DNA of 64,000 nt from an uncultured Gemmatimonadaceae bacterium (GCA_963829055.1 CAWHHI010000004.1:352001-416000), one strand, 5' to 3'; positions 1 to 64,000 are shown, counted from the stretch's first letter. The notes: a model not told the origin generated them from the sequence alone. Translations and numbers: made by a program.

Positions 1-244
1 TGGGAATACGCCGGGATTGCGCGGACCGCCAAAGGGCTCAGAAAGTGCATTAGCAGGCTCGACGAAATCATGTCGCGACTTGCCGGAAGGCGCGACCGAG
101 GAAGCGAACATGGCCGACACGGCTCGACTCATCGTGGAAGCTGCCCTCATGCGAAAGGAATCGCGCGGCGGGCACTATCGCAGCGATTTTCCGCGGGCGA
201 AGCGCAAGTGGACGGGCGGCACATCGAGTGGTGAACAGCGCTAG
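1..244 (+). CDS. nadB: L-aspartate oxidase, C-terminal part (partial, frameshifted)
   Basis: WEYAGIARTAKGL...ARLIVEAALMRKESRGGHYRSDFP motif; lies directly upstream of nadA and nadC. Confidence 0.88.
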   Translation, partial: GNTPGLRGPPKGSESALAGSTKSCRDLPEGATEEANMADTARLIVEAALMRKESRGGHYRSDFPRAKRKWTGGTSSGEQR

Positions 245-281
245 AACCACGCGCTAGTTCAGCACTCGGCTAGATTACGAC

Positions 282-1312
282 ATGGCTCTCCCGGTCCAGA
301 CGCGTCCCGATCCCGCGGCTCGCACGAGCGGATTCGTGCAGCTCGCGAAGCGGACGGAACGCCGTCATCCTCGCGCACAACTACGAGCGACCCGAAGTGC
401 AGGACGTCGCCGATTTCGTCGGCGACTCACTCGGACTCAGCCGAGAAGCCGCGAAGACCGAGCGCCGACATCATCGTCTTCTGCGGCGTGCACTTCATGG
501 CCGAGACGGCGGCGATTCTCTCGCCGAACAAGAAGGTGCTGCTTCCCGATCTCGCCGCCGGTTGCTCGCTCGCGTCGACCATCGACGCCGATCAGCTCCG
601 CGCAGTGGAAGGCGGAGCACCCGGGTGCCGTCGTCGTCTCCTACGTGAACACGACGGCCGAGGTGAAAGCCGAGAGCGATTATTGCTGCACGTCCGGGAA
701 CGCCGTCGAGATCGTGAACTCGATTCCGGCCGACAAGGAGATCCTCTTCCTGCCCGACATGTTCCTCGGAGCGCACGTGCGTCGTGTGACTGGTCGCGAG
801 AACATCCACGTCTGGATGGGCGAGTGTCACGTGCACGCCGGCATCGATCCCGAGCACATCGCGTTGCAGCGCGCGCGCATCCCGGCGCGGAGATTTCTCA
901 TTCACCCGGAGTGCGGTTGCGCGACGAACGTCGTCGAGGCGGTGTCGGCCGGCGACATCGATCCCGACGGGCGTGCAGATCCTCTCGACCGAGGGGATGA
1001 TCCGGCGTCCGGCTGAATCGCCGGCCAGACGACGTTCATCGTCGCGACCGAAATCGGCATCCTTCACCGCTTGCGGAAGGCGAATCCAACGAAGACGTTC
1101 ATCGCGGCGAGCGACCGGGCACAGTGCGCCTACATGAAGGTGACGACGCTCCCCAAGGTGCTGCGGTCGCTCGAGCACTCTGGAGCATCACATCACCGTC
1201 CGAGGCGACGTCGCCGCGCGGGCGCGGCGGGCGATCGAGCGAATGGTGGCGATCGGCGGTCAGACGCCGCTCTCGCCAGCGTCCCGCATCCACGGAGGAC
1301 CCGGGTGAGTGA
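282..1312 (+). CDS. nadA: Quinolinate synthase (frameshifted in assembly)
   Basis: Fragments [62 protein letters not shown]. Confidence 0.95.
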
Positions 1313-1338
1313 ACTGGCCGGGCGCAGAGGAGCATGAG

Positions 1339-2285
1339 ATGACGACGCCAACCCCTAACCCGTCCTCGTCGGGTGATTCGTTCCGCGCCCCGCGGACGGT
1401 AACGCCGCTGTCGGTCCCGGCACTCAACTACGACCGGCTCCGGTTCCCGCTGACGCACGACCAGCTTTCATCGCTCGTGCGAGGAGCGCTCGAGGAGGAT
1501 CAGGCGTTCAACGACGTCACGACGATCGCCACTGTGCTCTCGTCGCGGCGCGCGCGTGCGTCGCTCGTCGCGCGTCAGGCAGGGTGTATCGCCGGCGTAT
1601 CGCTCGCGCTCGAGGCGTTCCGTCTGCTCGACCCGAAGATCTCGATGCGCGTCGACACCGAGGACGGCACGCGCGTGGAGAAGGGCGATACCGTCATCTA
1701 CATGACCGGCCACGCGCGCGCTCTGCTGTCGGCGGAGCGGACGGCGCTGAACTTCATGCAGCGCCTCTCGGGTATCGCGACGCTCACCGCGCAAGTTCGT
1801 GGATGCGGTGAAGGGCACGCAGGCGAGGATCCTCGACACGCGCAAGACGACGCCCGGGTGGCGCCGGCTCGAGAAGTACGCCGTGCGCGCCGGCGGTGGC
1901 GTGAACCACCGCCTCGACCTCGCGCGCGCGGTCCTGATCAAGGACAATCATCTCAAGGCCGTCGACGGCGATGTCGGCGTCGCCGTGCGTCGCGTTCGCG
2001 AGCTCGCGCCGCCGGGCGCGAAGATCGAAGTCGAGTGCGACTCGCTCGATCAGGTGCGCGCGGCCATCGAGGCCGGCGCCGACGAGGTGCTCGTGGACAA
2101 CATGCCGGTGGATACGATTCGCGAGGCGGTGACGATCGCGCGCGGACAAGGCGACGGTCGAGGCGTCAGGCGGCGTCACGCTCGACACCGTGCGCGCGAT
2201 CGCGGAGACGGGCGTCGACTACATCTCGGTCGGCGCGCTCACGCATTCGCCGCCGGCGATGAATCTCGCGCTCGACTTCGACTAG
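1339..2285 (+). CDS. nadC: Nicotinate-nucleotide diphosphorylase (carboxylating)
   Basis: [56 protein letters not shown]. Confidence 0.95.
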
Positions 2286-2291
2286 CGGCCG

Positions 2292-2994
2292 TCAGGTGGC
2301 TCCCGGAGTGGACTTGGCGGTCCACTCCATGCGCCACTGCTTCACGACCCATCCCGAGTCGGACCGCTCGACGCTGAAGGTGTACCCGCCCGAGCTGTAG
2401 CCGTCGTAGTTGTACCCTGCGGCCGCCTCGGCGCGGTCGCCGGCGGAGAGGTCGATCGCGCCGACGGTGTAGAGCAGCGCGCGTCCAGCGACGGAGCGAC
2501 CCGGCGCGTTAGGCGTGAAGGTACAGGTCGACGCCCGGCGCGCTGGCGTGCGTGGTGTCGGCGAGCCGACGCACCATCGCCTCCGACGGATCGGCGCGAT
2601 CCTGCGACGTCGACGCCTTCTTGAAGTCGTCGGTCGAGAGGCTCAGGCAGAACGCCGACGCGAGCGTCGAGAAGCCCGCGCGATCCTTCTCGAGCAGGTT
2701 GTGGAAGACGACCTCGCGAATGGAGTCGAGCACGGGCGACTGCGGGATGGTCGGCGCCGGACGACGCACGGGCGCCGGCGCGGCCGGCGGCGGCCTGGCG
2801 GTGCTGGCGCTGACGCCGCAGGTCGCGGCGCAGTAGTGTCGGCTGGCTTCGGGCGGCGTGAGGACCTTCGCCTTGACCTGCTGCGTGAGCGGCCGACGGA
2901 GAACGCGATCGCCAGAGCGCAAGGCGGATGGCGGACGGCTGACGGCGGATGCGGGAATGACAGCGAGCCAGCGGCTGAGCGAGTGATTGTTCAT
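2292..2994 (-). CDS. Hypothetical exported protein (frameshifted)
   Basis: ORF 2509..2994 continues in another frame as ...AGYNYDGYSSGGYTFSVERSDSGWVVKQWRMEW to TGA at 2292. Confidence 0.55.
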
Positions 2995-3187
2995 CGAACT
3001 ACCTGGAGAAGGGAAGCGTGCTCGGCCGCACGGGACCGAAGCACGCCGCGGGGACGGAGATTCTCCGCCCCCGCGGCTCTACGCAGGATGACCGTGCGGG
3101 TTGTCCGCCTTCAAGGTGTTCGGTCACATTCGGATTGAACCGCGGCTCACCACTAACGGAGCGCGAAACGGGTGAAGCGCCGCGGGC

Positions 3188-3397
3188 ATGCTCGAGACAT
3201 ACTTCGGGCCGTGTCCAGCTGATCGCAGCCGCTCATCCCAACGCCGTCGCCGGCTGAGGCCACGGCCCCGGCAGGATCACGGGCAAGGCTGCGGACGTCT
3301 GCGACATCTGCGGTCTCGGACCGCCTCGTCTGGCGCAACTGCAAGCTCACTGTGCACGAACTGTCGATCGATCGTCAAGAGTTGCGCTGACCTGTGA
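3188..3397 (+). CDS. Small Cys-rich zinc-finger-like protein
   Basis: Reconstructed across two indels as CDICG-SDRLVWRNCKL-CTNCRSIVKSCADL. Confidence 0.55.
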   Translation: MLETYFGPCPADRSRSSQRRRRLRPRPRQDHGQGCGRLRHLRSRTASSGATASSLCTNCRSIVKSCADL

Positions 3398-3454
3398 CCG
3401 ACCCGACGTCGACGACTCGACAGTGCCAGTCGACGGCCACGCCATCATCGCCGC

Positions 3455-4311
3455 ATGGACTATCGCGAGCTGACCCCGGCTCCGGCGCTGCGGCCGATAC
3501 ATCCGGTGCTATTGGACCCTCCGCGCGCCGACGCGCCCGAGGCGTCGAGCCGCGCAGCGGGTTCTGCCGGACGGCTGCGTCGAGATCATCATCAACCTCG
3601 GCGCACGCAGTTCCTCCGCCACGACGCGGCCGGGCCGGACCGAGCGGCAGCCGCGCGACCCTGGTGGTCGGGCCGACGACGCGACACATGTCGATCGCGC
3701 CCACCGGCGTCGATTCGACTCGTCGGCATTCGCTTCGCCCCGGGTGGTGCGGTGCCGTTTCTGTCCGTCTCGCCGCTGGAGGTTCGCGATGCCGCGCCTG
3801 CGCTCGACGGACGTCGGCTTCGCCCTTCGAGCCGGCACTCGCCGAGCGTCTCGCGGCCGCGCTCGCCCGGCACCGAGGCCTCGATTCTCGACACCGCGTT
3901 CGCGCCGACGGCTGGACCGCGCGCGGCGGCTCACCGACCGGCGGGTCTGGCGTCCGTGCGCGCAGCGTTTGCCGCGACATCACCGCTCTCGCGTCGACGC
4001 GCTCACGTGCGCTCACCGGCTCGGCGCACGGCAGCTCGAGCGGCAGTTCCGCGACAACGTCGGATTCGGCCCAAAGACGCTCTGCCGGCTCGCGCGCTTC
4101 CAGCGCGTCGTGCGCGCCATCGAGCCGTCGAACCGGACCGTCTCGTGGGCGCGGCTCGCGGCGCAGCATGGGTACGCGGATCAGTCCCACCTCGCCCGGG
4201 AGTTCCGCGAGTTCGCCGGCACGACCCTCACGGACTACGTGCGCGAGCTTCATCCAATGTCCGATCACTTTCACACCGGCACCGCTCGGCGACGACCTGG
4301 CCGCCGGCTGA
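3455..4311 (+). CDS. AraC-family regulator (DUF6597-type N-terminus)
   Basis: MDYRELTPAPALRP, VLPDGCVEII, GIRFAPGG, RQLERQFRDNVGFGPK, GYADQSHLAREFREFAG. Confidence 0.88.
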
Positions 4312-4453
4312 CGGTCCGCGGCGATGTCGGATTCATCCAAGACGACGCGCGTCGTCGGTAAGCTGTCTCGAGCCTGCCTCGGACGCGTGATCGTTCCCAC
4401 CGACCGTCGGGCCACGGCAAGCCGATTCACGTCGACTTCACGAGAGTGTACGC

Positions 4454-4940
4454 ATGCGTCATTCGATTCCGCTTATGGCCGTCTCGCGACGGGCGCCGCG
4501 ATCGGTGTTCACTCTGGGCCCGCAGCTGCACCGGCGCCACCGCTGTCCGCCATCGCGTTCATGACCGGCTGCTGGACCGGACCATCGCCGAACGGTGCGA
4601 CGATCGAGGAGCACTACAGCGAGCCGTCCGAGAACCTGCTGATCGGCATGACGCCGCTACGTGCGGACCGGGCGCGTGGTCGACTTCGAGTTCACGACCG
4701 TCGAGCGGACCGACTCGTCGTTCGTCATGACGCCACGGCCGAAGGGCGTGAAGTCCGACTGCTTCCCGCTCAAGGAAGTCTCCGACGGTCGCGCGACGTG
4801 GGAGAACCTGAAGCACGATTTCCCGCAGCGCATCATTTATCGGCGCGGGCACCGACGGCTCGCTCATCGCGCGCATCGAGGGAACGACGCCGAGCGGGGA
4901 GCGTCACATGGAATGGACCATGCACCGCTGCGCACGTTAG
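4454..4940 (+). CDS. DUF6265-like exported protein
   Basis: AFMTGCWTG...IEEHYS...WENLKHDFPQRIIYRR; frameshifted. Confidence 0.7.
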
Positions 4941-4966
4941 GCGGGATCGGCGCGCACCTACCGTGA

Positions 4967-5009
4967 TGTGGCGAGAGGCCGGCGTATCGAACGCCGGCCT
5001 CTCGCCACA
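4967..5009. terminator. Hairpin between convergent genes, probable bidirectional terminator
   Basis: 19-bp perfect inverted repeat TGTGGCGAGAGGCCGGCGT / ACGCCGGCCTCTCGCCACA. Confidence 0.65.
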
Positions 5010-5064
5010 CGTGGCACATCACGTCTTCCTGGTGTTGCGTCACGCTGACCCGCGTTAGGCTCGA

Positions 5065-6000
5065 TCAGGGTGCAACGGTGATGACCGCGGACGCGGGCTT
5101 CCCATCCGCGGTCACGGTGGCGACGGGCTTGTTCGAGCTAACGCCACGCCCGTCTCGAGCCCGGTCGACGAGACCGTGGCGATCGACGCGTTCGATGTCG
5201 ACCAGCTGACCGTGCGCCCAGTCAGAGGGTTGCCGCTTGCATCTTTCAGCGTGGCGGCTAGTTGGAGCGTGAGTCCCTGCGAGACTGGCTGGGATCCCGC
5301 TGGCGTGATGGCGACATTGGGCGCGGGCGCCGGCACGATGTCGATCGTCGCCGTGCCGCTGACCTGGTCCTGCACGGCTTGCGCGGTGATGATTGCGCGG
5401 CCTAACGAGGCGCCGACGACGACGCCGGCGCCGTTCACTGTCGCGATCCCAGGGTTCGAGGTCGAGAACGCAATCAATCGACCCGAGAGCGCCAATCCAT
5501 CTTTGTCGCTCACCACGACGGTGAGCGGGACTGGTGTACCGATCGGCACGGACGTCGACGACGGGGACAGAACGACGGAATTCACGAGCGGCTGGACGTT
5601 CATGGTCGCGTGCGCCGTTGCCCCATTCACCTGAGCAACGATGACCGTCGCGCCTATCGCGACGCCCGTCACCGTGCCGTTCGCATCGACGGCGGCGACG
5701 TTCGGATTCAGGCTCGACCACGCGACTGTACGGTCCGTCACCCTGTTGCCGGACGCGTCTCGCAATTCGATCGTATACCTGTACGTCCTGCCGAGACGAA
5801 CGGAGTCGATGGCCGCCATCCCTGACGATCGCCGTCACTTTATTTTGGGTCGATGCCGCCCCCTCCTTACAGCCAACGAGCCCGACCGCGATTGCTGCGA
5901 GGGGCAGAACAGCACGACCAAGGAGGGTCGTAGTACGGATGCGTTCCAAGCCGTCGACTGCGCGAGGCAGACCGACGCGCGACATGCGCAAAACGTGCAT
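5065..6000 (-). CDS. Lipoprotein with tandem bacterial Ig-like (Big_2) domains
   Basis: GAGGAG RBS, lipobox LVGC, three repeats of the type WSSLNPNVAAVDANGTVTGV / FSTSNPGIATVNGAGVV / WSTSNASIATVSSTG. Confidence 0.8.
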   Translation of the reverse strand: MHVLRMSRVGLPRAVDGLERIRTTTLLGRAVLPLAAIAVGLVGCKEGAASTQNKVTAIVRDGGHRLRSSRQDVQVYDRIARRVRQQGDGPYSRVVEPESERRRRRCERHGDGRRDRRDGHRCSGEWGNGARDHERPAAREFRRSVPVVDVRADRYTSPAHRRGERQRWIGALGSIDCVLDLEPWDRDSERRRRRRRRLVRPRNHHRASRAGPGQRHGDDRHRAGARAQCRHHASGIPASLAGTHAPTSRHAERCKRQPSDWAHGQLVDIERVDRHGLVDRARDGRGVSSNKPVATVTADGKPASAVITVAP

Positions 6001-6240
6001 TGATGCTCCTCTGCGAGGACGACGAATGTGCCGCGCATCGAGCTCAGCCGCGCGACACGATACGACCTTGGCGCCGCCTGGAAGAGTCCGGAAAGCGGAC
6101 CTCCGTGGCGGACCCGACACAGACGTATCGACGGCGCAACGAGAACGTCGGCAACATCACCGTGGCGCTGCCGAACTGAGCAATAAGCGTTCCCAATGGT
6201 CGTGTACGCTTGGGCGAAAAACCGCGCCCAGCGCCGGGCG

Positions 6241-8328
6241 TCAGGCGCCTACGCCGAGTGGCGACCGTGACGCGCGCTCGAGTTGCGACGGAAGCGCCGC
6301 TGGATCGCTCGTCGGCTCCTCGCACAGGTACTGACGGCACACGTACGCCGTTGCCTGATCGTCTCGCGGCGGCTTGTCCGCGAGCAACGCGATACGCACC
6401 GCCGCCGTCTGCTGCTGGCGCGGCCCCGCCGGCGATGACGAGCGACGGGACGTAGTGCGCTGCCGACGGCGTCGGCGAGCGCGCGGAAATCGTCCGCGGC
6501 AGGGATCACCGGCGAGCGCGACTTCGACCGCGCCGTGCACGGCCATGTCGGCGGCGCCGAGCATGTGCCCGAACGCCGGCGCATAACGAGCGAGCGGCTC
6601 GCTCAGCGACTCGAGCACGCGCATCGCGCGCTCGCCGCCGCGCGTCATCGCCGAGGAGCTCGGCCAGGCGGAGCAGCAGGTCGACCGCGAGCGACGTCCC
6701 GGCAGGGACGGCGTTGTCCGTGATGTCGCGCGGCCGCGTGAGCAGCGTCTCGTGGTCACTGGCGGTATCGAAGTACGCGCCAACGCTCTCGTCCCAGAAC
6801 CATCGTCGACCGCGTCAGCGATGGTGCGCGCGGCGTCGAGCCACCGACGGTCGAACGTCAGCCCGTAGACGTCGAGGAATCCGAGCGCGACGGCGGCGTG
6901 GTCCTCGAGGTAGCCGGCGATCCGCGTCACGCCGGCGGTGTGCGATCGCATGACGCGACCGTCGCGGACCATTTCCCGCAGCAGGAACTCGGCATTCCGC
7001 ACCGCGAGCGCGCGGTAGTCGTCGCGACCGAACGCGCGCGCCGCTTCCGCGATCGCCGCGAAGCATGAGGCCGTTCCACGCGGCGAGGACTTTCTCGTCG
7101 CGACCAGGCCGCTCGCGCCGCGCGCGTCGTGCCAGCAGTGCCGCGCGCGCATTGGCCACGGCCTCGGCCACGTCAGCCACCGGCACGCCGGCGCGCGCCG
7201 CGACCACGCCGCATCTCGTGCGGCGCGTGCAGAATGTACTTTCCTTCGAAGTTCGGTTCCTGCGCGACGCCCCAGTACGCGGTCGCGAGCGACCCGTCCT
7301 CGCCTAACGCGCGCTCGAGCTCGTCGCGCGTCCAGACGTAGAACGTTCCCTCGTGGCCCTCGCTGTCCGCGTCGAGCGAGGAGTAGAAGCCACCGGCTGG
7401 CGACGTCATCTCGCGCGCGACCCAGTCGATCGTCTCCTCGGTCACGCGACGTACTTCGTCGTCGTGCGTCGCCTGCCAGAGGTGCACGCCCAGCCGCGAC
7501 AGCAGCGCGTTGTCGTACAGCATCTTTTCGAAGTGCGGCACGAGCCAGATGGCGTCCACCGCATAACGATGGAAGCCGCCGCCGAGCTGATCGTAGATGC
7601 CGCCGCGCGCCATCTTGCGGAACGACGTCGTCGACCATCTCGAGCGCGTAGTCGGTGCCGGTGCGGCGCCAGTAGCGCAGCAGGAAGTCCAGCGTCATCG
7701 CCTGCGGAAACTTCGGCGCGCCATCGAAGCCGCCGTTCCGGGCGTCGTAGCGCTGCGCGATCGTCGCGATACGCGCGCTCGAGCGTCGTCGCCGTGAGCT
7801 GCGCCGGTGGAGCGGGTCGGCAGCGCTCGTGCTCGCGTAGAGCTCGCGCATGCTTCGCCGCGGTTTCGTCGACACTGCTCGCGCCGAGTCCGATACGCGT
7901 CCGCGACGGCCTGCAGCACGCGCCGGAACGACGGCATGCCGTGCCGGTCGTCCGGCGGGAAGTACGTGCCGGTGTAGAACGGCACGCGTGTCGGGCGTGA
8001 GGAACACTGTCATCGGCCAGCCGCCATGACCGGTCATCGCCTGCGTCGCCTGCATGTAGATGCTGTCGAGGTCCGGACGCTCCTCGCGGTCGACCTTGAT
8101 GTTCACGAACAGCTCGTTCATGAGCCGCGCGGTCTCCTCGTCCTCGAACGACTCGTGCGCCATGACGTGGCACCAGTGACACGCCGCGTAGCCGATGCTG
8201 AGGAGGATCGGCTTGTCTTCCCGCCGCGCCCGCTCGAGCGCCTCCTCACCCCACGGATACCAATCCACCGGGTTCTCGGCGTGCTGCGCGAGGTAGGGGC
8301 TCGTTTCGTTCGCGAGGCGGTTGGGCAT
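6241..8328 (-). CDS. YyaL/SPATA20-like thioredoxin-domain protein (DUF255)
   Basis: [61 protein letters not shown]. Confidence 0.93.
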
Positions 8329-8335
8329 GAAGCCG

Positions 8336-8478
8336 GAGGGAGGAAGGAGGCCGGAGGACGGAGGACGGCGGAGGGCGAACGGCAGACTGGTCAAGCCGTC
8401 TCGAGCAGGAAACGTACTTCGCGCACGTCACGCCGCCGTTGGCGCATCGGCCTCCTCCGGACGCCTCCGTCCTCCGGC
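8336..8478. repeat. Heptamer-type GGAGGA(C/A) tandem tract with 15-bp inverted repeat
   Basis: GCCGGAGGACGGAGG at 8350-8364 and its reverse complement at 8464-8478. Confidence 0.6.
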
Positions 8479-9814
8479 TCAGCCAACGGCCTCATCGATG
8501 ATGACCCGGCGCATCGTGCGGCCGAGCCTAACGCGGACGCGCGCGAGCAGGATGAGCGCGACGGCGGCGAGCCCGACGACGATGCCCCACCAGAGGCCAA
8601 CGGCGCCGCCGCCGTAGCGGAACGTGAGTACCCAGCTCACCGGCAAACCGATCAGCCAGAAGCCCACGACGTTGATGATCGCTGGCGCATGCGTATCGCC
8701 GATGCCGCGGAGCACGCCGGCTGCCACGGCCTGCAGGCCGTCGAACACCTGGAACACGCCGGCGATCGGAATCAGCGTGGCGGCGAGCGCAATGACCGTC
8801 GGCGTCACCCGTGTACGACGCGCGCGAGTGCGGCGGGGAAGAGCCGGAACGCGAGCGCGCTCACGCACATGAACGACGTGCCGATGAAGATGCCGGCGAT
8901 GGCCGATCGTCGGGCCGCGCCTCGTCACCCGCGCCGATCGCCTGACCGACGAGCACCGCCGTCGCGGTCGAGACGCCGAGCGGCACCATGAACGTGAACG
9001 ACGCGAGGTTGATGGCGATCTGGTGCGCCGCCATCTGACGTCGTGCCGAGCACACCCATGAGGAGCGCGGCGGCGGCGAACGCGCCGTATTCGAGCAGGT
9101 ACTGCAGCCCGATCGGAAGTCCGAGGCGCAGCATCCGAATCGAGCGGGCCGATCGCGGCAGTCTCTGGTCGCCACGGCGTCAGGTCGGTGCTAGAGCTCT
9201 CGCCCGGAAATCGCGAGCAGCAGCAGCGCCATCACCCAGCGGCTGATGCTCGTGGCGAGCGATGAACCGCCGACGCCCAGCGCCGGCGAGCCGAGGTTGC
9301 CGTAGATGAACACCCAGTTCAGTCCGGCGTTGAGCAGGTTCGCGACGCAGCACGGTCCACAGGACCGGCGCCACGCGGCCCATCGCCTGCAGCGATTGTC
9401 GGAACACGATGAACGCGTAGAACGGAAACACGCCGGGAATCGCAATGCGCACGTAGCGTCGCCGCGTCGGGGATGACTTCCGGCGGCTGCCCGAGCAGCG
9501 TCAGAGCACCCACGTGACGGGCACGAACGTCGCGCACGTGACGACGGTCAGCGCGAGCGCAGAGCACGAGCCCGCGTTGGAGCGCGCGCGAGATCGCCTC
9601 CTCGTCGCGCGCTCCGACGCTCTGCGAGATGACCGGGTCGAGGGCCATGAGCGTGCCCTGTCCGAAGATGCCGGCGATGAAGAAGTAGAGGTTGCCGAGC
9701 GCCGCGGCTGCGAGCGCCGACGGGCGATACGTGACCGACCATGATGGTGTCGATGACACCCATCGCCATGATCCCGAGCTGCACGGCGGCGACGGGCAGC
9801 GCGAGCCGAAGCAT
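8479..9814 (-). CDS. MATE family efflux transporter (frameshifted)
   Basis: LALPV...[58 protein letters not shown]. Confidence 0.92.
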
Positions 9815-10044
9815 GGCGCGGAGGTCGGAGGACGAGGGGCGAAGCACGATGACGCGTTGAGGGTGCGTGCGGAAACTAACGTATCTGCCTCGCCGCTCTG
9901 TCATGCGCATCGCGCATACGCATCGCGCCTCCCGGCTCGCGCCACTTCCAGAGGAAGCCGATGGGCTCTCATCTTCAGTGAATCGGTCGATTCCCTCCGC
10001 CCGGCTTCGCCGGGCCCCCGCTCTATTCCCGATTCCCTACGTCA

Positions 10045-11426
10045 ATGACGTCAGACCTCGATCGCTATCTCACTGAGCACGACGCCGCATCCACGATGAG
10101 CTGTTCGATCTCCTGCGCATCCCGAGCGTGAGCGCGCGCTCCGAGCATGCGGCCGACGTGCGGCGGGCGGCCGAGTGGGTGCGGGACTCGCTCGCGCGCA
10201 TCGGCTTCGACGCGTCGCTCCACGAGACGCCCGGTCACCCGATCGTCCTGGCGGAATGGCGAAAGGCTCCCGGCGCGCCGACGATCCTCGTCTACGGGCA
10301 CTACGACGTGCAGCCGGCCGAGCCGCTCGACCTGTGGGAGTCACCGCCGTTCGAGCCGACGATTCGCGATGGGCGCATCTACGCGCGCGGGTCGGTGGAT
10401 GACAAAGGACAGCTCTTTCTCCACGTGAAGGCGCTCGAGGCGCACCTGGCCGTTCGCGGCAAGCTGCCCGTGAACGTGATCGTGCTCGCGGAAGGGGAAG
10501 AGGAAGTCGGCAGCGAGAACCTCGAGCGACTTCATCGCCGCGAACGCGAAGCGCCTCGCCGCGGACGCGGTCGTGATCTCGGACTCGTCGATGTTCGCGC
10601 CGGGCCAGCCGTCGATTCTGTCGTCGCTGCGCGGGCTCGCGTACTTCGAGATCAACGTGACCGGTCCGACCGTCGATCTGCACTCGGGGAGCTACGGCGG
10701 CGCCGTCGTGAATCCGGCGACGGCACTGGCGCGCATCATCGCGACGTTCCACGACGAGAACGGCCACATTGCGATTCCCGGGCTTCTACGATGCGGTGCG
10801 CGATTGGGGCGACGACGCACGCGCCGCCATTCGGAAGCTGTCCGTTCGACGAGCACGGGTTTCCAGCACGAGACGGGCGCGCCGGCGTTAGGCGGCGAGA
10901 ACGGGTACTCGACGCTCGAGCGGATCTGGACTCGGCCCACGTGCGAGGTGAACGGTCTGCTCAGTGGCTATACGGGCGAGGGCGCGAAGACGGTGCTGCC
11001 GTCGAAGGCGATGGCGAAGGTGAGCTGCCGTCTGGTGCCGGATCAGAAGCCGGACGGAGATCGGACGCCTGATGGAGGCGCACGTGCGCCGCGTCGCGCC
11101 GAAGGGCGTGACGGTGACGGTGGAGCACCTGCACGGTGGACGTCCGTGGCGCGCGGAGCTGAATGGCCCGGTGTTCGACGCCGCGCGTCGCGCGCTGGCG
11201 GCCGCGTTCGGGCGCGAGCCGGTGATCGTGGGCGAGGGCGGATCGATCCCGGTGGTCGGCGACTTCCAGCGCATCCTCGGCACCCCGGTGCTGCTCATGG
11301 GCTTCGGGCTGCCCGGGCGAGAACGCGCACGCGCCTAACGAATGGATGAGCGACGAGAACTTCGTGAACGGCGCGAAGGCGGTCGCGGCGTTCTGGGACG
11401 AGCTCTCGACGAGCTCGCGGAGCTGA
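10045..11426 (+). CDS. M20 family dipeptidase
   Basis: [47 protein letters not shown]. Confidence 0.92.
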
Positions 11427-11661
11427 CGACCACCAACTGACCAGCTGGCACCGGTTGCGGGCGTCCGCGGCGTGACACAGACAGTGTCCAAGGCGTAGGA
11501 CAGCCGACCGCAGCGCCCGCTTTCGGCTTGACGCGTGTATCCTGCTGTATACCAATAGGCTTACAGCGTTCCTCCGCTCTCGGCGCCGCACGGCACCGGT
11601 CCTGCTTTACAGGGTGACGTATTCCCTAACGTCTACAGTCCGCAGAGAGAAGGGAGGATAG

Positions 11662-12290
11662 ATGAAACGCTTCGTACTTCGCACCTCGATGTTGGCGCTC
11701 GCCGCCATCGTCGTCCGCGATTCCGCTGGCCGCGCAGCAGGCCAAGCCGACAGTGTTCGACGTATCCCGTACGCCGGCTACATGATGTTCGGCAAGCTGT
11801 TCGAAGGGCCCGATCGGCACGAGCGTGTCGGCCGGTAGCGGCCCGGTGTACGGTGCCCAGATGAGCCTAACGATGGCGAAGAACGTCGCCCTCTACGGCA
11901 ACGTGGGCTACTCGAGCTCCGACCTGAAGATCGGGCTCCCGATCATCGGTGGACTCGACGTCGGGCTCGAGCAAGGCGCTCCTGTACGACGGTGGCGTCG
12001 AGCTCAAGATCCCCATGCAGGCCGCATCAATGGTGACGCCGTTCGTGCAGGGTGGTGTCGGCGCGATTCGCTACGAGGTCTAGTCCGGTTTCCTGAACAC
12101 GAACGCCACGAACGTCGCGTACAACTTCGGCGGTGGCGTCGACGTGCAGCTCAGCCCGAACTTCGGCGTCCGGCTCATGGCGAAGGATTACCTCGGCAAG
12201 TTCGACTTCAAGGAAGCCACGTCGTTCGACCTGAACGGCAAGACCACGAACAACGTCGCGCTGACCCTCGGCGTGAACTTCGGGTTCTAG
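11662..12290 (+). CDS. Outer-membrane beta-barrel protein
   Basis: GGAGG RBS, signal peptide, alternating beta strands (PFVQGGVG, YNFGGGVD), C-terminal Phe (GVNFGF). Confidence 0.75.
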
Positions 12291-12426
12291 CCGTCTGATC
12301 GAGGTGACGCGCGCCGACCGGGCACGGGTTAGGCAGGATGACCAGGATCGGTGCGGCCCGCGACCGAACAGGTTGCGGGCCGCACGCACGAAGCACCAAC
12401 ATCCGCTGGAATCCTCGAGGCACGAC

Positions 12427-12871
12427 ATGCGTCACTTGAGTACCGCTGGTACCGCTTTGCTCGTCGCCGCGATCGCCGCCTGTTCGAGCAACACCACGGC
12501 CGACGTGAGTGCGCCGGCGCAGACGAACAGCCACGACGCACGCAGCAGGAGGTCGGGCAAGGCGTTCACGATGAAGATCGGTGAATCGATCGTCAGTGGG
12601 TGAACTTGCGCCTCACGTTCAGGAGCGTCGAGGGTGATTCGCGCTGCCCCATCGACGCCGTCTGCGTCTGGGCTGGCGACGCCGAGATCGCGCTCAAGAT
12701 CGAGCAGGCGAATCAGGGCCGCGGTCGCGGCGCTGCACACGACGCTCGAGCCGAAGAAGACCGAGTGGAACGGGTACACGATCAGCCTCGTGAGTCTCAC
12801 GCCGTGCGGCGCAAGCCGCGCGACGCGGTGAATCCGCGGACTATCGCGCGGAAGTGGTCGTGACGCGCTAG
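12427..12871 (+). CDS. Hypothetical lipoprotein
   Basis: Lipobox IAAC; DSRCPIDAVCVWAG motif; frameshifted. Confidence 0.7.
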
Positions 12872-12895
12872 TCGCCATCTCGACTGAGTCTCGCG

Positions 12896-12923
12896 GAGGG
12901 CCGCCCTGACAGGCGGCCCTTTG
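12896..12923 (+). terminator. Probable rho-independent terminator
   Basis: AGGGCCGCC...GGCGGCCCT stem followed by TTGT. Confidence 0.5.
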
Positions 12924-13092
12924 TCATCTCCGGACAGGTCGCGGTGGGATACTGGTATGGTCGACCGAAACACGTCGGGCTGCATTGGGGGAGGCGGTTG
13001 GGTGGTCCCGTGGCCATATTACCGGCTTCGCATCCGCCTCGCGGCCGCCGCTACCGGTGGCCGCGGGCCGACGATTTCCCCGCCACGCACGC

Positions 13093-15478
13093 ATGCGCGC
13101 CCTCGCTGCACTGCTCGCCGTCACGCACGTCACTGATCCAGGCGATACCTACAGTGGCCGGGAAAGGAAGCTCGATGTTCCGCCGCCACGCATCGAGGCC
13201 GATGTCATAGTCGACGGCGCGCTGACTGAGCCGGCCTGGAGTCAGGCCGCGGTGCTCACCGGGTTCTCGCAGTTCCAGCCGGTGGACGGTCGCCCGCCAC
13301 CGACTCGACCCAGGTGCTCGTGTGGTACTCGGCGACGGCGATCCACTTCGGGATTCGCGCGTACGAGGCACACGGCGTCGTGAACGCGAACCTGCTCGAC
13401 CGCGACAAGATCTTCACGGACGACAACATCCAGATCCTGCTCGGCACGTTCAACGACGGGCGTCAGGCGATGGTGTTCTCGGTGAACCCGCTGGGCATCC
13501 AGGCGGACGGCACGCTGAACGAAGGCACCGGTAGCCGAGGCGGTGGCGCGTTCGGCAGCGCGCAACAGGCGCGGGAGCAGGCGGACCTGAGCGCGAACTT
13601 CGTGTTCGAGTCCAAGGGTCACGTCACCGATTTCGGGTATCAGGTCGAGATTCGGATTCCGTTCAAGAGCCTGCGCTACCAGTCGAAGGACGTCGCAGGA
13701 CTGGGGAATCAACGTCGTTAGGCAGGTGCAGCACCTCGGCCAGGAGGACAGCTGGGTGCCGGCGAGCCGAGCGGGCGCGTCGTTCCTCGAACCAGTCAGG
13801 GCGCCTGATCGGACTGAATGGATCTGCGCCGAGGACTCGTGGTCGACGTCATTCCGGAAGTCGTGACGCGCAGCCTCGGGGCGGAGGATGCCACGACGGG
13901 GCAGTGGGACTACACGCGCGATGGGCCGCAGGTCGGCGGCAACGTGCGGTGGGGCATCACGAACAACCTGACGTTCAACGGTACCGTCAACCCGGACTTC
14001 GCGCAGGTCGAGGCGGACGTCGCGGCAATTCAATACGACCCGCGCGCCGCTGTGTCGTATCCGGAGCGGCGACCGTTCTTTCTCGAGGGCATCGAGAATT
14101 TCTCGATCGCCGAGCAATCTGGTATACACGCGCCGCATCGTGAAACCGGACGGCGCGGCGAAGCTGACGGGGAAGATCGCCGGGACGAACATCGCGTTCC
14201 TGTCGGCGCTGGACGATCGCACGACGTCACTCGACTGGGCGAATCCGGCCACGCGGGCTGACGCGAACCGGCCGTTGTACAACATTCTGCGCGCCACCCG
14301 CGATCTTGGCGGCCAGTCGCGCGTGGGTCTCGTCTACACCGACAAGGTCGATGGGAGCTACTACAATCGCGTCGCCGGCAGTCGATGGGCGCTTCGTGTT
14401 CAAGAAGATCTACACGGTGCGCGGGCAGGTCGCGGGCAGCACGACGCATCGCGGCCCGGTGACGGCGAACGCACCGCTCTGGAACGCGTCGTTCGATCGA
14501 CAGGCCCGCAGCCTTCGACTCACGTATTCGATCAACGCGAGCGATCCGGATTTCCGCGCGGCGTCGGGCTTCCTGTCGCGCATCGGCATCGTGAATACGG
14601 GCTTCAATCATCGCTACACGATCTTCGGCAAGAAGGACGGGCTCGTGCAGTCGATGCAGTTCTCGGTGAACCTCAGTTGACGTGGCAGTACGACCGGTTC
14701 ACTGCTGGGAAGTCATGGCAGGACGGGAAGCTGCACTTCAACGAGAACACGACGTTTCGCGGTGGGTGGCGTGCTGGCGCCTCGCTGCTGCTCGAGCGGT
14801 TCGGCTTCGATGACAATCTGTATCGCGACTATCGCCTGCTGAAGCCGGCCGCGGCGGGGTTCGACACGATTCCGTTCACGGGCGTCGGTCGCCTCAACAA
14901 CCTGGACTGGGTGCTCTCGCTCGGCACGCCGCAGTTCAAGCGATTCTCCGCCGACCTGCTCGACCATCTGGGGGCAGGACGAGAACTTCTACGAGTGGTC
15001 GTCGGCGAACATCGTGACGATCACGGCGAACGTGAGCTGGCGCCCGATCGACAAGCTCCGCGATCGACGCGCAGTACCAGCACCTCGAGTACAACCGGAA
15101 GACGGACGGCAGTCGACGGTCGGCATCCGGAAGATCCCACGTCTCAAGGTCGAGTATCAGATCGCGCGGCCGATGTTCTTCCGGGTCGTCGGGCAGTACG
15201 ACGCGGAGCAGCAGGCGGCGCTGTACGATGACTCGCGCACCTTCTACCCGATCGTTAGGCCGCTGCCGTATCAGCCCGGCGTCGTCGCGCAGGATCTGGG
15301 TTTCTCGCGGAACGATCTGCGCGTGGACTGGCTGTTCTCCTACCAGCCGACACCGGGTACGGTGATGTTCGCGGGGTACGGCGGATCGTACGAGGGTCCG
15401 GAACACCTGCGCTTCAGCGGCATGGAGCGCACGGATGATGGCTTCTTCGTGAAGCTCAGCTACCTGTTCCGGATGTAG
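13093..15478 (+). CDS. CBM9/DUF5916-type outer-membrane protein (frameshifted)
   Basis: VDGALTEPAW, VNPLGIQADG, VEIRIPFKSLRY, TVNPDFAQVEAD, PERRPFFLEG, FFVKLSYLFRM. Confidence 0.8.
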
Positions 15479-15524
15479 ATCTCGTTTCGGACTGGCTCCC
15501 TGCTTCGACTGCTATCTCAGACTA

Positions 15525-15774
15525 GCATCTCAGACGAATGACGCGAACGGATTCGTCTGATCAGGCGGATTGATTCCTCGTCATCCCGAGCGGCAGCGAG
15601 GGACCTTCTCGACCGTCATCATGGCCAATCCTGCTACGATGCCATCACAGAAGGTCCCTCCCTTCGTCGCTGCGCTCCTCAGGGCAGGCTCCGGCGCTCC
15701 TCGGGATGACACATGACGCATGGAGTCAATCCGTCCGATCCGATGCATCCGTTGGCGCCCTTCGTCTGAGATGC
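15525..15774. repeat. Nested palindromic intergenic element
   Basis: Outer imperfect inverted repeat of about 53 bp (15525-15578 / 15722-15774) enclosing a GTCATCCCGAG...CTCGGGATGAC element (15580-15710). Confidence 0.75.
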
Positions 15775-15778
15775 CAGC

Positions 15779-16154
15779 TCAGGCTGTCGCGGGGCGGGAC
15801 TCGCGGTGCGTGAACGTCGCGTAGCCGACGATGATGCCGAGGATCGCGCCAGGCGTCATGATCTGCCAGTAGTACGCTGGCTGGCCCGCCGCGACCTGCA
15901 TGCGTGAGACGCCGAACGCGAGCAGCGTCCCGATCGCGAAGCCGAACAGGATCGCCGAGCGGGAGGGAGTTGACCTTTCGCGCGAACCAGCCGATCAGGA
16001 CGCCGGCGATGAGTCCCTTGACCGTCGAGCCGATAACGATGCCGACAATCCCGGCGCGGACGTTCGGGTCGTCGCCGGCGGAGACGAGCGCCGACAGGCC
16101 GTCGGGGATCCCGAGGGCGCCGCCGAGGAGCATGCCGAAGAGGGGTTTCTTCAT
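15779..16154 (-). CDS. Small multi-pass membrane protein
   Basis: Four hydrophobic Gly-rich segments; frameshift near 15950. Confidence 0.7.
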
Positions 16155-16174
16155 TGGACGGTTAGGCGATAGGA

Positions 16175-16206
16175 GGGAACAGGGAACCGGGAACGGGGAA
16201 CAGAGA
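16175..16206. repeat. GGGAAC(A/C/G) heptamer tandem repeat
   Basis: gggaaca gggaacc gggaacg gggaaca; a similar tract lies at about 26028-26054. Confidence 0.6.
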
Positions 16207-16244
16207 GCTGCTCATATCCTCATTCAACGTCGACGCGTTGTCCT

Positions 16245-17257
16245 TTAGCGAGGGACTGCTACCGCCCGACGACGGCGAGGAACGTCGACGCGCATGATCA
16301 GGTACGCCAGCACGAGCAGGATGGGCGTACTGTGGCGCATCGCGAAGCGACGGACGCGCTCGAACACGTTCTCCCGGTAGGCGGTGACCGGTTCGCCGGC
16401 GCGAAGTGCGGCGACGTCGCGCGCGAGCGCCATCACGTCCGCATACCGATGCTCCGGTTCGTGCGGCCATTGCCCTGTCGAATGATCGCCTGGAGCGGAC
16501 GAGCGGGCGTCGCGCGCACTCATCCGCTGTCCGACGTGTCGGTACGATCGCCGGTGCATCGCACAGATCGCGCAGGATCGCGCCGATGGCGTAGACGTCC
16601 GCGCGCGCATCGACGAGCGCGGGATCGCCAGCGCCTGCTCGGGCGCCATGTAGCCCGGTGTCCCGAGCACGACGCCGTGGCCGGTCGTTGGCTCGATGTG
16701 CCGTCCGCCGCGACGACGGCGGCGTCCACGCCTAACGACATCGCGGCGTCGCCGATCATCTTCGCGACGCCCCAATCCATCACCAGCACCTCGCCGAATG
16801 GGCCGACCATCACGTTCTGCGGCTTGAGGTCGCGATGGATGACGCCGTGCGCGTGCGCGAACGCGACCGCCTCACAGATTCGCTCGACGATCCGCCAGTC
16901 GCTCGGTCAGACGGTGATGCGGGCAGCGCGTCCAGCGGGCGCCGCGCACGAGCTTCATCGCGTAGAACGCTCGTCCGTCCGCGAGCGTGCCGACGTCGTG
17001 GACGGGCACGATCCCCGGATGTTCCAGCTGCGCGAGCGTGCGCGCCTCACGCGATCATCCGCGACGGCGACATCCGGCGAGACTTCGGGCAGACGGATGA
17101 CCTTGAGCGCCACGTCACGCGCCAGCTCGCGATCGCGCGCGCGGTACACGGTGCCCATGCCGCCTTGCCCGACGCGCTCGATGATCTCGTACTTCGTGCC
17201 GCTCAGGTCCGGCGCGTCGGCGGCGTCACGCAGCCGACGGAGCGCGGCATCGGACAA
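16245..17257 (-). CDS. Hanks-type Ser/Thr protein kinase with C-terminal TM segment
   Basis: [41 protein letters not shown]; frameshifted. Confidence 0.92.
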
Positions 17258-17263
17258 GCCCGC

Positions 17264-18082
17264 TCATCCGGGCGGAGTCGATGCCAAGCAGCTCGCGGGC
17301 CTCGAGGCGGAACTCGTCGTCCGTCGCGCACAGCGTCTCGCAGTCGCTCGAGCACGAGATCGACGCAGCTCTCGTCGCGCGAACGCCAGATGGTTCGTCA
17401 CCTGCGTGACCGGAATCCCGAGCTCCGTTCCGAGCTGCGCGTACGTTGGTCGGGCATCGCCGCCGTCGTCGAGGTCATAGCGTTGAAAGACCTCGAACTG
17501 CGCGAGCTTGCCGGTCGCCGCGCACGACTCGCGCAAGCGCGGCGACGGCGTCGGCGAACAGACGCGCGCACCCATTCCTGACGAAAGAGGGCGTCATCAT
17601 CGGCACTCGGCGCGAGCGCCGCGTCGGTGAGTCCGGACCCAATCGGCAGCGTGCCCGATCTCCTGCTCGGCCGCCGCGAAATCCAGCGGAACGAATGACA
17701 CGCCACCGCCACGCTTGATCCGACTTGCGCGCCTTGTGCTCGTTCGCGACGAAGCCGTCGAGACACACGCGCAGGAACGTACGAAACCTCGCCCGCGCCG
17801 GATCGAAACGGCCGAGTGACCCCTTCTCGAACGCGCGGGCGAAGAACTCCTGCGTCAGGTCGGCAGCGTCATCACGGTCGCGCGCGCCACTTGATGCGCA
17901 CGTACTTGTAGACCGGTCGCCAGTACGCCGACACGAGCGCGTCGAACGCGACGCGCCGGGTCTCGAGGTCGGCGCTCGCGATACCGGCGACGACGGAATG
18001 GCGCGTGGCGGGGAACGATCCCACGACGAGAGACGGCGACGGGAGGGGGACGGGGAGGCGACCAAGGCGGGCAGGGCGACAT
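17264..18082 (-). CDS. ECF sigma factor of the kinase-associated type
   Basis: FPATRHSVV...YWRPVYKY, DAADLTQEFFA, RFRTFL, C-terminal HTH YAQLGTELGIPVTQVTNHLAFARR. Confidence 0.82.
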
Positions 18083-18105
18083 CGTAGGCCGCAACGCTGA
18101 GCGGG

Positions 18106-18948
18106 TCAATACGACGGGCCCGCGTTGCCGTCACCGGCTTGGGCGGCGGCGCAACAGGCGGCTGATCGTCCGCGACGAATACCTCGCGGGTGAGCGCCGT
18201 AGCCAGAACCGCCGGCGAACGCCCGGTGAGGGCAGTAGCTCCCGCGTGAGCGATCGTGACGACGCGTAGCCGACGCAGTGCCGCGGCCTGCGACCGGCCT
18301 ACCCGCCCGGACGCGAGCAGGTGGAACGCGGCGTTCACGCGAGCGCACGACAGCACGGTGCGCGCCGGCGCGAGCCCCGCCCGCGCGAGCCAGCGATCGA
18401 GCGACCGGCGCGTCGTATTCGCGGCAGCCGCGAGATCGGACACGGAGCGCAACCTGTCTGGCCTTCGAAAGAGCAGTTCGAGCGCGCCTGACACGCCGAC
18501 CGGGAGCATCCCGAACGCGCCGCCGACGCCGCTCACCAGGCGATCGGCGGAATGCGCGGTGATGGCGCGATGCACCGCCGCCGCAAGCGCGCTCGGTGTG
18601 TCGTCGACTCCGCGGATGATGATTTCGCGCGCGCCAAGCCGAGACGAGCGCCTGCACGGCGCGGATGCCGGTCGCCGTGACGGACACGTAGCCGATGAGC
18701 GCCCCCGGAGGTGCGGTTCCGAGTGCGTCGGCCAGCGCGCGCAGTCGACGAGCGGCTCCGCGTTCGTCGCGACGCAGGGGTCGACGATGACGATGTCGTG
18801 CGCAGGTTGGTCCGCTCGTCGAGCCAGTCGCGTGAGCAGGACGTCCCAGGACGTCGTGTTGGCGACGACGTGGGGCGACGGGAATGCGCGTTGGAGATGC
18901 GCGAGCGAGAGTGACGAGAGATGGCAGAGGGCAAACACACGCGGTCAT
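18106..18948 (-). CDS. Regulator with degenerate receiver-like domain and AraC-like HTH
   Basis: HDIVIVDP; SVSDLAAAANTTRRSLDRWLARAGL; frameshifted. Confidence 0.65.
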   Translation of the reverse strand: MTACVCPLPSLVTLARASPTRIPVAPRRRQHDVLGRPAHATGSTSGPTCARHRHRRPLRRDERGAARRLRALADALGTAPPGALIGYVSVTATGIRAVQALVSAWRARNHHPRSRRHTERACGGGASRHHRAFRRSPGERRRRRVRDAPGRRVRRARTALSKARQVALRVRSRGCREYDAPVARSLARAGGARAGAHRAVVRSRERRVPPARVRAGRPVAGRGTASATRRHDRSRGSYCPHRAFAGGSGYGAHPRGIRRGRSAACCAAAQAGDGNAGPSY

Positions 18949-19135
18949 GGGCGGCGACCGGATGACGTTAGCGTAACCGTCTCACTCACACCGTCATCAT
19001 TCGAACGCGCGCGCCACCGATCTCGCGCAGGCTCGACGTGCCCGCCTCTACCAGCGTCGGTGAGGGTCGCTCTCGTCGTCCTCTTCGTCGTCGCGATCGC
19101 GTCTCGGGCGTCCAGTCGGTGCGAAGTCGTGCGGC

Positions 19136-19394
19136 TCATCGATCTTCTCGCCACCACCATCCTCGGGCCGGCAGTGGAGCCTCGGTGTCCAGGATGCGGC
19201 GAGCCTCGTCGGCGTCCTCACGGCGGACGGCCAGGCGCACCGGGTACAGGATCGCCATGGAGGGGATCATTCCGCCGGCCGTGTCGCGCATGATCGCGGA
19301 CGGGATGTTGTGCGCCTCGAGCACGAGGTGGGCCATCGTCGCCTCCACTTCGCTCGACGTATTTCCGCAGGACGATCACTTCATCGTCGCTCAC
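19136..19394 (-). CDS. DUF2007-like small protein
   Basis: EATMAHLVLEAHNIPS...VRLAVRREDADEARRIL. Confidence 0.7.
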
Positions 19395-19425
19395 GGTTCG
19401 AGTCACGATCGTCGCGGGGACGCGG

Positions 19426-19967
19426 CTAAAGGTGTTCCAGTCCGCTTCGGGCCGACGGAGCTTGCCGGTACGCCTCGACCGCGCTCGTTGCAGCGCCAGG
19501 AGCGAGGTGGCTTCGGGCGGAGCTTCGGTAGGCTCGACCGCGTGCTGAAGGCGACGCGAGCTTGCTCGTATTCGACCCAGCGATGTGAGCTTGTGACGTC
19601 GCGCGGAACTCGCCGGAGGCGCGATCGCTGAGCGAGTGGCGTCGGGCGTACTCGCGGCAGGCCTGCCAGAGGTTGTTCGCCCTGTGCCACCAGTCGTCGC
19701 CCCGCTCGCCGTTGACATCTTCATGCAGGACGACTCGTACGCGGCGGCGGCCTCGGAGAGCTGCTCGTCGCTCGCGGCGACCAGGCGGAGGGCAGCGGTC
19801 TGCTCGATCTCGCTGGTCTCCATCTCGATCAGTCGGGCGTACCGCCGGTGCTGGCGACAGCACTCGGCCGCGGACCGAAAGAGGAGGTCGGCCTTGTCGC
19901 AGATGGTTGGTTCAGGGGCGGCCGCGGCTGCCTTGGAGGCGGGGCGGCGCTGCTTCGTCTTCGGCAT
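19426..19967 (-). CDS. Hypothetical helical protein
   Basis: LFRSAAECCRQHRRY...WWHRANNLWQACREYARRH across frameshifts. Confidence 0.6.
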
Positions 19968-20176
19968 CGGAGGCAACGGAAAGGAGACTCAGTACGACGG
20001 GTGGGCGCGGCGCTCGAGCGGTTCGGCGAGAATAAGACGAAGGCGCCGCCCCCTCATGATAACTAGACGACGCACCATCGCGCCGGGTCATGTGGCCGTG
20101 TCGGCGATCGGGCAATCGGGGCACTGGCGGCCGGAGCTTTTTGCAGGGCCGAGCCGCGGCCGGCGGCGACTCTCCG

Positions 20177-21330
20177 CTACTTCAGCTCGAGATTGTGCTT
20201 GCTGACCAGGTCCATGTACGTCGCGTAGCCACCCTTCGCGGACTCGGACACGAACGAATCGACCGTCTGCAGCAGCTGTGTGCTGAAGTAGCCAGGTACG
20301 CTCTGCGGATGGGACCCGTAGAAGCCGCCGCCGAAGTAGCTGCGGATGATGACGCTGCGCGAATCATGAGGCAGCGTTCGGACGCTCGCCGCGAAGGCGT
20401 CGAACGAGCCTTCACGCATGAGGTAGAACTCCACGTTCGACACGTACAGCGCCGACAGCGTCTCTCCCCGCTCCGTCATCACCTTGCCGATCTCGCGCAG
20501 TGCGTGGTCCCCGGCGAGGTTGCCGACGACCGGCACGATGAGGTTGCGGCCCTCGAGCGACTTCACGAACTGGAAGTCGTCTTCGTGGCGAGGTACGACA
20601 GCTGCTTCCCAGCCAGGTCATGCTCGAGCAGGAGCGATCGCAGCGTCGGATAGTAGGGGCGCGGCGCTCGGCCCAGACTGGTGAACTGCAGTTCCAGTCC
20701 GGCCTCGAAGAACGCCTGGTGGATGTGATCGATAGTCTCGAGCTCCGCCGGCGTCAGCGGAATCCCGTAGCGTTTCACCTTCGTGCGAATCATCGCTCGC
20801 GACGTCTCGTACTGGTCGGCGTCCGCGGGCGTCTTGTCGATGAGCTCGACGACGTCGGCGATACTCTTGCGCTTCCACTTCGCGACGTCGTTAGGTATCG
20901 CCCGGCCGGTGAGCAACGCCAGGTACTCCACGCGGTCGTGCGCCATCTCGAACAGCGCCTTGAACAGCAGATGCTGCAGCAGATTGTCGCGACGAATGTC
21001 GACGATGAACGCGATGCGTGGCCGAATCTGCGCGATGTACGAGAAGCTCTGATCCGGACCAACGCCGATGTACGCGCCGCCGGTGACCCCAAGGCGTCTC
21101 ATGGCGCCGAGCACGTGAAGGTACGACGACTCGTTGGAAATGAGGTTGTCGGAGTCGAAGAATCCGCCGGGCTCCGAGATGCGCGCGCTGAGTGCCGCGA
21201 ATGCCGAGTCGCTGAGTGCGGGCGCCAGCTGTTGCGTGGTGTACGCCGTCGCGTGCGCCGCGTCCTGCTGGTACGCGGAGACCGGCAGCGCCGCGAGCAG
21301 CAGAGCACCCACGACCGATTTCGTCAGCAT
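20177..21330 (-). CDS. Exported hypothetical protein (LIC_10091-like)
   Basis: Signal peptide; SEPGGFFDSDNLISNE, GGAYIGVGPDQSFSYIA, YVSNVEFYL. Confidence 0.7.
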
Positions 21331-21388
21331 GTGGCTGGCTTCCGTGCGTCGAGGAGCAGGTGAGGGGCGTTCATGACGGTATGGGCTG

Positions 21389-21919
21389 TCAGGCCGGCTG
21401 TTGGAGCGCGCGACGGTACGCCTCGAGCACCGCTGGCCCGAAGCACGTGAGCGTCACGCGCTCGATCCGCTCGTCGGCATTGAGGAACCGCCGCACTTCG
21501 CTCACGGCGATCGCTGCAGCCTTGTCCACGGGGTATCCATATACGCCGCAGCTGATCGCGGGGAATGCTACCGTCCGCGCGTCATGCTCGGCCGCCAGAC
21601 GAAGGGATTCACGATACGCTGACGCGAGCAGCTCGGGCTCGCCGTGCGATCCGTCGCGCCAGACCGGACCAACGGCGTGGATGACCCAGCGTGCCGGCAG
21701 TCGATAGCCGCGCGTGATCTTCGCGCGACCGGTTTCACAGCCGCCCAGCGTACGGCATTCGGCGAGAAGCTCAGGGCCGGCGGCGCGGTGAATCGCGCCG
21801 TCCACTCCACCGCCGCCGAGCAGCGACGTGTTCGCCGCGTTCACGATCGCGTCCACGGCGAGCGTCGTGATGTCCGCTGCGACGATCTCGATGCGATTCA
21901 CACTGCTCCTACCGCTCAT
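21389..21919 (-). CDS. Macro-domain O-acetyl-ADP-ribose deacetylase (YmdB-like)
   Basis: [39 protein letters not shown]. Confidence 0.93.
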
Positions 21920-22459
21920 GCGATACCGGCCGGCGCGTTAGGCGTCCGCGGGCGTCGGGCCGGCGCGTCGGCGCCGCCGCGGCGGAGCAACAGCAGTGCG
22001 AGCAGGATCGCGCCGCACGTCACGCCGACGTCCGCGAGGTTGAACGTGTAGAATCGCCAGCCGCCGACGCCGATGTCGATGAAGTCGACGACGCCGCGAT
22101 ACGTGCCGCCTGGCGACCGGAATCGGTCCATCACGTTGCCGATCGCGCCACCGGCGACGAGCGCGAGCGCCGTCGCCTGGACGCGGTCCTTCGGCGGCGT
22201 CGTGCGGTAGATGCTGGCGAGCACGGCGAGCACGCCTAACGCCAGTAACGAGAAGCCCGACGCGGGAATGCTCGCCGAGCGACACGGAGAACGCGGCGCC
22301 GGTATTGTACGCGAGCGTGAAGCGAACGACGTCCCCCACTACGGGGTGCGGGACGTGCTCGGGGACGAGATGCTGCTCCGCCAGCCGTTTGGTCGTGCAG
22401 TCGGCGAGGACGAGCAGAAACAGGAGCGGCCAGAAGGCCTTGGCTTTGCTGGTCAGCAT
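21916..22459 (-). CDS. lspA: Lipoprotein signal peptidase II
   Basis: [29 protein letters not shown]. Confidence 0.93.
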
Positions 22460-22512
22460 CGAGAGGACTCCATGGCCGGAAAGCTAATGACGGCGGGCAC
22501 GGTCACCGTCGT

Positions 22513-23954
22513 TCATTGTCGGGAAAGTGCGGGGATTCTGAGGACCTGGAGGTGCGCGGTCCCGTTCGCGCTCGCGCGCACGAGGATGCCACGAATAGTT
22601 GCCCGGACCTCGAGCACGTCACCGGTAGCCACCTTGGCCACGAGCGACGCGTTCTGCCCGAGCGGCCGATTCATACCCCGCTCCAGGCGGTCGCGTGCCC
22701 GCTCGACCAGGTCGGCGACGGGAAAGCGGGCCCGCGTCCGCAGCATGGTCTGCACGTCCCCTCGGCGCATGAACTCGAGCCCGCGGACGAGCAGGTCGGC
22801 ACTACTGACGTCGTACGCGAGGTCGGGGACGAAGAGCTGCCGCGTTTCGGCGTCGAAGCGCGGCGTGCCGACGAGGTACACGAGGCCGCTGGCCGCACCG
22901 TCGAACCTCAGCGGCGAGCGCTACGCGGCCCCCTCCGATGCCGGACAGGAGCGCTTCGCGGATGGTGATCCATCGGGCGCCACGGCGAATGCGCTTGCCG
23001 ACGAGGTTCTTCTGGAGAATCGCGTTGGCGATGTCGTAGCTCAGTTCTCCCTCGAGCAGCACGTGCAGCGCCTGCTCGTGCTTCCCGGTTTCTCGGGTCA
23101 GCGGAGGAAGGCCGTCGGTGCCGTCGGCCGGGCGCGGGCCGGTGACGACTCGCGGTTCACCCGTGAGTCCGACGTCGAGGGCCACGACCCGACCCGAGCC
23201 GGCAATGGGCCCGAGGTGGACGGCCCGTGGCTGGATGAGCAGCCAGACGCTGTCGGACAGGCGGATGGGACGCTGCAGCACCCGCCACCACCGTTCGATC
23301 GGCGCCCGCACGTCCACCGTCGCGATCTTTTCGTCGAGCTGGACGACGCGCTTCTCGAGCTCCGCTCGGGCCGCGGTCACGACGCGGTCGGTGACGTCGA
23401 TCTTGAAGACGGTGACCTTGCACTGGTCGCGGCGCTCATCGCTGAACGGAGCGACGCGCGTGATCTCGCTCTTGCCGCGGAGTCGCCAGTCGGACGTTAT
23501 GCGGAGCGTCGTCGCGATCTCGACGACCACGCGTGGTCGCGCGGCGCCGAGGCCGCAGGATCCGAACAGGTCGCCACCGAGTGGCGCGTTGTACCACCCC
23601 TTGCCCTGGTACTCGAGCACCGTTTTCAGCCGAACGGTATTCCTCTCGAGTCGCACCTCGAACGGCGAACGCTCGGCCGCGAACGCCGTGTTGACGCGAT
23701 GGTTCGTTGCGCTGCGGCGGCGTGCTTCGAGGTCACCGAACGTTCGCGGCACGGCGGCCTCGAGCCGCTGCGAATGCCGGGGAGAGGTCGTACGTGATCG
23801 GTGCGTCGAGCAGCGACGGCGGGAGCGGCGGGAGGGAGTCGGCGGCGGTATCGGCGACGCGAACTGGAGGCGGTGCGTCCACCGGCCGCGGACGGGCCGC
23901 AGCCGATCAACACCGCGACGACTGCCGCGGAGGAGCGCCATGTCGACGTCGCAT
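22513..23954 (-). CDS. DUF4403-like lipoprotein (frameshifted)
   Basis: LIGC lipobox; WWRVLQRPIRLSDSVWLLIQP, YLVGTPRFD. Confidence 0.65.
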
Positions 23955-23956
23955 GG

Positions 23957-24947
23957 CTATCCCTGTCGGTGCTTGCGCATCCAGTCCTCGACGAACGTCG
24001 GCAGAAACATGTTGTCGGCGATGGCCGCGACTTCCTCTGCCTCCTTCCACGCCTGCTCGAGCAGTGCGAGCTCGCCCTCGAGGGCGCGTCGTTCACTGTC
24101 TTCGTGCGCGGCCATCTCGAGCGCGAGGCGCAGCGACTCCGGCAGTGCCGAGATCTTCGCTTTCGCGCGGCTCATTGCCATGCGAGCGGCGACGTCGAAG
24201 AAGCGCATCGGGTCTGGTACGCGCTCGATCAGCGAGACGGCCTCCGTCACGCGATCGCGCGAGCCGCCGAATCGATTGAGCTGCGGCAGGAGCTTCCCGA
24301 GCGCCTGAATCGCGGGGTCTCCCTCGAGCGTCACGATCTGTTTGCGATAGCGGAAGGCCGAGTCGCCAGCCGGTCTCGTCGCTCGTCACGAGCTGCAGTC
24401 GGCTCAGGTGCTTCCCCTTCACGGTGAGCTCGCCGACGTCGGGGACGGGAAGGCGTGCGACGACCCGCTCGGGTGAGCCTTTGACGATGCGCTCGCCCAT
24501 CTGGCCGATGAGCCATCCGAAACCGCCGATGCCGACGCCCGCCGCGGCGCCGCCGACGACGAGCGCGCCTAACGCGCCGAGCCCGATGCCGACGCGGATC
24601 AGGGCGGTGCGGCGTCGGCGACCGAGCTGATCGCCGTACCGCCAGGCGGCGAATTCGGGGCGTTCGGGGCGACCGATGCGCACGAGCTCCAGCCCGGACG
24701 GGAGTCGGGCGAGACCGATCTGGTCGGTGGAGACGCGGAGTCGGGTGTCACGATAGAACCGCTCGCACTCCTCGATGGCTTCCCATCGTTCTTCGGTCGG
24801 CGTCAGGTTCCACTGGCGGCAACGACGGCAAACGACCCAGAGCCGGCCGCGTTCGGGATCGAAGGCGAGACGCCGGCCAACGGGAAAATGCTCGATGGTG
24901 TCGTTTCCTTCGAGCGCGCTGTGGCAGAAGATGCAGGTAGAATACAT
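23957..24947 (-). CDS. Hypothetical protein with N-terminal Cys4 zinc finger and TM segment
   Basis: MYSTCIFC...WVVCRRCRQWNLTP; LALEMAAHEDSERRALEGEL. Confidence 0.7.
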
Positions 24948-25007
24948 CTCTCTTCGAATATGGCCGACGGCGCAGACAGCGGCGAGGCGACCACCACGGG
25001 GGACGGC

Positions 25008-25988
25008 ATGCAATATCGGCGGCTCGGGCAGACGGGGATGACGGTGTCACGCATCTGTCTCGGGTGCATGAGCTATGGCAGCTCGAAGTGGCGCCCGTGG
25101 GTGCTGAACGAGGATGCGGCGCGGCCGTTCTTCCGTCAGGCGCTCGAGCGCGGGATCAACTTCTTCGACACCGCCGACATGTACTCGCTCGGCGCCAGCG
25201 AAGAGGTGACGGGACGCGCGCTACGGGCGATGGCGAAGCTCGAAGAGATCGTCATCGCGACCAAGGTCTTCTGGCCGATGGGTGAAGGGCAGAACATGGC
25301 TGGCCTCTCGCGGAAACACATCATGCAAGCGTGCGAGGCGAGTCTCAGTCGACTCGGTATCGAGACGATCGATCTGTACCAGATCCATCGGTTCGATCCG
25401 GCGACGCCGATCGACGAGACGCTGCGCGCCCTGGAGGATCTCGTCAGGCAGGGGAAGGTCCGCTATATCGGCGCGAGCTCGGGGTACGCGTGGCTGATGA
25501 TGAAGGCGCTCAGCCTCTCTGAACGAAACGGGTGGGCGCGGTTCGTCACGATGCAGAATCACTACAACCTCCTCTATCGTGAAGAGGAGCGCGAGATGAT
25601 TCCGCTGTGTGAGGCCGAGGGCATCGGCGTGATTCCGTGGTCGCCGCTCGCTCGCGGGCTGCTTGCCCGGGGCGAGTCTCGCTTTGGTGGTGACGCGGGA
25701 ACGTCGCGTGGTGCGACGGACACGATTGGCCCCAAGCTGTACGACACGCCGGGGGACGCGGACGTCGTCGCGGCGGTGCGTCGCGTGGCGCAGGGCCGGG
25801 GGATCACGCCGGCGGAAGTGTCGCTCGCGTGGTTGCTGTCGCGCCGCGCGGTGGTGGCGCCGATCGTCGGAGCGACGAAACCGGAGCATCTCGATGCGGC
25901 GGTTCGGGCGGTGGACATCACGCTGACGGCGGACGAGATCGGGATGCTCGAGGCGCCGTATAGGCCGCATGGGGTGAAGGGTCACTGA
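25008..25988 (+). CDS. Aldo/keto reductase
   Basis: SRICLGCMSYG, FFDTADMYS, IDLYQIHRFD, GKVRYIGAS, WSPLARG. Confidence 0.95.
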   Translation: MQYRRLGQTGMTVSRICLGCMSYGSSKWRPWVLNEDAARPFFRQALERGINFFDTADMYSLGASEEVTGRALRAMAKLEEIVIATKVFWPMGEGQNMAGLSRKHIMQACEASLSRLGIETIDLYQIHRFDPATPIDETLRALEDLVRQGKVRYIGASSGYAWLMMKALSLSERNGWARFVTMQNHYNLLYREEEREMIPLCEAEGIGVIPWSPLARGLLARGESRFGGDAGTSRGATDTIGPKLYDTPGDADVVAAVRRVAQGRGITPAEVSLAWLLSRRAVVAPIVGATKPEHLDAAVRAVDITLTADEIGMLEAPYRPHGVKGH

Positions 25989-26231
25989 CGGGCCGAAGGA
26001 CCGAGGCCTTAGGAAGGAGGAAACAGCGGGACCGGGGACCCGGGAACGGGGAACTGCGGCTGGTTGCTGGGTGGTCGTGCTGGTGGCTGGGTGACGCTGG
26101 GTGCTGTTGCGAGCAGCACGTAGGATGCTGGGCGATAATAGCAGCAGCGGGCGGCGTGCGGCCGCAGCATGCAGCCGTCGGCAGATGTTCCCAGCGTGCA
26201 GCTGCGTGCAACAGGCAGCTGCTCGCTAGGG

Positions 26232-27305
26232 CTACCTAACAAGATAGAACGCCATTCCAAGTATGGCGTACAACGCAAGCAGCAGCAGACCCTCGAACCA
26301 GGTCGTCTCTCCGTCATGCGCGATGGCGTTCACGCCGAACGCCACCGCCGCGATCGCGATCAGCTCGATCGGGTTCCCGAACACCAGGTTCATCGGGTGC
26401 CCCATGAAGTACGACGCGATCACGAGGATCGGCGCCGTCAGCAGCGCTACCTGCACCGTCGCGCCGACCGTGATCGTGAACACGAGCCCCATCCGATCGC
26501 GGCGCGCGAAGTAGACCGCCGACACGTACTCGGCCGCGTTGCCCACGACCGCGAGGACCGTCACGCCAAGGAAGAATGGTGACAGCCCGAGGCTCTTCGA
26601 CGTCTCCTCGAGCGCACCCGACACGAGCTCCGCCTCGAGCGCGATGAAGGCAGTCGCGCCGAGCAGCACGCCGATCGACTTCCACACCGGCCACGCTTCG
26701 CCGTGCATCTCGTCGGCGTCCTCCTCGCGGGAGAAGACGTTCTTATGCGTGACGAGCGTGTACGCGATGTTCGCGAAGTACATGATGATCAGCACGACGG
26801 ACACGCCGAGGCTCAGGAGCTCGTCGAGGCGTGTGCGTTCGATGACCGTCTGATTGAGTCCGCGCTCAGTGTAGTCGAACAGCGCCGGAACGAGCAGCGC
26901 GATGACCGAGAGGATGAGAAGGCTCGACTGCAGGCCGGCGCGTTCTCGCGGGAAGGTCTGCGTGTGTCGCTTCCATCCGCCAACGACGATGGCGAGGCCG
27001 AGGCCGAGCAGCGCGTTGCCGATGATCGAGCCGGTGATCTGCGCCTTCACCACCTCCGTGTTCCCGGCAGCCAGGATGAACAGCGCGATGATCAGCTCGG
27101 CCATGTTGCCGAACGTGACGTTCACGAGCCCGCCGATCTCGGAGCCGGCGCGGACGGCGAGATGCTCGGTCGCGCGTCGGATCCACTCGGCGAGCGGAAC
27201 GATGGCGAGCACGCCGATCGCGAACACCCACACTGGCGATGCGTGGAACACGTACTCCAGCAGCACCGACAGCGGAACGAGGAGCAGAAACAGGTTGACG
27301 ATCAT
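26232..27305 (-). CDS. Calcium/proton exchanger (CAX/ChaA family)
   Basis: Alpha-repeats [12 protein letters not shown] and VVGNAAE; about 11 TM segments. Confidence 0.93.
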
Positions 27306-27537
27306 GCGCGGAATTTGTGTGACACAGGCCAGCGCCGGGAGCCGATGTCGCGAATCGGTCGGCTCCGGCCGCGGCGATAGCACTGGAGCTAACCCTGAGA
27401 GGGCTGGCATCTCGATCAGCACCCTCGGTCAGCCCAAGCCAGCGGATACGGGGACTGAAAGCTGAAAACTATGACTGAGTGACTGACTCACTTGGAACTG
27501 GCCATGCCGCCGCCGGACTGCCAGCCATTTCCGGGCC

Positions 27538-28783
27538 CTAGGAACGTCCTTCGACCCCGGTGACCGCGCGGAAGGTATCACGCGCGATGAGGAGCTCCTC
27601 GTCCGTCGGGATCACCCAGACCGGCAGCCGGGAGGCCGCACTCGTTATGCGGCCCTCCTTTCCGCCGACCATCTCGCGCGTTCGCGGCTTCATCCAGCTC
27701 TACGCCAGCCCAGGCCAGTCCTCGGCAGATTTCCGCGCGGACCTCTGGTGCATTCTCGCCGATGCCGCCTGCGAACACGATCGCGTTCGAGCCGCCGAGC
27801 GCGGCCAGGTAGGAGCCGATGTACTTGCGCGCGCGATAGCAGAAGATGTCGATCGCGAGACGAGCGCGGCGGTCGTTGTTCTCGTGTGCCTCGGCCAGCA
27901 GATCGCGCATGTCGTGCGTGAGGCCGGACAGACCCAGCAAGCCAGACTGCTTGTTCAGCAGGTTGTCGACCTCGCTCGGTGAGAGTCCTTCCTTCGTGCC
28001 GAGGTACTCGAGCACAGCGGGGTCGATGTCGCCGGACCGTGTGCCCATCACCAGGCCTTCGAGCGGCGTGAATCCCATCGACGTGTCGACGGAATTGCCG
28101 GCGTCGATCGCGCACGCCGAGCATCCGTTGCCCAGGTGCAGCGTGATGATGCGCGTCTGATCACGCGAGACTCCGGTCAGCTCGCGCCAGCGATACGCCA
28201 CGTAGCGATGCGACGTCCCGTGGAATCCGTATCGTCGCACCTTGTGGCGTCGATAGAGCTGATACGGGATCGCGTAGAGGAACGCGCGCTCGGGAATCGT
28301 ATGGTGAAATGCCGTGTCGAACACGGCGACGTGCGGCACGTTTGCGCCGAGGACCGCGCGGGCGCCCGCGTACCCCTTGAGGTTGTGCGGATTGTGCAGT
28401 GGCGCGAGGTCGATCATGTCCTCGATGCCGCGCAGCACGTCGTCATCGATGCGGACCGATCGCTGAAAGCGCTCGCCGCCGTGGACCACACGGTGTCCTA
28501 CGGCGTCGATCTCACCGACAGCGCCGATGACCGGTCCCGACTCCTTCGACGCGAGCCACGCCACGATGTACTCGACGGCGCCGCGGAGGTCGCGGATCGG
28601 CGCAGTGTCGCGCGTGGGAACGCCGTCGGCGGCACGGAGCGTGATGATCGCTTCGCCGCCAATGCGCTCGATCTGCCCGCGGGCGAGCTTCTCATCCGTG
28701 TGCGCCTTGATGCGCTCGGCGTCCGTGCGCACGAGCTGGAACTTGACTGTCGACGAGCCGGCGTTGATGACGAGGACGTTCAC
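27538..28783 (-). CDS. ackA: Acetate/propionate kinase
   Basis: [54 protein letters not shown]. Confidence 0.95.
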
Positions 28784-29742
28784 GTCGGTACGCCGCCATC
28801 GAGAATCGTGGCCAACTTGGCGGCGTCGATGTTGCCGCCCGATACCACGCACACGACCTTGCCGCCGATGTGATGACGCAACGCCGCCGCGAGGGCGGCG
28901 CCTCCCGCGCCCTCTGCCACGACGCGAGCGCGCTCCGCGAGCAGGCGAACCGCCGCAGCCACGTCTTCGACGCTCGAGACGAGCGCGCCAGTCAGGAGCG
29001 TGCTGACGAGTGGCCACATCTCCGCGAGTACGCCCATCCCACCAATGCCGTCGACGAAGCTGGGCGTGCGCTCCACCCGAATTGGAGCGCCGGCCGCGAG
29101 CGCTGACGTGAGCGGCGTGGCGGTGTCGACTTCGCATCCGAAGACTCGCGCGTTAGGCGCCAGCGCCCGAACGGCCGTCGCGATGCCGCTGCTCAGACCT
29201 CCGCCACCGAACGGGACGAGGACGGTGTCCACGTCAGGCAGGTCTTCGACGATCTCGAGGCCGATCGTTCCATTGCCGGCGACGACTGCGGGATCGGATA
29301 CCGGATGCACGAACAGGCCGTCGATGCCGGGATACGAATGGTCCACGAGCGTCTGCCACCAACGGTCGTAGGACACCTTCACGACGCGTCCGCCCAGCCG
29401 CTCGATGGCGTCGATCTTCGTGTGTGGCGCGTGGTCCGGCACGACGACGGCGCAGGGCACGCCGAAATGCCGAGCGGCCCACGCGACGCCCTGCGCCATG
29501 TTGCCGGCGCTCGCTGTGTACGCGCCTTGCGCGAGACGCTCGGATCCGGCGAGCAACATGGCATTCGCGGCGCCGCGGAGCTTGAACGAGCCGATAGGCT
29601 GGAGGTTCTCGAGCTTGAGCCAGATCTCACCCGCCGCGCCCGGAACGTCGAGCCTAACGAGCGGCGTGCGCACCGTGACGCCAGACAGTCGCTCGCGCGC
29701 AGCTCGGACGTCCGCGATCGTGATCTGGTCAGGCGTCGGCAT
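28780..29742 (-). CDS. PLP-dependent threonine/serine dehydratase
   Basis: [39 protein letters not shown]. Confidence 0.92.
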
Positions 29743-30769
29743 CGCGGAGACCGCCCAGGTCCACCCAGCTGCCGGCACCCGTGGCGACGGCGCGATCATA
29801 GATCCGTCGTGCGGCCGCGACGTCCTCGATCGCGAGGCCTAACGACTTGAAGACCGTGAGCTCGTCCGCCGACCGTCGGCCGACGATGCGTGGTGGGGCG
29901 ACGAGCAATTCACCGATCTCGCCCACGATGTGCTCGTCGCCGACGAGCCCCTCGCGCTTCGGCACCAGGAAGTCGCCCGCTTCGTTGATGGCGGACTCGC
30001 GGCGATCGACGTAAAAACGCGCCGCGGCGACCGTCGCCGAGTCGAGCTCACGGGCGGTCGCGAGGCTCGCGCCGACGGCGTTCACGTGTGCGCCCGGCGC
30101 GAGCCACTCTCGCGAGAGTACCGGCTCGCGCGAAGACGTGACAGTGCAGACGACGTCGGCACCTTCGACTGCCTGACGAGCGGTGGCGCAGACGACGATG
30201 TTCACTCCGTTCGCGCCATTGGCTTTCGTCCGTTCGGCGAAGTGGCGCGCGCGTTCGCCCGATCGGCTCCAGACGCGAACGTCGCGGAATGGACGAACGA
30301 GGCTCAGCGACTCGAGGTGCGTCGCCGCCTGCACCCCGGCGCCGAGTAGGGCGAGCGTGCTCGATTCAGGACGCGAGAGCAGACGCGTCGCGACGGCGGT
30401 GACCGCCGCGGTGCGGAGTCCGGTAATGGTGCTTGCGTCGATGATCGCGATGAGGCGCCCGTGTTCGGTGTCGAACAGCAGCACGGCGCCCTGATGCGAG
30501 TCGTATGGCGTGGCGTCGTTGCCGGGGAAGACCGTGATGACCTTCGCGCCCAACGCCGATGGTTGGTCGAGCGCCGCGGGCATGACCGCGAACGCGTTGC
30601 GCCCGTCGTGCAGTCGCACGACCTGGCGAAGCGGCAGGATGGCGCCGCCCTGCGCGAGCGTGCGCAGCGCGTCGGTCATCGCCTCGATGCATTCGGACAT
30701 CGGGAGGAGCGCGATGACGTCGCGGTGCCCGACGAGCAGCGTACCTGTGTGAGCCGGTGGGGTCGACAC
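29729..30769 (-). CDS. Ornithine cyclodeaminase/mu-crystallin family protein
   Basis: ITGLRTAA, LGAGVQA, GAHVNAVG, VFKSLGLAIED. Confidence 0.93.
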   Translation of the reverse strand: MSTPPAHTGTLLVGHRDVIALLPMSECIEAMTDALRTLAQGGAILPLRQVVRLHDGRNAFAVMPAALDQPSALGAKVITVFPGNDATPYDSHQGAVLLFDTEHGRLIAIIDASTITGLRTAAVTAVATRLLSRPESSTLALLGAGVQAATHLESLSLVRPFRDVRVWSRSGERARHFAERTKANGANGVNIVVCATARQAVEGADVVCTVTSSREPVLSREWLAPGAHVNAVGASLATARELDSATVAAARFYVDRRESAINEAGDFLVPKREGLVGDEHIVGEIGELLVAPPRIVGRRSADELTVFKSLGLAIEDVAAARRIYDRAVATGAGSWVDLGGLRDADA

Positions 30770-30777
30770 GCGATTCT

Positions 30778-31284
30778 CTAGAGTTGGCGGACGCCGGACA
30801 TGAGCACGCCGCGGAGCACTTCGATGGCTTCACCGGCGCTCGCCGACGCGCGCACTACGTCGGGATCGAGGATGCGGAAGAACTTCGCGGTGGTTTCGTC
30901 GGGGCGGAGCAGCACGACGGGCTTCTTGGCACGGATCGCGAGCGCGACCTCGGATGCGGTCCCGGCATTCATGCCGCACACGACACAGGCATTCGCGGAC
31001 AGCGCGATGACGGCGTTGCGCGCTTCGCCGAGGCCGGTCGCGAGTACGACGTCGATGGCGGGCGATGCGCCGAGCGTATCAGGCGTTGGCAGGAGTCCGA
31101 CGGTGAGACCGCCGGCTGCGCGCGCGCCCTTGGCGGCGGCGCCCATCACGCCGGCCACACGACCTCCGGTCAGCACGCCCCAGCCGGCCTTCGCGACCAA
31201 CTCGCCGATGAGCGTCGCGTCGTCCATCTCTTTCTGCCCGGCGCCTTCGCCCGGTCCGAGCACACCGATCAGGATCCGTCGCAT
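30778..31284 (-). CDS. LOG family (TIGR00725-like) protein
   Basis: VLTGGRVAGVMGAAAKGA, TGLGEARNA, GTASEVALA. Confidence 0.85.
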   Translation of the reverse strand: MRRILIGVLGPGEGAGQKEMDDATLIGELVAKAGWGVLTGGRVAGVMGAAAKGARAAGGLTVGLLPTPDTLGASPAIDVVLATGLGEARNAVIALSANACVVCGMNAGTASEVALAIRAKKPVVLLRPDETTAKFFRILDPDVVRASASAGEAIEVLRGVLMSGVRQL

Positions 31285-31325
31285 ATCGCGGATGCTAACG
31301 ATACGAGGACGGTCACGCGACCACT

Positions 31326-31477
31326 TGTCATTCCGAGCGAGCGAAGCCGGGTGCCCACCGCAGGTGGGCGCATGAGGAATCGCGATCGTACAGGTAGAGA
31401 GCCCTCTACCCGGAACCGCACGATTCCTCATGCGCCCAGAGGGCACCCGCGGCCTGCGGCCTCCGCTCGGAATGACA
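31326..31477. repeat. Palindromic REP/MITE-like element
   Basis: Terminal inverted repeat TGTCATTCCGAGCG / CGCTCGGAATGACA; internal GGGCGCATGAGGAATCG / CGATTCCTCATGCGCCC. Confidence 0.8.
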
Positions 31478-31531
31478 GCGCCTCGACCCACTTGGCTCGC
31501 TCGGCACGACCACCCGTTAGGCGTCGCGAAT

Positions 31532-32248
31532 TCAGGGGACGATGCGAGCGCGGCGGATCACGTCCAGCTTCGGAAAGCTCTGCGTGAGGTACGCATTGCC
31601 TTCCGTGGCGATCTTGCCCTGGTCCGGTCCCGCGCCGTACGGCGCGCCCTCGCCGTAGCCCGCGTACAGGCTGTCCACGACCGCCATGCCATCGACCACC
31701 TCACCGATCGGCGCGAAGGCCATCGCGTCGAGGTTCGAGTTGTCGGCGTAGTTGATGAACAGCTGCGTGGATCGCGTGTTCGGTTGATCCATCTTCGCGA
31801 ACGTCACCGTGCCGCGCTTGTTGCTCTTCTTGACGGAATCGTCCTCGATGTTCAGCGACTCCCACGCGGCGTTCACGCGCGGGTCACCGTTGAGCCCGAA
31901 CTGCGCCATGAAGCCCTGCAGGACTCTGAAGAAGCGCGTGTCGTCGAAGAAGCCCAGCTGCACGAGATGGTAGAACCGGTCGACACCGCGCGGCGCCCAA
32001 TCGCGATGGGCGAGAATCGTGAACGTGCCCTTCGTCGTTTCGACGGCGACCTTGAACGAGTCGGGCGCCGGCGTCGCAATCGCGTTCTTGTCCGGGTTCG
32101 CGAGGGCGCTGTTGGCTCCGCCACCGGTGCTGGCGCCGCCGGCGCCTCCTCCACCTGCATCCGTCTTGCACGCCACGCTGAGGACGACGAGCGCGACTCC
32201 TACGGAAGCGCGGACGAGCGTGCGGCCTGGCCCGGACTTGAGCGACAT
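31532..32248 (-). CDS. Cyclophilin-type peptidyl-prolyl isomerase (lipoprotein)
   Basis: Lipobox SVAC; WAPRGVDRF, FFRVLQGFMAQFG, RSTQLFINY. Confidence 0.92.
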   Translation of the reverse strand: MSLKSGPGRTLVRASVGVALVVLSVACKTDAGGGGAGGASTGGGANSALANPDKNAIATPAPDSFKVAVETTKGTFTILAHRDWAPRGVDRFYHLVQLGFFDDTRFFRVLQGFMAQFGLNGDPRVNAAWESLNIEDDSVKKSNKRGTVTFAKMDQPNTRSTQLFINYADNSNLDAMAFAPIGEVVDGMAVVDSLYAGYGEGAPYGAGPDQGKIATEGNAYLTQSFPKLDVIRRARIVP

Positions 32249-32326
32249 GAAACGTTCTCCTTCGTGGCGGTTGAAAGCGTCCGCGAAGAAGTTAGTCGCC
32301 GGCGTTTCGAGTGGCGAGGCAGCTGA

Positions 32327-34827
32327 CTATTCCGCACGCATCGCGATGCGCGGGTCTACTCGCGTAGCGCGCCGGGCCGGGATGATGGTCGCAACGAGCG
32401 CGACGAGTGCGAGCAGTGCTACGGTCGCCGCGAATACGCGCGGGTCTCGCGGGCTCACGCCGTACAGCAGACCCCGAAGCGCCTGAGCCGCCGGGAACGC
32501 CAGTATCGTTCCGACAACGAGGCCACCCAGCGGGAGCCTCATCCCCTGACCAACAACGAGGCGGCCGACGTCAGCCGGCGTCGCGCCGAGCGCGATGCGA
32601 ATTCCGATCTCGCGCGTGCGCTCGCTCACGAGACTCGCGACGACTCCGAACACCCCAGTCGCCGCGAGCAATAGCGCGAGGCCAGCGAAGGACGCGAGCA
32701 CGGCACTCGTGAATCGCTGCTTCGCCCAGGCACCGCCGAGCTGCTCCGTGAGCAGCCCGAAATCGTAGAGCGCCAGATCGGGGTCGACGTTCTGCATCGC
32801 GTCGCGAATGCCGCGCATGGTGGCGGCGGCGTCGCGCGACGTACGCACCATGACCGTGCGCGTGGCGTACGTGAACTGCAGATACGGCGTGTACACCGCA
32901 GGGCGAGCGCGGCGGTCGTCGCCTTCCTGATACGGGACGTCACCGACGACGCCAATGACCTCGAGGCTCGAGTCGGGCGAGTCCCACGCGCTCGCGCTGC
33001 CGCCGCCGAACCAGATCCGTGCGCCGATCGGATTCTCGTTCGGCCAGAAGCGCCGCGCCGCGGTCTCGTTGATGATCGCGACGCCGGGTCGGCCTTCGCG
33101 ATCCGTGCTCGCGAACGCCCGTCCGCGCAGCAGGGGAATGTCGAGCGTGCGGAAATGGTCGGGCCCCACGTAATGGCGCATGATGCCTGGCGCCGCTCCA
33201 GGCGCCGGAACGGGGCGCCCGAGCACGAACAGCGAACTGTTCGCGCACGACGCCACGAGTGGCGCGCATCCATCGACGGTCGCCGCGGTCACGCCCGGCA
33301 CTGTCGCAATGGATGCCAACAAGCGCTCGATGAACGCGGGCGCGGCGGTGGTCGCGTAGCGCACCTCCGGTGGCCGCACCGAGAACGTGATGACGTTGCG
33401 TGGATCGATGCCGAGTGACTCGCCTCGCAAGCGCGCGAGCGTCGCGAGCATGAGACTTCCGCCGGTGAGCAGCACGAGCGCGAGTGCGACCTCGACGGCG
33501 ACGGCGATCCCTCGCAGCGAGGCGAACGAGCCTCGTCCCGCGCGCGTGACCGCTCCGCTCTGTCTGAGCGTCGTCGCGAGCGCGGTCTTCGTGGCGGTGA
33601 GCGCCGGCGCGAGCCCGCACAGAAGCGCGGTGACGATCGTCAGACCCGCCGTGAACGCGAGCAGCGTGACGTCGACATGCGGTCGCACGAACTCGCCGAC
33701 GCTGCCATAGAAATTCGACGGCGCAATGGCTCCCGCGGGCGCAACGATCACGCGCGTCGCCCACCACGCGAGCGCAATGCCGATGGCACCACCTAACGAT
33801 GCGAGGAGCGCTGACTCCGTGAGCAGCTGCCTGACGAGTCGTCGGCGCGTGGCGCCGAGCGCGAGGCGCACGGCCATCTCGCGGCGGCGGGACGCGGCAT
33901 GCGTGATGAGCAGGCTGCTCACGTTCGCGCAGGCGAGGAGGATCACCGACGGCCACCGCGCCAAGCAGCACGACCATTGCCCGTCGGGTGGTGGCGTTCA
34001 CGCGAACTTCGGACAACGACACCGCCGTCGCCCCATACGAATCACCGGGGACCTCGGACTCGCTCGGCTCCGCTCGCTGGATGGCCGCGCCGGCCGCGCC
34101 GATCTCCGCGCGAAGTGATGCGATGGAGGCGGTCGGCCGTAGCCGCGCGACGACGCTGATGAAATCCTGATTGGTCGTGAGATACTCGGGATACGTTAGG
34201 CGCGGCGCCTGCACGGCCGGGTACCAGAGCTCAGCGCTACCGGTGAGGCCGCTGAACCCGTCGGGCATGACGCCGATCACGGTGAGATCGCGTGCCGTTC
34301 ACGCGGATGACCTGCCCGAGGACCGCCGGATCGCTGCCGTACCGCCGCCGCCACAGGTCGTGCCCGATGAGGGCCACGAGCGCGCCGGCGGTCTCGCGGT
34401 CTTCCGCGCTCGTGAAAAGGCGCCCGCGCGCCGGCTGCACGCCCAGCACGGCGAAGTAGTCACCGGACACGACCTCGGCGCGTACGGGCTCGGCGTCCGT
34501 CCGACCGGCGAGGTTGACGCTGGAGAGTCCGTAGCTGCCGATGGCGGCGACGGTGTGGAGCGACTTCTCGAGCATACGAAACCGCTGATAGGACCAGCGG
34601 AGTCGCTCGGTGCCGCGCGTGGGCTCGGTGTGAGTCGTGTACAGCATCGCGAGCTGGTCGGGGTCGCGAAACGGCGGAGGCGTGATGAGGGCGGCCTCAG
34701 CAACCGCGAACGTCGCGGTGCCAGCGCCGATCGCGAGGGCCAGCGTGACTACGACCGAGACGGCGAGCGTGCGGTTCTTTCGGAGCGAGCGGGCAGCAAG
34801 GCGGAGATCGCCAATCAATCCATCCAT
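32327..34827 (-). CDS. ADOP/MacB-like duplicated ABC permease (frameshifted)
   Basis: TLALAIGA, LLACANVSSLL, RRREMAVRLALGA, RTREIGIRIALGA, PARRATRVDP. Confidence 0.9.
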
Positions 34828-35139
34828 CAGTCGGCACGGCCTGAGAGGGCGGGCATCATCTTGGGTGGCTGCACCGTAGGACGCCAGTCAGTCAAAGAGC
34901 GCTTGAACGCGTTTGCCAACGCTCCAATCGCGAAGAAGGAGACGTAGCGGGGCTTCCGGCGGCGGCATGGCCAGTACCAAGTGCGTCAGCGACTGCTCAG
35001 CAGCAGGTGTCAGGCATCAGGCCCCGTATCCGCCGGCTTGGGTCGCCGTTACCCGCAGTGCCCTGACGCCTGACAACTCGTACTGACGCGACTCAGTGCT
35101 GAGTCACTGGCCACGCTGCCGAGACAACACCGATAAGCG

Positions 35140-35719
35140 CTAGGTGCCGGACTTCGCGACTTGGCGGTACCGGAAGCAGTTGGTTGCGTGGTCGTTGACC
35201 ATTCCCGTCGCCTGCATGAAGGCATAGCAGATCGTCGAGCCGACGAAGCGGAAGCCGCGCTTCTTGAGGTCCTTGCTCATGGCGTCCGACTGCGGCGTGG
35301 ACGCCGGGACCTGGCCGAGCGCGTTCCACGTGTTCACGCGCGGCTTGCCGTCCACGAAGCGCCAGACGTACGCGTCGAACGAGCCGTGCTCCTTCTGGAC
35401 GTCGAGGAACGCTTTGGCATTCGAGACCGCCGACTCCACCTTGAGGCGATTCCGGACAATGCCCGGGTCGGCGAGCAGCCTTTCTACCTTGCGCGTCGTG
35501 TAGCGAGCGACGCGAGCGGGATCGAAGTCGTCGAACGCTGCGCGGTAGGTGTCACGCTTCTTGAGGATCGTCTCCCAACTCAGTCCGGCCTGGGCGCCCT
35601 CGAGGATCAGGAACTCGAACAGTCGCTGGTCGTCGTGCAGCGGGACGCCCCACTCGGTGTCGTGGTACGGAATGCTCAGGTCCGTGCGTGGCCCATCGAC
35701 ACCGTGTGACGTTAGGCAT
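35140..35719 (-). CDS. tag: DNA-3-methyladenine glycosylase I
   Basis: YHDTEWGVP, LEGAQAGLSWETILKKR, GFRFVGSTICYAFMQATGMVNDH. Confidence 0.92.
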
Positions 35720-35737
35720 GATCGTCAGGCGTGGCCG

Positions 35738-36503
35738 TTAGGCATAGAGGTCGTTCACGTCGGCGGCCGCGAGCTCCGTGTAGAAGCCCGCGAGGCGCTC
35801 CGTCACCGCGTCGAAGTAGCGCGCGCCCTTCTCGGGTGTCGCCGCGGCTGGATTGCCGGTGCCGGTATCGTCGGTGACCTTCGTCCACTGCCGAGGCGCC
35901 CATGCCCAGCCGTCACGCAGGCCGGCCACCCGTGAAGCGTCGCGCGCGTCCCGCGCCCGCGTCGCTGAGCGGAAGCACGAGCTCCGGCATCAGGTGCTGC
36001 ACGAGACTCGTCTCGAGCTCGCCCGCGTGATCGCCCGGCTCGTCGAAGAACGGGCGAGGATCGAGGCAGCTGTACCAGTTGATCGTGCAGATGAACGGTC
36101 GCGCCGTCGGCTGCAGCTCGCGGATCATCTGCCGGAAATCGTTCCCGCCGTGACCGTTGAGGATCACGAGCTTCGCGATGTTCGCGGCAGCGACCACGTT
36201 CGCGACGTCGGCCAGCACCGCCGCCTGCGTGGACGGGTTCAGGTTCATGCACAGGGGAATGTCCAGCTGTCCCGTGTTCACACCGAATGGCACGCATGGC
36301 AGAACGATCGCGCGCGCCCCCTGCTCCCACGCGCGACGCGCGGACTCGGCGGCGACCGCGTCACTCTCGATGACGTCGGTGCCGTACGGGAGATGGTAGT
36401 TGTGGGCTTCCGTGGCGCCCCAGGGGAGGATCGCGACGTCGTAGCGTGTGTCGCGAACGGTCTTCCAGTTCGTCTCAGCGAGGATGTATGGGCGTCCGGC
36501 CAT
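35738..36503 (-). CDS. Creatininase family protein
   Basis: PWGATEAHNYHLPYGTD, NGHGGN, DHAGELETS. Confidence 0.9.
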
Positions 36504-37050
36504 CGAAGTCGGTTATGAGTCGCGGGTGGCCGTCGACCATATCGTAGAAGCGGATCCGGTCGGGCTGTTTGCTCTTGGCGAGCAAGATGATCTGCCCGGT
36601 GTGCATCGAGAAGTGCTCGACGACGTGATACACCGCCTCGAGCACCGAGACGTCGTTCGCCTGGATCGTGCGTCGCGTGTGCAGATCGGCAGGCGTCAGC
36701 GAGGCGAGCACGCGATCGACGTCGGTGACGGTCTGCTCGAGCCAGTCGATGAGGCTCGTGGCGGGCAGCGGCGCCCGCTGATCGAATTCGCTCTGACGGT
36801 CGCGGATGTCGGCTGCGCCGCCGACGCCGCTCACGATCCACTGCCGCGCGTTACCGGAGAGGTGGAGCATCAGGTTGCCGATGCTGTTCGACGACTCGTT
36901 AGGCCGAGCCCAGATGATATCGTCGTCGAGCACGGAGACCGCGAGGCGGATCTTCGTCAGATACTCGCGCAGGTAGCGCCGCGAGAGCGCGATGAGCATC
37001 TCGGCCGTCGCTCGCTCGCCGGCAACGGGTGTCGCACCTGGTGCCGTCAT
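36475..37050 (-). CDS. DinB/DUF1572 family protein
   Basis: SNSIGNLMLHLSGN, YHVVEHFSMHTGQI. Confidence 0.85.
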   Translation of the reverse strand: MTAPGATPVAGERATAEMLIALSRRYLREYLTKIRLAVSVLDDDIIWARPNESSNSIGNLMLHLSGNARQWIVSGVGGAADIRDRQSEFDQRAPLPATSLIDWLEQTVTDVDRVLASLTPADLHTRRTIQANDVSVLEAVYHVVEHFSMHTGQIILLAKSKQPDRIRFYDMVDGHPRLITDFDGRTPIHPR

Positions 37051-37607
37051 CGCATCGCTACCGTCATGGGATCATCGACGAGCCTGATGAGGCGTGTCGC
37101 GAACGTGGCGAGCGGCTCCCACCCCGAGGGCGCCGCGTCGCTCCAGCGGTAGCGCGTCTCGTGCAGCTCTTCGCCGAGCGTGAGCTCGATGATCGTGGCG
37201 TCGAGCGGCGGTTCCGGCTGGTGCGGCCGGCACGTGATCGTTGCCTCGGCGAGACTCGCGAGCATCGCGTCGACGACGTTCGTATCCACGTCGAGCCGCA
37301 CGGATCGGAGCGACGGCGGGCGTTTGGTCGCGAGGTCGGCGACGAAGATGTCGCCTGCGCCGATGAGCGCGTCGCGGAAGATGCGCGGCGTTGGGACGTC
37401 GAGCGCGCGTTGCCACACGGTCCGCACGACGTAGAGATCGCCACTCGCGGAGCGTCGAACATCGCGGGCGACGGGGTCATCGAACGTCGGGATAGTCAGC
37501 AGGAGCGCGACGCGACTGCCGTAGCCTGACTCGCCGGCGCGCCCGTCGCGCAGCTGCTGAATCGCGTGGTCGAATGCGGAGCGGTGGAGATGAATAGGAA
37601 AGCGCAT
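37047..37607 (-). CDS. Hypothetical protein
   Basis: Intact 186-aa ORF whose stop overlaps the start of the DinB gene. Confidence 0.6.
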   Translation of the reverse strand: MRFPIHLHRSAFDHAIQQLRDGRAGESGYGSRVALLLTIPTFDDPVARDVRRSASGDLYVVRTVWQRALDVPTPRIFRDALIGAGDIFVADLATKRPPSLRSVRLDVDTNVVDAMLASLAEATITCRPHQPEPPLDATIIELTLGEELHETRYRWSDAAPSGWEPLATFATRLIRLVDDPMTVAMR

Positions 37608-37836
37608 AGGACGACGGGTGAAGAAGGAACAGAGAATCTGTCCTCAGCGCTTCGTGATGTCTATCGGGAACGGCGCTGGTGGCTGGGCGGTCGTGCTGGT
37701 CGCTGGCTGAACGAAGCGTTAGGTGATCCTCACGAAAATGACGTTATTTCTATCGAGCTCAGCCGGCGCGTCGGGCCCAACAGTTGCGGGCGGCAGCGAG
37801 CACGCAAGGGCACCGCTCCCCATCGAGGAGGTACCG

Positions 37837-38172
37837 ATGGCAATGGATCGAGAACGCTCCGCGGACGTTCCCACGATCACCACCGAGGCGTCCCTGGCAA
37901 CCCTGGGCCCCGATTGGGACACCGAGGACGCGTACTGGCAAAGCGCATATCCGGAGCGACCGTATGCGCGCGCCGACCGTGGCTTCGACTACTACCGCGC
38001 CGCGTACCGCTTCGGAGCCGAACGCGCCACGCTCTGGCGGCACCGCGAGTGGACAGACGCCGAGCGCTCGCTGCATGAGGCGTGGATGGCGACAGCCGAT
38101 GCGGTCAACGCCGCGTGGGATGAGATGAAGGAGGCCATCCGCGACGCCTGGGACCACGTCCGCGGTCGGTGA
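37837..38172 (+). CDS. Hypothetical small acidic/aromatic protein
   Basis: GGAGG RBS; EDAYWQSAYPERPY...YRAAYRFG...WDEMKEAIRDAWDHV. Confidence 0.7.
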   Translation: MAMDRERSADVPTITTEASLATLGPDWDTEDAYWQSAYPERPYARADRGFDYYRAAYRFGAERATLWRHREWTDAERSLHEAWMATADAVNAAWDEMKEAIRDAWDHVRGR

Positions 38173-38194
38173 CGACCGACGACATTCGTAGGCG

Positions 38195-38364
38195 CATTCC
38201 GAGCGAAGGCCGAGCGATCGACGAATCGCGTGTCATTCCGAGCGCAGCGCCGAAGGCGCGAAGTGGAGGAATCGAGCCTCGTTGGTAAGGGCCCCTCTAT
38301 CAGACGGTCGCGATTCCTCGACTCGCTGTCGCTCGCTCGGAATGACAACCCGCTCGGAATGACA
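38195..38364. repeat. Palindromic REP/MITE-like element with duplicated ends
   Basis: Core 38231-38347 (TGTCATTCCGAGCG...CGCTCGGAATGACA) plus extra ends at 38195-38205 and 38351-38364. Confidence 0.8.
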
Positions 38365-38372
38365 CGGGTGCG

Positions 38373-38699
38373 TTAGGCGGTCACCGTTTCCCGGACGAAG
38401 ATCGCGTGCGCGCCGGCGAAGTCGAGGATCAACATGTCGCCGGCGCCGAGCGCGAAGCGCGTCGACATGGCGTGAGGCGCGCTCGGATTGTCGGTCTCGA
38501 GCAGGTCACCTGTGGTGCGGTAGATCAACGGCACCACCAGCTCACGTCCGTCGACCGAGAGGATGTAGCGCAGGTGGCCGCCCGGCTGGAACTCCATGCG
38601 TACGCCGGGCCCGAAGTCGAGCGACGGGTCGCTCCTCATGAGACGCCAGAGGCCGAACAGCCACGACGGCGTTGGGTCGTTGAACACGGGCTGGGTCAC
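38373..38699 (-). CDS. Hypothetical small beta-rich protein
   Basis: PSWLFGLWRL...MEFQPGGHLRY...LILDFAG; start codon inferred. Confidence 0.55.
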   Translation of the reverse strand: MTQPVFNDPTPSWLFGLWRLMRSDPSLDFGPGVRMEFQPGGHLRYILSVDGRELVVPLIYRTTGDLLETDNPSAPHAMSTRFALGAGDMLILDFAGAHAIFVRETVTA

Positions 38700-38884
38700 G
38701 CGAAGTCGAGCCGGGAAGAGCTGAAGAAAATCGAGGTGGCCGGATGCCGCCCGGATCGGGTGCCGCGTCGAATCCAAGATGTTTTCCGGTGATGACGCCG
38801 TCCAGCCACCGATGACGCCGCCGCTGACCCGGGACTGGCAGGCATGTTGCCTCGGCCAAACTGCAGAACGTTCAGGAGTGGCAA

Positions 38885-39483
38885 ATGGCTGAGGTGTTGG
38901 TGGAGTTCGACGCGGCATTCCACGGGTCCGATGGAGCGAACTACGCGCCACGAGCCTGCGCACGCCTCGGCGACGACGGGTTGTGGGAGGGATGGCTGGA
39001 GTTCAGCGATCTCGACACTGGTGCAGTCATCCGCAGTGGGCGAGAAACGACGCAGCCGACACGCGATGACGTCATGTATTGGGCGACCGGCCTCACGCGT
39101 GTGTACCTCGAAGGTGCACTCGAGCGCGCGCTCAGGCCACTTCGCGTCGTGGAGCCGCTGCGCACCCACGAGGAACCGACTTTCGATGGCCCTGCGCCCG
39201 ATCTCGAGGTCGTCGACGAGATCGCGGTGCCGCGCGCGGTGCTCGATCCCGTTCGAGGTCTACGTGCAGGGTGAGCAGGTCCTGCGGCAGGAGCTTTCGG
39301 CGCTGAGCATCGACCACCTGCGTGCGATTGTCGACGCGTACGGTCTCGGCGGCGGCGTGGCTGCCACCTCGCCAGTGCCTGCGGTGCTCGATCGAGTACA
39401 TCGTGGCCGAGGTGCGCAGTCGTTTCGTGCCACCGGCCAGAGACGTCATCGAAGACGGTCGATCACTCCTTCCAGAACCGTAA
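38885..39483 (+). CDS. Conserved-looking hypothetical protein (frameshifted)
   Basis: AGGAG RBS; WEGWLEF, RETTQP, YWATGLTRVYLEGALERA. Confidence 0.65.
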
Positions 39484-39922
39484 CGGCGGCGTCGAGCACC
39501 TCGCGCTCGTCAGGCGCGAGCGCGCGAACTTCCGCGGTGAGTGCCGCGACCCGCCGCGCTCGGCCACGCAGTAGCAGCGTGCGCCCGTTAGGCGTTGCGC
39601 GAATCCGCGTGAGGCGCCCGTCGCTCGCGTCGGGCTCACGCGTCACGAGACCGTCGGCCTCCAGCGCCGTGACGAGGCGCGTCATGGTCGGCGGGCGGAC
39701 CTGTTCCGCGTTCGCGAGCTCGCCGAGTGTGAGCGGTCCGCCGAAGACGAGCACGGACAGAGCGGACAGACGGGGCGCGCTCAGGCCGCTCGTGGCGTCT
39801 TCGCGACGCAGCCGCCGCAGCAGATGAATCGCCGCGGAGTGCAGGCGATCCGCCGTCCGCTCGGCGTCGTCCTGCGCGCTCTCGCGCTCTGATTTATTCG
39901 GTCTTGCGCGCGGCGACGCCAT
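39446..39922 (-). CDS. MarR family regulator
   Basis: RLSALSVL...TLGELANAEQVRPPTMTRLVTALEADGLV...DGR. Confidence 0.92.
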   Translation of the reverse strand: MASPRARPNKSERESAQDDAERTADRLHSAAIHLLRRLRREDATSGLSAPRLSALSVLVFGGPLTLGELANAEQVRPPTMTRLVTALEADGLVTREPDASDGRLTRIRATPNGRTLLLRGRARRVAALTAEVRALAPDEREVLDAAVTVLEGVIDRLR

Positions 39923-39930
39923 TCCACATA

Positions 39931-39951
39931 ATCGTTAGCATTGCTAATGAT
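39931..39951. promoter_or_regulatory. Probable MarR operator
   Basis: AT-rich palindrome ATCGTTAGCATTGCTAATGAT between divergent marR and VOC genes. Confidence 0.7.
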
Positions 39952-39989
39952 AATCGACCGCAACTTCAGGTGAGAACCCGGAGCCGACG

Positions 39990-40379
39990 ATGACCATGAC
40001 GCCTGCCGCCGTAGCACTCGACACGATTGGACAGATCGCCATCCGCGCGAAGGACATTGCGCGCGCCGTGCAGTTCTATCGTGACACGCTCGGGATGCGC
40101 TTTCTGTTCGAGTTCCCGAACCTGGCGTTCTTCGACTGCGGCGGCGTGCGGCTCATGCTGAGCCCGTCCGAGGAGCCGGGCTTCGATCATCCGGGCTCGG
40201 TGATCTACTACAAGGTGAAGGACATCACTGGGAGCTACGAGTCGCTGAAGCAACGCGGCGTCGAGTTCATTGACCAACCGCATCTGATCGCGAAGATGCC
40301 CGATCACGATCTGTGGATGGTGTTCCTCAGGGATACGGAGGGGAATACGCTCGCCTTCATGTCGGAGATAGCTCACTGA
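39990..40379 (+). CDS. VOC/glyoxalase family protein
   Basis: IGQIAI...FYRDTLG, LAFFDCGGVRLML, FLRDTEGN. Confidence 0.9.
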   Translation: MTMTPAAVALDTIGQIAIRAKDIARAVQFYRDTLGMRFLFEFPNLAFFDCGGVRLMLSPSEEPGFDHPGSVIYYKVKDITGSYESLKQRGVEFIDQPHLIAKMPDHDLWMVFLRDTEGNTLAFMSEIAH

Positions 40380-40387
40380 AGGACTGA

Positions 40388-40471
40388 GCGGATGGCGGAG
40401 GGCGGACGGCGGAGGGCGCGCGTCACTTCGGCAAGCAGTGGCCTTTCCGCCGTCCGCCCTCCGCCATCCGC
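40388..40471. repeat. Inverted pair of GGCGGAN heptamer tracts between convergent genes
   Basis: 26-bp perfect inverted repeat 40388-40413 / 40446-40471. Confidence 0.75.
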
Positions 40472-40475
40472 CTTC

Positions 40476-41111
40476 CTATCTGCGGTACGCCACCAGCACC
40501 CCATCACGGATCGGAATGATGGAAGCGATCCACTCATCGCTCTCCATGATGCGGCGCGTCACGGCGCGCACGCCCTCCGTGTTCGCCGACGTGTCGGACG
40601 CATCGAGAATGCGGCCGCTCCACAGCAGGTTGTCGATGATCAGCGCGCCGCCTCGGCGCAGCTTCGGCAGGATCGCATCGATCGACGCCGGATAGCCGGC
40701 CTTGTCGATGTCGTTGAAGATGATGTCGAACGGGCCGTCGGTCGCGCGGAGCGTCTCGACCGCTTCGGCGACGTGGAAGCGAATGAGGTCGGAGTACCCG
40801 AGGCGCTCGAGGTGCTCGCGCGCGCGAGTGGAAAGGTCTTCGTCCCACACGACGTGGTGCACCTCGCCTCCTCCGTTCTCGCGCACCGCGCGCGCGAACC
40901 AGGCGGTCGAGTAGCCGAAGCCCGAGCCGAGCTCGAAGATGCGACGCGCGCCGATCAGGCGAGCGACGAGATAGCAGAGCTGTCCTGATGCCGGGCCGAT
41001 GATCGGGAAGTTCGTCGACTCCGCGATCCGCTCCATCTCCTGCAACTCGGCCGGCCGTTCCGGGACGAGGTCGTCCAGGTAGCGGGAGATCTCAGGCGCG
41101 AGAATGTCCAT
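40476..41111 (-). CDS. O-methyltransferase (COMT/CCoAOMT-like)
   Basis: FELGSGFGYS, FDIIFNDIDK, IIDNLLWSG. Confidence 0.92.
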   Translation of the reverse strand: MDILAPEISRYLDDLVPERPAELQEMERIAESTNFPIIGPASGQLCYLVARLIGARRIFELGSGFGYSTAWFARAVRENGGGEVHHVVWDEDLSTRAREHLERLGYSDLIRFHVAEAVETLRATDGPFDIIFNDIDKAGYPASIDAILPKLRRGGALIIDNLLWSGRILDASDTSANTEGVRAVTRRIMESDEWIASIIPIRDGVLVAYRR

Positions 41112-41180
41112 GGCGTGCGCGTTCGGCGTTCGAGGGTGAATGCAGCAGTGCTACGGCCGTGCCAGCTACCGCCAGGCCAG

Positions 41181-41588
41181 CTACCAGAGTTCGACGCCCG
41201 GCTGGCCTGCGTAGGCCATCCCTTCGAGGATACCGCCGCCCTGGACATCCCACGCGGGCCGGCGCGGGTCAGGCGGAACCGAGATGGCGGAGCTGTCGGT
41301 GAACGCGACCGTGAGGGTGCCGTTGCGTGTGACGGTCACACTGCGGACGCCGAGTCCGACCATGGCGAGGCAGGGGGAGAGTCGCTCGGTATCGGCGGGG
41401 TCGATGTGCCGAGTGGCGCCGCTCGCGAGCTGTAGCGTGAAAGGCCCGGCAACGCGGACGTCGGCTGAGCCATCGAGCGACCACGTCTGGATGCGGATCG
41501 ACGACCGGTCGATCACGAGCTGTGTGACGCGGTGATCCAGCAGTACCCAGTGGTGTTCGTCTTCCGACTCGATCAGCTGGGCATTCAC
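41181..41588 (-). CDS. DUF6188-like protein
   Basis: VTQLVID...GTLTVAFTDSSAISVPPD...AWDV. Confidence 0.55.
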   Translation of the reverse strand: MNAQLIESEDEHHWVLLDHRVTQLVIDRSSIRIQTWSLDGSADVRVAGPFTLQLASGATRHIDPADTERLSPCLAMVGLGVRSVTVTRNGTLTVAFTDSSAISVPPDPRRPAWDVQGGGILEGMAYAGQPGVELW

Positions 41589-41613
41589 GCGAGCACTCCC
41601 TCGGTCTGGCCGG

Positions 41614-42192
41614 CTACGGCTTGATGTGAATCGGAGTGCCGACCGGAACGGCGCTCCAGATCTCCTCGATTTCCTCGTTCGTGACGGCGATGCATCCCTC
41701 GGTCCAATCGAACTCTCGGTGAGCGGCGCCGACCCACGCCTGTCGCGGTGGCAGCCCATGAATCATGATGTCGCCGCCGGGCGACACGCCCAGCGCCTGA
41801 GCTCGCGCGCGGTGGGCTGCATCAGGATACGAGATGCGCAGTGCGCGATGGAAGCGGCTCTCGAGATTTCGCGCTTCGATGGTGAACCTCCCCTCGGGCG
41901 TACGCATGTCTCCTCTGCTCACCTTGTCGCCGACCGGATGCTCGCCCAACGCCACGAGATAGCTGCGGACCACCGCGCCGTTGTGGTAGAGCGACAGGCG
42001 ATGCGATGATTTCTCGACGACGATGCTGTCGGCAACGATCGAAGGTGATCGCGCGGCAGGGGTTCTCGGGGCTCTGGATGGGGCGCGCGAGCTGTCGGCG
42101 GAGCCGGCGAGCGTGAGCGCGATCGTGCCAACGAGGAGCGGGAGGGCCATCGTCGCAGACAACCTGGGTATAGCGTACAAGACGTTCGGCAT
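41614..42192 (-). CDS. L,D-transpeptidase (YkuD/YafK-like)
   Basis: GDMRTPEG, LRISYPD, IMIHG...WTEGCIA catalytic motif. Confidence 0.9.
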   Translation of the reverse strand: MPNVLYAIPRLSATMALPLLVGTIALTLAGSADSSRAPSRAPRTPAARSPSIVADSIVVEKSSHRLSLYHNGAVVRSYLVALGEHPVGDKVSRGDMRTPEGRFTIEARNLESRFHRALRISYPDAAHRARAQALGVSPGGDIMIHGLPPRQAWVGAAHREFDWTEGCIAVTNEEIEEIWSAVPVGTPIHIKP

Positions 42193-42397
42193 CGCCGAAG
42201 CTGGCGATGTCGTGTGGATGACGTGCGGCGTCCGTCGGCGGCAACGGGAGTACCGCCGACGAACTATGAGCGCCAATGTAGGATCCTGTACTTCCAAACG
42301 TCCAGTGGGGAGGAGCGGCGAGCGGACGCTCGAGCTTGCCAGTCGGTCAGTCGTGCGGCCTAACGATCCTACGTTTCCGCGTCGTCGGCGCGCGACG

Positions 42398-42620
42398 TTA
42401 AAACCGCCTCACGAGTCGCACTTCGACATACGTCCGGCGAAACCCGAACTTCTCGTTCACGTGTACCATGGCCGGGTTGCCGGACGCGGTCGCGAGCTGG
42501 CGAACGCCGTTGTCCCGCGCCCACCGGATGCAGCTCGCCTTGAGCGTCGTCGCGATGCCGAGCCCGCGATACGCCGGGCGAACGGCAGTTCTCGAAGCGT
42601 GGACGCGCGCGAATGCCGTT
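42398..42620 (-). pseudogene. C-terminal remnant of a GNAT acetyltransferase
   Basis: TAVRPAYRGLGIATTLK...NPAMVHVNEKFGF...TAA, with no start codon before the adjacent cupin stop. Confidence 0.65.
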
Positions 42621-42626
42621 CCGCGG

Positions 42627-42986
42627 TCAGAGTCGCGCCGGGTCAGCCACGGTTCTTTCGCTCTGGACGTTCCCGGTGTTGAGCGTGCCGGCGGGCTCGA
42701 AGAGGATCACCTCGACTTCCTCGTCGGCAACCGGTCGGTGCTCGACCCCACGCGGGACGATGAGGAAGTCTCCAGCGTGCAGCTCGATCTCCCGGTCGCG
42801 GAGCTGCATGCGAAAGCGGCCGCGGTGCACGAGGAACATCTCGTCCTCGTGATCGTGGTGATGCCACACGAACTCACCAGCGAATTTCACGATCTTCACG
42901 TGCTGCCCGTTCAGCTCGCCGACGATCCTTGGCGACCAGTGCTCGGAGAACGAGGCGAACTTCGATGCAAGCGTGACTTTGTCCAT
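42627..42986 (-). CDS. Cupin domain protein
   Basis: WSPRIVGELNGQHVK, EFVWHHHDHEDEMF, VPRGVEHRP. Confidence 0.92.
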   Translation of the reverse strand: MDKVTLASKFASFSEHWSPRIVGELNGQHVKIVKFAGEFVWHHHDHEDEMFLVHRGRFRMQLRDREIELHAGDFLIVPRGVEHRPVADEEVEVILFEPAGTLNTGNVQSERTVADPARL

Positions 42987-43136
42987 GCGTCTGATTTTGC
43001 GGATTGCGTTGCGTGCGCGCAAGCGGTCGGTTTGAATACGATGACACGCCTTTGCACCGCCCTCCGCGCCTGCCGGCGGCCCTCCCTCCGCCAGTCCTCC
43101 TTCCTCCTTCCGTCCCAGGGCCTCCTTGCTCAGGCC

Positions 43137-44135
43137 TCACGTCGCCCCGATCACCTCGAGAAAATCCGCGAACATGCCATACGCCGTGGTGGTGAGATCC
43201 GGAGCCGCCGATGTCACCGTCAGACCACCCGGAAATACCTCCGCTTCGTAACGCGTGACCAGCGTCGAGCCCGAGACCGCGAGTGGGCTGCCGAGCGCCA
43301 CCTGCTCCGGCGCGACGCGCGCCAGGACTGCGGTGCCCTCCGCGCTCACGCGACCCACGAGCCGGAACGGCTGGCCTGCGCGGTGAGCGGCACGCACCGC
43401 GTCCGGATCCAGCGATCGCAGACCAACGCGGTCCACGTCAGGCGGGTGAAGCGCGTGCTCGAGAATCACGTTCGAGATCGCGCAGAGCTTCACGGCCGAG
43501 TCCCAGCCGTCCACGTCGTACGATGGATCCGCCTCCGCGATGCCTAACGCCTGCGCCTCGCGGATGCCGTCGTCGATCGAGGCGCCGCGCTCCACCGCTT
43601 CCAGCACCACGGTCGCCGTCGACGTGAATATGCCGCTCACCGCGCGGATCCCCGCCAGCGGCAGGCACCGGCGCACCAGCGAGAACACCGGAGTGCCGTC
43701 CATCACCGCCGCCTCGAATCGATACTGCCGCGCGTGCAGCTCGGCGAGCGCGCTGAGCCGACGGTAGCCATGCACCACCGGACCCTTGTTCGCGGATACG
43801 GCGTGCACGCCGGCGCGAAGCACCTCGCTCAGATAGTCGAGCGCCGGTTGGCCCGTGTGTGGGTCGAGCGCGATCGTCTCGAACACGACGTCGGGGCGAG
43901 CCGTCAGGAGCCAGTCACCGATGTCGTAGCACGTAGTGCCCGCCGGCCCCGGCCCGCCTGGCGTCAGGCCGTCATCACTGTCTGCTCGCCAGCCTAACGT
44001 CCGCGTCGCGACGCCGGTGATCCGGCACGTGACCCCGTATCGTACCGCCAGCTCGGTTCTTCTGGATTCGAGCAGCCGAACCAGCGCTTTCGCGACGTTG
44101 CCGTACCCGAGAAACGCGACGGCGTAGCTGCGCAC
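43137..44135 (-). CDS. Homoserine dehydrogenase-like protein
   Basis: FLGYGNV, VSANKGP, FEAAVMDGTP, LGIAEADPSYDVDGWD. Confidence 0.85.
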   Translation of the reverse strand: MRSYAVAFLGYGNVAKALVRLLESRRTELAVRYGVTCRITGVATRTLGWRADSDDGLTPGGPGPAGTTCYDIGDWLLTARPDVVFETIALDPHTGQPALDYLSEVLRAGVHAVSANKGPVVHGYRRLSALAELHARQYRFEAAVMDGTPVFSLVRRCLPLAGIRAVSGIFTSTATVVLEAVERGASIDDGIREAQALGIAEADPSYDVDGWDSAVKLCAISNVILEHALHPPDVDRVGLRSLDPDAVRAAHRAGQPFRLVGRVSAEGTAVLARVAPEQVALGSPLAVSGSTLVTRYEAEVFPGGLTVTSAAPDLTTTAYGMFADFLEVIGAT

Positions 44136-44149
44136 GCGGGCGGCGGCCC

Positions 44150-44554
44150 TCAGCGTCCCCGCACGATGCGTGACGGCATCGTGCGGACGTCGCGTGCCTG
44201 ATACAGGCACACCGCGACGACGATCTGCGTGAGCGCGACCAGAACGCCAACGCCGAGCGAAACGCCGGCTGGCCGGCCTAACGCGGAGGCCTCCGGGCCG
44301 ACGAGCCGGGCGACGGCCACGATCGAATTCAGGAGCACGTAACCGCAGAGGAGTGCCGCGATGTACCACGTCTGCCGGTTCGGTCGCCCGAGCCGGAACG
44401 CGATGGCCGCCGCCAGCACCGCGGTGCCGATCCAGTGGACGAAGAGCACGGCGTTCGGGCCGCGCGGCGGCAGCCGGAGACCGAATGCGAGGACGACCGC
44501 AATCACCGCGTACACGGCCTCCGCATAACGGGCCGTGCGTAGCGCCGCGGGCAC
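44150..44554 (-). CDS. Small membrane protein
   Basis: Four hydrophobic segments; GTG start 2 nt after the extended OsmC stop. Confidence 0.6.
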   Translation of the reverse strand: MPAALRTARYAEAVYAVIAVVLAFGLRLPPRGPNAVLFVHWIGTAVLAAAIAFRLGRPNRQTWYIAALLCGYVLLNSIVAVARLVGPEASALGRPAGVSLGVGVLVALTQIVVAVCLYQARDVRTMPSRIVRGR

Positions 44555-44556
44555 CG

Positions 44557-45006
44557 TCAGGGCTCTACGGAAACTTCTACTTTCACGTCGGCGATCGCGA
44601 CCGCGATCGTTCCGAACAACGGTCACCGCCGCTTGAACCCTTCCACGAGCGCGGCGGCCTGCGCGGCGTCCGTTCCACCGACCGTGAAGCGGAGACGCAC
44701 CGTGTTGAACAGGGTGACGTCGGTTCGAGGCTGGTTGCCACGATCCACGGTGCCGGTGACGGTCAAGCCGACGCGCGTGATTGGCACGGACTGATCGCGC
44801 GCGATCACGTGCAGCAGTTCGACGCCACAGGCGGCGACGGCCGAGAGGAACAGTTCCGGAGGGGTCACTTCCTCGCCCGGACATCCGTTCTGCACCGGCC
44901 CGTCGACGATGAAGTGGTGGTCGCGCGCGCTGCACATCACGCGGCCGAACACGTCGGTCGAGCGAGCTCGGATCTCGTACTCGCGAATAGGCTGCGGAGC
45001 GGTCAC
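44557..45006 (-). CDS. OsmC/Ohr family protein, probable selenoprotein (Sec at TGA 44623-44625)
   Basis: TPPELFLSAVAAC first Cys; FKRR-TGA-PLFGT at the second Cys-Pro position; 21-aa read-through tail. Confidence 0.8.
44592..44609 (-). promoter_or_regulatory. Putative bacterial SECIS hairpin
   Basis: CGATCGC-GGTC-GCGATCG starting 13 nt after the in-frame UGA. Confidence 0.65.
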
Positions 45007-45085
45007 GGAAGAGGCGTGGCGAGAAGGGTCAACCAGAACAACACGGCGAGCATGAGCAGTTGCTGCATATCACGTGCATGTCACT

Positions 45086-45637
45086 CTAATCGAACTCGAA
45101 CTTCGGCGCGCCCTGCTCGGATGTGACACGGCCGGCCATGATCTGGGCGATGGCGAAGTTCTCCGACCGCACAGGCGACTGCGCGAGCCGCCGCAACATC
45201 ACGATCTGGCCCACGTGCGTGAACGCGTCGGCGACAGGACCCTGCAGCAGCTGTTCCGCGGACCCGCCTAACGGCCGATCGCCGGCGAGATAGTCGTCGA
45301 GGCGCCCGAGCGCAGCAAAGAAACGCGCGGACTCCTCGTCCCACGAGCCCGGCGTGGACACATGCCAGCGCTGCTGGCCTTCAGCGAGCGAGAGTGCCCA
45401 GTCGAGCAGATCGCCGAGATGCGCGAGGATCTGCAGGGGAGTGCGCGTCTTCTCGCTGGCGTGGAAGTCCGCGACCGCGGGCGATGCATTGCGAATGGCC
45501 TTCCCGCCGCGATAGGCGAGCGTCGCGAGCGCATGACGCAGCATGGCGCGCTTTCCCCGCGCGTGGGGCTCGTCGTCAGCCGGGCTGCTCACGGTGTGCA
45601 CCTCATCATATGGGTCAGCGGCTCGTGACTCGCCCAT
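45086..45637 (-). CDS. DinB-like four-helix protein
   Basis: LRHALATLAYRGGK, ILAHLGDLLDW, ADAFTHVGQI; start uncertain. Confidence 0.75.
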   Translation of the reverse strand: MGESRAADPYDEVHTVSSPADDEPHARGKRAMLRHALATLAYRGGKAIRNASPAVADFHASEKTRTPLQILAHLGDLLDWALSLAEGQQRWHVSTPGSWDEESARFFAALGRLDDYLAGDRPLGGSAEQLLQGPVADAFTHVGQIVMLRRLAQSPVRSENFAIAQIMAGRVTSEQGAPKFEFD

Positions 45638-45947
45638 GCCCGATGAGACGCGAGCCCTCGATCACATCGAATTCCGCGCCCGTCACGAGCTCGGAATGCG
45701 AGACGCCATTATCGGGCGGAAGGCGGATCGTCGCATTCGCCCCGGCGCCGGGATGGATCGGCTCGGACGGTCCAGCCACGAACTCGACGTTCAGAAGACG
45801 TCCCTGACCACCACGTACCCGGAACTGCGGTCGGTACGCTACGGGCCATTCGGAGCTGAGGTCGAGCGGGGTACGCCGACCGCCCTCATCGACGGGCAGC
45901 AGTTCGATCCAGATTTTCACATAGCGGACGGCGCCGTTGGTATTCAT
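45615..45947 (-). CDS. Stand-alone EF-Tu domain III-like protein
   Basis: LLPVDEGGRRTP...YRPQF...IHPG...GAEFDVIEGSRLIGHGRV matches the EF-Tu C-terminal pattern. Confidence 0.65.
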   Translation of the reverse strand: MNTNGAVRYVKIWIELLPVDEGGRRTPLDLSSEWPVAYRPQFRVRGGQGRLLNVEFVAGPSEPIHPGAGANATIRLPPDNGVSHSELVTGAEFDVIEGSRLIGHGRVTSR

Positions 45948-46011
45948 GCGCCGTTACCCTCGCTGTCGCGAGGGCTGCGGTCAAGTCCTGACGGCTGGAC
46001 TCGAGCCGGCC

Positions 46012-46164
46012 TTACCCGCCCCGCTTGAAGAATTGCACGGCACGCTCGTGCTTCTCGGCCGCCGCGCGCGACGTGAAGGTCCCGAGGTTCCGCCGCTTGC
46101 CCGTTTTCGGATCCTTCTTGCGCGAGTACAACCGGTAGCGACCGTCTTTCAGCTTTCGAATCAT
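46012..46164 (-). CDS. Small basic protein (50 aa)
   Basis: MIRKLKDGRYRLYSRKKDPKTGKRRNLGTFTSRAAAEKHERAVQFFKRGG. Confidence 0.75.
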   Translation of the reverse strand: MIRKLKDGRYRLYSRKKDPKTGKRRNLGTFTSRAAAEKHERAVQFFKRGG

Positions 46165-46171
46165 TGTCGAA

Positions 46172-46672
46172 TCATCGGCTGTGTGCGACGGGCGAGGGTG
46201 GCGAAGTCCGCGCCGCTGGCGCGCCGCGCGTGAACGCGATGTAGTCCGTAGGAACGGGTTCTCCGGCGCCATCGCGAATCACGAGTGCGACCTGCCCGCG
46301 GTGATACGCTCCGTGCAGCGCGACGTGCAGCAGGATGTCCTCGATCGTCGAGCGGAACGGCTGTCCGGCGCTGTTGCGGTAGTCGATCTCGCGCGCGAAG
46401 TCGTTTGGCGCCAACGACGTGAGGAGGGTGTCGAATGCCGCGGCGTTTCGTGCGGCGAGCGCCGCGCACGCATCGACCGACAGCGATGGCCAGACCGCGA
46501 CGTCCGACGGCCGGCCATCGATCCGCGCGAGCCACACCGCCTCGGCGCCCAGCACATGGGCGTAGATCGTGAGCGCTCTCTGCTCGGAGCCGGGTGATGC
46601 GCGCAGCGCGTCGAGCGCGGCGGCGTCGGCCCACTTCAGATGGTCGATGAGCTTGCGAATGTAGACGGTCAT
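46172..46672 (-). CDS. DinB family protein
   Basis: HVLGAEAVWLARI, ILLHVALHGAYHRGQV. Confidence 0.9.
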   Translation of the reverse strand: MTVYIRKLIDHLKWADAAALDALRASPGSEQRALTIYAHVLGAEAVWLARIDGRPSDVAVWPSLSVDACAALAARNAAAFDTLLTSLAPNDFAREIDYRNSAGQPFRSTIEDILLHVALHGAYHRGQVALVIRDGAGEPVPTDYIAFTRGAPAARTSPPSPVAHSR

Positions 46673-46705
46673 GGCAAACGCAGAAAACGCGGACGCGACT
46701 CCAGC

Positions 46706-47071
46706 TCAGTGGGCGTCGCGGTGCACACTCTGTGGACTGAACGCCGGGGTGCACACCGCAACGTACTCAGCGCCACCAGGCTCGGGGCTGCTGTAGCGCA
46801 CCCATTCGCCGGGATGCGTCACGACAGCCTGGCCTGCTCGCACATCGATCGCGCCTCGCTCATGCTCGACGCGCAACAGTCCGCGCAACACGAGCGTGAT
46901 CTCCTCGAACTCCGGGCGTTGTCCCGGCTCGGTCCACCCTTCGGGCGACACCATGCGTGCGACGCTCACGCCCGCGTGACCGGAATTCACTCGTCCGGCG
47001 AACTCCTCGATCTGTTTCGGCTTGGTGCCCGCCGCCGCGATGACGGTCGGTTGCTCGATCAATCTGGGCAT
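46706..47071 (-). CDS. Cupin domain protein
   Basis: IEEFAGRVNSG, EPGQRPEFEEITLVL, EWVRYSSP, AVCTPAFSP. Confidence 0.85.
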   Translation of the reverse strand: MPRLIEQPTVIAAAGTKPKQIEEFAGRVNSGHAGVSVARMVSPEGWTEPGQRPEFEEITLVLRGLLRVEHERGAIDVRAGQAVVTHPGEWVRYSSPEPGGAEYVAVCTPAFSPQSVHRDAH

Positions 47072-47096
47072 TGCGCGGTCAGGCGGCTCTGGACAC

Positions 47097-47612
47097 TCAG
47101 TGGAGGTGGGCGAACAGCCACTCGACCACGCGTTCCGGATGCACGCCGTCGCGCTGCTCGCGCGCGAGCGGATGATCGAGCTGATCGGCGAGGACGAATG
47201 TCGGTATGATCGCTGGCCCCGACAACGTGATCTCGCCCGGGAGTCCGAGTGTGGACGAGTAGCACGTGAGCGCGTTCGCGAGCGTCGCTTCGAAGGGCGG
47301 CTCGTCGAATTGCGCGGAATCATCCCACAACTCGCGCGTGCGCGAGTATGCGGCTTCGCTCACCTCTGCCCAGACACCCCAGGCGCACGCTTCTTCCTCG
47401 CCTCGCACCGGCATCGGCAGGAGGACGCGAAGAAAGAACCGTTGGTCGGAATCGGCGCCGTCATGGAGACGGCACTCATCGTCACCGACGGTCGCGCGCG
47501 CGTCGCGTTCTTCCGGCGGCAGGTCGAGATAGGCGTCCGGGTAGGTGTAGCCCGGTTCCATCTCGCTCAGGTCGTGCTCGCCCCCGCACGTCCCGCATCG
47601 AACCTTGTCCAT
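47097..47612 (-). CDS. DUF2199-like protein
   Basis: CGTCGGEH, FFLRVLLPMPV, WGVWAEVSE, HPLAREQRDG. Confidence 0.75.
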   Translation of the reverse strand: MDKVRCGTCGGEHDLSEMEPGYTYPDAYLDLPPEERDARATVGDDECRLHDGADSDQRFFLRVLLPMPVRGEEEACAWGVWAEVSEAAYSRTRELWDDSAQFDEPPFEATLANALTCYSSTLGLPGEITLSGPAIIPTFVLADQLDHPLAREQRDGVHPERVVEWLFAHLH

Positions 47613-47775
47613 GCGATTCCACCTCGTAGCTGCCCGGCCAGTCGACGAAGCGTCGTCGATCCTCTTGGCCGGGACTATGGGGGGTGGACCGGTCGATGTC
47701 CAGAAGAAAGATGTGCGGTCTTGCGCGGGTGTTGCGACATTTGCCGATTTCGAGCGCGGCGGGTACCGCGCGACG

Positions 47776-48032
47776 TTAGGCGATGGCGAGCGCGGCCAGA
47801 AATCCCGCGGGCAAATACGTCTGTTTGCCGGCTGACCCGCGCGGCCTATCCAGGGTCGCGACCTTGACTTCTCCGCGGCGCGCAACGGCGATCTCGTCGA
47901 GGATGGGCTCGATCAACCGACACGGCGGACACCACGTGGCCGGGAAGTCGACGAGCGTCAGTCCTTTCGACTGCTCGATTTCCCTGCGCGACTGTGCGTC
48001 AGTAACGGCGATGGCGGTGGCCAGGATGACAC
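47776..48032 (-). pseudogene. Truncated thioredoxin
   Basis: LVDFPATWCPPCRLIEPILDEIA...VKVATLD, then unrelated sequence; the C-terminal third is absent. Confidence 0.65.
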
Positions 48033-48212
48033 TCCCTCCGCGCCAGGTCATGGACCCGGCGCCCGATGGCGTTAGGCGAGCTGAAGCCATGGGGTGCGAG
48101 CAACGTCATCCGACCTGGGTCTGACGTCATCCGGCTATGTCAACACCGATCCAGTACGGCGATGCGGTCCTCGATGCGGTCGCGAAGGCGCGCACGATGT
48201 AGAGAACATCAA

Positions 48213-48670
48213 TTACTCCGACGCGACGCCCCGAATTTCTAAACGCAGTGACAGCCGCCGTTCGGCCAACCGTGCGAGCGTGTCCGGCGCGAGATCCGCC
48301 GCCCGATCGATGTCGTGCACGTACAACCCGCACACCACCACGACCTCGGCCCACCCCGCCAGCGATTCCCAGAGTGCCGGGTCGGCCGGCAGCCGTTCGA
48401 GCAGCGTATCGATGGCGTCTCCGAGCTCCCACTCCGGAGAGGCGGGGAGCGTGTAGCTCCAGATGCCCGTGCGCTGCGCGACGGGCACGCCGTCGAGATC
48501 GATCGCCTCTCCCTTCCGCGCGGCGCGTGTCGGGTTCGCGTTCAGCATGCGCGTGATGCGCTCCGGGTCGAGGTCGTCTCCGGTGACGCGCAGCTCGATC
48601 TCGAGCCGGTCGATGTCGCGGCCAGTCGGAGAGTCGTCGCCGGTTGGTTCGCGTCACGCGGACACGGCAT
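48213..48670 (-). CDS. DUF4279-like protein
   Basis: LRVTGDDLDPERITRML...KGE...GIWSY; start uncertain. Confidence 0.6.
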
Positions 48671-48689
48671 GCGCGGCGTCCGCGCCACG

Positions 48690-49194
48690 TCACGCGGTCT
48701 CGCACCTGCGAGAGATGGTGCTCGAGGTGCGCGACGTAGTCGCGCATGAGGTCATTGAGCGCCGCGGGCTCGTCGGCCGCATAGAGTTGCCAGCCGAGTT
48801 GATCCATGTTGTGGCGCGTGTGCTTGCGGTAGCGCACGTCGGCGGGCACGGCGTCCATAACGCGAACGAGGTGCCGGTTGTACGCCTGCCACAACGTGAC
48901 GATCTCGGCCCACGGCGCCGTCGCGTACCCTTGCAGGCGGACCCAATCGTCCTGCGCGTAGCCCGGGAACACGAGGTCGTCCTGGCTGTTCGCGCGCACG
49001 AAGCGCTGATGGTTGTTCGCCGCCGAGTCGATGAGATGGCCAATGATCTCCTTCGTGGACCATGCGCCGGGTTTCGGCCGCCACGTCACCGTCGCCTCAG
49101 GCAGTCCCTCGAGCCATGGCGTGGCGTCGTCGATGGTGCGTTCGAGGTCGCGAATGAAATCGGTGGTGGCGAGGTGCGCAGGATTCGTGGTCAT
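48690..49194 (-). CDS. DinB family protein
   Basis: WSTKEIIGHLIDSAANNHQRF, DYVAHLEHHLSQV; end approximate. Confidence 0.85.
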
Positions 49195-49223
49195 GGCATG
49201 GTGCACGGTAGAAGCGTCGGTGC

Positions 49224-49746
49224 CTAACGTGTAAGGCGCTCGTCGGGCGGAAATGGCAGCTCGAGCGTTCCGCCTGCCGGCACCGCGTCCAGCTGCGCGA
49301 ACAGCTCGGCGCGTCGCTGTCGGATGCGGGCGAGGTCGTCGTCGGTGAGGACAGGCGGCGGCGTTCGGAGGTTGTGGTCGCTGTAGTAGCCAGCGGCCTT
49401 GTCGTTGAACTCACGCAGCGGACCAGCGGGTGCCGCTCGCGCGCTCGGTGTCGAGGAAGCCGACGATGAGCTCCGCGGGGTCGGCGTCGTCGGGAATGCG
49501 TCCGCGCGGCCACGGTGCGCCGAAATCCGACAGGTTCCAGCCGTCCGCGACCATGCCGTAGAACGCACGGCGATAGCCGAGTACGGTCTCGACCGCGTAG
49601 TGCGTGAGGTCGTGTCGTGGGAAGAACAGTCCCTGCGCTCCCTGCTGCCGCTGCCACGTGACCGTTCCGTCCGCGCGCGTGCACGAGAGCGCGGCCGAGC
49701 CGTCGGCGTTCTTCTTGATGCGAATGGTTAGGCGTGGCCTGTTCAT
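49224..49746 (-). CDS. Hypothetical protein with HDLTHYAVE motif (frameshifted)
   Basis: CTRADGTVTW...HDLTHYAVETVLG...FYGMVADGW. Confidence 0.65.
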
Positions 49747-49935
49747 GGCGCGTCCGTTGGCGAGACGGGTGAACCTCGACTTCCAGGGAAAGAAAGCCGC
49801 TTTCACCCTGTTGGGACAGCGGACTACGGGCCAGAGGAAGGAGGCCTCAGGAAGGAGGGAAAAGGCGCTGCTACCGCGACACTTTCGATTTCTTGCTCGT
49901 TGATCGGCCGCGTGACCTCGTATAGCGTTCACGCC

Positions 49936-50800
49936 ATGAACCGGATCGCCCTTCTTCTCCAGACGCCCGCCGTGGCATTGCTGGCGCATGACCATCCAGC
50001 GGGCGCCGCGCACTGCGATCCGGACCATGAGATGGCGACGAAGGACTCGATCAGCTTCGTCGAGGCGGGCACGTTCGACGCGCACGTCAACGACGAACAC
50101 TGGCAGCTCGCGCCGGGCACGCTGTTCGTCGCGCGGCGTGGGATGGCGTACTCGTGTCGACACGCGGAGGAGGTCCCGAGTGACCGATGCTTGACGGTGG
50201 CATACACCGACGGCGCGGTCGAGGATCTCATGCGGGTCGACCTGCCGGCGCTCAGGCCGCCGCTCGCGCGCATGTCCGCGCGACGGCAGTATCTGCATCA
50301 TCGGATCCGGTCGTGCGCCGAGGGTGACGCGCTGCGGCTCGAGCTGTTGGCCGGCGCGCTGTTCGAGTCGCTGGCGTCCAACACGCAGTCAGGGCCGGCG
50401 CGTCTCGATGGGCGGGTGACGCCGCTCATGCGCCGGATCGACCGCGCGGTGGAGTTGATCGAGACGGATTTCGCGCGCGACCTGACGTTAGGCGATCTGG
50501 CGACTGCGGCGGGCTTGAGCCCGTACTACTTCGCCCGAGCGTTTCAGCGTTTCGTGGGCGTCCCGCCGCATCGCTACCTGACGGGCGTGCGTCTCCGCCA
50601 CGCGGCGCGACTCCTGGATCGAGGGCGCGGCGGTCACGTACACGTGCTACGAGGTGGGCTTTGGATCGCTGAGCCACTTCGTGACCGCCTTTCGTAGACG
50701 GTTTGGTGTGCTACCGTCCGCGGCGCGTCGCGGATCACCGATTCCGCCGCTGCGTGCGGGGCTGTCGGCTCCTACATGGGTGAAGCGATTGAAGGCGTAG
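49936..50800 (+). CDS. AraC family regulator
   Basis: LTLGDLATAAGLSPYYFARAF, VGFGSLSHFVTAFRRRFG. Confidence 0.9.
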
Positions 50801-50991
50801 AGTTGCGTCGCGCCGGGGCCGGTGGGGACTACGATTGGGCGGATCTGTACTGCGAAACTACCGGATACGGCTTTGCATTCCCGCATCGTCGCGCCGCGGT
50901 CGGTGGGAACTGCGATTTCGCGGATGACACGGAAGAAGCAGGATAGTGCGTTACGGCGAGCCGGCTCCTCTCGCCACGAGCCGGGAACTCT

Positions 50992-51039
50992 TGGGAACGG
51001 CCGCTCGGGACGCAGGAGTCTCCCGAGCGGCCGTTCCCA
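50992..51039. repeat. 19-bp perfect inverted repeat
   Basis: TGGGAACGGCCGCTCGGGA / TCCCGAGCGGCCGTTCCCA. Confidence 0.65.
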
Positions 51040-51281
51040 TTAGTTCAGAGTCCGGCGATGAGCCAGCGTCGATGCAAAGCCGTATCCGGCCGTTTTCCGT
51101 GTCATCCGCCAGATCGTAGTTCCCACCGGCCGCGGCGCGATGATGCCTCGGACAGCAAGAACCCGAAAGTATTCGCCACTCCACTTCATAGGTTGTCGCG
51201 TGCCTGACGTGATCCGCGCTCGATCCGCTACACGTTAGGCAAAACAGCAATCAACCTTCTCGAACGTGGAGTGAACCTGCA

Positions 51282-51705
51282 ATGAATGATCTGCTCTTGA
51301 ATCGCTGGACCGAGATCGGCGACAAGATGGTCAAGCTCGCCGAGGAGTTCCCCGAAGATCGATACGATGCTCGCCCCGTGGCCGACATCCGTTCGTTCGC
51401 GGATCAGCTGCGTCACGTGGCGTTCTGGAATCGCTACGTGCAGAAGACGCTCCGTCGCGAGGAGGCCGACGGGCAGGCCAACGAGCTGCCGGCGAACGAG
51501 CTATCCGACGCAAGCCGAAGATCGTGAAGGTGCTGCGCTCGACGTTCGACGACGTCGCGAAGGAGTTCGGCGGGATGAACGGCAGCGCGAGCAGGCCGAC
51601 GCCGACACCATGGTGTCGTTCATCGAGCACGGCGGCGAGCACTACGGACAGCTCGTCGTGTACGCGCGCCTCGCCGGAGTCGTTCCGCCGGCGTCGCGGG
51701 CCTGA
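51282..51705 (+). CDS. DinB family protein (frameshifted)
   Basis: RSFADQLRHVA, IEHGGEHYGQLVVYARLAGVVPP. Confidence 0.85.
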
Positions 51706-51749
51706 CGCCGCCGAGGAGCGCTGGCCGCCACGATCGGCGGCCAGCGTTC

Positions 51750-52576
51750 GCTCTGACCCGAGCGGCCTGCTCGGTGAGCGCGGTGCCGAGCACGTTGCAG
51801 CACAGCACCGTGAGGAAGATGAACGCGCCGGGGAAGATGCCGAGCCACGGCTCGGAGCTCATCGTCGTCTGCGCCTGGTAGAGCATGTTCCCCCAGCTCG
51901 CGGTCGGCGGCTGCACGCCGACGCCGAAGAAGCTGAGCGCACTCTCGAGCAGGATGCCTCGGCCGACGGCGAGCGTCGTCGCGACGGCGGCGGTCGGCAG
52001 CACGCCGGGCAGGACGTGGCGCATCACGACACGCGTGCGGACGTCGCACCCACCGCGCGCGCCGCGGTCACGAAGTCGTTCGCCTTGATCGACTGCACCT
52101 CGGCGCGGACGACGCGCGCCGTCTCCATCCACCCCGCCGCGCCGACGAGCACGATCAGCAGCGGCACGCTCGGCGTGAGCACCGCGGCGGCGATCATGAG
52201 CAGCGGCAGGCGCGGGACGGACGAGCATGGCGTCGGTGACGCGCATGAGCACGCGCGTCGACCCATCGACCGCGTCCAGCCGGCCGTCGCGCCGATCGCT
52301 GACGCCGATCGCGCACGCTCACGGCGGCCGACACGAGGCCGACCGCGAGCGAGACGCGCGCGCCGAACAGCACGCGCGTGAACAGATCGCGCCCAAGCTC
52401 GTCGGTGCCGAACCAGTGTGCAGCGGACGGCGCCCGCGCCGATGCGCGAGGTCGAGCGCGTCGAACGCGTACGGCGCGATCAGCGGCGCGAGCGCCGCGA
52501 GCACGACGAGCGCGACGAGGACTCCGACGGCGACGGCCGCCTGACGCGGACGATCGCGATCGGCTCGCGGCCTCAC
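51750..52576 (-). CDS. Peptide ABC transporter permease (DppC/OppC-like)
   Basis: [33 protein letters not shown]...WGNML; end approximate. Confidence 0.85.
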
Positions 52577-53526
52577 GCCGCGTCCCGCGTGCGCGGGTCG
52601 AGCGCGTGCACGGCGACGTCGGCGAGGAAGCTCAGCATCACGACGGCGACCGACGCGCACATGAGGAACGCCATGAGCACCGTGTAGTCGCGCTTCGCGA
52701 GCGCCTCGGTGAACAGGCTGCCAATGCCCGGCCACGCGAACACGCTCTCGGTCACGACCGCGCCGGACGCCATGATCGACGCGTCGAGCAGCACGACGGT
52801 CGCGAACGGCAGCAGCGCGTGCCGCAGCGCGTGGCGCAGAACGATGCGGCGCTTCGCTCACGCCACGGGCGCGCGCGGCGTTCGCGAACGGCTGCGCGAG
52901 CGCGAGCCGCAACCGAGCCGCGCAGGTAGCGCGACCAGCCCGCGGCGTGCGCGACGGCGAGCACCGTGACCGGCAGGACGAGGTGCGCGAGCCGATCCGC
53001 GAAGTCCGCCGCCGCCGAACGACGCCGTCCCGACGACGGCAGCCAGCCTAACGTGTTGCTGAACAGCGAGCTGCAGCACGAGCCCGAACCAGAACACCGG
53101 AAGCGAGAGGCCGGCGACCGCGACGACGCTCGCCGCTCGATCGACGCCGCGTCGCAGCGCGGCTCGCGATGCCGACGACGATGGAGACGAGCACCGCCAG
53201 CGATCGTCGACACGCCGACGAGCTGCAGCGTCGCCGGGACGCGCTCGAGCATGCGCTCGAGCACCGGACGGCCGTCGGCGTAGCTGTAGCCCCAGTCGCC
53301 TCGCACGAACGCGCCAGAGCCACGAGAGGTACTGGGCGCCGAGCGGCCGGTCGAGCCCCATCGCGCGCCGCAGGCGCTCGATGTCCTCGGGCCGGACGTT
53401 CGGGTTGTCGAGGTAGAGGCTGAGCGGACCGCCCGGCGCCGCGTGGATCAGCGCGAAGACGAGCAGGGACACGATGAGCAGCAGCGGGACGGCCTGCGCG
53501 AACCGGCGGGCGGCGAACCGCATCAC
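52573..53526 (-). CDS. Peptide ABC transporter permease (DppB/OppB-like)
   Basis: [34 protein letters not shown]. Confidence 0.9.
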
Positions 53527-53576
53527 GTATGCAGGATCACGGGTGCGGACGCGGGCACGTTAGGCCGCAGCGACCG

Positions 53577-55190
53577 TCACCGCTTCGCGGCGGCGAGTTC
53601 CCACTCGTGCACGTTCCAGAACGGCCCGGCGTTCGTCGGATTGCCCTTGAAGTTGCGCAGCGCCGCCGGCACGGCGTCGATCTTGGCCGTGTTGTACAGC
53701 ACGAGCTCCGGCACCAGCTCCGCGACGCGCCGCTGCGCCGCACGCAGCAGCTCGCGCGCGCTTCGCCTGATCGACCGTGCGATCCGACGCGTACAGCACG
53801 CGCGTGAGCGAGTCGTCCGCGAAGTAGTTGATGTTGCGCCCCGCCGGCGGCGTACGGTCGGCGGCGAAGAACAGCGTGATCTCCGGGATCGGCGCCGGAC
53901 TGCCACCAGTGCAGCATCGCGTCGAAGTCGCCGCTGAACCACACCGAGCTGATCGACGTGCCGTCGATGAGCTTGACCGACGCGTTCACGCCGACGTCGC
54001 GGAACTGCCGCTGAATCGCCTGCGCGACGTTCTCGCGAATCGCGAACCCCGCCTGCGTGATGAGCGTGAACGCGAGCGGCTTGCCGTCCTTCGCGCGAAT
54101 CCCGTCGGCGCCGCGCTTCCAGCCCGCCTCGTCGAGCAGACGATTCGCCGCCGCGGTGTCGTAGTCGTACCGCGTGACGTTAGGCTCGTACGCCCACGAC
54201 AGCGGCTGGATCGGTCCGTTCGACCGTCGTGACGAGGCTGTCGAGGATCGTCCGCACGAGCAGCTCGCGGTCGATCGCGTGCGCGAGCGCCTGACGCACG
54301 CGCACGTCCGCGAACGGCGGGAAGTGTTTCTCGTTCAGCGTCACGTGCTCGTAGCCGTTGCCGAGCACCTGGTTGAGGCGCACGCCGGCAGCGTCCCGCA
54401 GCTCGCGCACCTTGTCCCACGGCACGAGCGCGACGAGGTGCACCTCGCCCGACTTGAGCTGGTTGATGCGCGTCGTCGTGTTCGGCGAGGAAGCGAAACA
54501 GGATGCGGTCGATCTTCGGATACTCGGCGCCGCGCCAGTAGTCCTTGGACCTTCTCGAGCAGCACGTACTCGCCGGTCTTCCATTCGGCGATCCGATACG
54601 GACCGGTGCCGAGCGGGTTGCGGTTGTAGTCGTTCGCCTTGTCGATGTCGCGGCCGTCGAGCAGGTGCTTGGGCAGCGTGCCGCGGAAGAACTGCATCTG
54701 ATAGGGCGCGTAGACTTCCTTGTAGTGCACGACCGCCGTGAGCGAATCCGGCGTGTCGACCGACGCGATGCGGTCGAAGCCGTCGGTGCTCTCGGGCTTC
54801 CAGTCGCCCTTGTTGATCGCGTCGACGGTGAACTTGACGTCGGCCGACGTGTGCGGCTTGCCGTCGTGCCACTTCACGCCGGGCCGCAGCTTCCACGTGA
54901 CGTCCATGCCGCCGTCGGGGCGCAGCTACGACGCCGCCGTTCTCGAGCGTCGGAATCTCGGCGGCGAGCACGGGCACGACGTTCATCTTCTCGTCGCTCG
55001 TGACGAGCCCTTCGACGACGCACGACTGGATGTCCTCGAGGATGTGCGTCGCGTAGCGGTTCATCGTGTCGGGCTCGCGATCGTAGCCGACGATGAGCAG
55101 GTCGTTCGACGGCGCCGGCGCGGTTGCCGCCGTCCTTGCGCAGCCAGCGCTGCGAGCGCAAGGCCGAGGAGAGTCGACGCAAGCCTGTCA
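53577..55190 (-). CDS. Peptide ABC transporter substrate-binding protein (family 5)
   Basis: KLRPGVKWHDG, GTGPY, DVRVRQALAHAIDRE; start approximate. Confidence 0.9.
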
Positions 55191-55262
55191 TTCCGAGCGG
55201 AGCACCGAAGCGTCGCGGAGTCGAGGAATCGCGCTCATCCCGGTCGAGGGACGAGCCTCGAG
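55186..55262. repeat. Half copy of the TGTCATTCCGAGCG palindromic element
   Basis: TGTCATTCCGAGCGGAGC...GAGGAATCG matches the left arms at 31326 and 38231. Confidence 0.65.
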
Positions 55263-56995
55263 TCATCATGCGCGCGACGAGCGGAACCGGAATCGACCCG
55301 TAACCGAGCAGCTCGTCGTGAAACCGCCTGAGCGAGAACGCGCGCCCCTTCACGCCGCTTGCATCTCGGCTCGCAGGTCGTGAATCGCCTGCGTGCCTAA
55401 CCAGTACATGATCGCCGTACACGGAAACATCGAATTCTTGACGGCCTCGGCCCGCGCGGCGTCGGTCGCTCATTCCGACCTGCTCGACGTAGAACCGCAC
55501 AGCATCCGTCGAACGACATCGTTCGCTGATGCAGCTCGATGTCGACGATCGCCCGCGCGAGCAAGCGCACGCGCGAGTGCTGCTGCGACACGCGCTCGAG
55601 CGGCGTGAGGAACCCGAGCTCCTCCATGAGCTCCGTCGCGTAGCACGCCCACCCCTCGGCCATCGTGCCGCCGCAGAACATGCCGATGCGGTTCGCGCAG
55701 TCGACGGCGGCGACCTTGCCCGACGCGCGATCGCGTGCTGATGATAGGCGTGCCAGTTCTGCACGTGATGGCCGATCGCGCCGTGGTGCACGACGTGATT
55801 CAGCTTGATCGTGCTGTGGTTCCACACGCGGAGATGCTGCTCGGCCGCGTCGGGCTCCGCCGGCAAGCGGCGGCACGACGTAGTCGTACGTCGTGTACGG
55901 GTCGAACGGCGCCGGCGATCGGTAGTACAGATAGTAGAGGTACGGCGCGGCGTCGGCGGTCCACGCGGGGAAGGGGACGTAGCGAATGGGCCAGTCGGGC
56001 CAGTGACGACGTTCGCCGCCTCGGCGCGCTCGCGGCACGCGCGCCCACGTCTCGTGAAAGCCTCGAGAGTACTCGTCAGGCGACGGGTGATCGGCCGCGA
56101 GCTGGGCCTGCACGTCCTGCCCACGAGCCGGCGACCGTCGCGCGCCATCGCGTCGAGCTCGCGCGCGCTCGGCCGTCGAATCGCTCGCGCACCTCGGCGA
56201 GCAGGTCGGCGCGCGAGCGCGTGCAGTGATGACCGCGCGAGAGCAGCAGGTCGAACAGCTCGGGGCCGCACGCCATCGCCGTCGTCGGGAGCCGCCGGGT
56301 GGCGCCCGCAGCCAGCGTCGCGAACGCCCGAAGCGCCGGCTCGCGCTGCGCGGCCGCGTGATGCAGCACTGCGATCGCGTGCGTCGGCGCCGAGCGCGAT
56401 CCACGCCGCGATCCATCGTCGCGATGCCGCTGCCCGAGCAGATCGCGGCGCGCCTGTCGCACATCGCGCAGTGCGCGCGGTCGACGTCCACGGCTCGTCG
56501 GCGAGCGGCGCGACCGACGGCGACGCCTGGCTCGTCGACGCAGTGTCATGCCACGCGGCGTCGAGGAACGCCGGCAATGCCTCGAGCCGTCGCAGCCGCG
56601 ACTCGATCCGCTTCGCAGTCGGCGCGAAGTCGCGGATCATCAGCGAGATGATCGAGAAGACCGCTTCGCCCGTCCACAGCGCCGGATTCCCTCGCGGCCC
56701 ATGCAGGCTCGCATTCTCCGCGCGCTGAATCTCGAGAAAGCCGCGCGCGAGCTCGGCGTCGAGCAGCTCCGGACTGTTCGCGAAAGCCGCGGCGCGACGC
56801 CGGCGCCGGATACTCGCGCGCGAGCTGCCGCGCCTAACGACTGCATCTCGTCGTCCAGCGCCGCGAGCCCGTCGGGCGACCAGTCGGGAAGCCGGTCGTC
56901 GTAGTCGTGCACGCCGGTGAACGTCGCGTTCACCGGACGCCGCGCGTAGTAGTGGTCGAAGAAGTCGTCGATGCGCCGTCACGCCGCTGCGCTCA
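55260..56995 (-). CDS. DUF885 family protein (paralog 2, frameshifted)
   Basis: PVNATFTGVHDYDDRLPD, NHVVHHGAIGHHVQ, MAEGWACYA, FHDELLGYGSIP. Confidence 0.75.
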
Positions 56996-58140
56996 CCGGG
57001 CCAGCGGAATCGACACCCAACGCCGCTCGCGAAACGACAGCTCCACGGCGTTGATCAGCTCCTGCACGTGCGCGCCGTCCTCGAAGTTGCCCTCGTTCTC
57101 CGGGCCGTCGCTCAGAATCTCCGAGATGAACGAGCTGCACGAGGTTCGCGTAGAACAGCGATCGCCACGACTCGCGCTTGCTGCCGCCCGGCGGATAGAA
57201 CCGCTCGGGCACGTCGAGCTCGCGGAACTCGACCTGGTCCGCCGTCGCCGCCTTGAGCGACTCGCAGATGCCATTCTCCTCGACGAGCCGGCAGATGAGC
57301 GCGCCCTTGCTGCCGTAGACGCGCGCCTCGAGCCCCGGGTAGTTCCCGACGGTCACGAAGCTCGTCTGAATCGAGCCTAACGCGCCACTCGCGAACTCGC
57401 CGATGAAGATGTCGCCGTCGTCGATGTTCATGCGCATCATCTGACCCGTCGCGCGCACGACGCGCTCGGGGATGAAATTCTTCATCGTCCCGACGACCTG
57501 GCTGAACCGGCTGCCCATGAACAGGTGCCCGAGGTCCATGATCGGCGCGCCGTAGCCCTCGAGCGACGACACCTGAATCACCGACTGATCGGCCTCGTGA
57601 TCCACCTGACGCAGCGGGTTCTGCGGATCGAGCCACTGCGAGTTCTGCTCGTAGCCGTTGAAGATGAACGGCGTGCCGACGAACCCCTGGTCGATGAGCT
57701 CCTTCATGTACTGCATCGCCGGACTGTAGCGGAACGTGAAGCCGAGCTTCGTCTTCACGCCCTTCTCGCTTCGCGAGCGCCGCGGCGCGCAGCGTGTCGC
57801 GATAGTCGTACGCGACCGGCTTCTCGCACAGCACGTGCTTCCCCGCCTCGAGCGCCGCCCAGCTCAGCTCGAAATGCGTCGCGCTCGGCGTGCAGACGTC
57901 GACGAGGTCGATGTCGTCGCGCGCGATCAGCTCGTCGTGCGAGTCGTACACGTTGGGTATGCCGAACTTCTCGGCGAACGCCCGCGCGCGCTCGACGACG
58001 GGATCGGCGATGGCCACGAGCTCGCAGCGCGGGTCGCGCTTGTAGCCGGGCAGGTGCGCGAACTCGGCCCACGCGCCGGCACCGAGCACGCCGACGCGCA
58101 CGCGCCCGTCCACGCGAGCTTTCGCTGACGCGGTCGTCAT
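56993..58140 (-). CDS. Gfo/Idh/MocA family oxidoreductase
   Basis: VGVLGAGAWA, DLVDVCTPSATH, GKHVLCEKP, GFTFRYSP. Confidence 0.92.
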
Positions 58141-59894
58141 TCGATCACCGCGCCCGTGTCGCCCGGCAGCAGCAGCTGACGTTGCGCCCAGATCGGCGCG
58201 ATGCCATTCGTCATGAATCGCTCGTGGAATTCGCGCAGTGAGAACTTCGCGCCCATGCGCTTCTGGTAGTCCGCGCGCAGCTTGAGGATCGCGCGCTTGC
58301 CGAGGAAGTAGCCACCGTACGTCGGGTCGTACGTCGCCGCGCTCGGCCTCTCGCTTCGCGGCGGGCGCGGCGACGTACGCGTCCTTCTCGAAGCAGCGCT
58401 GCGCATCGGCGAGCGTCCACTGCTTCGTGTGCAGCTTGATGCCCGACAGCAGCCGACAGATGCGCGTCAGCGCGTCGCTCACCTGCGCGAGGCGCAGCTT
58501 CGGATCGCCGTTCCGATAGCCCTTCGTCGAGCACCATCTGCTCGGCGTAGTGCGCCCATCCGTCCTGACCCGACGACGGCTGCGGAAACGGATTCAGCCC
58601 GATCCAGATGCGTCGCACCTTGCCGGGCGTGCGACGCATGTAGGTCGAGTGCAGCCAGTGCCCCGGCATCGCTTCGTGCGCGGACGTGTTCGTCAGCGAC
58701 GCGTAGTTGTACCGCTCGAGCCACGCCTCCTGCTGCGGCTGGCGACAGTCCCGGCTGCGCATCCGTGATGTAGTAGATGCTCTTCACCGGCGTCTTCTCG
58801 AGCGGCGGCGACGCGTGCATCGACGCGAAGCCGAGGTCGAACGGCAGCGCCGGCGCGACGATCACGCGTTCGTTAGGTGGCAGCGACGCGATGCCGCGCG
58901 CGACGACGAACGCCGACAGCGAGTCGACGATCGCCTGCGTCGCGGCGACGACGCCGCCCATCTTCGGGTGATCGCGTCCGCACGTCCTGCCAGACCGTCA
59001 CGGGATCTCGCGCCCGGGGCGAGCTTTGCCGCGGCCGCACGAAACTCGGCCTGCGATCGCGTCAGCTCGCGCTCGCCGATCGCGACCATCGTGTCGAGCG
59101 GCGTGTCGATCAGCTCCTCGGCGAGATAGCGCCGAGCGACGTTCGCCGCGCCGATCGTGAAGTCGCCGGTCGCCTTCGGAATGACGTCTTCTCGAGGTAC
59201 GCGACGTACGCGGCGATCTGCGGGATGGCGACATCGGCCGCCCGCCGCAGCGAATCGCGCAGCGCAGCGTTAGGCTCGGAGGCGAAGGCGAGGTCGAGAT
59301 CGTGACCGAGCATGTCGTGCGCGCCGCGCATGATCGCCGCACCACGCTCGGCGAAGAGGCGTGGCGGGTTGATGACGTTCGTCCTCGCGGCGGCGAGGAA
59401 CGCCGGACGCTGACGCGAGCTTGGCTGATGATCCGACGCATGCGAACCGGCGCGGGATCGCTCGCCATCGTCATCAGATTGTGCACGCCGTCGGCGAGCG
59501 CCGACGCGTAGAGCATTGGATTCCGCGCCAGTTCTGGAGCGTCTCCTGCTCGAGCAGCCACCCGTCGATGATGCCGAGCAGGATGCGCTGATCGACGCGC
59601 TCGTCGGGCGTGAGGCTGTTCGCGTCGAAGCGCGCGAAGTCGGGCGGCATCGCGCTTGAGCGCCGCGATCTCGGCCGCGATTCCCGCGGCCGAGAAGTCG
59701 TCGAGCCGATCGTCGTGGTCGTGAATGCCGTTTCCGGCGGCGATCGACGGATGGCGCCGCGCGAAGTCGTCGAGATATCGGTCGACGAATCGCGCGAACT
59801 CCGTGGACTGCTGCGGCTGGGTGGCGCCGAGCGGAACGACCGCGAGCGCGATGAGCAGGAGACGCGTGAGTGATCTCAAGGCGACGATCTGCAC
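58137..59894 (-). CDS. DUF885 family protein (paralog 1, exported; frameshifted)
   Basis: Signal peptide; GIHDHDDRLDD, AHEAMPGH, DGWAHYAEQM, YFLGK, FHERFM. Confidence 0.8.
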
Positions 59895-60065
59895 GAGGGC
59901 GGTGGAGCGGGGTCGCCAAAGGTGCGCGCGCGCTGCGGTCGCAAATCGCGCTGACCGGCGTGCGATTCGAGCGCGCAGCGTCCGCCCAATTGCGTCGGGT
60001 CAGCCGTCCGCCATCGCCATCGCAGAAACGCCGTCGGACGCGGCGAACGGAGCTGGACGGGAACG

Positions 60066-62224
60066 ATGCATACTCGAGGTCGATCGCCTCAGACCCCACG
60101 AGACCCAGTGTCAGCTCGCCTTGATCCTGACCGCCTTCGATTCCGACTCGCCATCGGAGCTGCGCTTCGCGCCGCATACGTCGCCGGCTGCCTGGCTCCG
60201 GCTCGCTCGCAGAGCGCAAGTCCGTCGACTGGCCCGTCTACGGCGGCACGACGCGACAACACCCACTACTCGACGCTCGATCAGATCACGCCGGCGAACG
60301 TCAAGCAGCTGCAGGTCGCGTGGACGTACGAGACGCACGATGAGTTTCCGGGCTCGGAGATGCAGTCCAATCCCGATCGTCGTCGACGGCGTGCTGTACG
60401 CGACGACGCCGAAGCTCCGCGTCATCGCGCTCGACGCGGCGACGGGCGAGGAGCTCTGGACGTTCGACCCGAACACGATCGACCCGAAGACGGGGCGATT
60501 TCGGCATCGCGGCGTGACCGTGTACCGCGACCGCGTGTTCGTCACCCACCGCAACAACCTCTGGGCGCTCGACAAGAAGACCGGCAAGCCGATCCCGACG
60601 TTCGGCGACAGCGGGCGCGTGGACCTGCGCAAAGGACTCGATCGCCCGTTCGAGTCGCAGTCGGTGAGCGCGAGCACGCCGGGCGTCATCTTCGACGGCC
60701 TGCTCATCATCGGCAGCACGGTGAGCGAGAGCCTGCCGTCGTCGCCCGGCGACATTCGCGCGTACGACGCGATGACCGGCGAAGATCCGCTGGATCTTCC
60801 ACACGATTCCGCGACCCGGCGAGTTCGGCTACGACACGTGGCCGCCTGACGCCTACAAGGTTTCCGGCGGCGCGAACGCGTGGGCCGGGCTGACGGTCGA
60901 CCACAAGCTGGGCATCGTCTTCGGCGCGACCGGCTCTGCCGCGTTCGACTTCTACGGCGCGAACCGACACGGCGACAACCTGTTCGCGAACAGCGTGATC
61001 GCGCTCGATGCGCGGACGGGCAAGCGCGTCTGGCACTTCCAGACGGTCAAGCACGACCTCTGGGACATGGACCTCCCATCGCCGCCGACGCTCGTCACCG
61101 TCAGGCGCGACGGCAAGACGGTCGACGCCGTCGCGCAGATCACGAAGACCGGCTTCGTGTTCGTCTTCGACCGCAAGACGCGGGAAGCCGCTGTTCCCGA
61201 TCGAGTATCGCAAGGTCCCGCGTCGACGCTCGACGGCGAGCGCGCAAGCACGACGCAGCCGGTCCCGCGTCAAGCCGCCGCCGTTCGTTCGGCAGACGCT
61301 GACCGAGGAGATGCTGACGAACGCGCACGCCCGAGGCGCACGCGTCGGCGCTGAAGACGTTCCGCGAGTACAAGTACGCCGGGATGTTCCAGCCGCCGAG
61401 CCCGGATGGGCTCGATCGTCTTCCCCGGCTACGACGGCGGCGGCGAGTGGGGCGGTCCCGCGTTCGATCCGGAGACGGGGCTGCTCTACGTCAACGCGAA
61501 CGAGATGGCGTGGCTCCTTCGAAGTGATGCCGCGCAATGACCACTCGCTGTACAAGAGCGCAGTGCGCGAGCTGTCACGGCGACGACATGAAGGGCAGCG
61601 CGAATGGCGCCGTCGCTGCTCGACGTCGCGCAGCGCCACTCGCGCGAGGAGCTCGCGACGATCATTCGCCAGGGCACGGGCCGCATGCCGGCATTCGCCG
61701 AGATGCTCGAGGGCGGCGGCGATCAACGATCTCGTGAACTTCCTCGTGACCGGCAAGGACGTCGCCGACACGGCGACGACGAACCCGAACTTCCTCAAGT
61801 ACCGCAACAACGGCGATCCGATCTTCCTCGATCACGAAGGCTACCCGGGCATCACGCCGCCGTGGGGCACGCTGAACGCGATCGATCTGAACAGCGGGCG
61901 AGATCCGCTGGACGATTCCGTTCGGCGAGTATCCGGCGCTCGCGGAAAAGGGCATCGAAGAACACGGGCACCGACAACTACGGCGGCCCGGTCGTGACGA
62001 CGAATGGTCTGCTGTTCATCGGCGCGACGACGTACGACAAGAAGTTCCACGTGTTCGACAAGCGGACGGGCGAGCTGTTGTGGGAGGCGGAGCTTCCCGC
62101 GTCAGGCAACGCGACGCCGTCGCTGTACGTCGTGAACGGCAAGCAGTACGTCGTGATCGCGTGCGGGGGAGGCAAGAACGGCGCGCCGTCGGGCGGGACG
62201 TTCGTGGCGTTCAGCCTGCCGTAG
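60066..62224 (+). CDS. PQQ-dependent dehydrogenase-like protein with internal cytochrome c domain
   Basis: [30 protein letters not shown] heme motif, [11 protein letters not shown]; start approximate. Confidence 0.88.
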
Positions 62225-62307
62225 GGACGGGACGGGCAGCGGGACGGGATCTGGCGACGGGAGCCGGTAGAGGCCTTCCGGTCTCCCGTTCCCGTTCCCG
62301 TCCCGGC
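62224..62307. terminator. Imperfect hairpin of GGGACG/CCCGTT hexamer tracts between convergent genes
   Basis: gggacgggacggg...acgggagccgg / ccggtctcccgttcccgttcccgtccc. Confidence 0.5.
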
Positions 62308-62309
62308 AG

Positions 62310-62825
62310 TTAGATCTTCGGCTGTCGTACGCCCAGTGCAACAGCGCCTGCCGCTGTCGCCTCCGACACGTTAGGTCTCGCGGCCGGCAGCCGCGTCTTG
62401 ACCTGCGCCACGTGTCGCGCGATCTGACGCCACCGGCGAATCTGCCGGTCGTCGTCGAGGCAGCGACGTCCCAGGTAGTAGCGGCAATACCACTGGAACC
62501 AGCCGCGCGGGTCCTCCTCGTAGATCCACCCCTTCTTTCGCCACACCGCGAGCGGCTGCGACGCGCGCACGCCGAAGTAGTTGAGCTTCGCGTCGTATCG
62601 CTCGGGCGAGAGCTTCGCCCGCGCGAACCAGCTCGCGGGAAACTCGCCGCGGCAGTCCGTCATGTACTTCCCGCCGAACACGCCTAACGCGAGCATCTCG
62701 GGCGGCGTGAGCTGTGGCTCGAACCCAGACTCGAAGTTGCGGCCGGTGGGCTCCGTGAGAAGATACGTGTAGCCCTGCTGCATGAGGTCATTGACGACCA
62801 TGCGGCGGGGCTTCATGCGAGACAT
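62310..62825 (-). CDS. Conserved hypothetical protein
   Basis: LTPPEMLALGVFGGKY, DPRGWFQWYCRYYLGRR, RQALLHWAYD. Confidence 0.75.
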   Translation of the reverse strand: MSRMKPRRMVVNDLMQQGYTYLLTEPTGRNFESGFEPQLTPPEMLALGVFGGKYMTDCRGEFPASWFARAKLSPERYDAKLNYFGVRASQPLAVWRKKGWIYEEDPRGWFQWYCRYYLGRRCLDDDRQIRRWRQIARHVAQVKTRLPAARPNVSEATAAGAVALGVRQPKI

Positions 62826-63548
62826 GCTTCCTCGAACCGCTTTCGGAGCTCTGCCCAACCACTCACCGCGATCTCCGGCGCGTCAGAGTGGACCGCGTTA
62901 GGCGGGCGCAGCCAGACGGCCGCGAATCCCGGCCGCCTGTGCGCCCGCGACATCCGTATCCAGCCGGTCGCCCACGAACCAGATGTCACTCGGCGCGAGT
63001 CCAAGTCGCGCGGCCGCGGTGTCGAACAGCATGGGATTCGGTTTCCGGACGACGTAGTCGGCCGACACCATCACGAATGCGAGATGGGCTGCGAGGCCGT
63101 GTTTAGCGAGGTCGCGCCGGATCACGTCGGCGCTGAACGACGCGTTGCTGACGACCGCCATGAGCACGCCCGCCGCGTGAAACGCGTCCAGCGCCTCGCG
63201 CGCGCCCGGGATTGGGCGCGTCGCCATCGACGCATCCCAGAACCCGCGCTCGAGCTCCGCCATCGACAGGCGAAACCGCGTACCCAGGTAGTCGTGAATG
63301 AGGCGCGTGAGTGAAGTCCACGGCGCCTCGACGCCGAATTCGTCGCGTCGCTCGGAGACTTCGGCCAACACGCGCTTCGCGCGCGCCATCACCACGTCGA
63401 CGGTGACATCAGCGCGCAGGTTCGTCGCCTGCGCGAGCAGCCACTCGTTGCCGGCGCGCAGGTCGAACCGACCCTCCTCCACGAGCGTCCCGCCGTAGTC
63501 GATCAACAACCCCTTCGGCCGTCTCACGCGTTGGGGCTGCTCGGTCAC
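62813..63548 (-). CDS. HAD-family hydrolase
   Basis: LIDYGGTL, VVSNA, KPNP, FVGDRLDTDVAGA. Confidence 0.88.
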
Positions 63549-63570
63549 TCGGCGTTCCTCGTCCGCGTCC

Positions 63571-64000
63571 TCATGGCGCGACGGCGGCAGGCGCGCGCAG
63601 CAACTTCGCGCGATCCGCGCCGGTGAACAGTCGGCCGTTGGCGACGACGGCCGAGATGCGTCGCGTGTTGCCGATGTCCTGGAGCGGATTCGCATCGAGC
63701 AGAACGAGGTCCGCGAGCTTCCCGGTGGCGATCGTGCCCGCGGAATCGAGCATGCCGAAATACCGCGCGGGCTCGATCGTCGCCGCGCGCAGCACCTCGA
63801 ACGGCGACATCCCGCCGCGAGCGAGCAGCGTCATCTCCTCGTGCAAGGCCGAATCCCGGCGGACTGTTGCGCAGCGGGGCGTCCGTGCCGGTGAGGATGT
63901 GCACGCCGGCGCGCTGCATCGTCGCGACCTGACGCAGCCGCTTCTCGAGCATCGCGCGCCCAACCGAGTCGGCGTTAGGCGGGATGCTGTCCGGCATCGG
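63571..64000 (-). CDS. Amidohydrolase family protein, C-terminal part (partial)
   Basis: ILTGTDAP, LHEE, ATIEPA, GTIATGKLADLVLLDANP. Confidence 0.88.
   Translation of the reverse strand, partial: RCRTASRLTPTRLGARCSRSGCVRSRRCSAPACTSSPARTPRCATVRRDSALHEEMTLLARGGMSPFEVLRAATIEPARYFGMLDSAGTIATGKLADLVLLDANPLQDIGNTRRISAVVANGRLFTGADRAKLLRAPAAVAP

What the first reader, a model, noticed from the sequence alone, without database searches (positions are those of the whole stretch)
2507..63980. Pervasive dispersed octamer CGTTAGGC/GCCTAACG: candidate uncharacterised genome-wide DNA signal
Seen: a hand count gives 44 exact copies, about one per 1.5 kb. 24 are CGTTAGGC (2507, 4935, 5053, 10886, 13716, 15253, 21936, 29151, 31515, 34194, 35710, 35736, 36897, 38371, 39586, 47774, 48070, 50486, 51233, 53558, 54178, 59268, 62896, 63973). 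20 are GCCTAACG (5400, 7302, 8526, 11333, 11865, 16730, 22234, 24567, 29652, 29837, 42358, 43542, 43992, 44276, 45266, 49222, 53046, 56832, 57375, 62682). One-mismatch variants also occur (e.g. 12327, 16160, 20889, 33791, 37717, 58871, 62369). Base composition at about 69% GC predicts roughly 2 copies. The motif sits inside conserved genes in different frames and forces codons rare at this GC: TTA Leu (KSLGL at 29837, LTLGD at 50486), AGG Arg (VRVRL at 8526) and CCT-AAC (APNA at 29151). It also supplies stop codons at 4935, 35736, 38371 and 49222. The conserved Leu in OCD FKSLGL argues against a simple basecalling substitution. Established: dispersed motifs without strand bias that override codon bias include DNA uptake sequences (Neisseria, Pasteurellaceae) and cyanobacterial HIP1, whereas Chi and KOPS are strand-polarised. 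GTTAGGC also fits the integron core consensus GTTRRRY. Inference: an uptake, recombination, methylation or nucleoid-protein signal. I know of no description of it for this lineage.
Basis: partly seen in the sequence, partly recalled or inferred. Interest (0 to 1): 0.85.

Follow-up and report, generated by a model that had tools for sequence, protein, structure and literature searches.

The report
Hyper-abundant DNA word in Gemmatimonadaceae
This soil bacterium and about four in ten genera of its family have written the 8-letter DNA word CGTTAGGC thousands of times into genes and spacers against normal codon choice, much like the self-DNA uptake tags of Neisseria and Haemophilus; the word equals the conserved end of integron gene-cassette sites, and what reads it is unknown.

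Summary
All 44 copies sit at the stated coordinates, against 0.91 expected. The genome holds 5004 copies, 0.64 per kb, with equal numbers on the two strands. In called genes there are 3195 copies against 137-170 after synonymous-codon shuffling. It is not a base-calling artefact: fragmented MAGs of the same genus and k141/k255-named contigs carry it, and motif-poor relatives have ordinary codons at the same residues.

The organism is a Gemmatimonadaceae MAG. In the family sample, 72 of 201 genomes and 32 of 77 genera are enriched, up to 1.34 per kb. Elsewhere in the phylum sample only one genus is enriched.

The word has sharp 8-bp limits and no replication polarity. Copies avoid each other below about 500 bp. 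Positions turn over between species.

I read it as a DUS/USS/HIP1-like word spread by a directional drive, most likely biased DNA uptake plus recombination. Uptake was not tested.

The word is letter for letter the R' core of integron attC sites in relatives. Neither IntI, the only DNA methyltransferase found, an extra FtsK, nor PilQ tracks its abundance.

Earlier notes of this scan report the same word in other genomes.

The parts
2507..2514 (+). CGTTAGGC copy; its TTA is the TAA stop of the called gene 2509-2922 (-)
4935..4942 (+). CGTTAGGC copy near the 3' end of called gene 4661-4966 (+); TAG in one frame
5053..5060 (+). CGTTAGGC copy, weak coding signal around it
5400..5407 (-). copy read xCG-TTA-GGC (Leu-Gly) in the Big_2-domain gene 5112-5819 (-)
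7302..7309 (-). copy read xCG-TTA-GGC in called gene 7173-7613 (-)
8526..8533 (-). copy read C-GTT-AGG-C (Val-Arg, VRVRL) in called gene 8479-8808 (-)
10886..10893 (+). CGTTAGGC copy, local frame xCG-TTA-GGC
11333..11340 (-). copy whose + strand GCC-TAA gives the stop of called gene 11072-11338 (+)
11865..11872 (-). CGTTAGGC copy, local frame GC-CTA-ACG on the other strand
13716..13723 (+). copy whose CGT-TAG gives the stop of called gene 13314-13721 (+)
15253..15260 (+). copy read C-GTT-AGG-C (Val-Arg) in called gene 15014-15478 (+)
16730..16737 (-). CGTTAGGC copy, no gene called (frames left and right disagree)
21936..21943 (+). copy inside called gene 21916-22233 (-), near its 3' end
22234..22241 (-). 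copy directly upstream of the start of called gene 21916-22233 (-)
24567..24574 (-). CGTTAGGC copy, local frame xCG-TTA-GGC
29151..29158 (+). copy read G-CCT-AAC-G (Pro-Asn, APNA) in the PALP-family gene 28780-29778 (-); only this genome has it, of those compared in the genus
29652..29659 (-). copy in the PALP-family gene; kept in all four genus relatives aligned there (G001, G002, G004, G005)
29837..29844 (-). copy read TCG-TTA-GGC (FKSLGL) in the ornithine cyclodeaminase-family gene 29729-30769 (-); genus relatives have another Leu codon and a Gly codon (CTC-GGT, CTC-GGC, CTC-GGG or CTG-GGA)
31515..31522 (+). CGTTAGGC copy in a spacer, just after an inverted-repeat element
34194..34201 (+). 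CGTTAGGC copy; kept in G005 and G002, CGTCAGGC in G001, unlike in G003
35710..35717 (+). first of three units 13 bp apart (CGTTAGGC, CGTCAGGC, CGTTAGGC) between two converging called genes
35736..35743 (+). third unit; its TTA is the TAA stop of called gene 35738-35929 (-)
36897..36904 (+). copy read G-CCT-AAC-G (Pro-Asn) in called gene 36475-36999 (-)
38371..38378 (+). copy whose TTA is the TAA stop of called gene 38373-38699 (-); lies next to an inverted-repeat element
39586..39593 (+). copy inside called gene 39446-39922 (-)
42358..42365 (-). CGTTAGGC copy, no gene called
43542..43549 (-). copy read xCG-TTA-GGC in the homoserine dehydrogenase gene 43137-44135 (-)
43992..43999 (-). second copy read xCG-TTA-GGC in the homoserine dehydrogenase gene
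44276..44283 (-). copy read xCG-TTA-GGC in called gene 44150-44554 (-)
45266..45273 (-). copy read xCG-TTA-GGC in called gene 45086-45601 (-)
47774..47781 (+). copy whose TTA is the TAA stop of called gene 47776-48051 (-)
48070..48077 (+). CGTTAGGC copy in a spacer
49222..49229 (-). CGTTAGGC copy, TAG in one frame; no gene called there
50486..50493 (+). copy read ACG-TTA-GGC (LTLGD) in the AraC-family gene 49900-50697 (+)
51233..51240 (+). CGTTAGGC copy in a spacer
53046..53053 (-). CGTTAGGC copy, no gene called
53558..53565 (+). CGTTAGGC copy, no gene called
54178..54185 (+). copy whose TTA is the TAA stop of called gene 54180-54443 (-)
56832..56839 (-). CGTTAGGC copy just below called gene 56979-57758 (-)
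57375..57382 (-). copy read xCG-TTA-GGC in the GFO/IDH/MocA-family gene 56979-57758 (-)
59268..59275 (+). CGTTAGGC copy, local frame G-CCT-AAC-G on the other strand
62682..62689 (-). copy read xCG-TTA-GGC in called gene 62310-62816 (-)
62896..62903 (+). copy whose TTA is the TAA stop of the HAD-hydrolase gene 62898-63548 (-)
63973..63980 (+). CGTTAGGC copy, local frame G-CCT-AAC-G on the other strand

Best explanation
CGTTAGGC is a genuine genomic word restricted to certain lineages. A directional process acting on the DNA itself, not on the proteins, writes it and keeps it in place. The most likely mechanism (inferred, not shown) is that of DNA uptake enhancing sequences. In that model a receptor of the natural-transformation machinery prefers double-stranded DNA carrying the word. 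Fragments with the word are therefore taken up and recombined more often, and word-bearing alleles replace word-less ones wherever protein constraint allows. The shown steps are the abundance, the codon override, the strand symmetry, the spacing, the turnover and the phyletic range. The inferred steps are uptake bias, the receptor, and recombination as the vehicle.
For: 1. Scale and sharpness.
- The genome holds 5004 copies, 2547 forward and 2457 reverse.
- Flanks carry at most 0.13 bit per position.
- It is the most peaked 8-mer in the genome.

2. It overrides coding.
- Genes hold 3195 copies against 137-170 in 10 synonymous shuffles.
- 1290 of 2771 TTA codons lie in the word.
- It occupies 1290 of 5764 [SPTA]-L-G contexts, 888 of 1925 P-N-[ADEGV], 592 of 2970 [SRCG]-L-T and 425 of 4476 V-R-[LPHQR].
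- It uses all four stop-free frames. The two stop frames occur only at gene ends, with 359 copies over a called stop.

3. It is made by substitution in place.
- Motif-poor G008 shares 0 of 61 aligned G000 sites and G016 shares 0 of 32. The modal distance is 2, for example TCG-CTC-GGC in place of TCG-TTA-GGC.

4. It is kept better than chance and also turns over.
- Against G004 (79.3% identity over 121.6 kb), 20 of 58 G000 sites and 20 of 30 G004 sites are shared. Control 8-mers are identical in 19.7% of cases.
- Against another genus, G014, only 5 of 33 G000 sites and 5 of 70 G014 sites are shared.

5. Copies interfere with each other.
- The chance of meeting the next copy is 0.125 per kb below 50 bp and rises to about 0.8 per kb beyond 500-750 bp.
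- From memory, even spacing is also reported for USS. HIP1 is called quasi-periodic in the abstract of PMC13756078.

6. There is no polarity.
- Counts are 975/919 where GC skew is above 0 and 1385/1382 where it is below 0.

7. The one-mismatch profile points to a specific reader.
- Inner positions are almost never varied: CATTAGGC 13, CGTTAAGC 24 and CGTTAGAC 24 copies.
- The end variants TGTTAGGC and CGTTAGGT are 9.5x and 11.3x over the shuffle.

8. The transformation gene set is present in G000.
- ComEC, DprA, three PilT and a PilQ-like secretin.
- A ComEA-like gene lies beside pilT and a pilB-like gene.

9. Density is 0.64 per kb here and up to 1.34 per kb in the family. From memory this is the range of DUS and USS.
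Against: - No uptake experiment exists and no receptor was found.
- The competence genes do not discriminate. A PilQ-like secretin is found in 195 of 201 family genomes, word-rich or not. I did not test ComEC, DprA or ComEA across the family.
- Inverted pairs acting as terminators, which as I recall are typical of DUS and USS, are nearly absent. Only 3 convergent pairs lie within 20 bp.
- I saw no dialects. Two motif-poor genera sampled (G008 200 kb, G016 170 kb) have no other peaked word.
- All enriched genera use the same word, which is unlike what I recall of the Neisseriaceae.
- The identity with the integron core is unexplained by this model.
- The three large word-free blocks cannot be used as evidence of foreign-DNA depletion, because they look like chimeric contig ends.
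- A cis-acting function under selection would give most of the same statistics.
Confidence: 0.45

Rival explanations
1. The word is a cis-acting chromosomal signal kept by selection. It would be the binding or loading site of a nucleoid, repair or segregation protein that needs one site every 1-2 kb. GATC for MutH in enterobacteria is an analogue I recall.
For: - Copies are evenly spread. All 20 contigs carry 0.48-0.80 per kb, and 10-kb bins have mean 6.4 and variance 6.5 even with the 14 empty bins included.
- Copies repel each other at short range.
- Sites are kept above the control rate.
Against: - Selection per site would have to beat codon bias at thousands of sites.
- Sister genera and even one congener do without the word. 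G124 has 0.013 per kb while three congeners have 0.87-0.97.
- No candidate protein was found.
- An extra FtsK-gamma paralogue does not go with the word. Nearly every genome has one match, including the word-rich genera g9, g55 and g56.
Confidence: 0.2
2. The word is linked to integrons. An integron integrase or a relative reads it because it is the R' core of attC. The dispersed copies would then serve as docking, decoy or recombination sites, or would couple DNA uptake to cassette capture.
For: - CGTTAGGC is the 3' end of about 100-nt attC hairpins (R'' GCCTAACA ... R' CGTTAGGC). These are spaced 500-600 bp apart on one strand, next to intI, in G021:C80, and in a like same-strand array on G019:C3.
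- It fits GTTRRRY. Only 16 of 65,536 8-mers contain GTTAGGC on either strand.
- IntI is common in the family, at 127 of 201 genomes.
- Published work shows that IntI inserts cassettes at genomic GWT sites (10.1101/2022.09.11.507474, passages read). It also shows that transformation feeds cassette recruitment (PMC12614218, abstract read).
- Earlier scan notes, untested here, report the same word in soil Verrucomicrobia.
Against: - IntI does not track the word. It is found in 52 of 72 rich and 74 of 124 poor genomes, and in 24 of 32 and 36 of 44 genera.
- Word-rich G123 (95% complete, 30 contigs) and G065 have no IntI hit at E <= 1e-40.
- Core variants that fit GTTRRRY are not tolerated: CGTTAGAC 0.17x, CGTTAAGC 0.05x and CGTTGGGC 0.44x.
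- More than 99% of copies have no attC partner or conserved flank. Only 25 hairpin-like R''..R' hits were found in the genome.
- The copies arise by substitution, not insertion.
Confidence: 0.12
3. The word is a product of biased repair or of methylation, like HIP1 with its methylases or like Vsr-driven CCWGG. An enzyme would convert near-copies into the word or protect word-bearing strands.
For: - HIP1, the other famous 8-mer, is tied to two methylases and to methylation-dependent transformation (PMC13756078, abstract read).
- The commonest variants are C-to-T changes at the two outer C positions.
Against: - G000 (85.9% complete) has no hit to PF00145, Vsr PF03852, PF01555 or PF02384.
- The single D12 adenine methylase has orthologues in 20 of 72 rich and 46 of 124 poor genomes. 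None was found in the densest genus, g9 (0 of 5).
- The typical gain needs two or three changes at different positions. One mismatch-specific enzyme would not do that.
Confidence: 0.08
4. The word is a base-calling or assembly artefact of a long-read MAG.
For: The assembly does have indel errors. The pilB-like and D12 methylase genes are split between frames. My gene caller covers only 73% of the genome, and completeness is 85.9%.
Against: - Six congeners, assembled into 260-1170 contigs, carry 2501-5112 copies each.
- Contigs whose names begin k141 or k255 carry it. As I recall this naming marks short-read assemblers. L024 has 3 copies in 6.1 kb and L014 has 9 in 21.1 kb.
- Logan contigs of 4 runs from 2017-2024 lie on window 28-48 kb. 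Among the 40 best-supported differences listed, none falls in any of the 16 copies there; 532 further differences were not shown.
- The word never interrupts a reading frame.
- It aligns to Leu, Pro-Asn or Val-Arg residues in relatives.
Confidence: 0.01

Closest known systems
DNA uptake sequences (DUS) of Neisseriaceae, read by the minor pilin ComP (recalled; DUES listing abstract 10.1101/2025.10.24.684340 seen)
   Same: Both are short non-palindromic words at about one per kb on both strands. Both lie in genes in every permissive frame and in spacers, are restricted to a lineage, and are kept better than neighbouring sequence.
   Different: This is a different word in a different phylum. No receptor is known, no dialects were seen, there are almost no inverted terminator pairs, and uptake is untested.
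Uptake signal sequences (USS) of Pasteurellaceae (recalled)
   Same: The density and strand symmetry are similar. Spacing is more even than random. An inner core is almost never varied while the outer positions are looser.
   Different: The word has no AT-rich phased flanks, and here the information stops at 8 bp. The receptor is unknown in both cases.
HIP1 (GCGATCGC) of cyanobacteria (PMC13756078, abstract and outline read)
   Same: Both are octamers, hyper-abundant across many genera of one lineage, quasi-regularly spaced, patchy in their absences, and now suspected to be uptake tags.
   Different: HIP1 is a palindrome read by two methylases. This word is not a palindrome, and no methylase tracks it.
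Integron core site GTTRRRY (R' of attC, R box of attI)
   Same: The 7-mer GTTAGGC is identical. The same 8-mer ends the attC sites of relatives' cassette arrays.
   Different: The dispersed copies are solitary. They lack the hairpin partner, an array and an adjacent intI. They tolerate none of the consensus degeneracy and do not track IntI.
Chi and KOPS/SRS; TraB recognition 8-mers of Streptomyces plasmids (recalled)
   Same: All are 8-bp words read on DNA by a motor or nuclease and over-represented genome-wide.
   Different: Chi and KOPS are co-oriented with replication, and this word is not. Its excess is far larger. No extra FtsK-gamma protein goes with it.

Membership tests
DNA uptake enhancing sequences (DUS/USS) | Short non-palindromic word far above expectation, about one per kb | tested here: met
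   There are 5004 copies at 0.64 per kb. The excess is 21-fold over synonymous shuffles. Motif-poor relatives have 0.001-0.01 per kb.
DNA uptake enhancing sequences (DUS/USS) | Equal on both strands, no replication polarity | tested here: met
   G000 has 2547 forward and 2457 reverse copies. Counts are 975/919 and 1385/1382 by sign of GC skew. Over 201 genomes the totals are 71,693 and 71,617.
DNA uptake enhancing sequences (DUS/USS) | Accumulates by point substitution in genes and spacers wherever coding allows | tested here: met
   The word uses four frames plus stop codons. Orthologous sites in motif-poor genomes carry ordinary codons.
DNA uptake enhancing sequences (DUS/USS) | Spacing more even than random | tested here: met
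   The hazard is 0.125 per kb below 50 bp and about 0.8 per kb beyond 500-750 bp. Gaps of 50 bp or less number 28 against 131 expected.
DNA uptake enhancing sequences (DUS/USS) | Related lineages carry altered dialects | tested here: not met
   All enriched genera use the same 8-mer. The G008 and G016 samples have no other peaked word. G010 has a weak CGTTTGGC excess, 43 against 33 copies, which I did not follow up.
DNA uptake enhancing sequences (DUS/USS) | Frequent inverted pairs forming terminators | tested here: not met
   There are 3 convergent and 0 divergent pairs within 20 bp, out of 4982 gaps.
DNA uptake enhancing sequences (DUS/USS) | Host has the transformation machinery | tested here: met
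   G000 has ComEC, DprA, PilT, a PilQ-like secretin and a ComEA-like gene. PilQ-like is found in 195 of 201 genomes, so it does not discriminate.
DNA uptake enhancing sequences (DUS/USS) | Word-bearing DNA is taken up preferentially; a receptor binds it | not testable with these tools
   This needs uptake or binding assays.
HIP1-type iterated palindrome | Palindromic word | tested here: not met
   CGTTAGGC and GCCTAACG differ.
HIP1-type iterated palindrome | Cognate DNA methylases co-distributed with the word | tested here: not met
   Four methylase or Vsr families give no hit in G000. Orthologues of the one D12 methylase occur in 20 of 72 rich and 46 of 124 poor genomes.
Chi / KOPS polar words | Orientation follows the replichore | tested here: not met
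   One search shows no polarity. Same-strand runs number 2415 against 2501 expected.
Integron attC / attI core site | Fits GTTRRRY | tested here: met
   GTTAGGC fits. It is identical to the R' of attC sites in G021 and G019.
Integron attC / attI core site | Part of an imperfect hairpin with an inverse core RYYYAAC 50-140 nt upstream | tested here: not met
   The flanks carry no information. Only 25 hairpin-like hits exist in the whole genome against 5004 copies.
Integron attC / attI core site | In a one-strand array beside intI | tested here: not met
   Strands are mixed at random. IntI is found in 52 of 72 rich and 74 of 124 poor genomes. The feature is met for the arrays of G021:C80 and G019:C26.
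REP / MITE-type repeats | Conserved sequence beyond the core, copies as insertions | tested here: not met
   The flanks are uninformative. Copies align codon for codon with relatives.

The most novel reading that the evidence does not exclude
The word is more than a third DUS-like tag. It is the integron attC core. Earlier notes of this scan, which I could not test, say the same word with a 5' T is hyper-abundant in soil Verrucomicrobia as well. If both hold, one conserved or transferable DNA-recognition module marks DNA across phyla of soil bacteria. That module would tie preferential uptake or recombination of tagged DNA to the capture of integron cassettes, each of which carries the tag at its boundary.
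Probability: 0.12. Interest if true: 0.9.

Novelty: new member of a known kind. Interest (0 to 1): 0.72.

Why it matters
The one preprint abstract I saw on the subject defines sequence-specific DNA uptake tags as those of two proteobacterial families (listing abstract of 10.1101/2025.10.24.684340). A 2026 paper proposes that HIP1 may be another (PMC13756078). A word with the same genomic signature in about 40% of the sampled genera of an abundant and mostly uncultured soil family would widen that picture. It would suggest that preference for self-DNA in transformation is more widespread than thought.

It also offers practical uses:
- a ready marker for binning and for spotting chimeric contigs;
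- through its identity with the integron core site, a testable link between DNA uptake and cassette exchange.

Tried and rejected
- **Sequencing artefact:** rejected. One search is only partial support, because 532 differences were not shown.
- **Chi/KOPS polarity:** rejected.
- **Longer hidden motif or mobile element:** rejected.
- **Apparent one-strand runs in other genomes in the listing:** this is most likely a listing order (forward hits first, capped), not polarity. I did not check it further.
- **Dialects in motif-poor genera:** none in the G008 and G016 samples.
- **C5 methylase plus Vsr, N4/N6 and type I/IIG methylases:** no hits in G000.
- **D12 methylase as reader:** rejected on phyletic pattern.
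- **IntI as the discriminating factor:** rejected. Fisher p = 0.09 without phylogenetic correction.
- **A truncated IntI N-terminal fragment at G000:C4:2850-3281:** it looks like a remnant, and I did not pursue it.
- **Extra FtsK/TraB-like gamma-domain protein:** rejected.
- **PilQ as a marker of competence:** uninformative, at 195 of 201 genomes.
- **Word-free blocks as horizontally acquired islands:** rejected. The three largest lie at or within 5.5 kb of contig ends. They carry housekeeping genes including a second FtsK, and two of the three differ in G+C. They look like chimeric joins or contamination.
- **An attC array beside G000's own intI:** my first impression did not hold. Those sites do not fold as attC.
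- **Pilin candidates as receptor:** four were found, but the one examined is garbled by a frameshift, so I made no search with it.
- **Cross-phylum recurrence in Verrucomicrobia:** I had no handle for that phylum, so it is untested.

Full report
**Observation**

One search finds 44 exact copies of CGTTAGGC in the 64-kb window, 24 on the + strand and 20 on the - strand. One hundred dinucleotide-preserving shuffles give a mean of 0.91 and never more than 5. So are the peptide contexts FKSLGL, LTLGD, VRVRL and APNA.

The window is G000:C4:352001-416000 of a 7.78-Mb assembly in 20 contigs with 66.7% G+C. The whole assembly holds 5004 copies, 2547 forward and 2457 reverse, or 0.64 per kb. That makes the word the 14th most frequent canonical 8-mer, among words made only of G and C. 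All 20 contigs carry it at 0.48-0.80 per kb.

**The word is exactly eight bases**

A position table of all 5004 copies shows at most 0.13 bit at any flanking position. The preferences are slight: not C before the word, and G after it. A score that compares each k-mer with its one-mismatch neighbours ranks CGTTAGGC first among 8-mers. Longer k-mers add nothing.

**It is not explained by coding**

No gene finder was on hand, so I wrote a crude codon-model caller. It gave 6615 genes covering 73% of the genome. That fraction is low because the assembly has frameshifts.

Called genes contain 3195 copies. Ten within-gene synonymous-codon shuffles give 137-170 copies. That null is generous, because it keeps the rare codons the word itself supplies.

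The word uses the four frames that have no stop:
- xCG-TTA-GGC: 1287 copies
- G-CCT-AAC-G on the other strand: 882 copies
- GC-CTA-ACG on the other strand: 588 copies
- C-GTT-AGG-C: 423 copies

The two stop-containing frames occur only at gene ends, where 359 copies cover a called stop codon. A frame test that ignores gene calls finds no class of copies interrupting a continuous frame among its 20 commonest classes.

The word accounts for 1290 of 2771 TTA codons. It occupies a large share of the peptide contexts that can hold it:
- 1290 of 5764 [SPTA]-Leu-Gly
- 888 of 1925 Pro-Asn-[ADEGV]
- 592 of 2970 [SRCG]-Leu-Thr
- 425 of 4476 Val-Arg-[LPHQR]

**It is not an artefact**

The assembly does have indel errors. 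Even so:
- All six other genomes of the genus carry 2501-5112 copies, although they are assembled into 260-1170 contigs.
- Named MAG contigs of Gemmatimonadota around an acetate kinase homologue carry the word. Some have names beginning k141 or k255, which as I recall marks short-read assemblers. L024 has 3 copies in 6.1 kb and L014 has 9 in 21.1 kb.
- Twenty public runs from 15 studies hold window 28-38 kb.
- Logan contigs of four of these runs (2017-2024) lie on window 28-48 kb. Among the 40 best-supported differences listed, none falls in any of the 16 copies there. A further 532 differences were not shown, so this is partial support.
- At the protein level the word aligns with Leu-Gly, Pro-Asn, Leu-Thr or Val-Arg in relatives.

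**Who has it**

The record titles place the organism in Gemmatimonadota, among Gemmatimonadaceae MAGs.

In an even sample of 201 family genomes from 77 genera:
- 124 genomes have fewer than 0.02 copies per kb. Most have 0.001-0.01 per kb, which is below the count of the reversed control word.
- 72 genomes have at least 0.05 per kb, and the highest has 1.34 per kb.
- 32 of the 77 genera contain at least one enriched genome.
- Density is roughly a genus trait, but it can differ sharply within a genus. In g56 the values are 0.013 against 0.87-0.97. In g69 they are 0.23-0.36 against 1.28. In g23 they run from 0.05 to 0.42.

In a phylum sample of 251 genomes, the only enriched genomes outside the family are five from one genus (g110) of a sister family, with 181-1061 copies. 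The 81 genomes of nine further families are all at baseline, with 70 copies or fewer. One further genome of a third family (G030, 345 copies) was seen.

These tallies include unpublished genomes: G013, G051, G052 and G150 in the family sample, and G013, G254, G281 and G351 in the phylum sample. G052 is counted among the 72 enriched genomes. No conclusion depends on any of them.

Samples of two motif-poor genera (G008 200 kb, G016 170 kb) show no other peaked word, so I see no dialects. A 143-kb sample of G014 shows the same 8-mer at 1.04 per kb.

**How copies arise and persist**

I aligned G000 genes to the fetched samples with tblastn.
- Motif-poor G008 shares none of 61 aligned G000 sites, and G016 shares none of 32.
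- The commonest state at those sites is two substitutions away, with the same amino acids in ordinary codons. For example, TCG-CTC-GGC or TCG-CTG-GGC stands in place of TCG-TTA-GGC.
- Over all codons the word touches, the amino acids are identical at 25 of 61 sites (G008) and 11 of 32 sites (G016). The word is therefore often bought with a residue change.

Within the genus I compared G000 with G004, at 79.3% identity over 121.6 kb. G004 shares 20 of 58 G000 sites, and G000 shares 20 of 30 G004 sites. Control 8-mers are identical in 19.7% of 27,702 cases.

In the window itself:
- The copy at 29652 is kept in all four genus relatives aligned there.
- The copy at 34194 is kept in two of four.
- The copies at 29151 and 29837 are private to this genome.
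- Relatives have copies at 25921, 28876 and 33791 where this genome has none.

Between genera, 5 of 33 G000 sites are shared with G014, and 5 of 70 G014 sites with G000. Control 8-mer identity there is 7.1%.

Copies are therefore made in place by substitution, kept better than chance, and turned over.

**Spacing and orientation**

Gaps between neighbouring copies have a mean of 1530 bp and a median of 1101 bp. Short gaps are rare:
- 50 bp or less: 28 observed against 131 expected
- 51-150 bp: 107 against 302
- 151-300 bp: 318 against 419

The hazard of meeting the next copy rises from 0.125 per kb below 50 bp to a plateau near 0.8 per kb beyond 500-750 bp.

Orientation is close to random. There are 2415 same-strand runs against 2501 expected. 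Orientation does not follow GC skew: counts are 975/919 where skew is positive and 1385/1382 where it is negative. Close inverted pairs are almost absent.

Against the synonymous shuffle, a few one-mismatch words are enriched: TGTTAGGC 9.5x, CGTTAGGT 11.3x, CGTTATGC 3.9x, CGTTAGGG 2.9x and CGTCAGGC 2.4x.

Changes at the inner positions are very rare. Genome-wide there are 13 copies of CATTAGGC, 24 of CGTTAAGC and 24 of CGTTAGAC. G-to-A on one strand is the same mutation as C-to-T on the other. The contrast between inner and outer positions therefore points to a reader with a strict inner core GTTAGG and looser ends.

**The integron link**

In motif-poor relatives the few copies cluster on one strand every 500-600 bp. 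Each ends a repeat of about 100 nt that folds as a typical attC hairpin, with R'' GCCTAACA at one end and R' CGTTAGGC at the other. On G021:C80 the array lies beside intI, and two more copies lie beside the intI of G019:C26.

The dispersed copies are not attC sites, for four reasons:
- Their flanks are uninformative.
- Only 25 hairpin-like R''..R' hits exist in the whole genome.
- The copies near G000's own intI (C20:208041-208958, at the family cut-off) do not fold as attC.
- Core variants that the consensus allows are depleted.

IntI at E <= 1e-40 is found in 52 of 72 enriched and 74 of 124 baseline genomes, and in 24 of 32 and 36 of 44 genera. It does not discriminate.

Published work shows that IntI can insert cassettes at genomic GWT sites (10.1101/2022.09.11.507474, passages read). 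It also shows that natural transformation feeds cassette recruitment (PMC12614218, abstract read). A functional link is therefore conceivable, but I have not shown one.

**Search for a reader**

- G000 has no hit to C5 methylases, Vsr, N4/N6 methylases or N6_Mtase.
- It has one D12-class adenine methylase, split by a frameshift. Its orthologues occur in 20 of 72 enriched and 46 of 124 baseline genomes. None was found in the densest genus, g9.
- A PilQ-like secretin is nearly universal, at 195 of 201 genomes, with none over the curated cut-off.
- FtsK-gamma domains number one per genome almost everywhere.
- G000 has ComEC, DprA, three PilT, and a ComEA-like gene beside pilT and a pilB-like gene.

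**Interpretation**

The statistics match those of DNA uptake enhancing sequences and of HIP1. The word is hyper-abundant, specific to a lineage and symmetric between strands. It is forced into genes, spaced more evenly than chance, has a strict core, and turns over.

I commit to a molecular drive through biased uptake and recombination as the most likely mechanism, with confidence 0.45. The interference range of a few hundred bases fits a model in which a second copy near an existing one gains little, because both travel on the same fragment. That fit is an inference.

The rivals are:
- a cis-acting chromosomal site under selection (0.2);
- an integron-linked reader (0.12);
- biased repair or methylation (0.08);
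- an artefact (0.01).

**Literature**

Two searches for the word itself and for uptake sequences with Gemmatimonad* found nothing relevant. A search for methylation motifs with Gemmatimonad* returned two papers whose listed abstracts do not concern this word. Two broader searches on uptake sequences found the HIP1 paper and a DUES preprint. The listing abstract of that preprint names only Neisseriaceae and Pasteurellaceae. I did not look at supplements.

**Earlier notes of this scan**

The scan found this before on other DNA. Notes e1-7736792 and e1-7737463 describe the same word in other Gemmatimonadota genomes, and the second also notes the integron core. Several notes (e1-3001758, e1-3023500, e1-3029997, e1-4067893, e1-3987626) describe TCGTTAGGC in soil Verrucomicrobia. 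I could not test the cross-phylum claim. It is a lead that raises the weight of a shared or transferable reader.

Noticed in passing
window 31326-31477, 38231-38364, 55186-55198: An inverted-repeat element of about 130-150 nt has ends TGTCATTCCGAGCG ... CGCTCGGAATGACA and an inner GAGGAATCGCGA/TCGCGATTCCTC pair. The 10-mers of its ends occur about 700 times in the genome. Metagenome contigs pile up on it, with 212-482 word depth in bin 38006-38672. It looks like a MITE or REP-type family. One copy abuts the CGTTAGGC at 38371.
   Followed up: partly
G000:C6:5440-55037, C11:1-46789, C6:591808-623330 (outside the window): Three blocks of 31-50 kb have no copy of the word, and all lie at or within 5.5 kb of contig ends. 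Two of them have G+C of 0.70-0.73. They carry housekeeping genes, including a second FtsK, where nearly every family genome has one. They are probably chimeric joins or contamination, so word density could serve as a check on bins.
   Followed up: partly
G000:C12:490840-494800 and C8:134570-135700; window genes in general: The assembly has frameshifts. A pilB-like ATPase, the ComEA-like gene and the D12 methylase are each split between frames. This explains the short genes and the 73% coding fraction from my calls.
   Followed up: partly
L081-L085 (G021:C95, C80, C43; G019:C3; G029:C1): Relatives have large integron cassette arrays with near-identical attC sites of about 100 nt; G029:C1 has copies but no such repeat. 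Strongly one-sided counts in many genomes of the sister family (for example 6 against 62, and 71 against 20) suggest such arrays are common there. IntI is found in 127 of 201 family genomes.
   Followed up: partly
window 35710-35743: Three units lie 13 bp apart (CGTTAGGC, CGTCAGGC, CGTTAGGC) in the spacer between two converging called genes. This is one of the rare close clusters.
   Followed up: no
L112-L121 (G010:C2, C13): In the weakly enriched genome G010 the one-mismatch word CGTTTGGC (43 copies in 200 kb) is as frequent as CGTTAGGC (33 copies). It could be a variant word.
   Followed up: no
G000:C18:97494 (55 nt): A near-perfect palindrome is bounded by an inverted pair of the word (GCCTAACG ... 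CGTTAGGC), with a DNA folding energy of -32.6 kcal/mol. It is one of very few terminator-like pairs.
   Followed up: no
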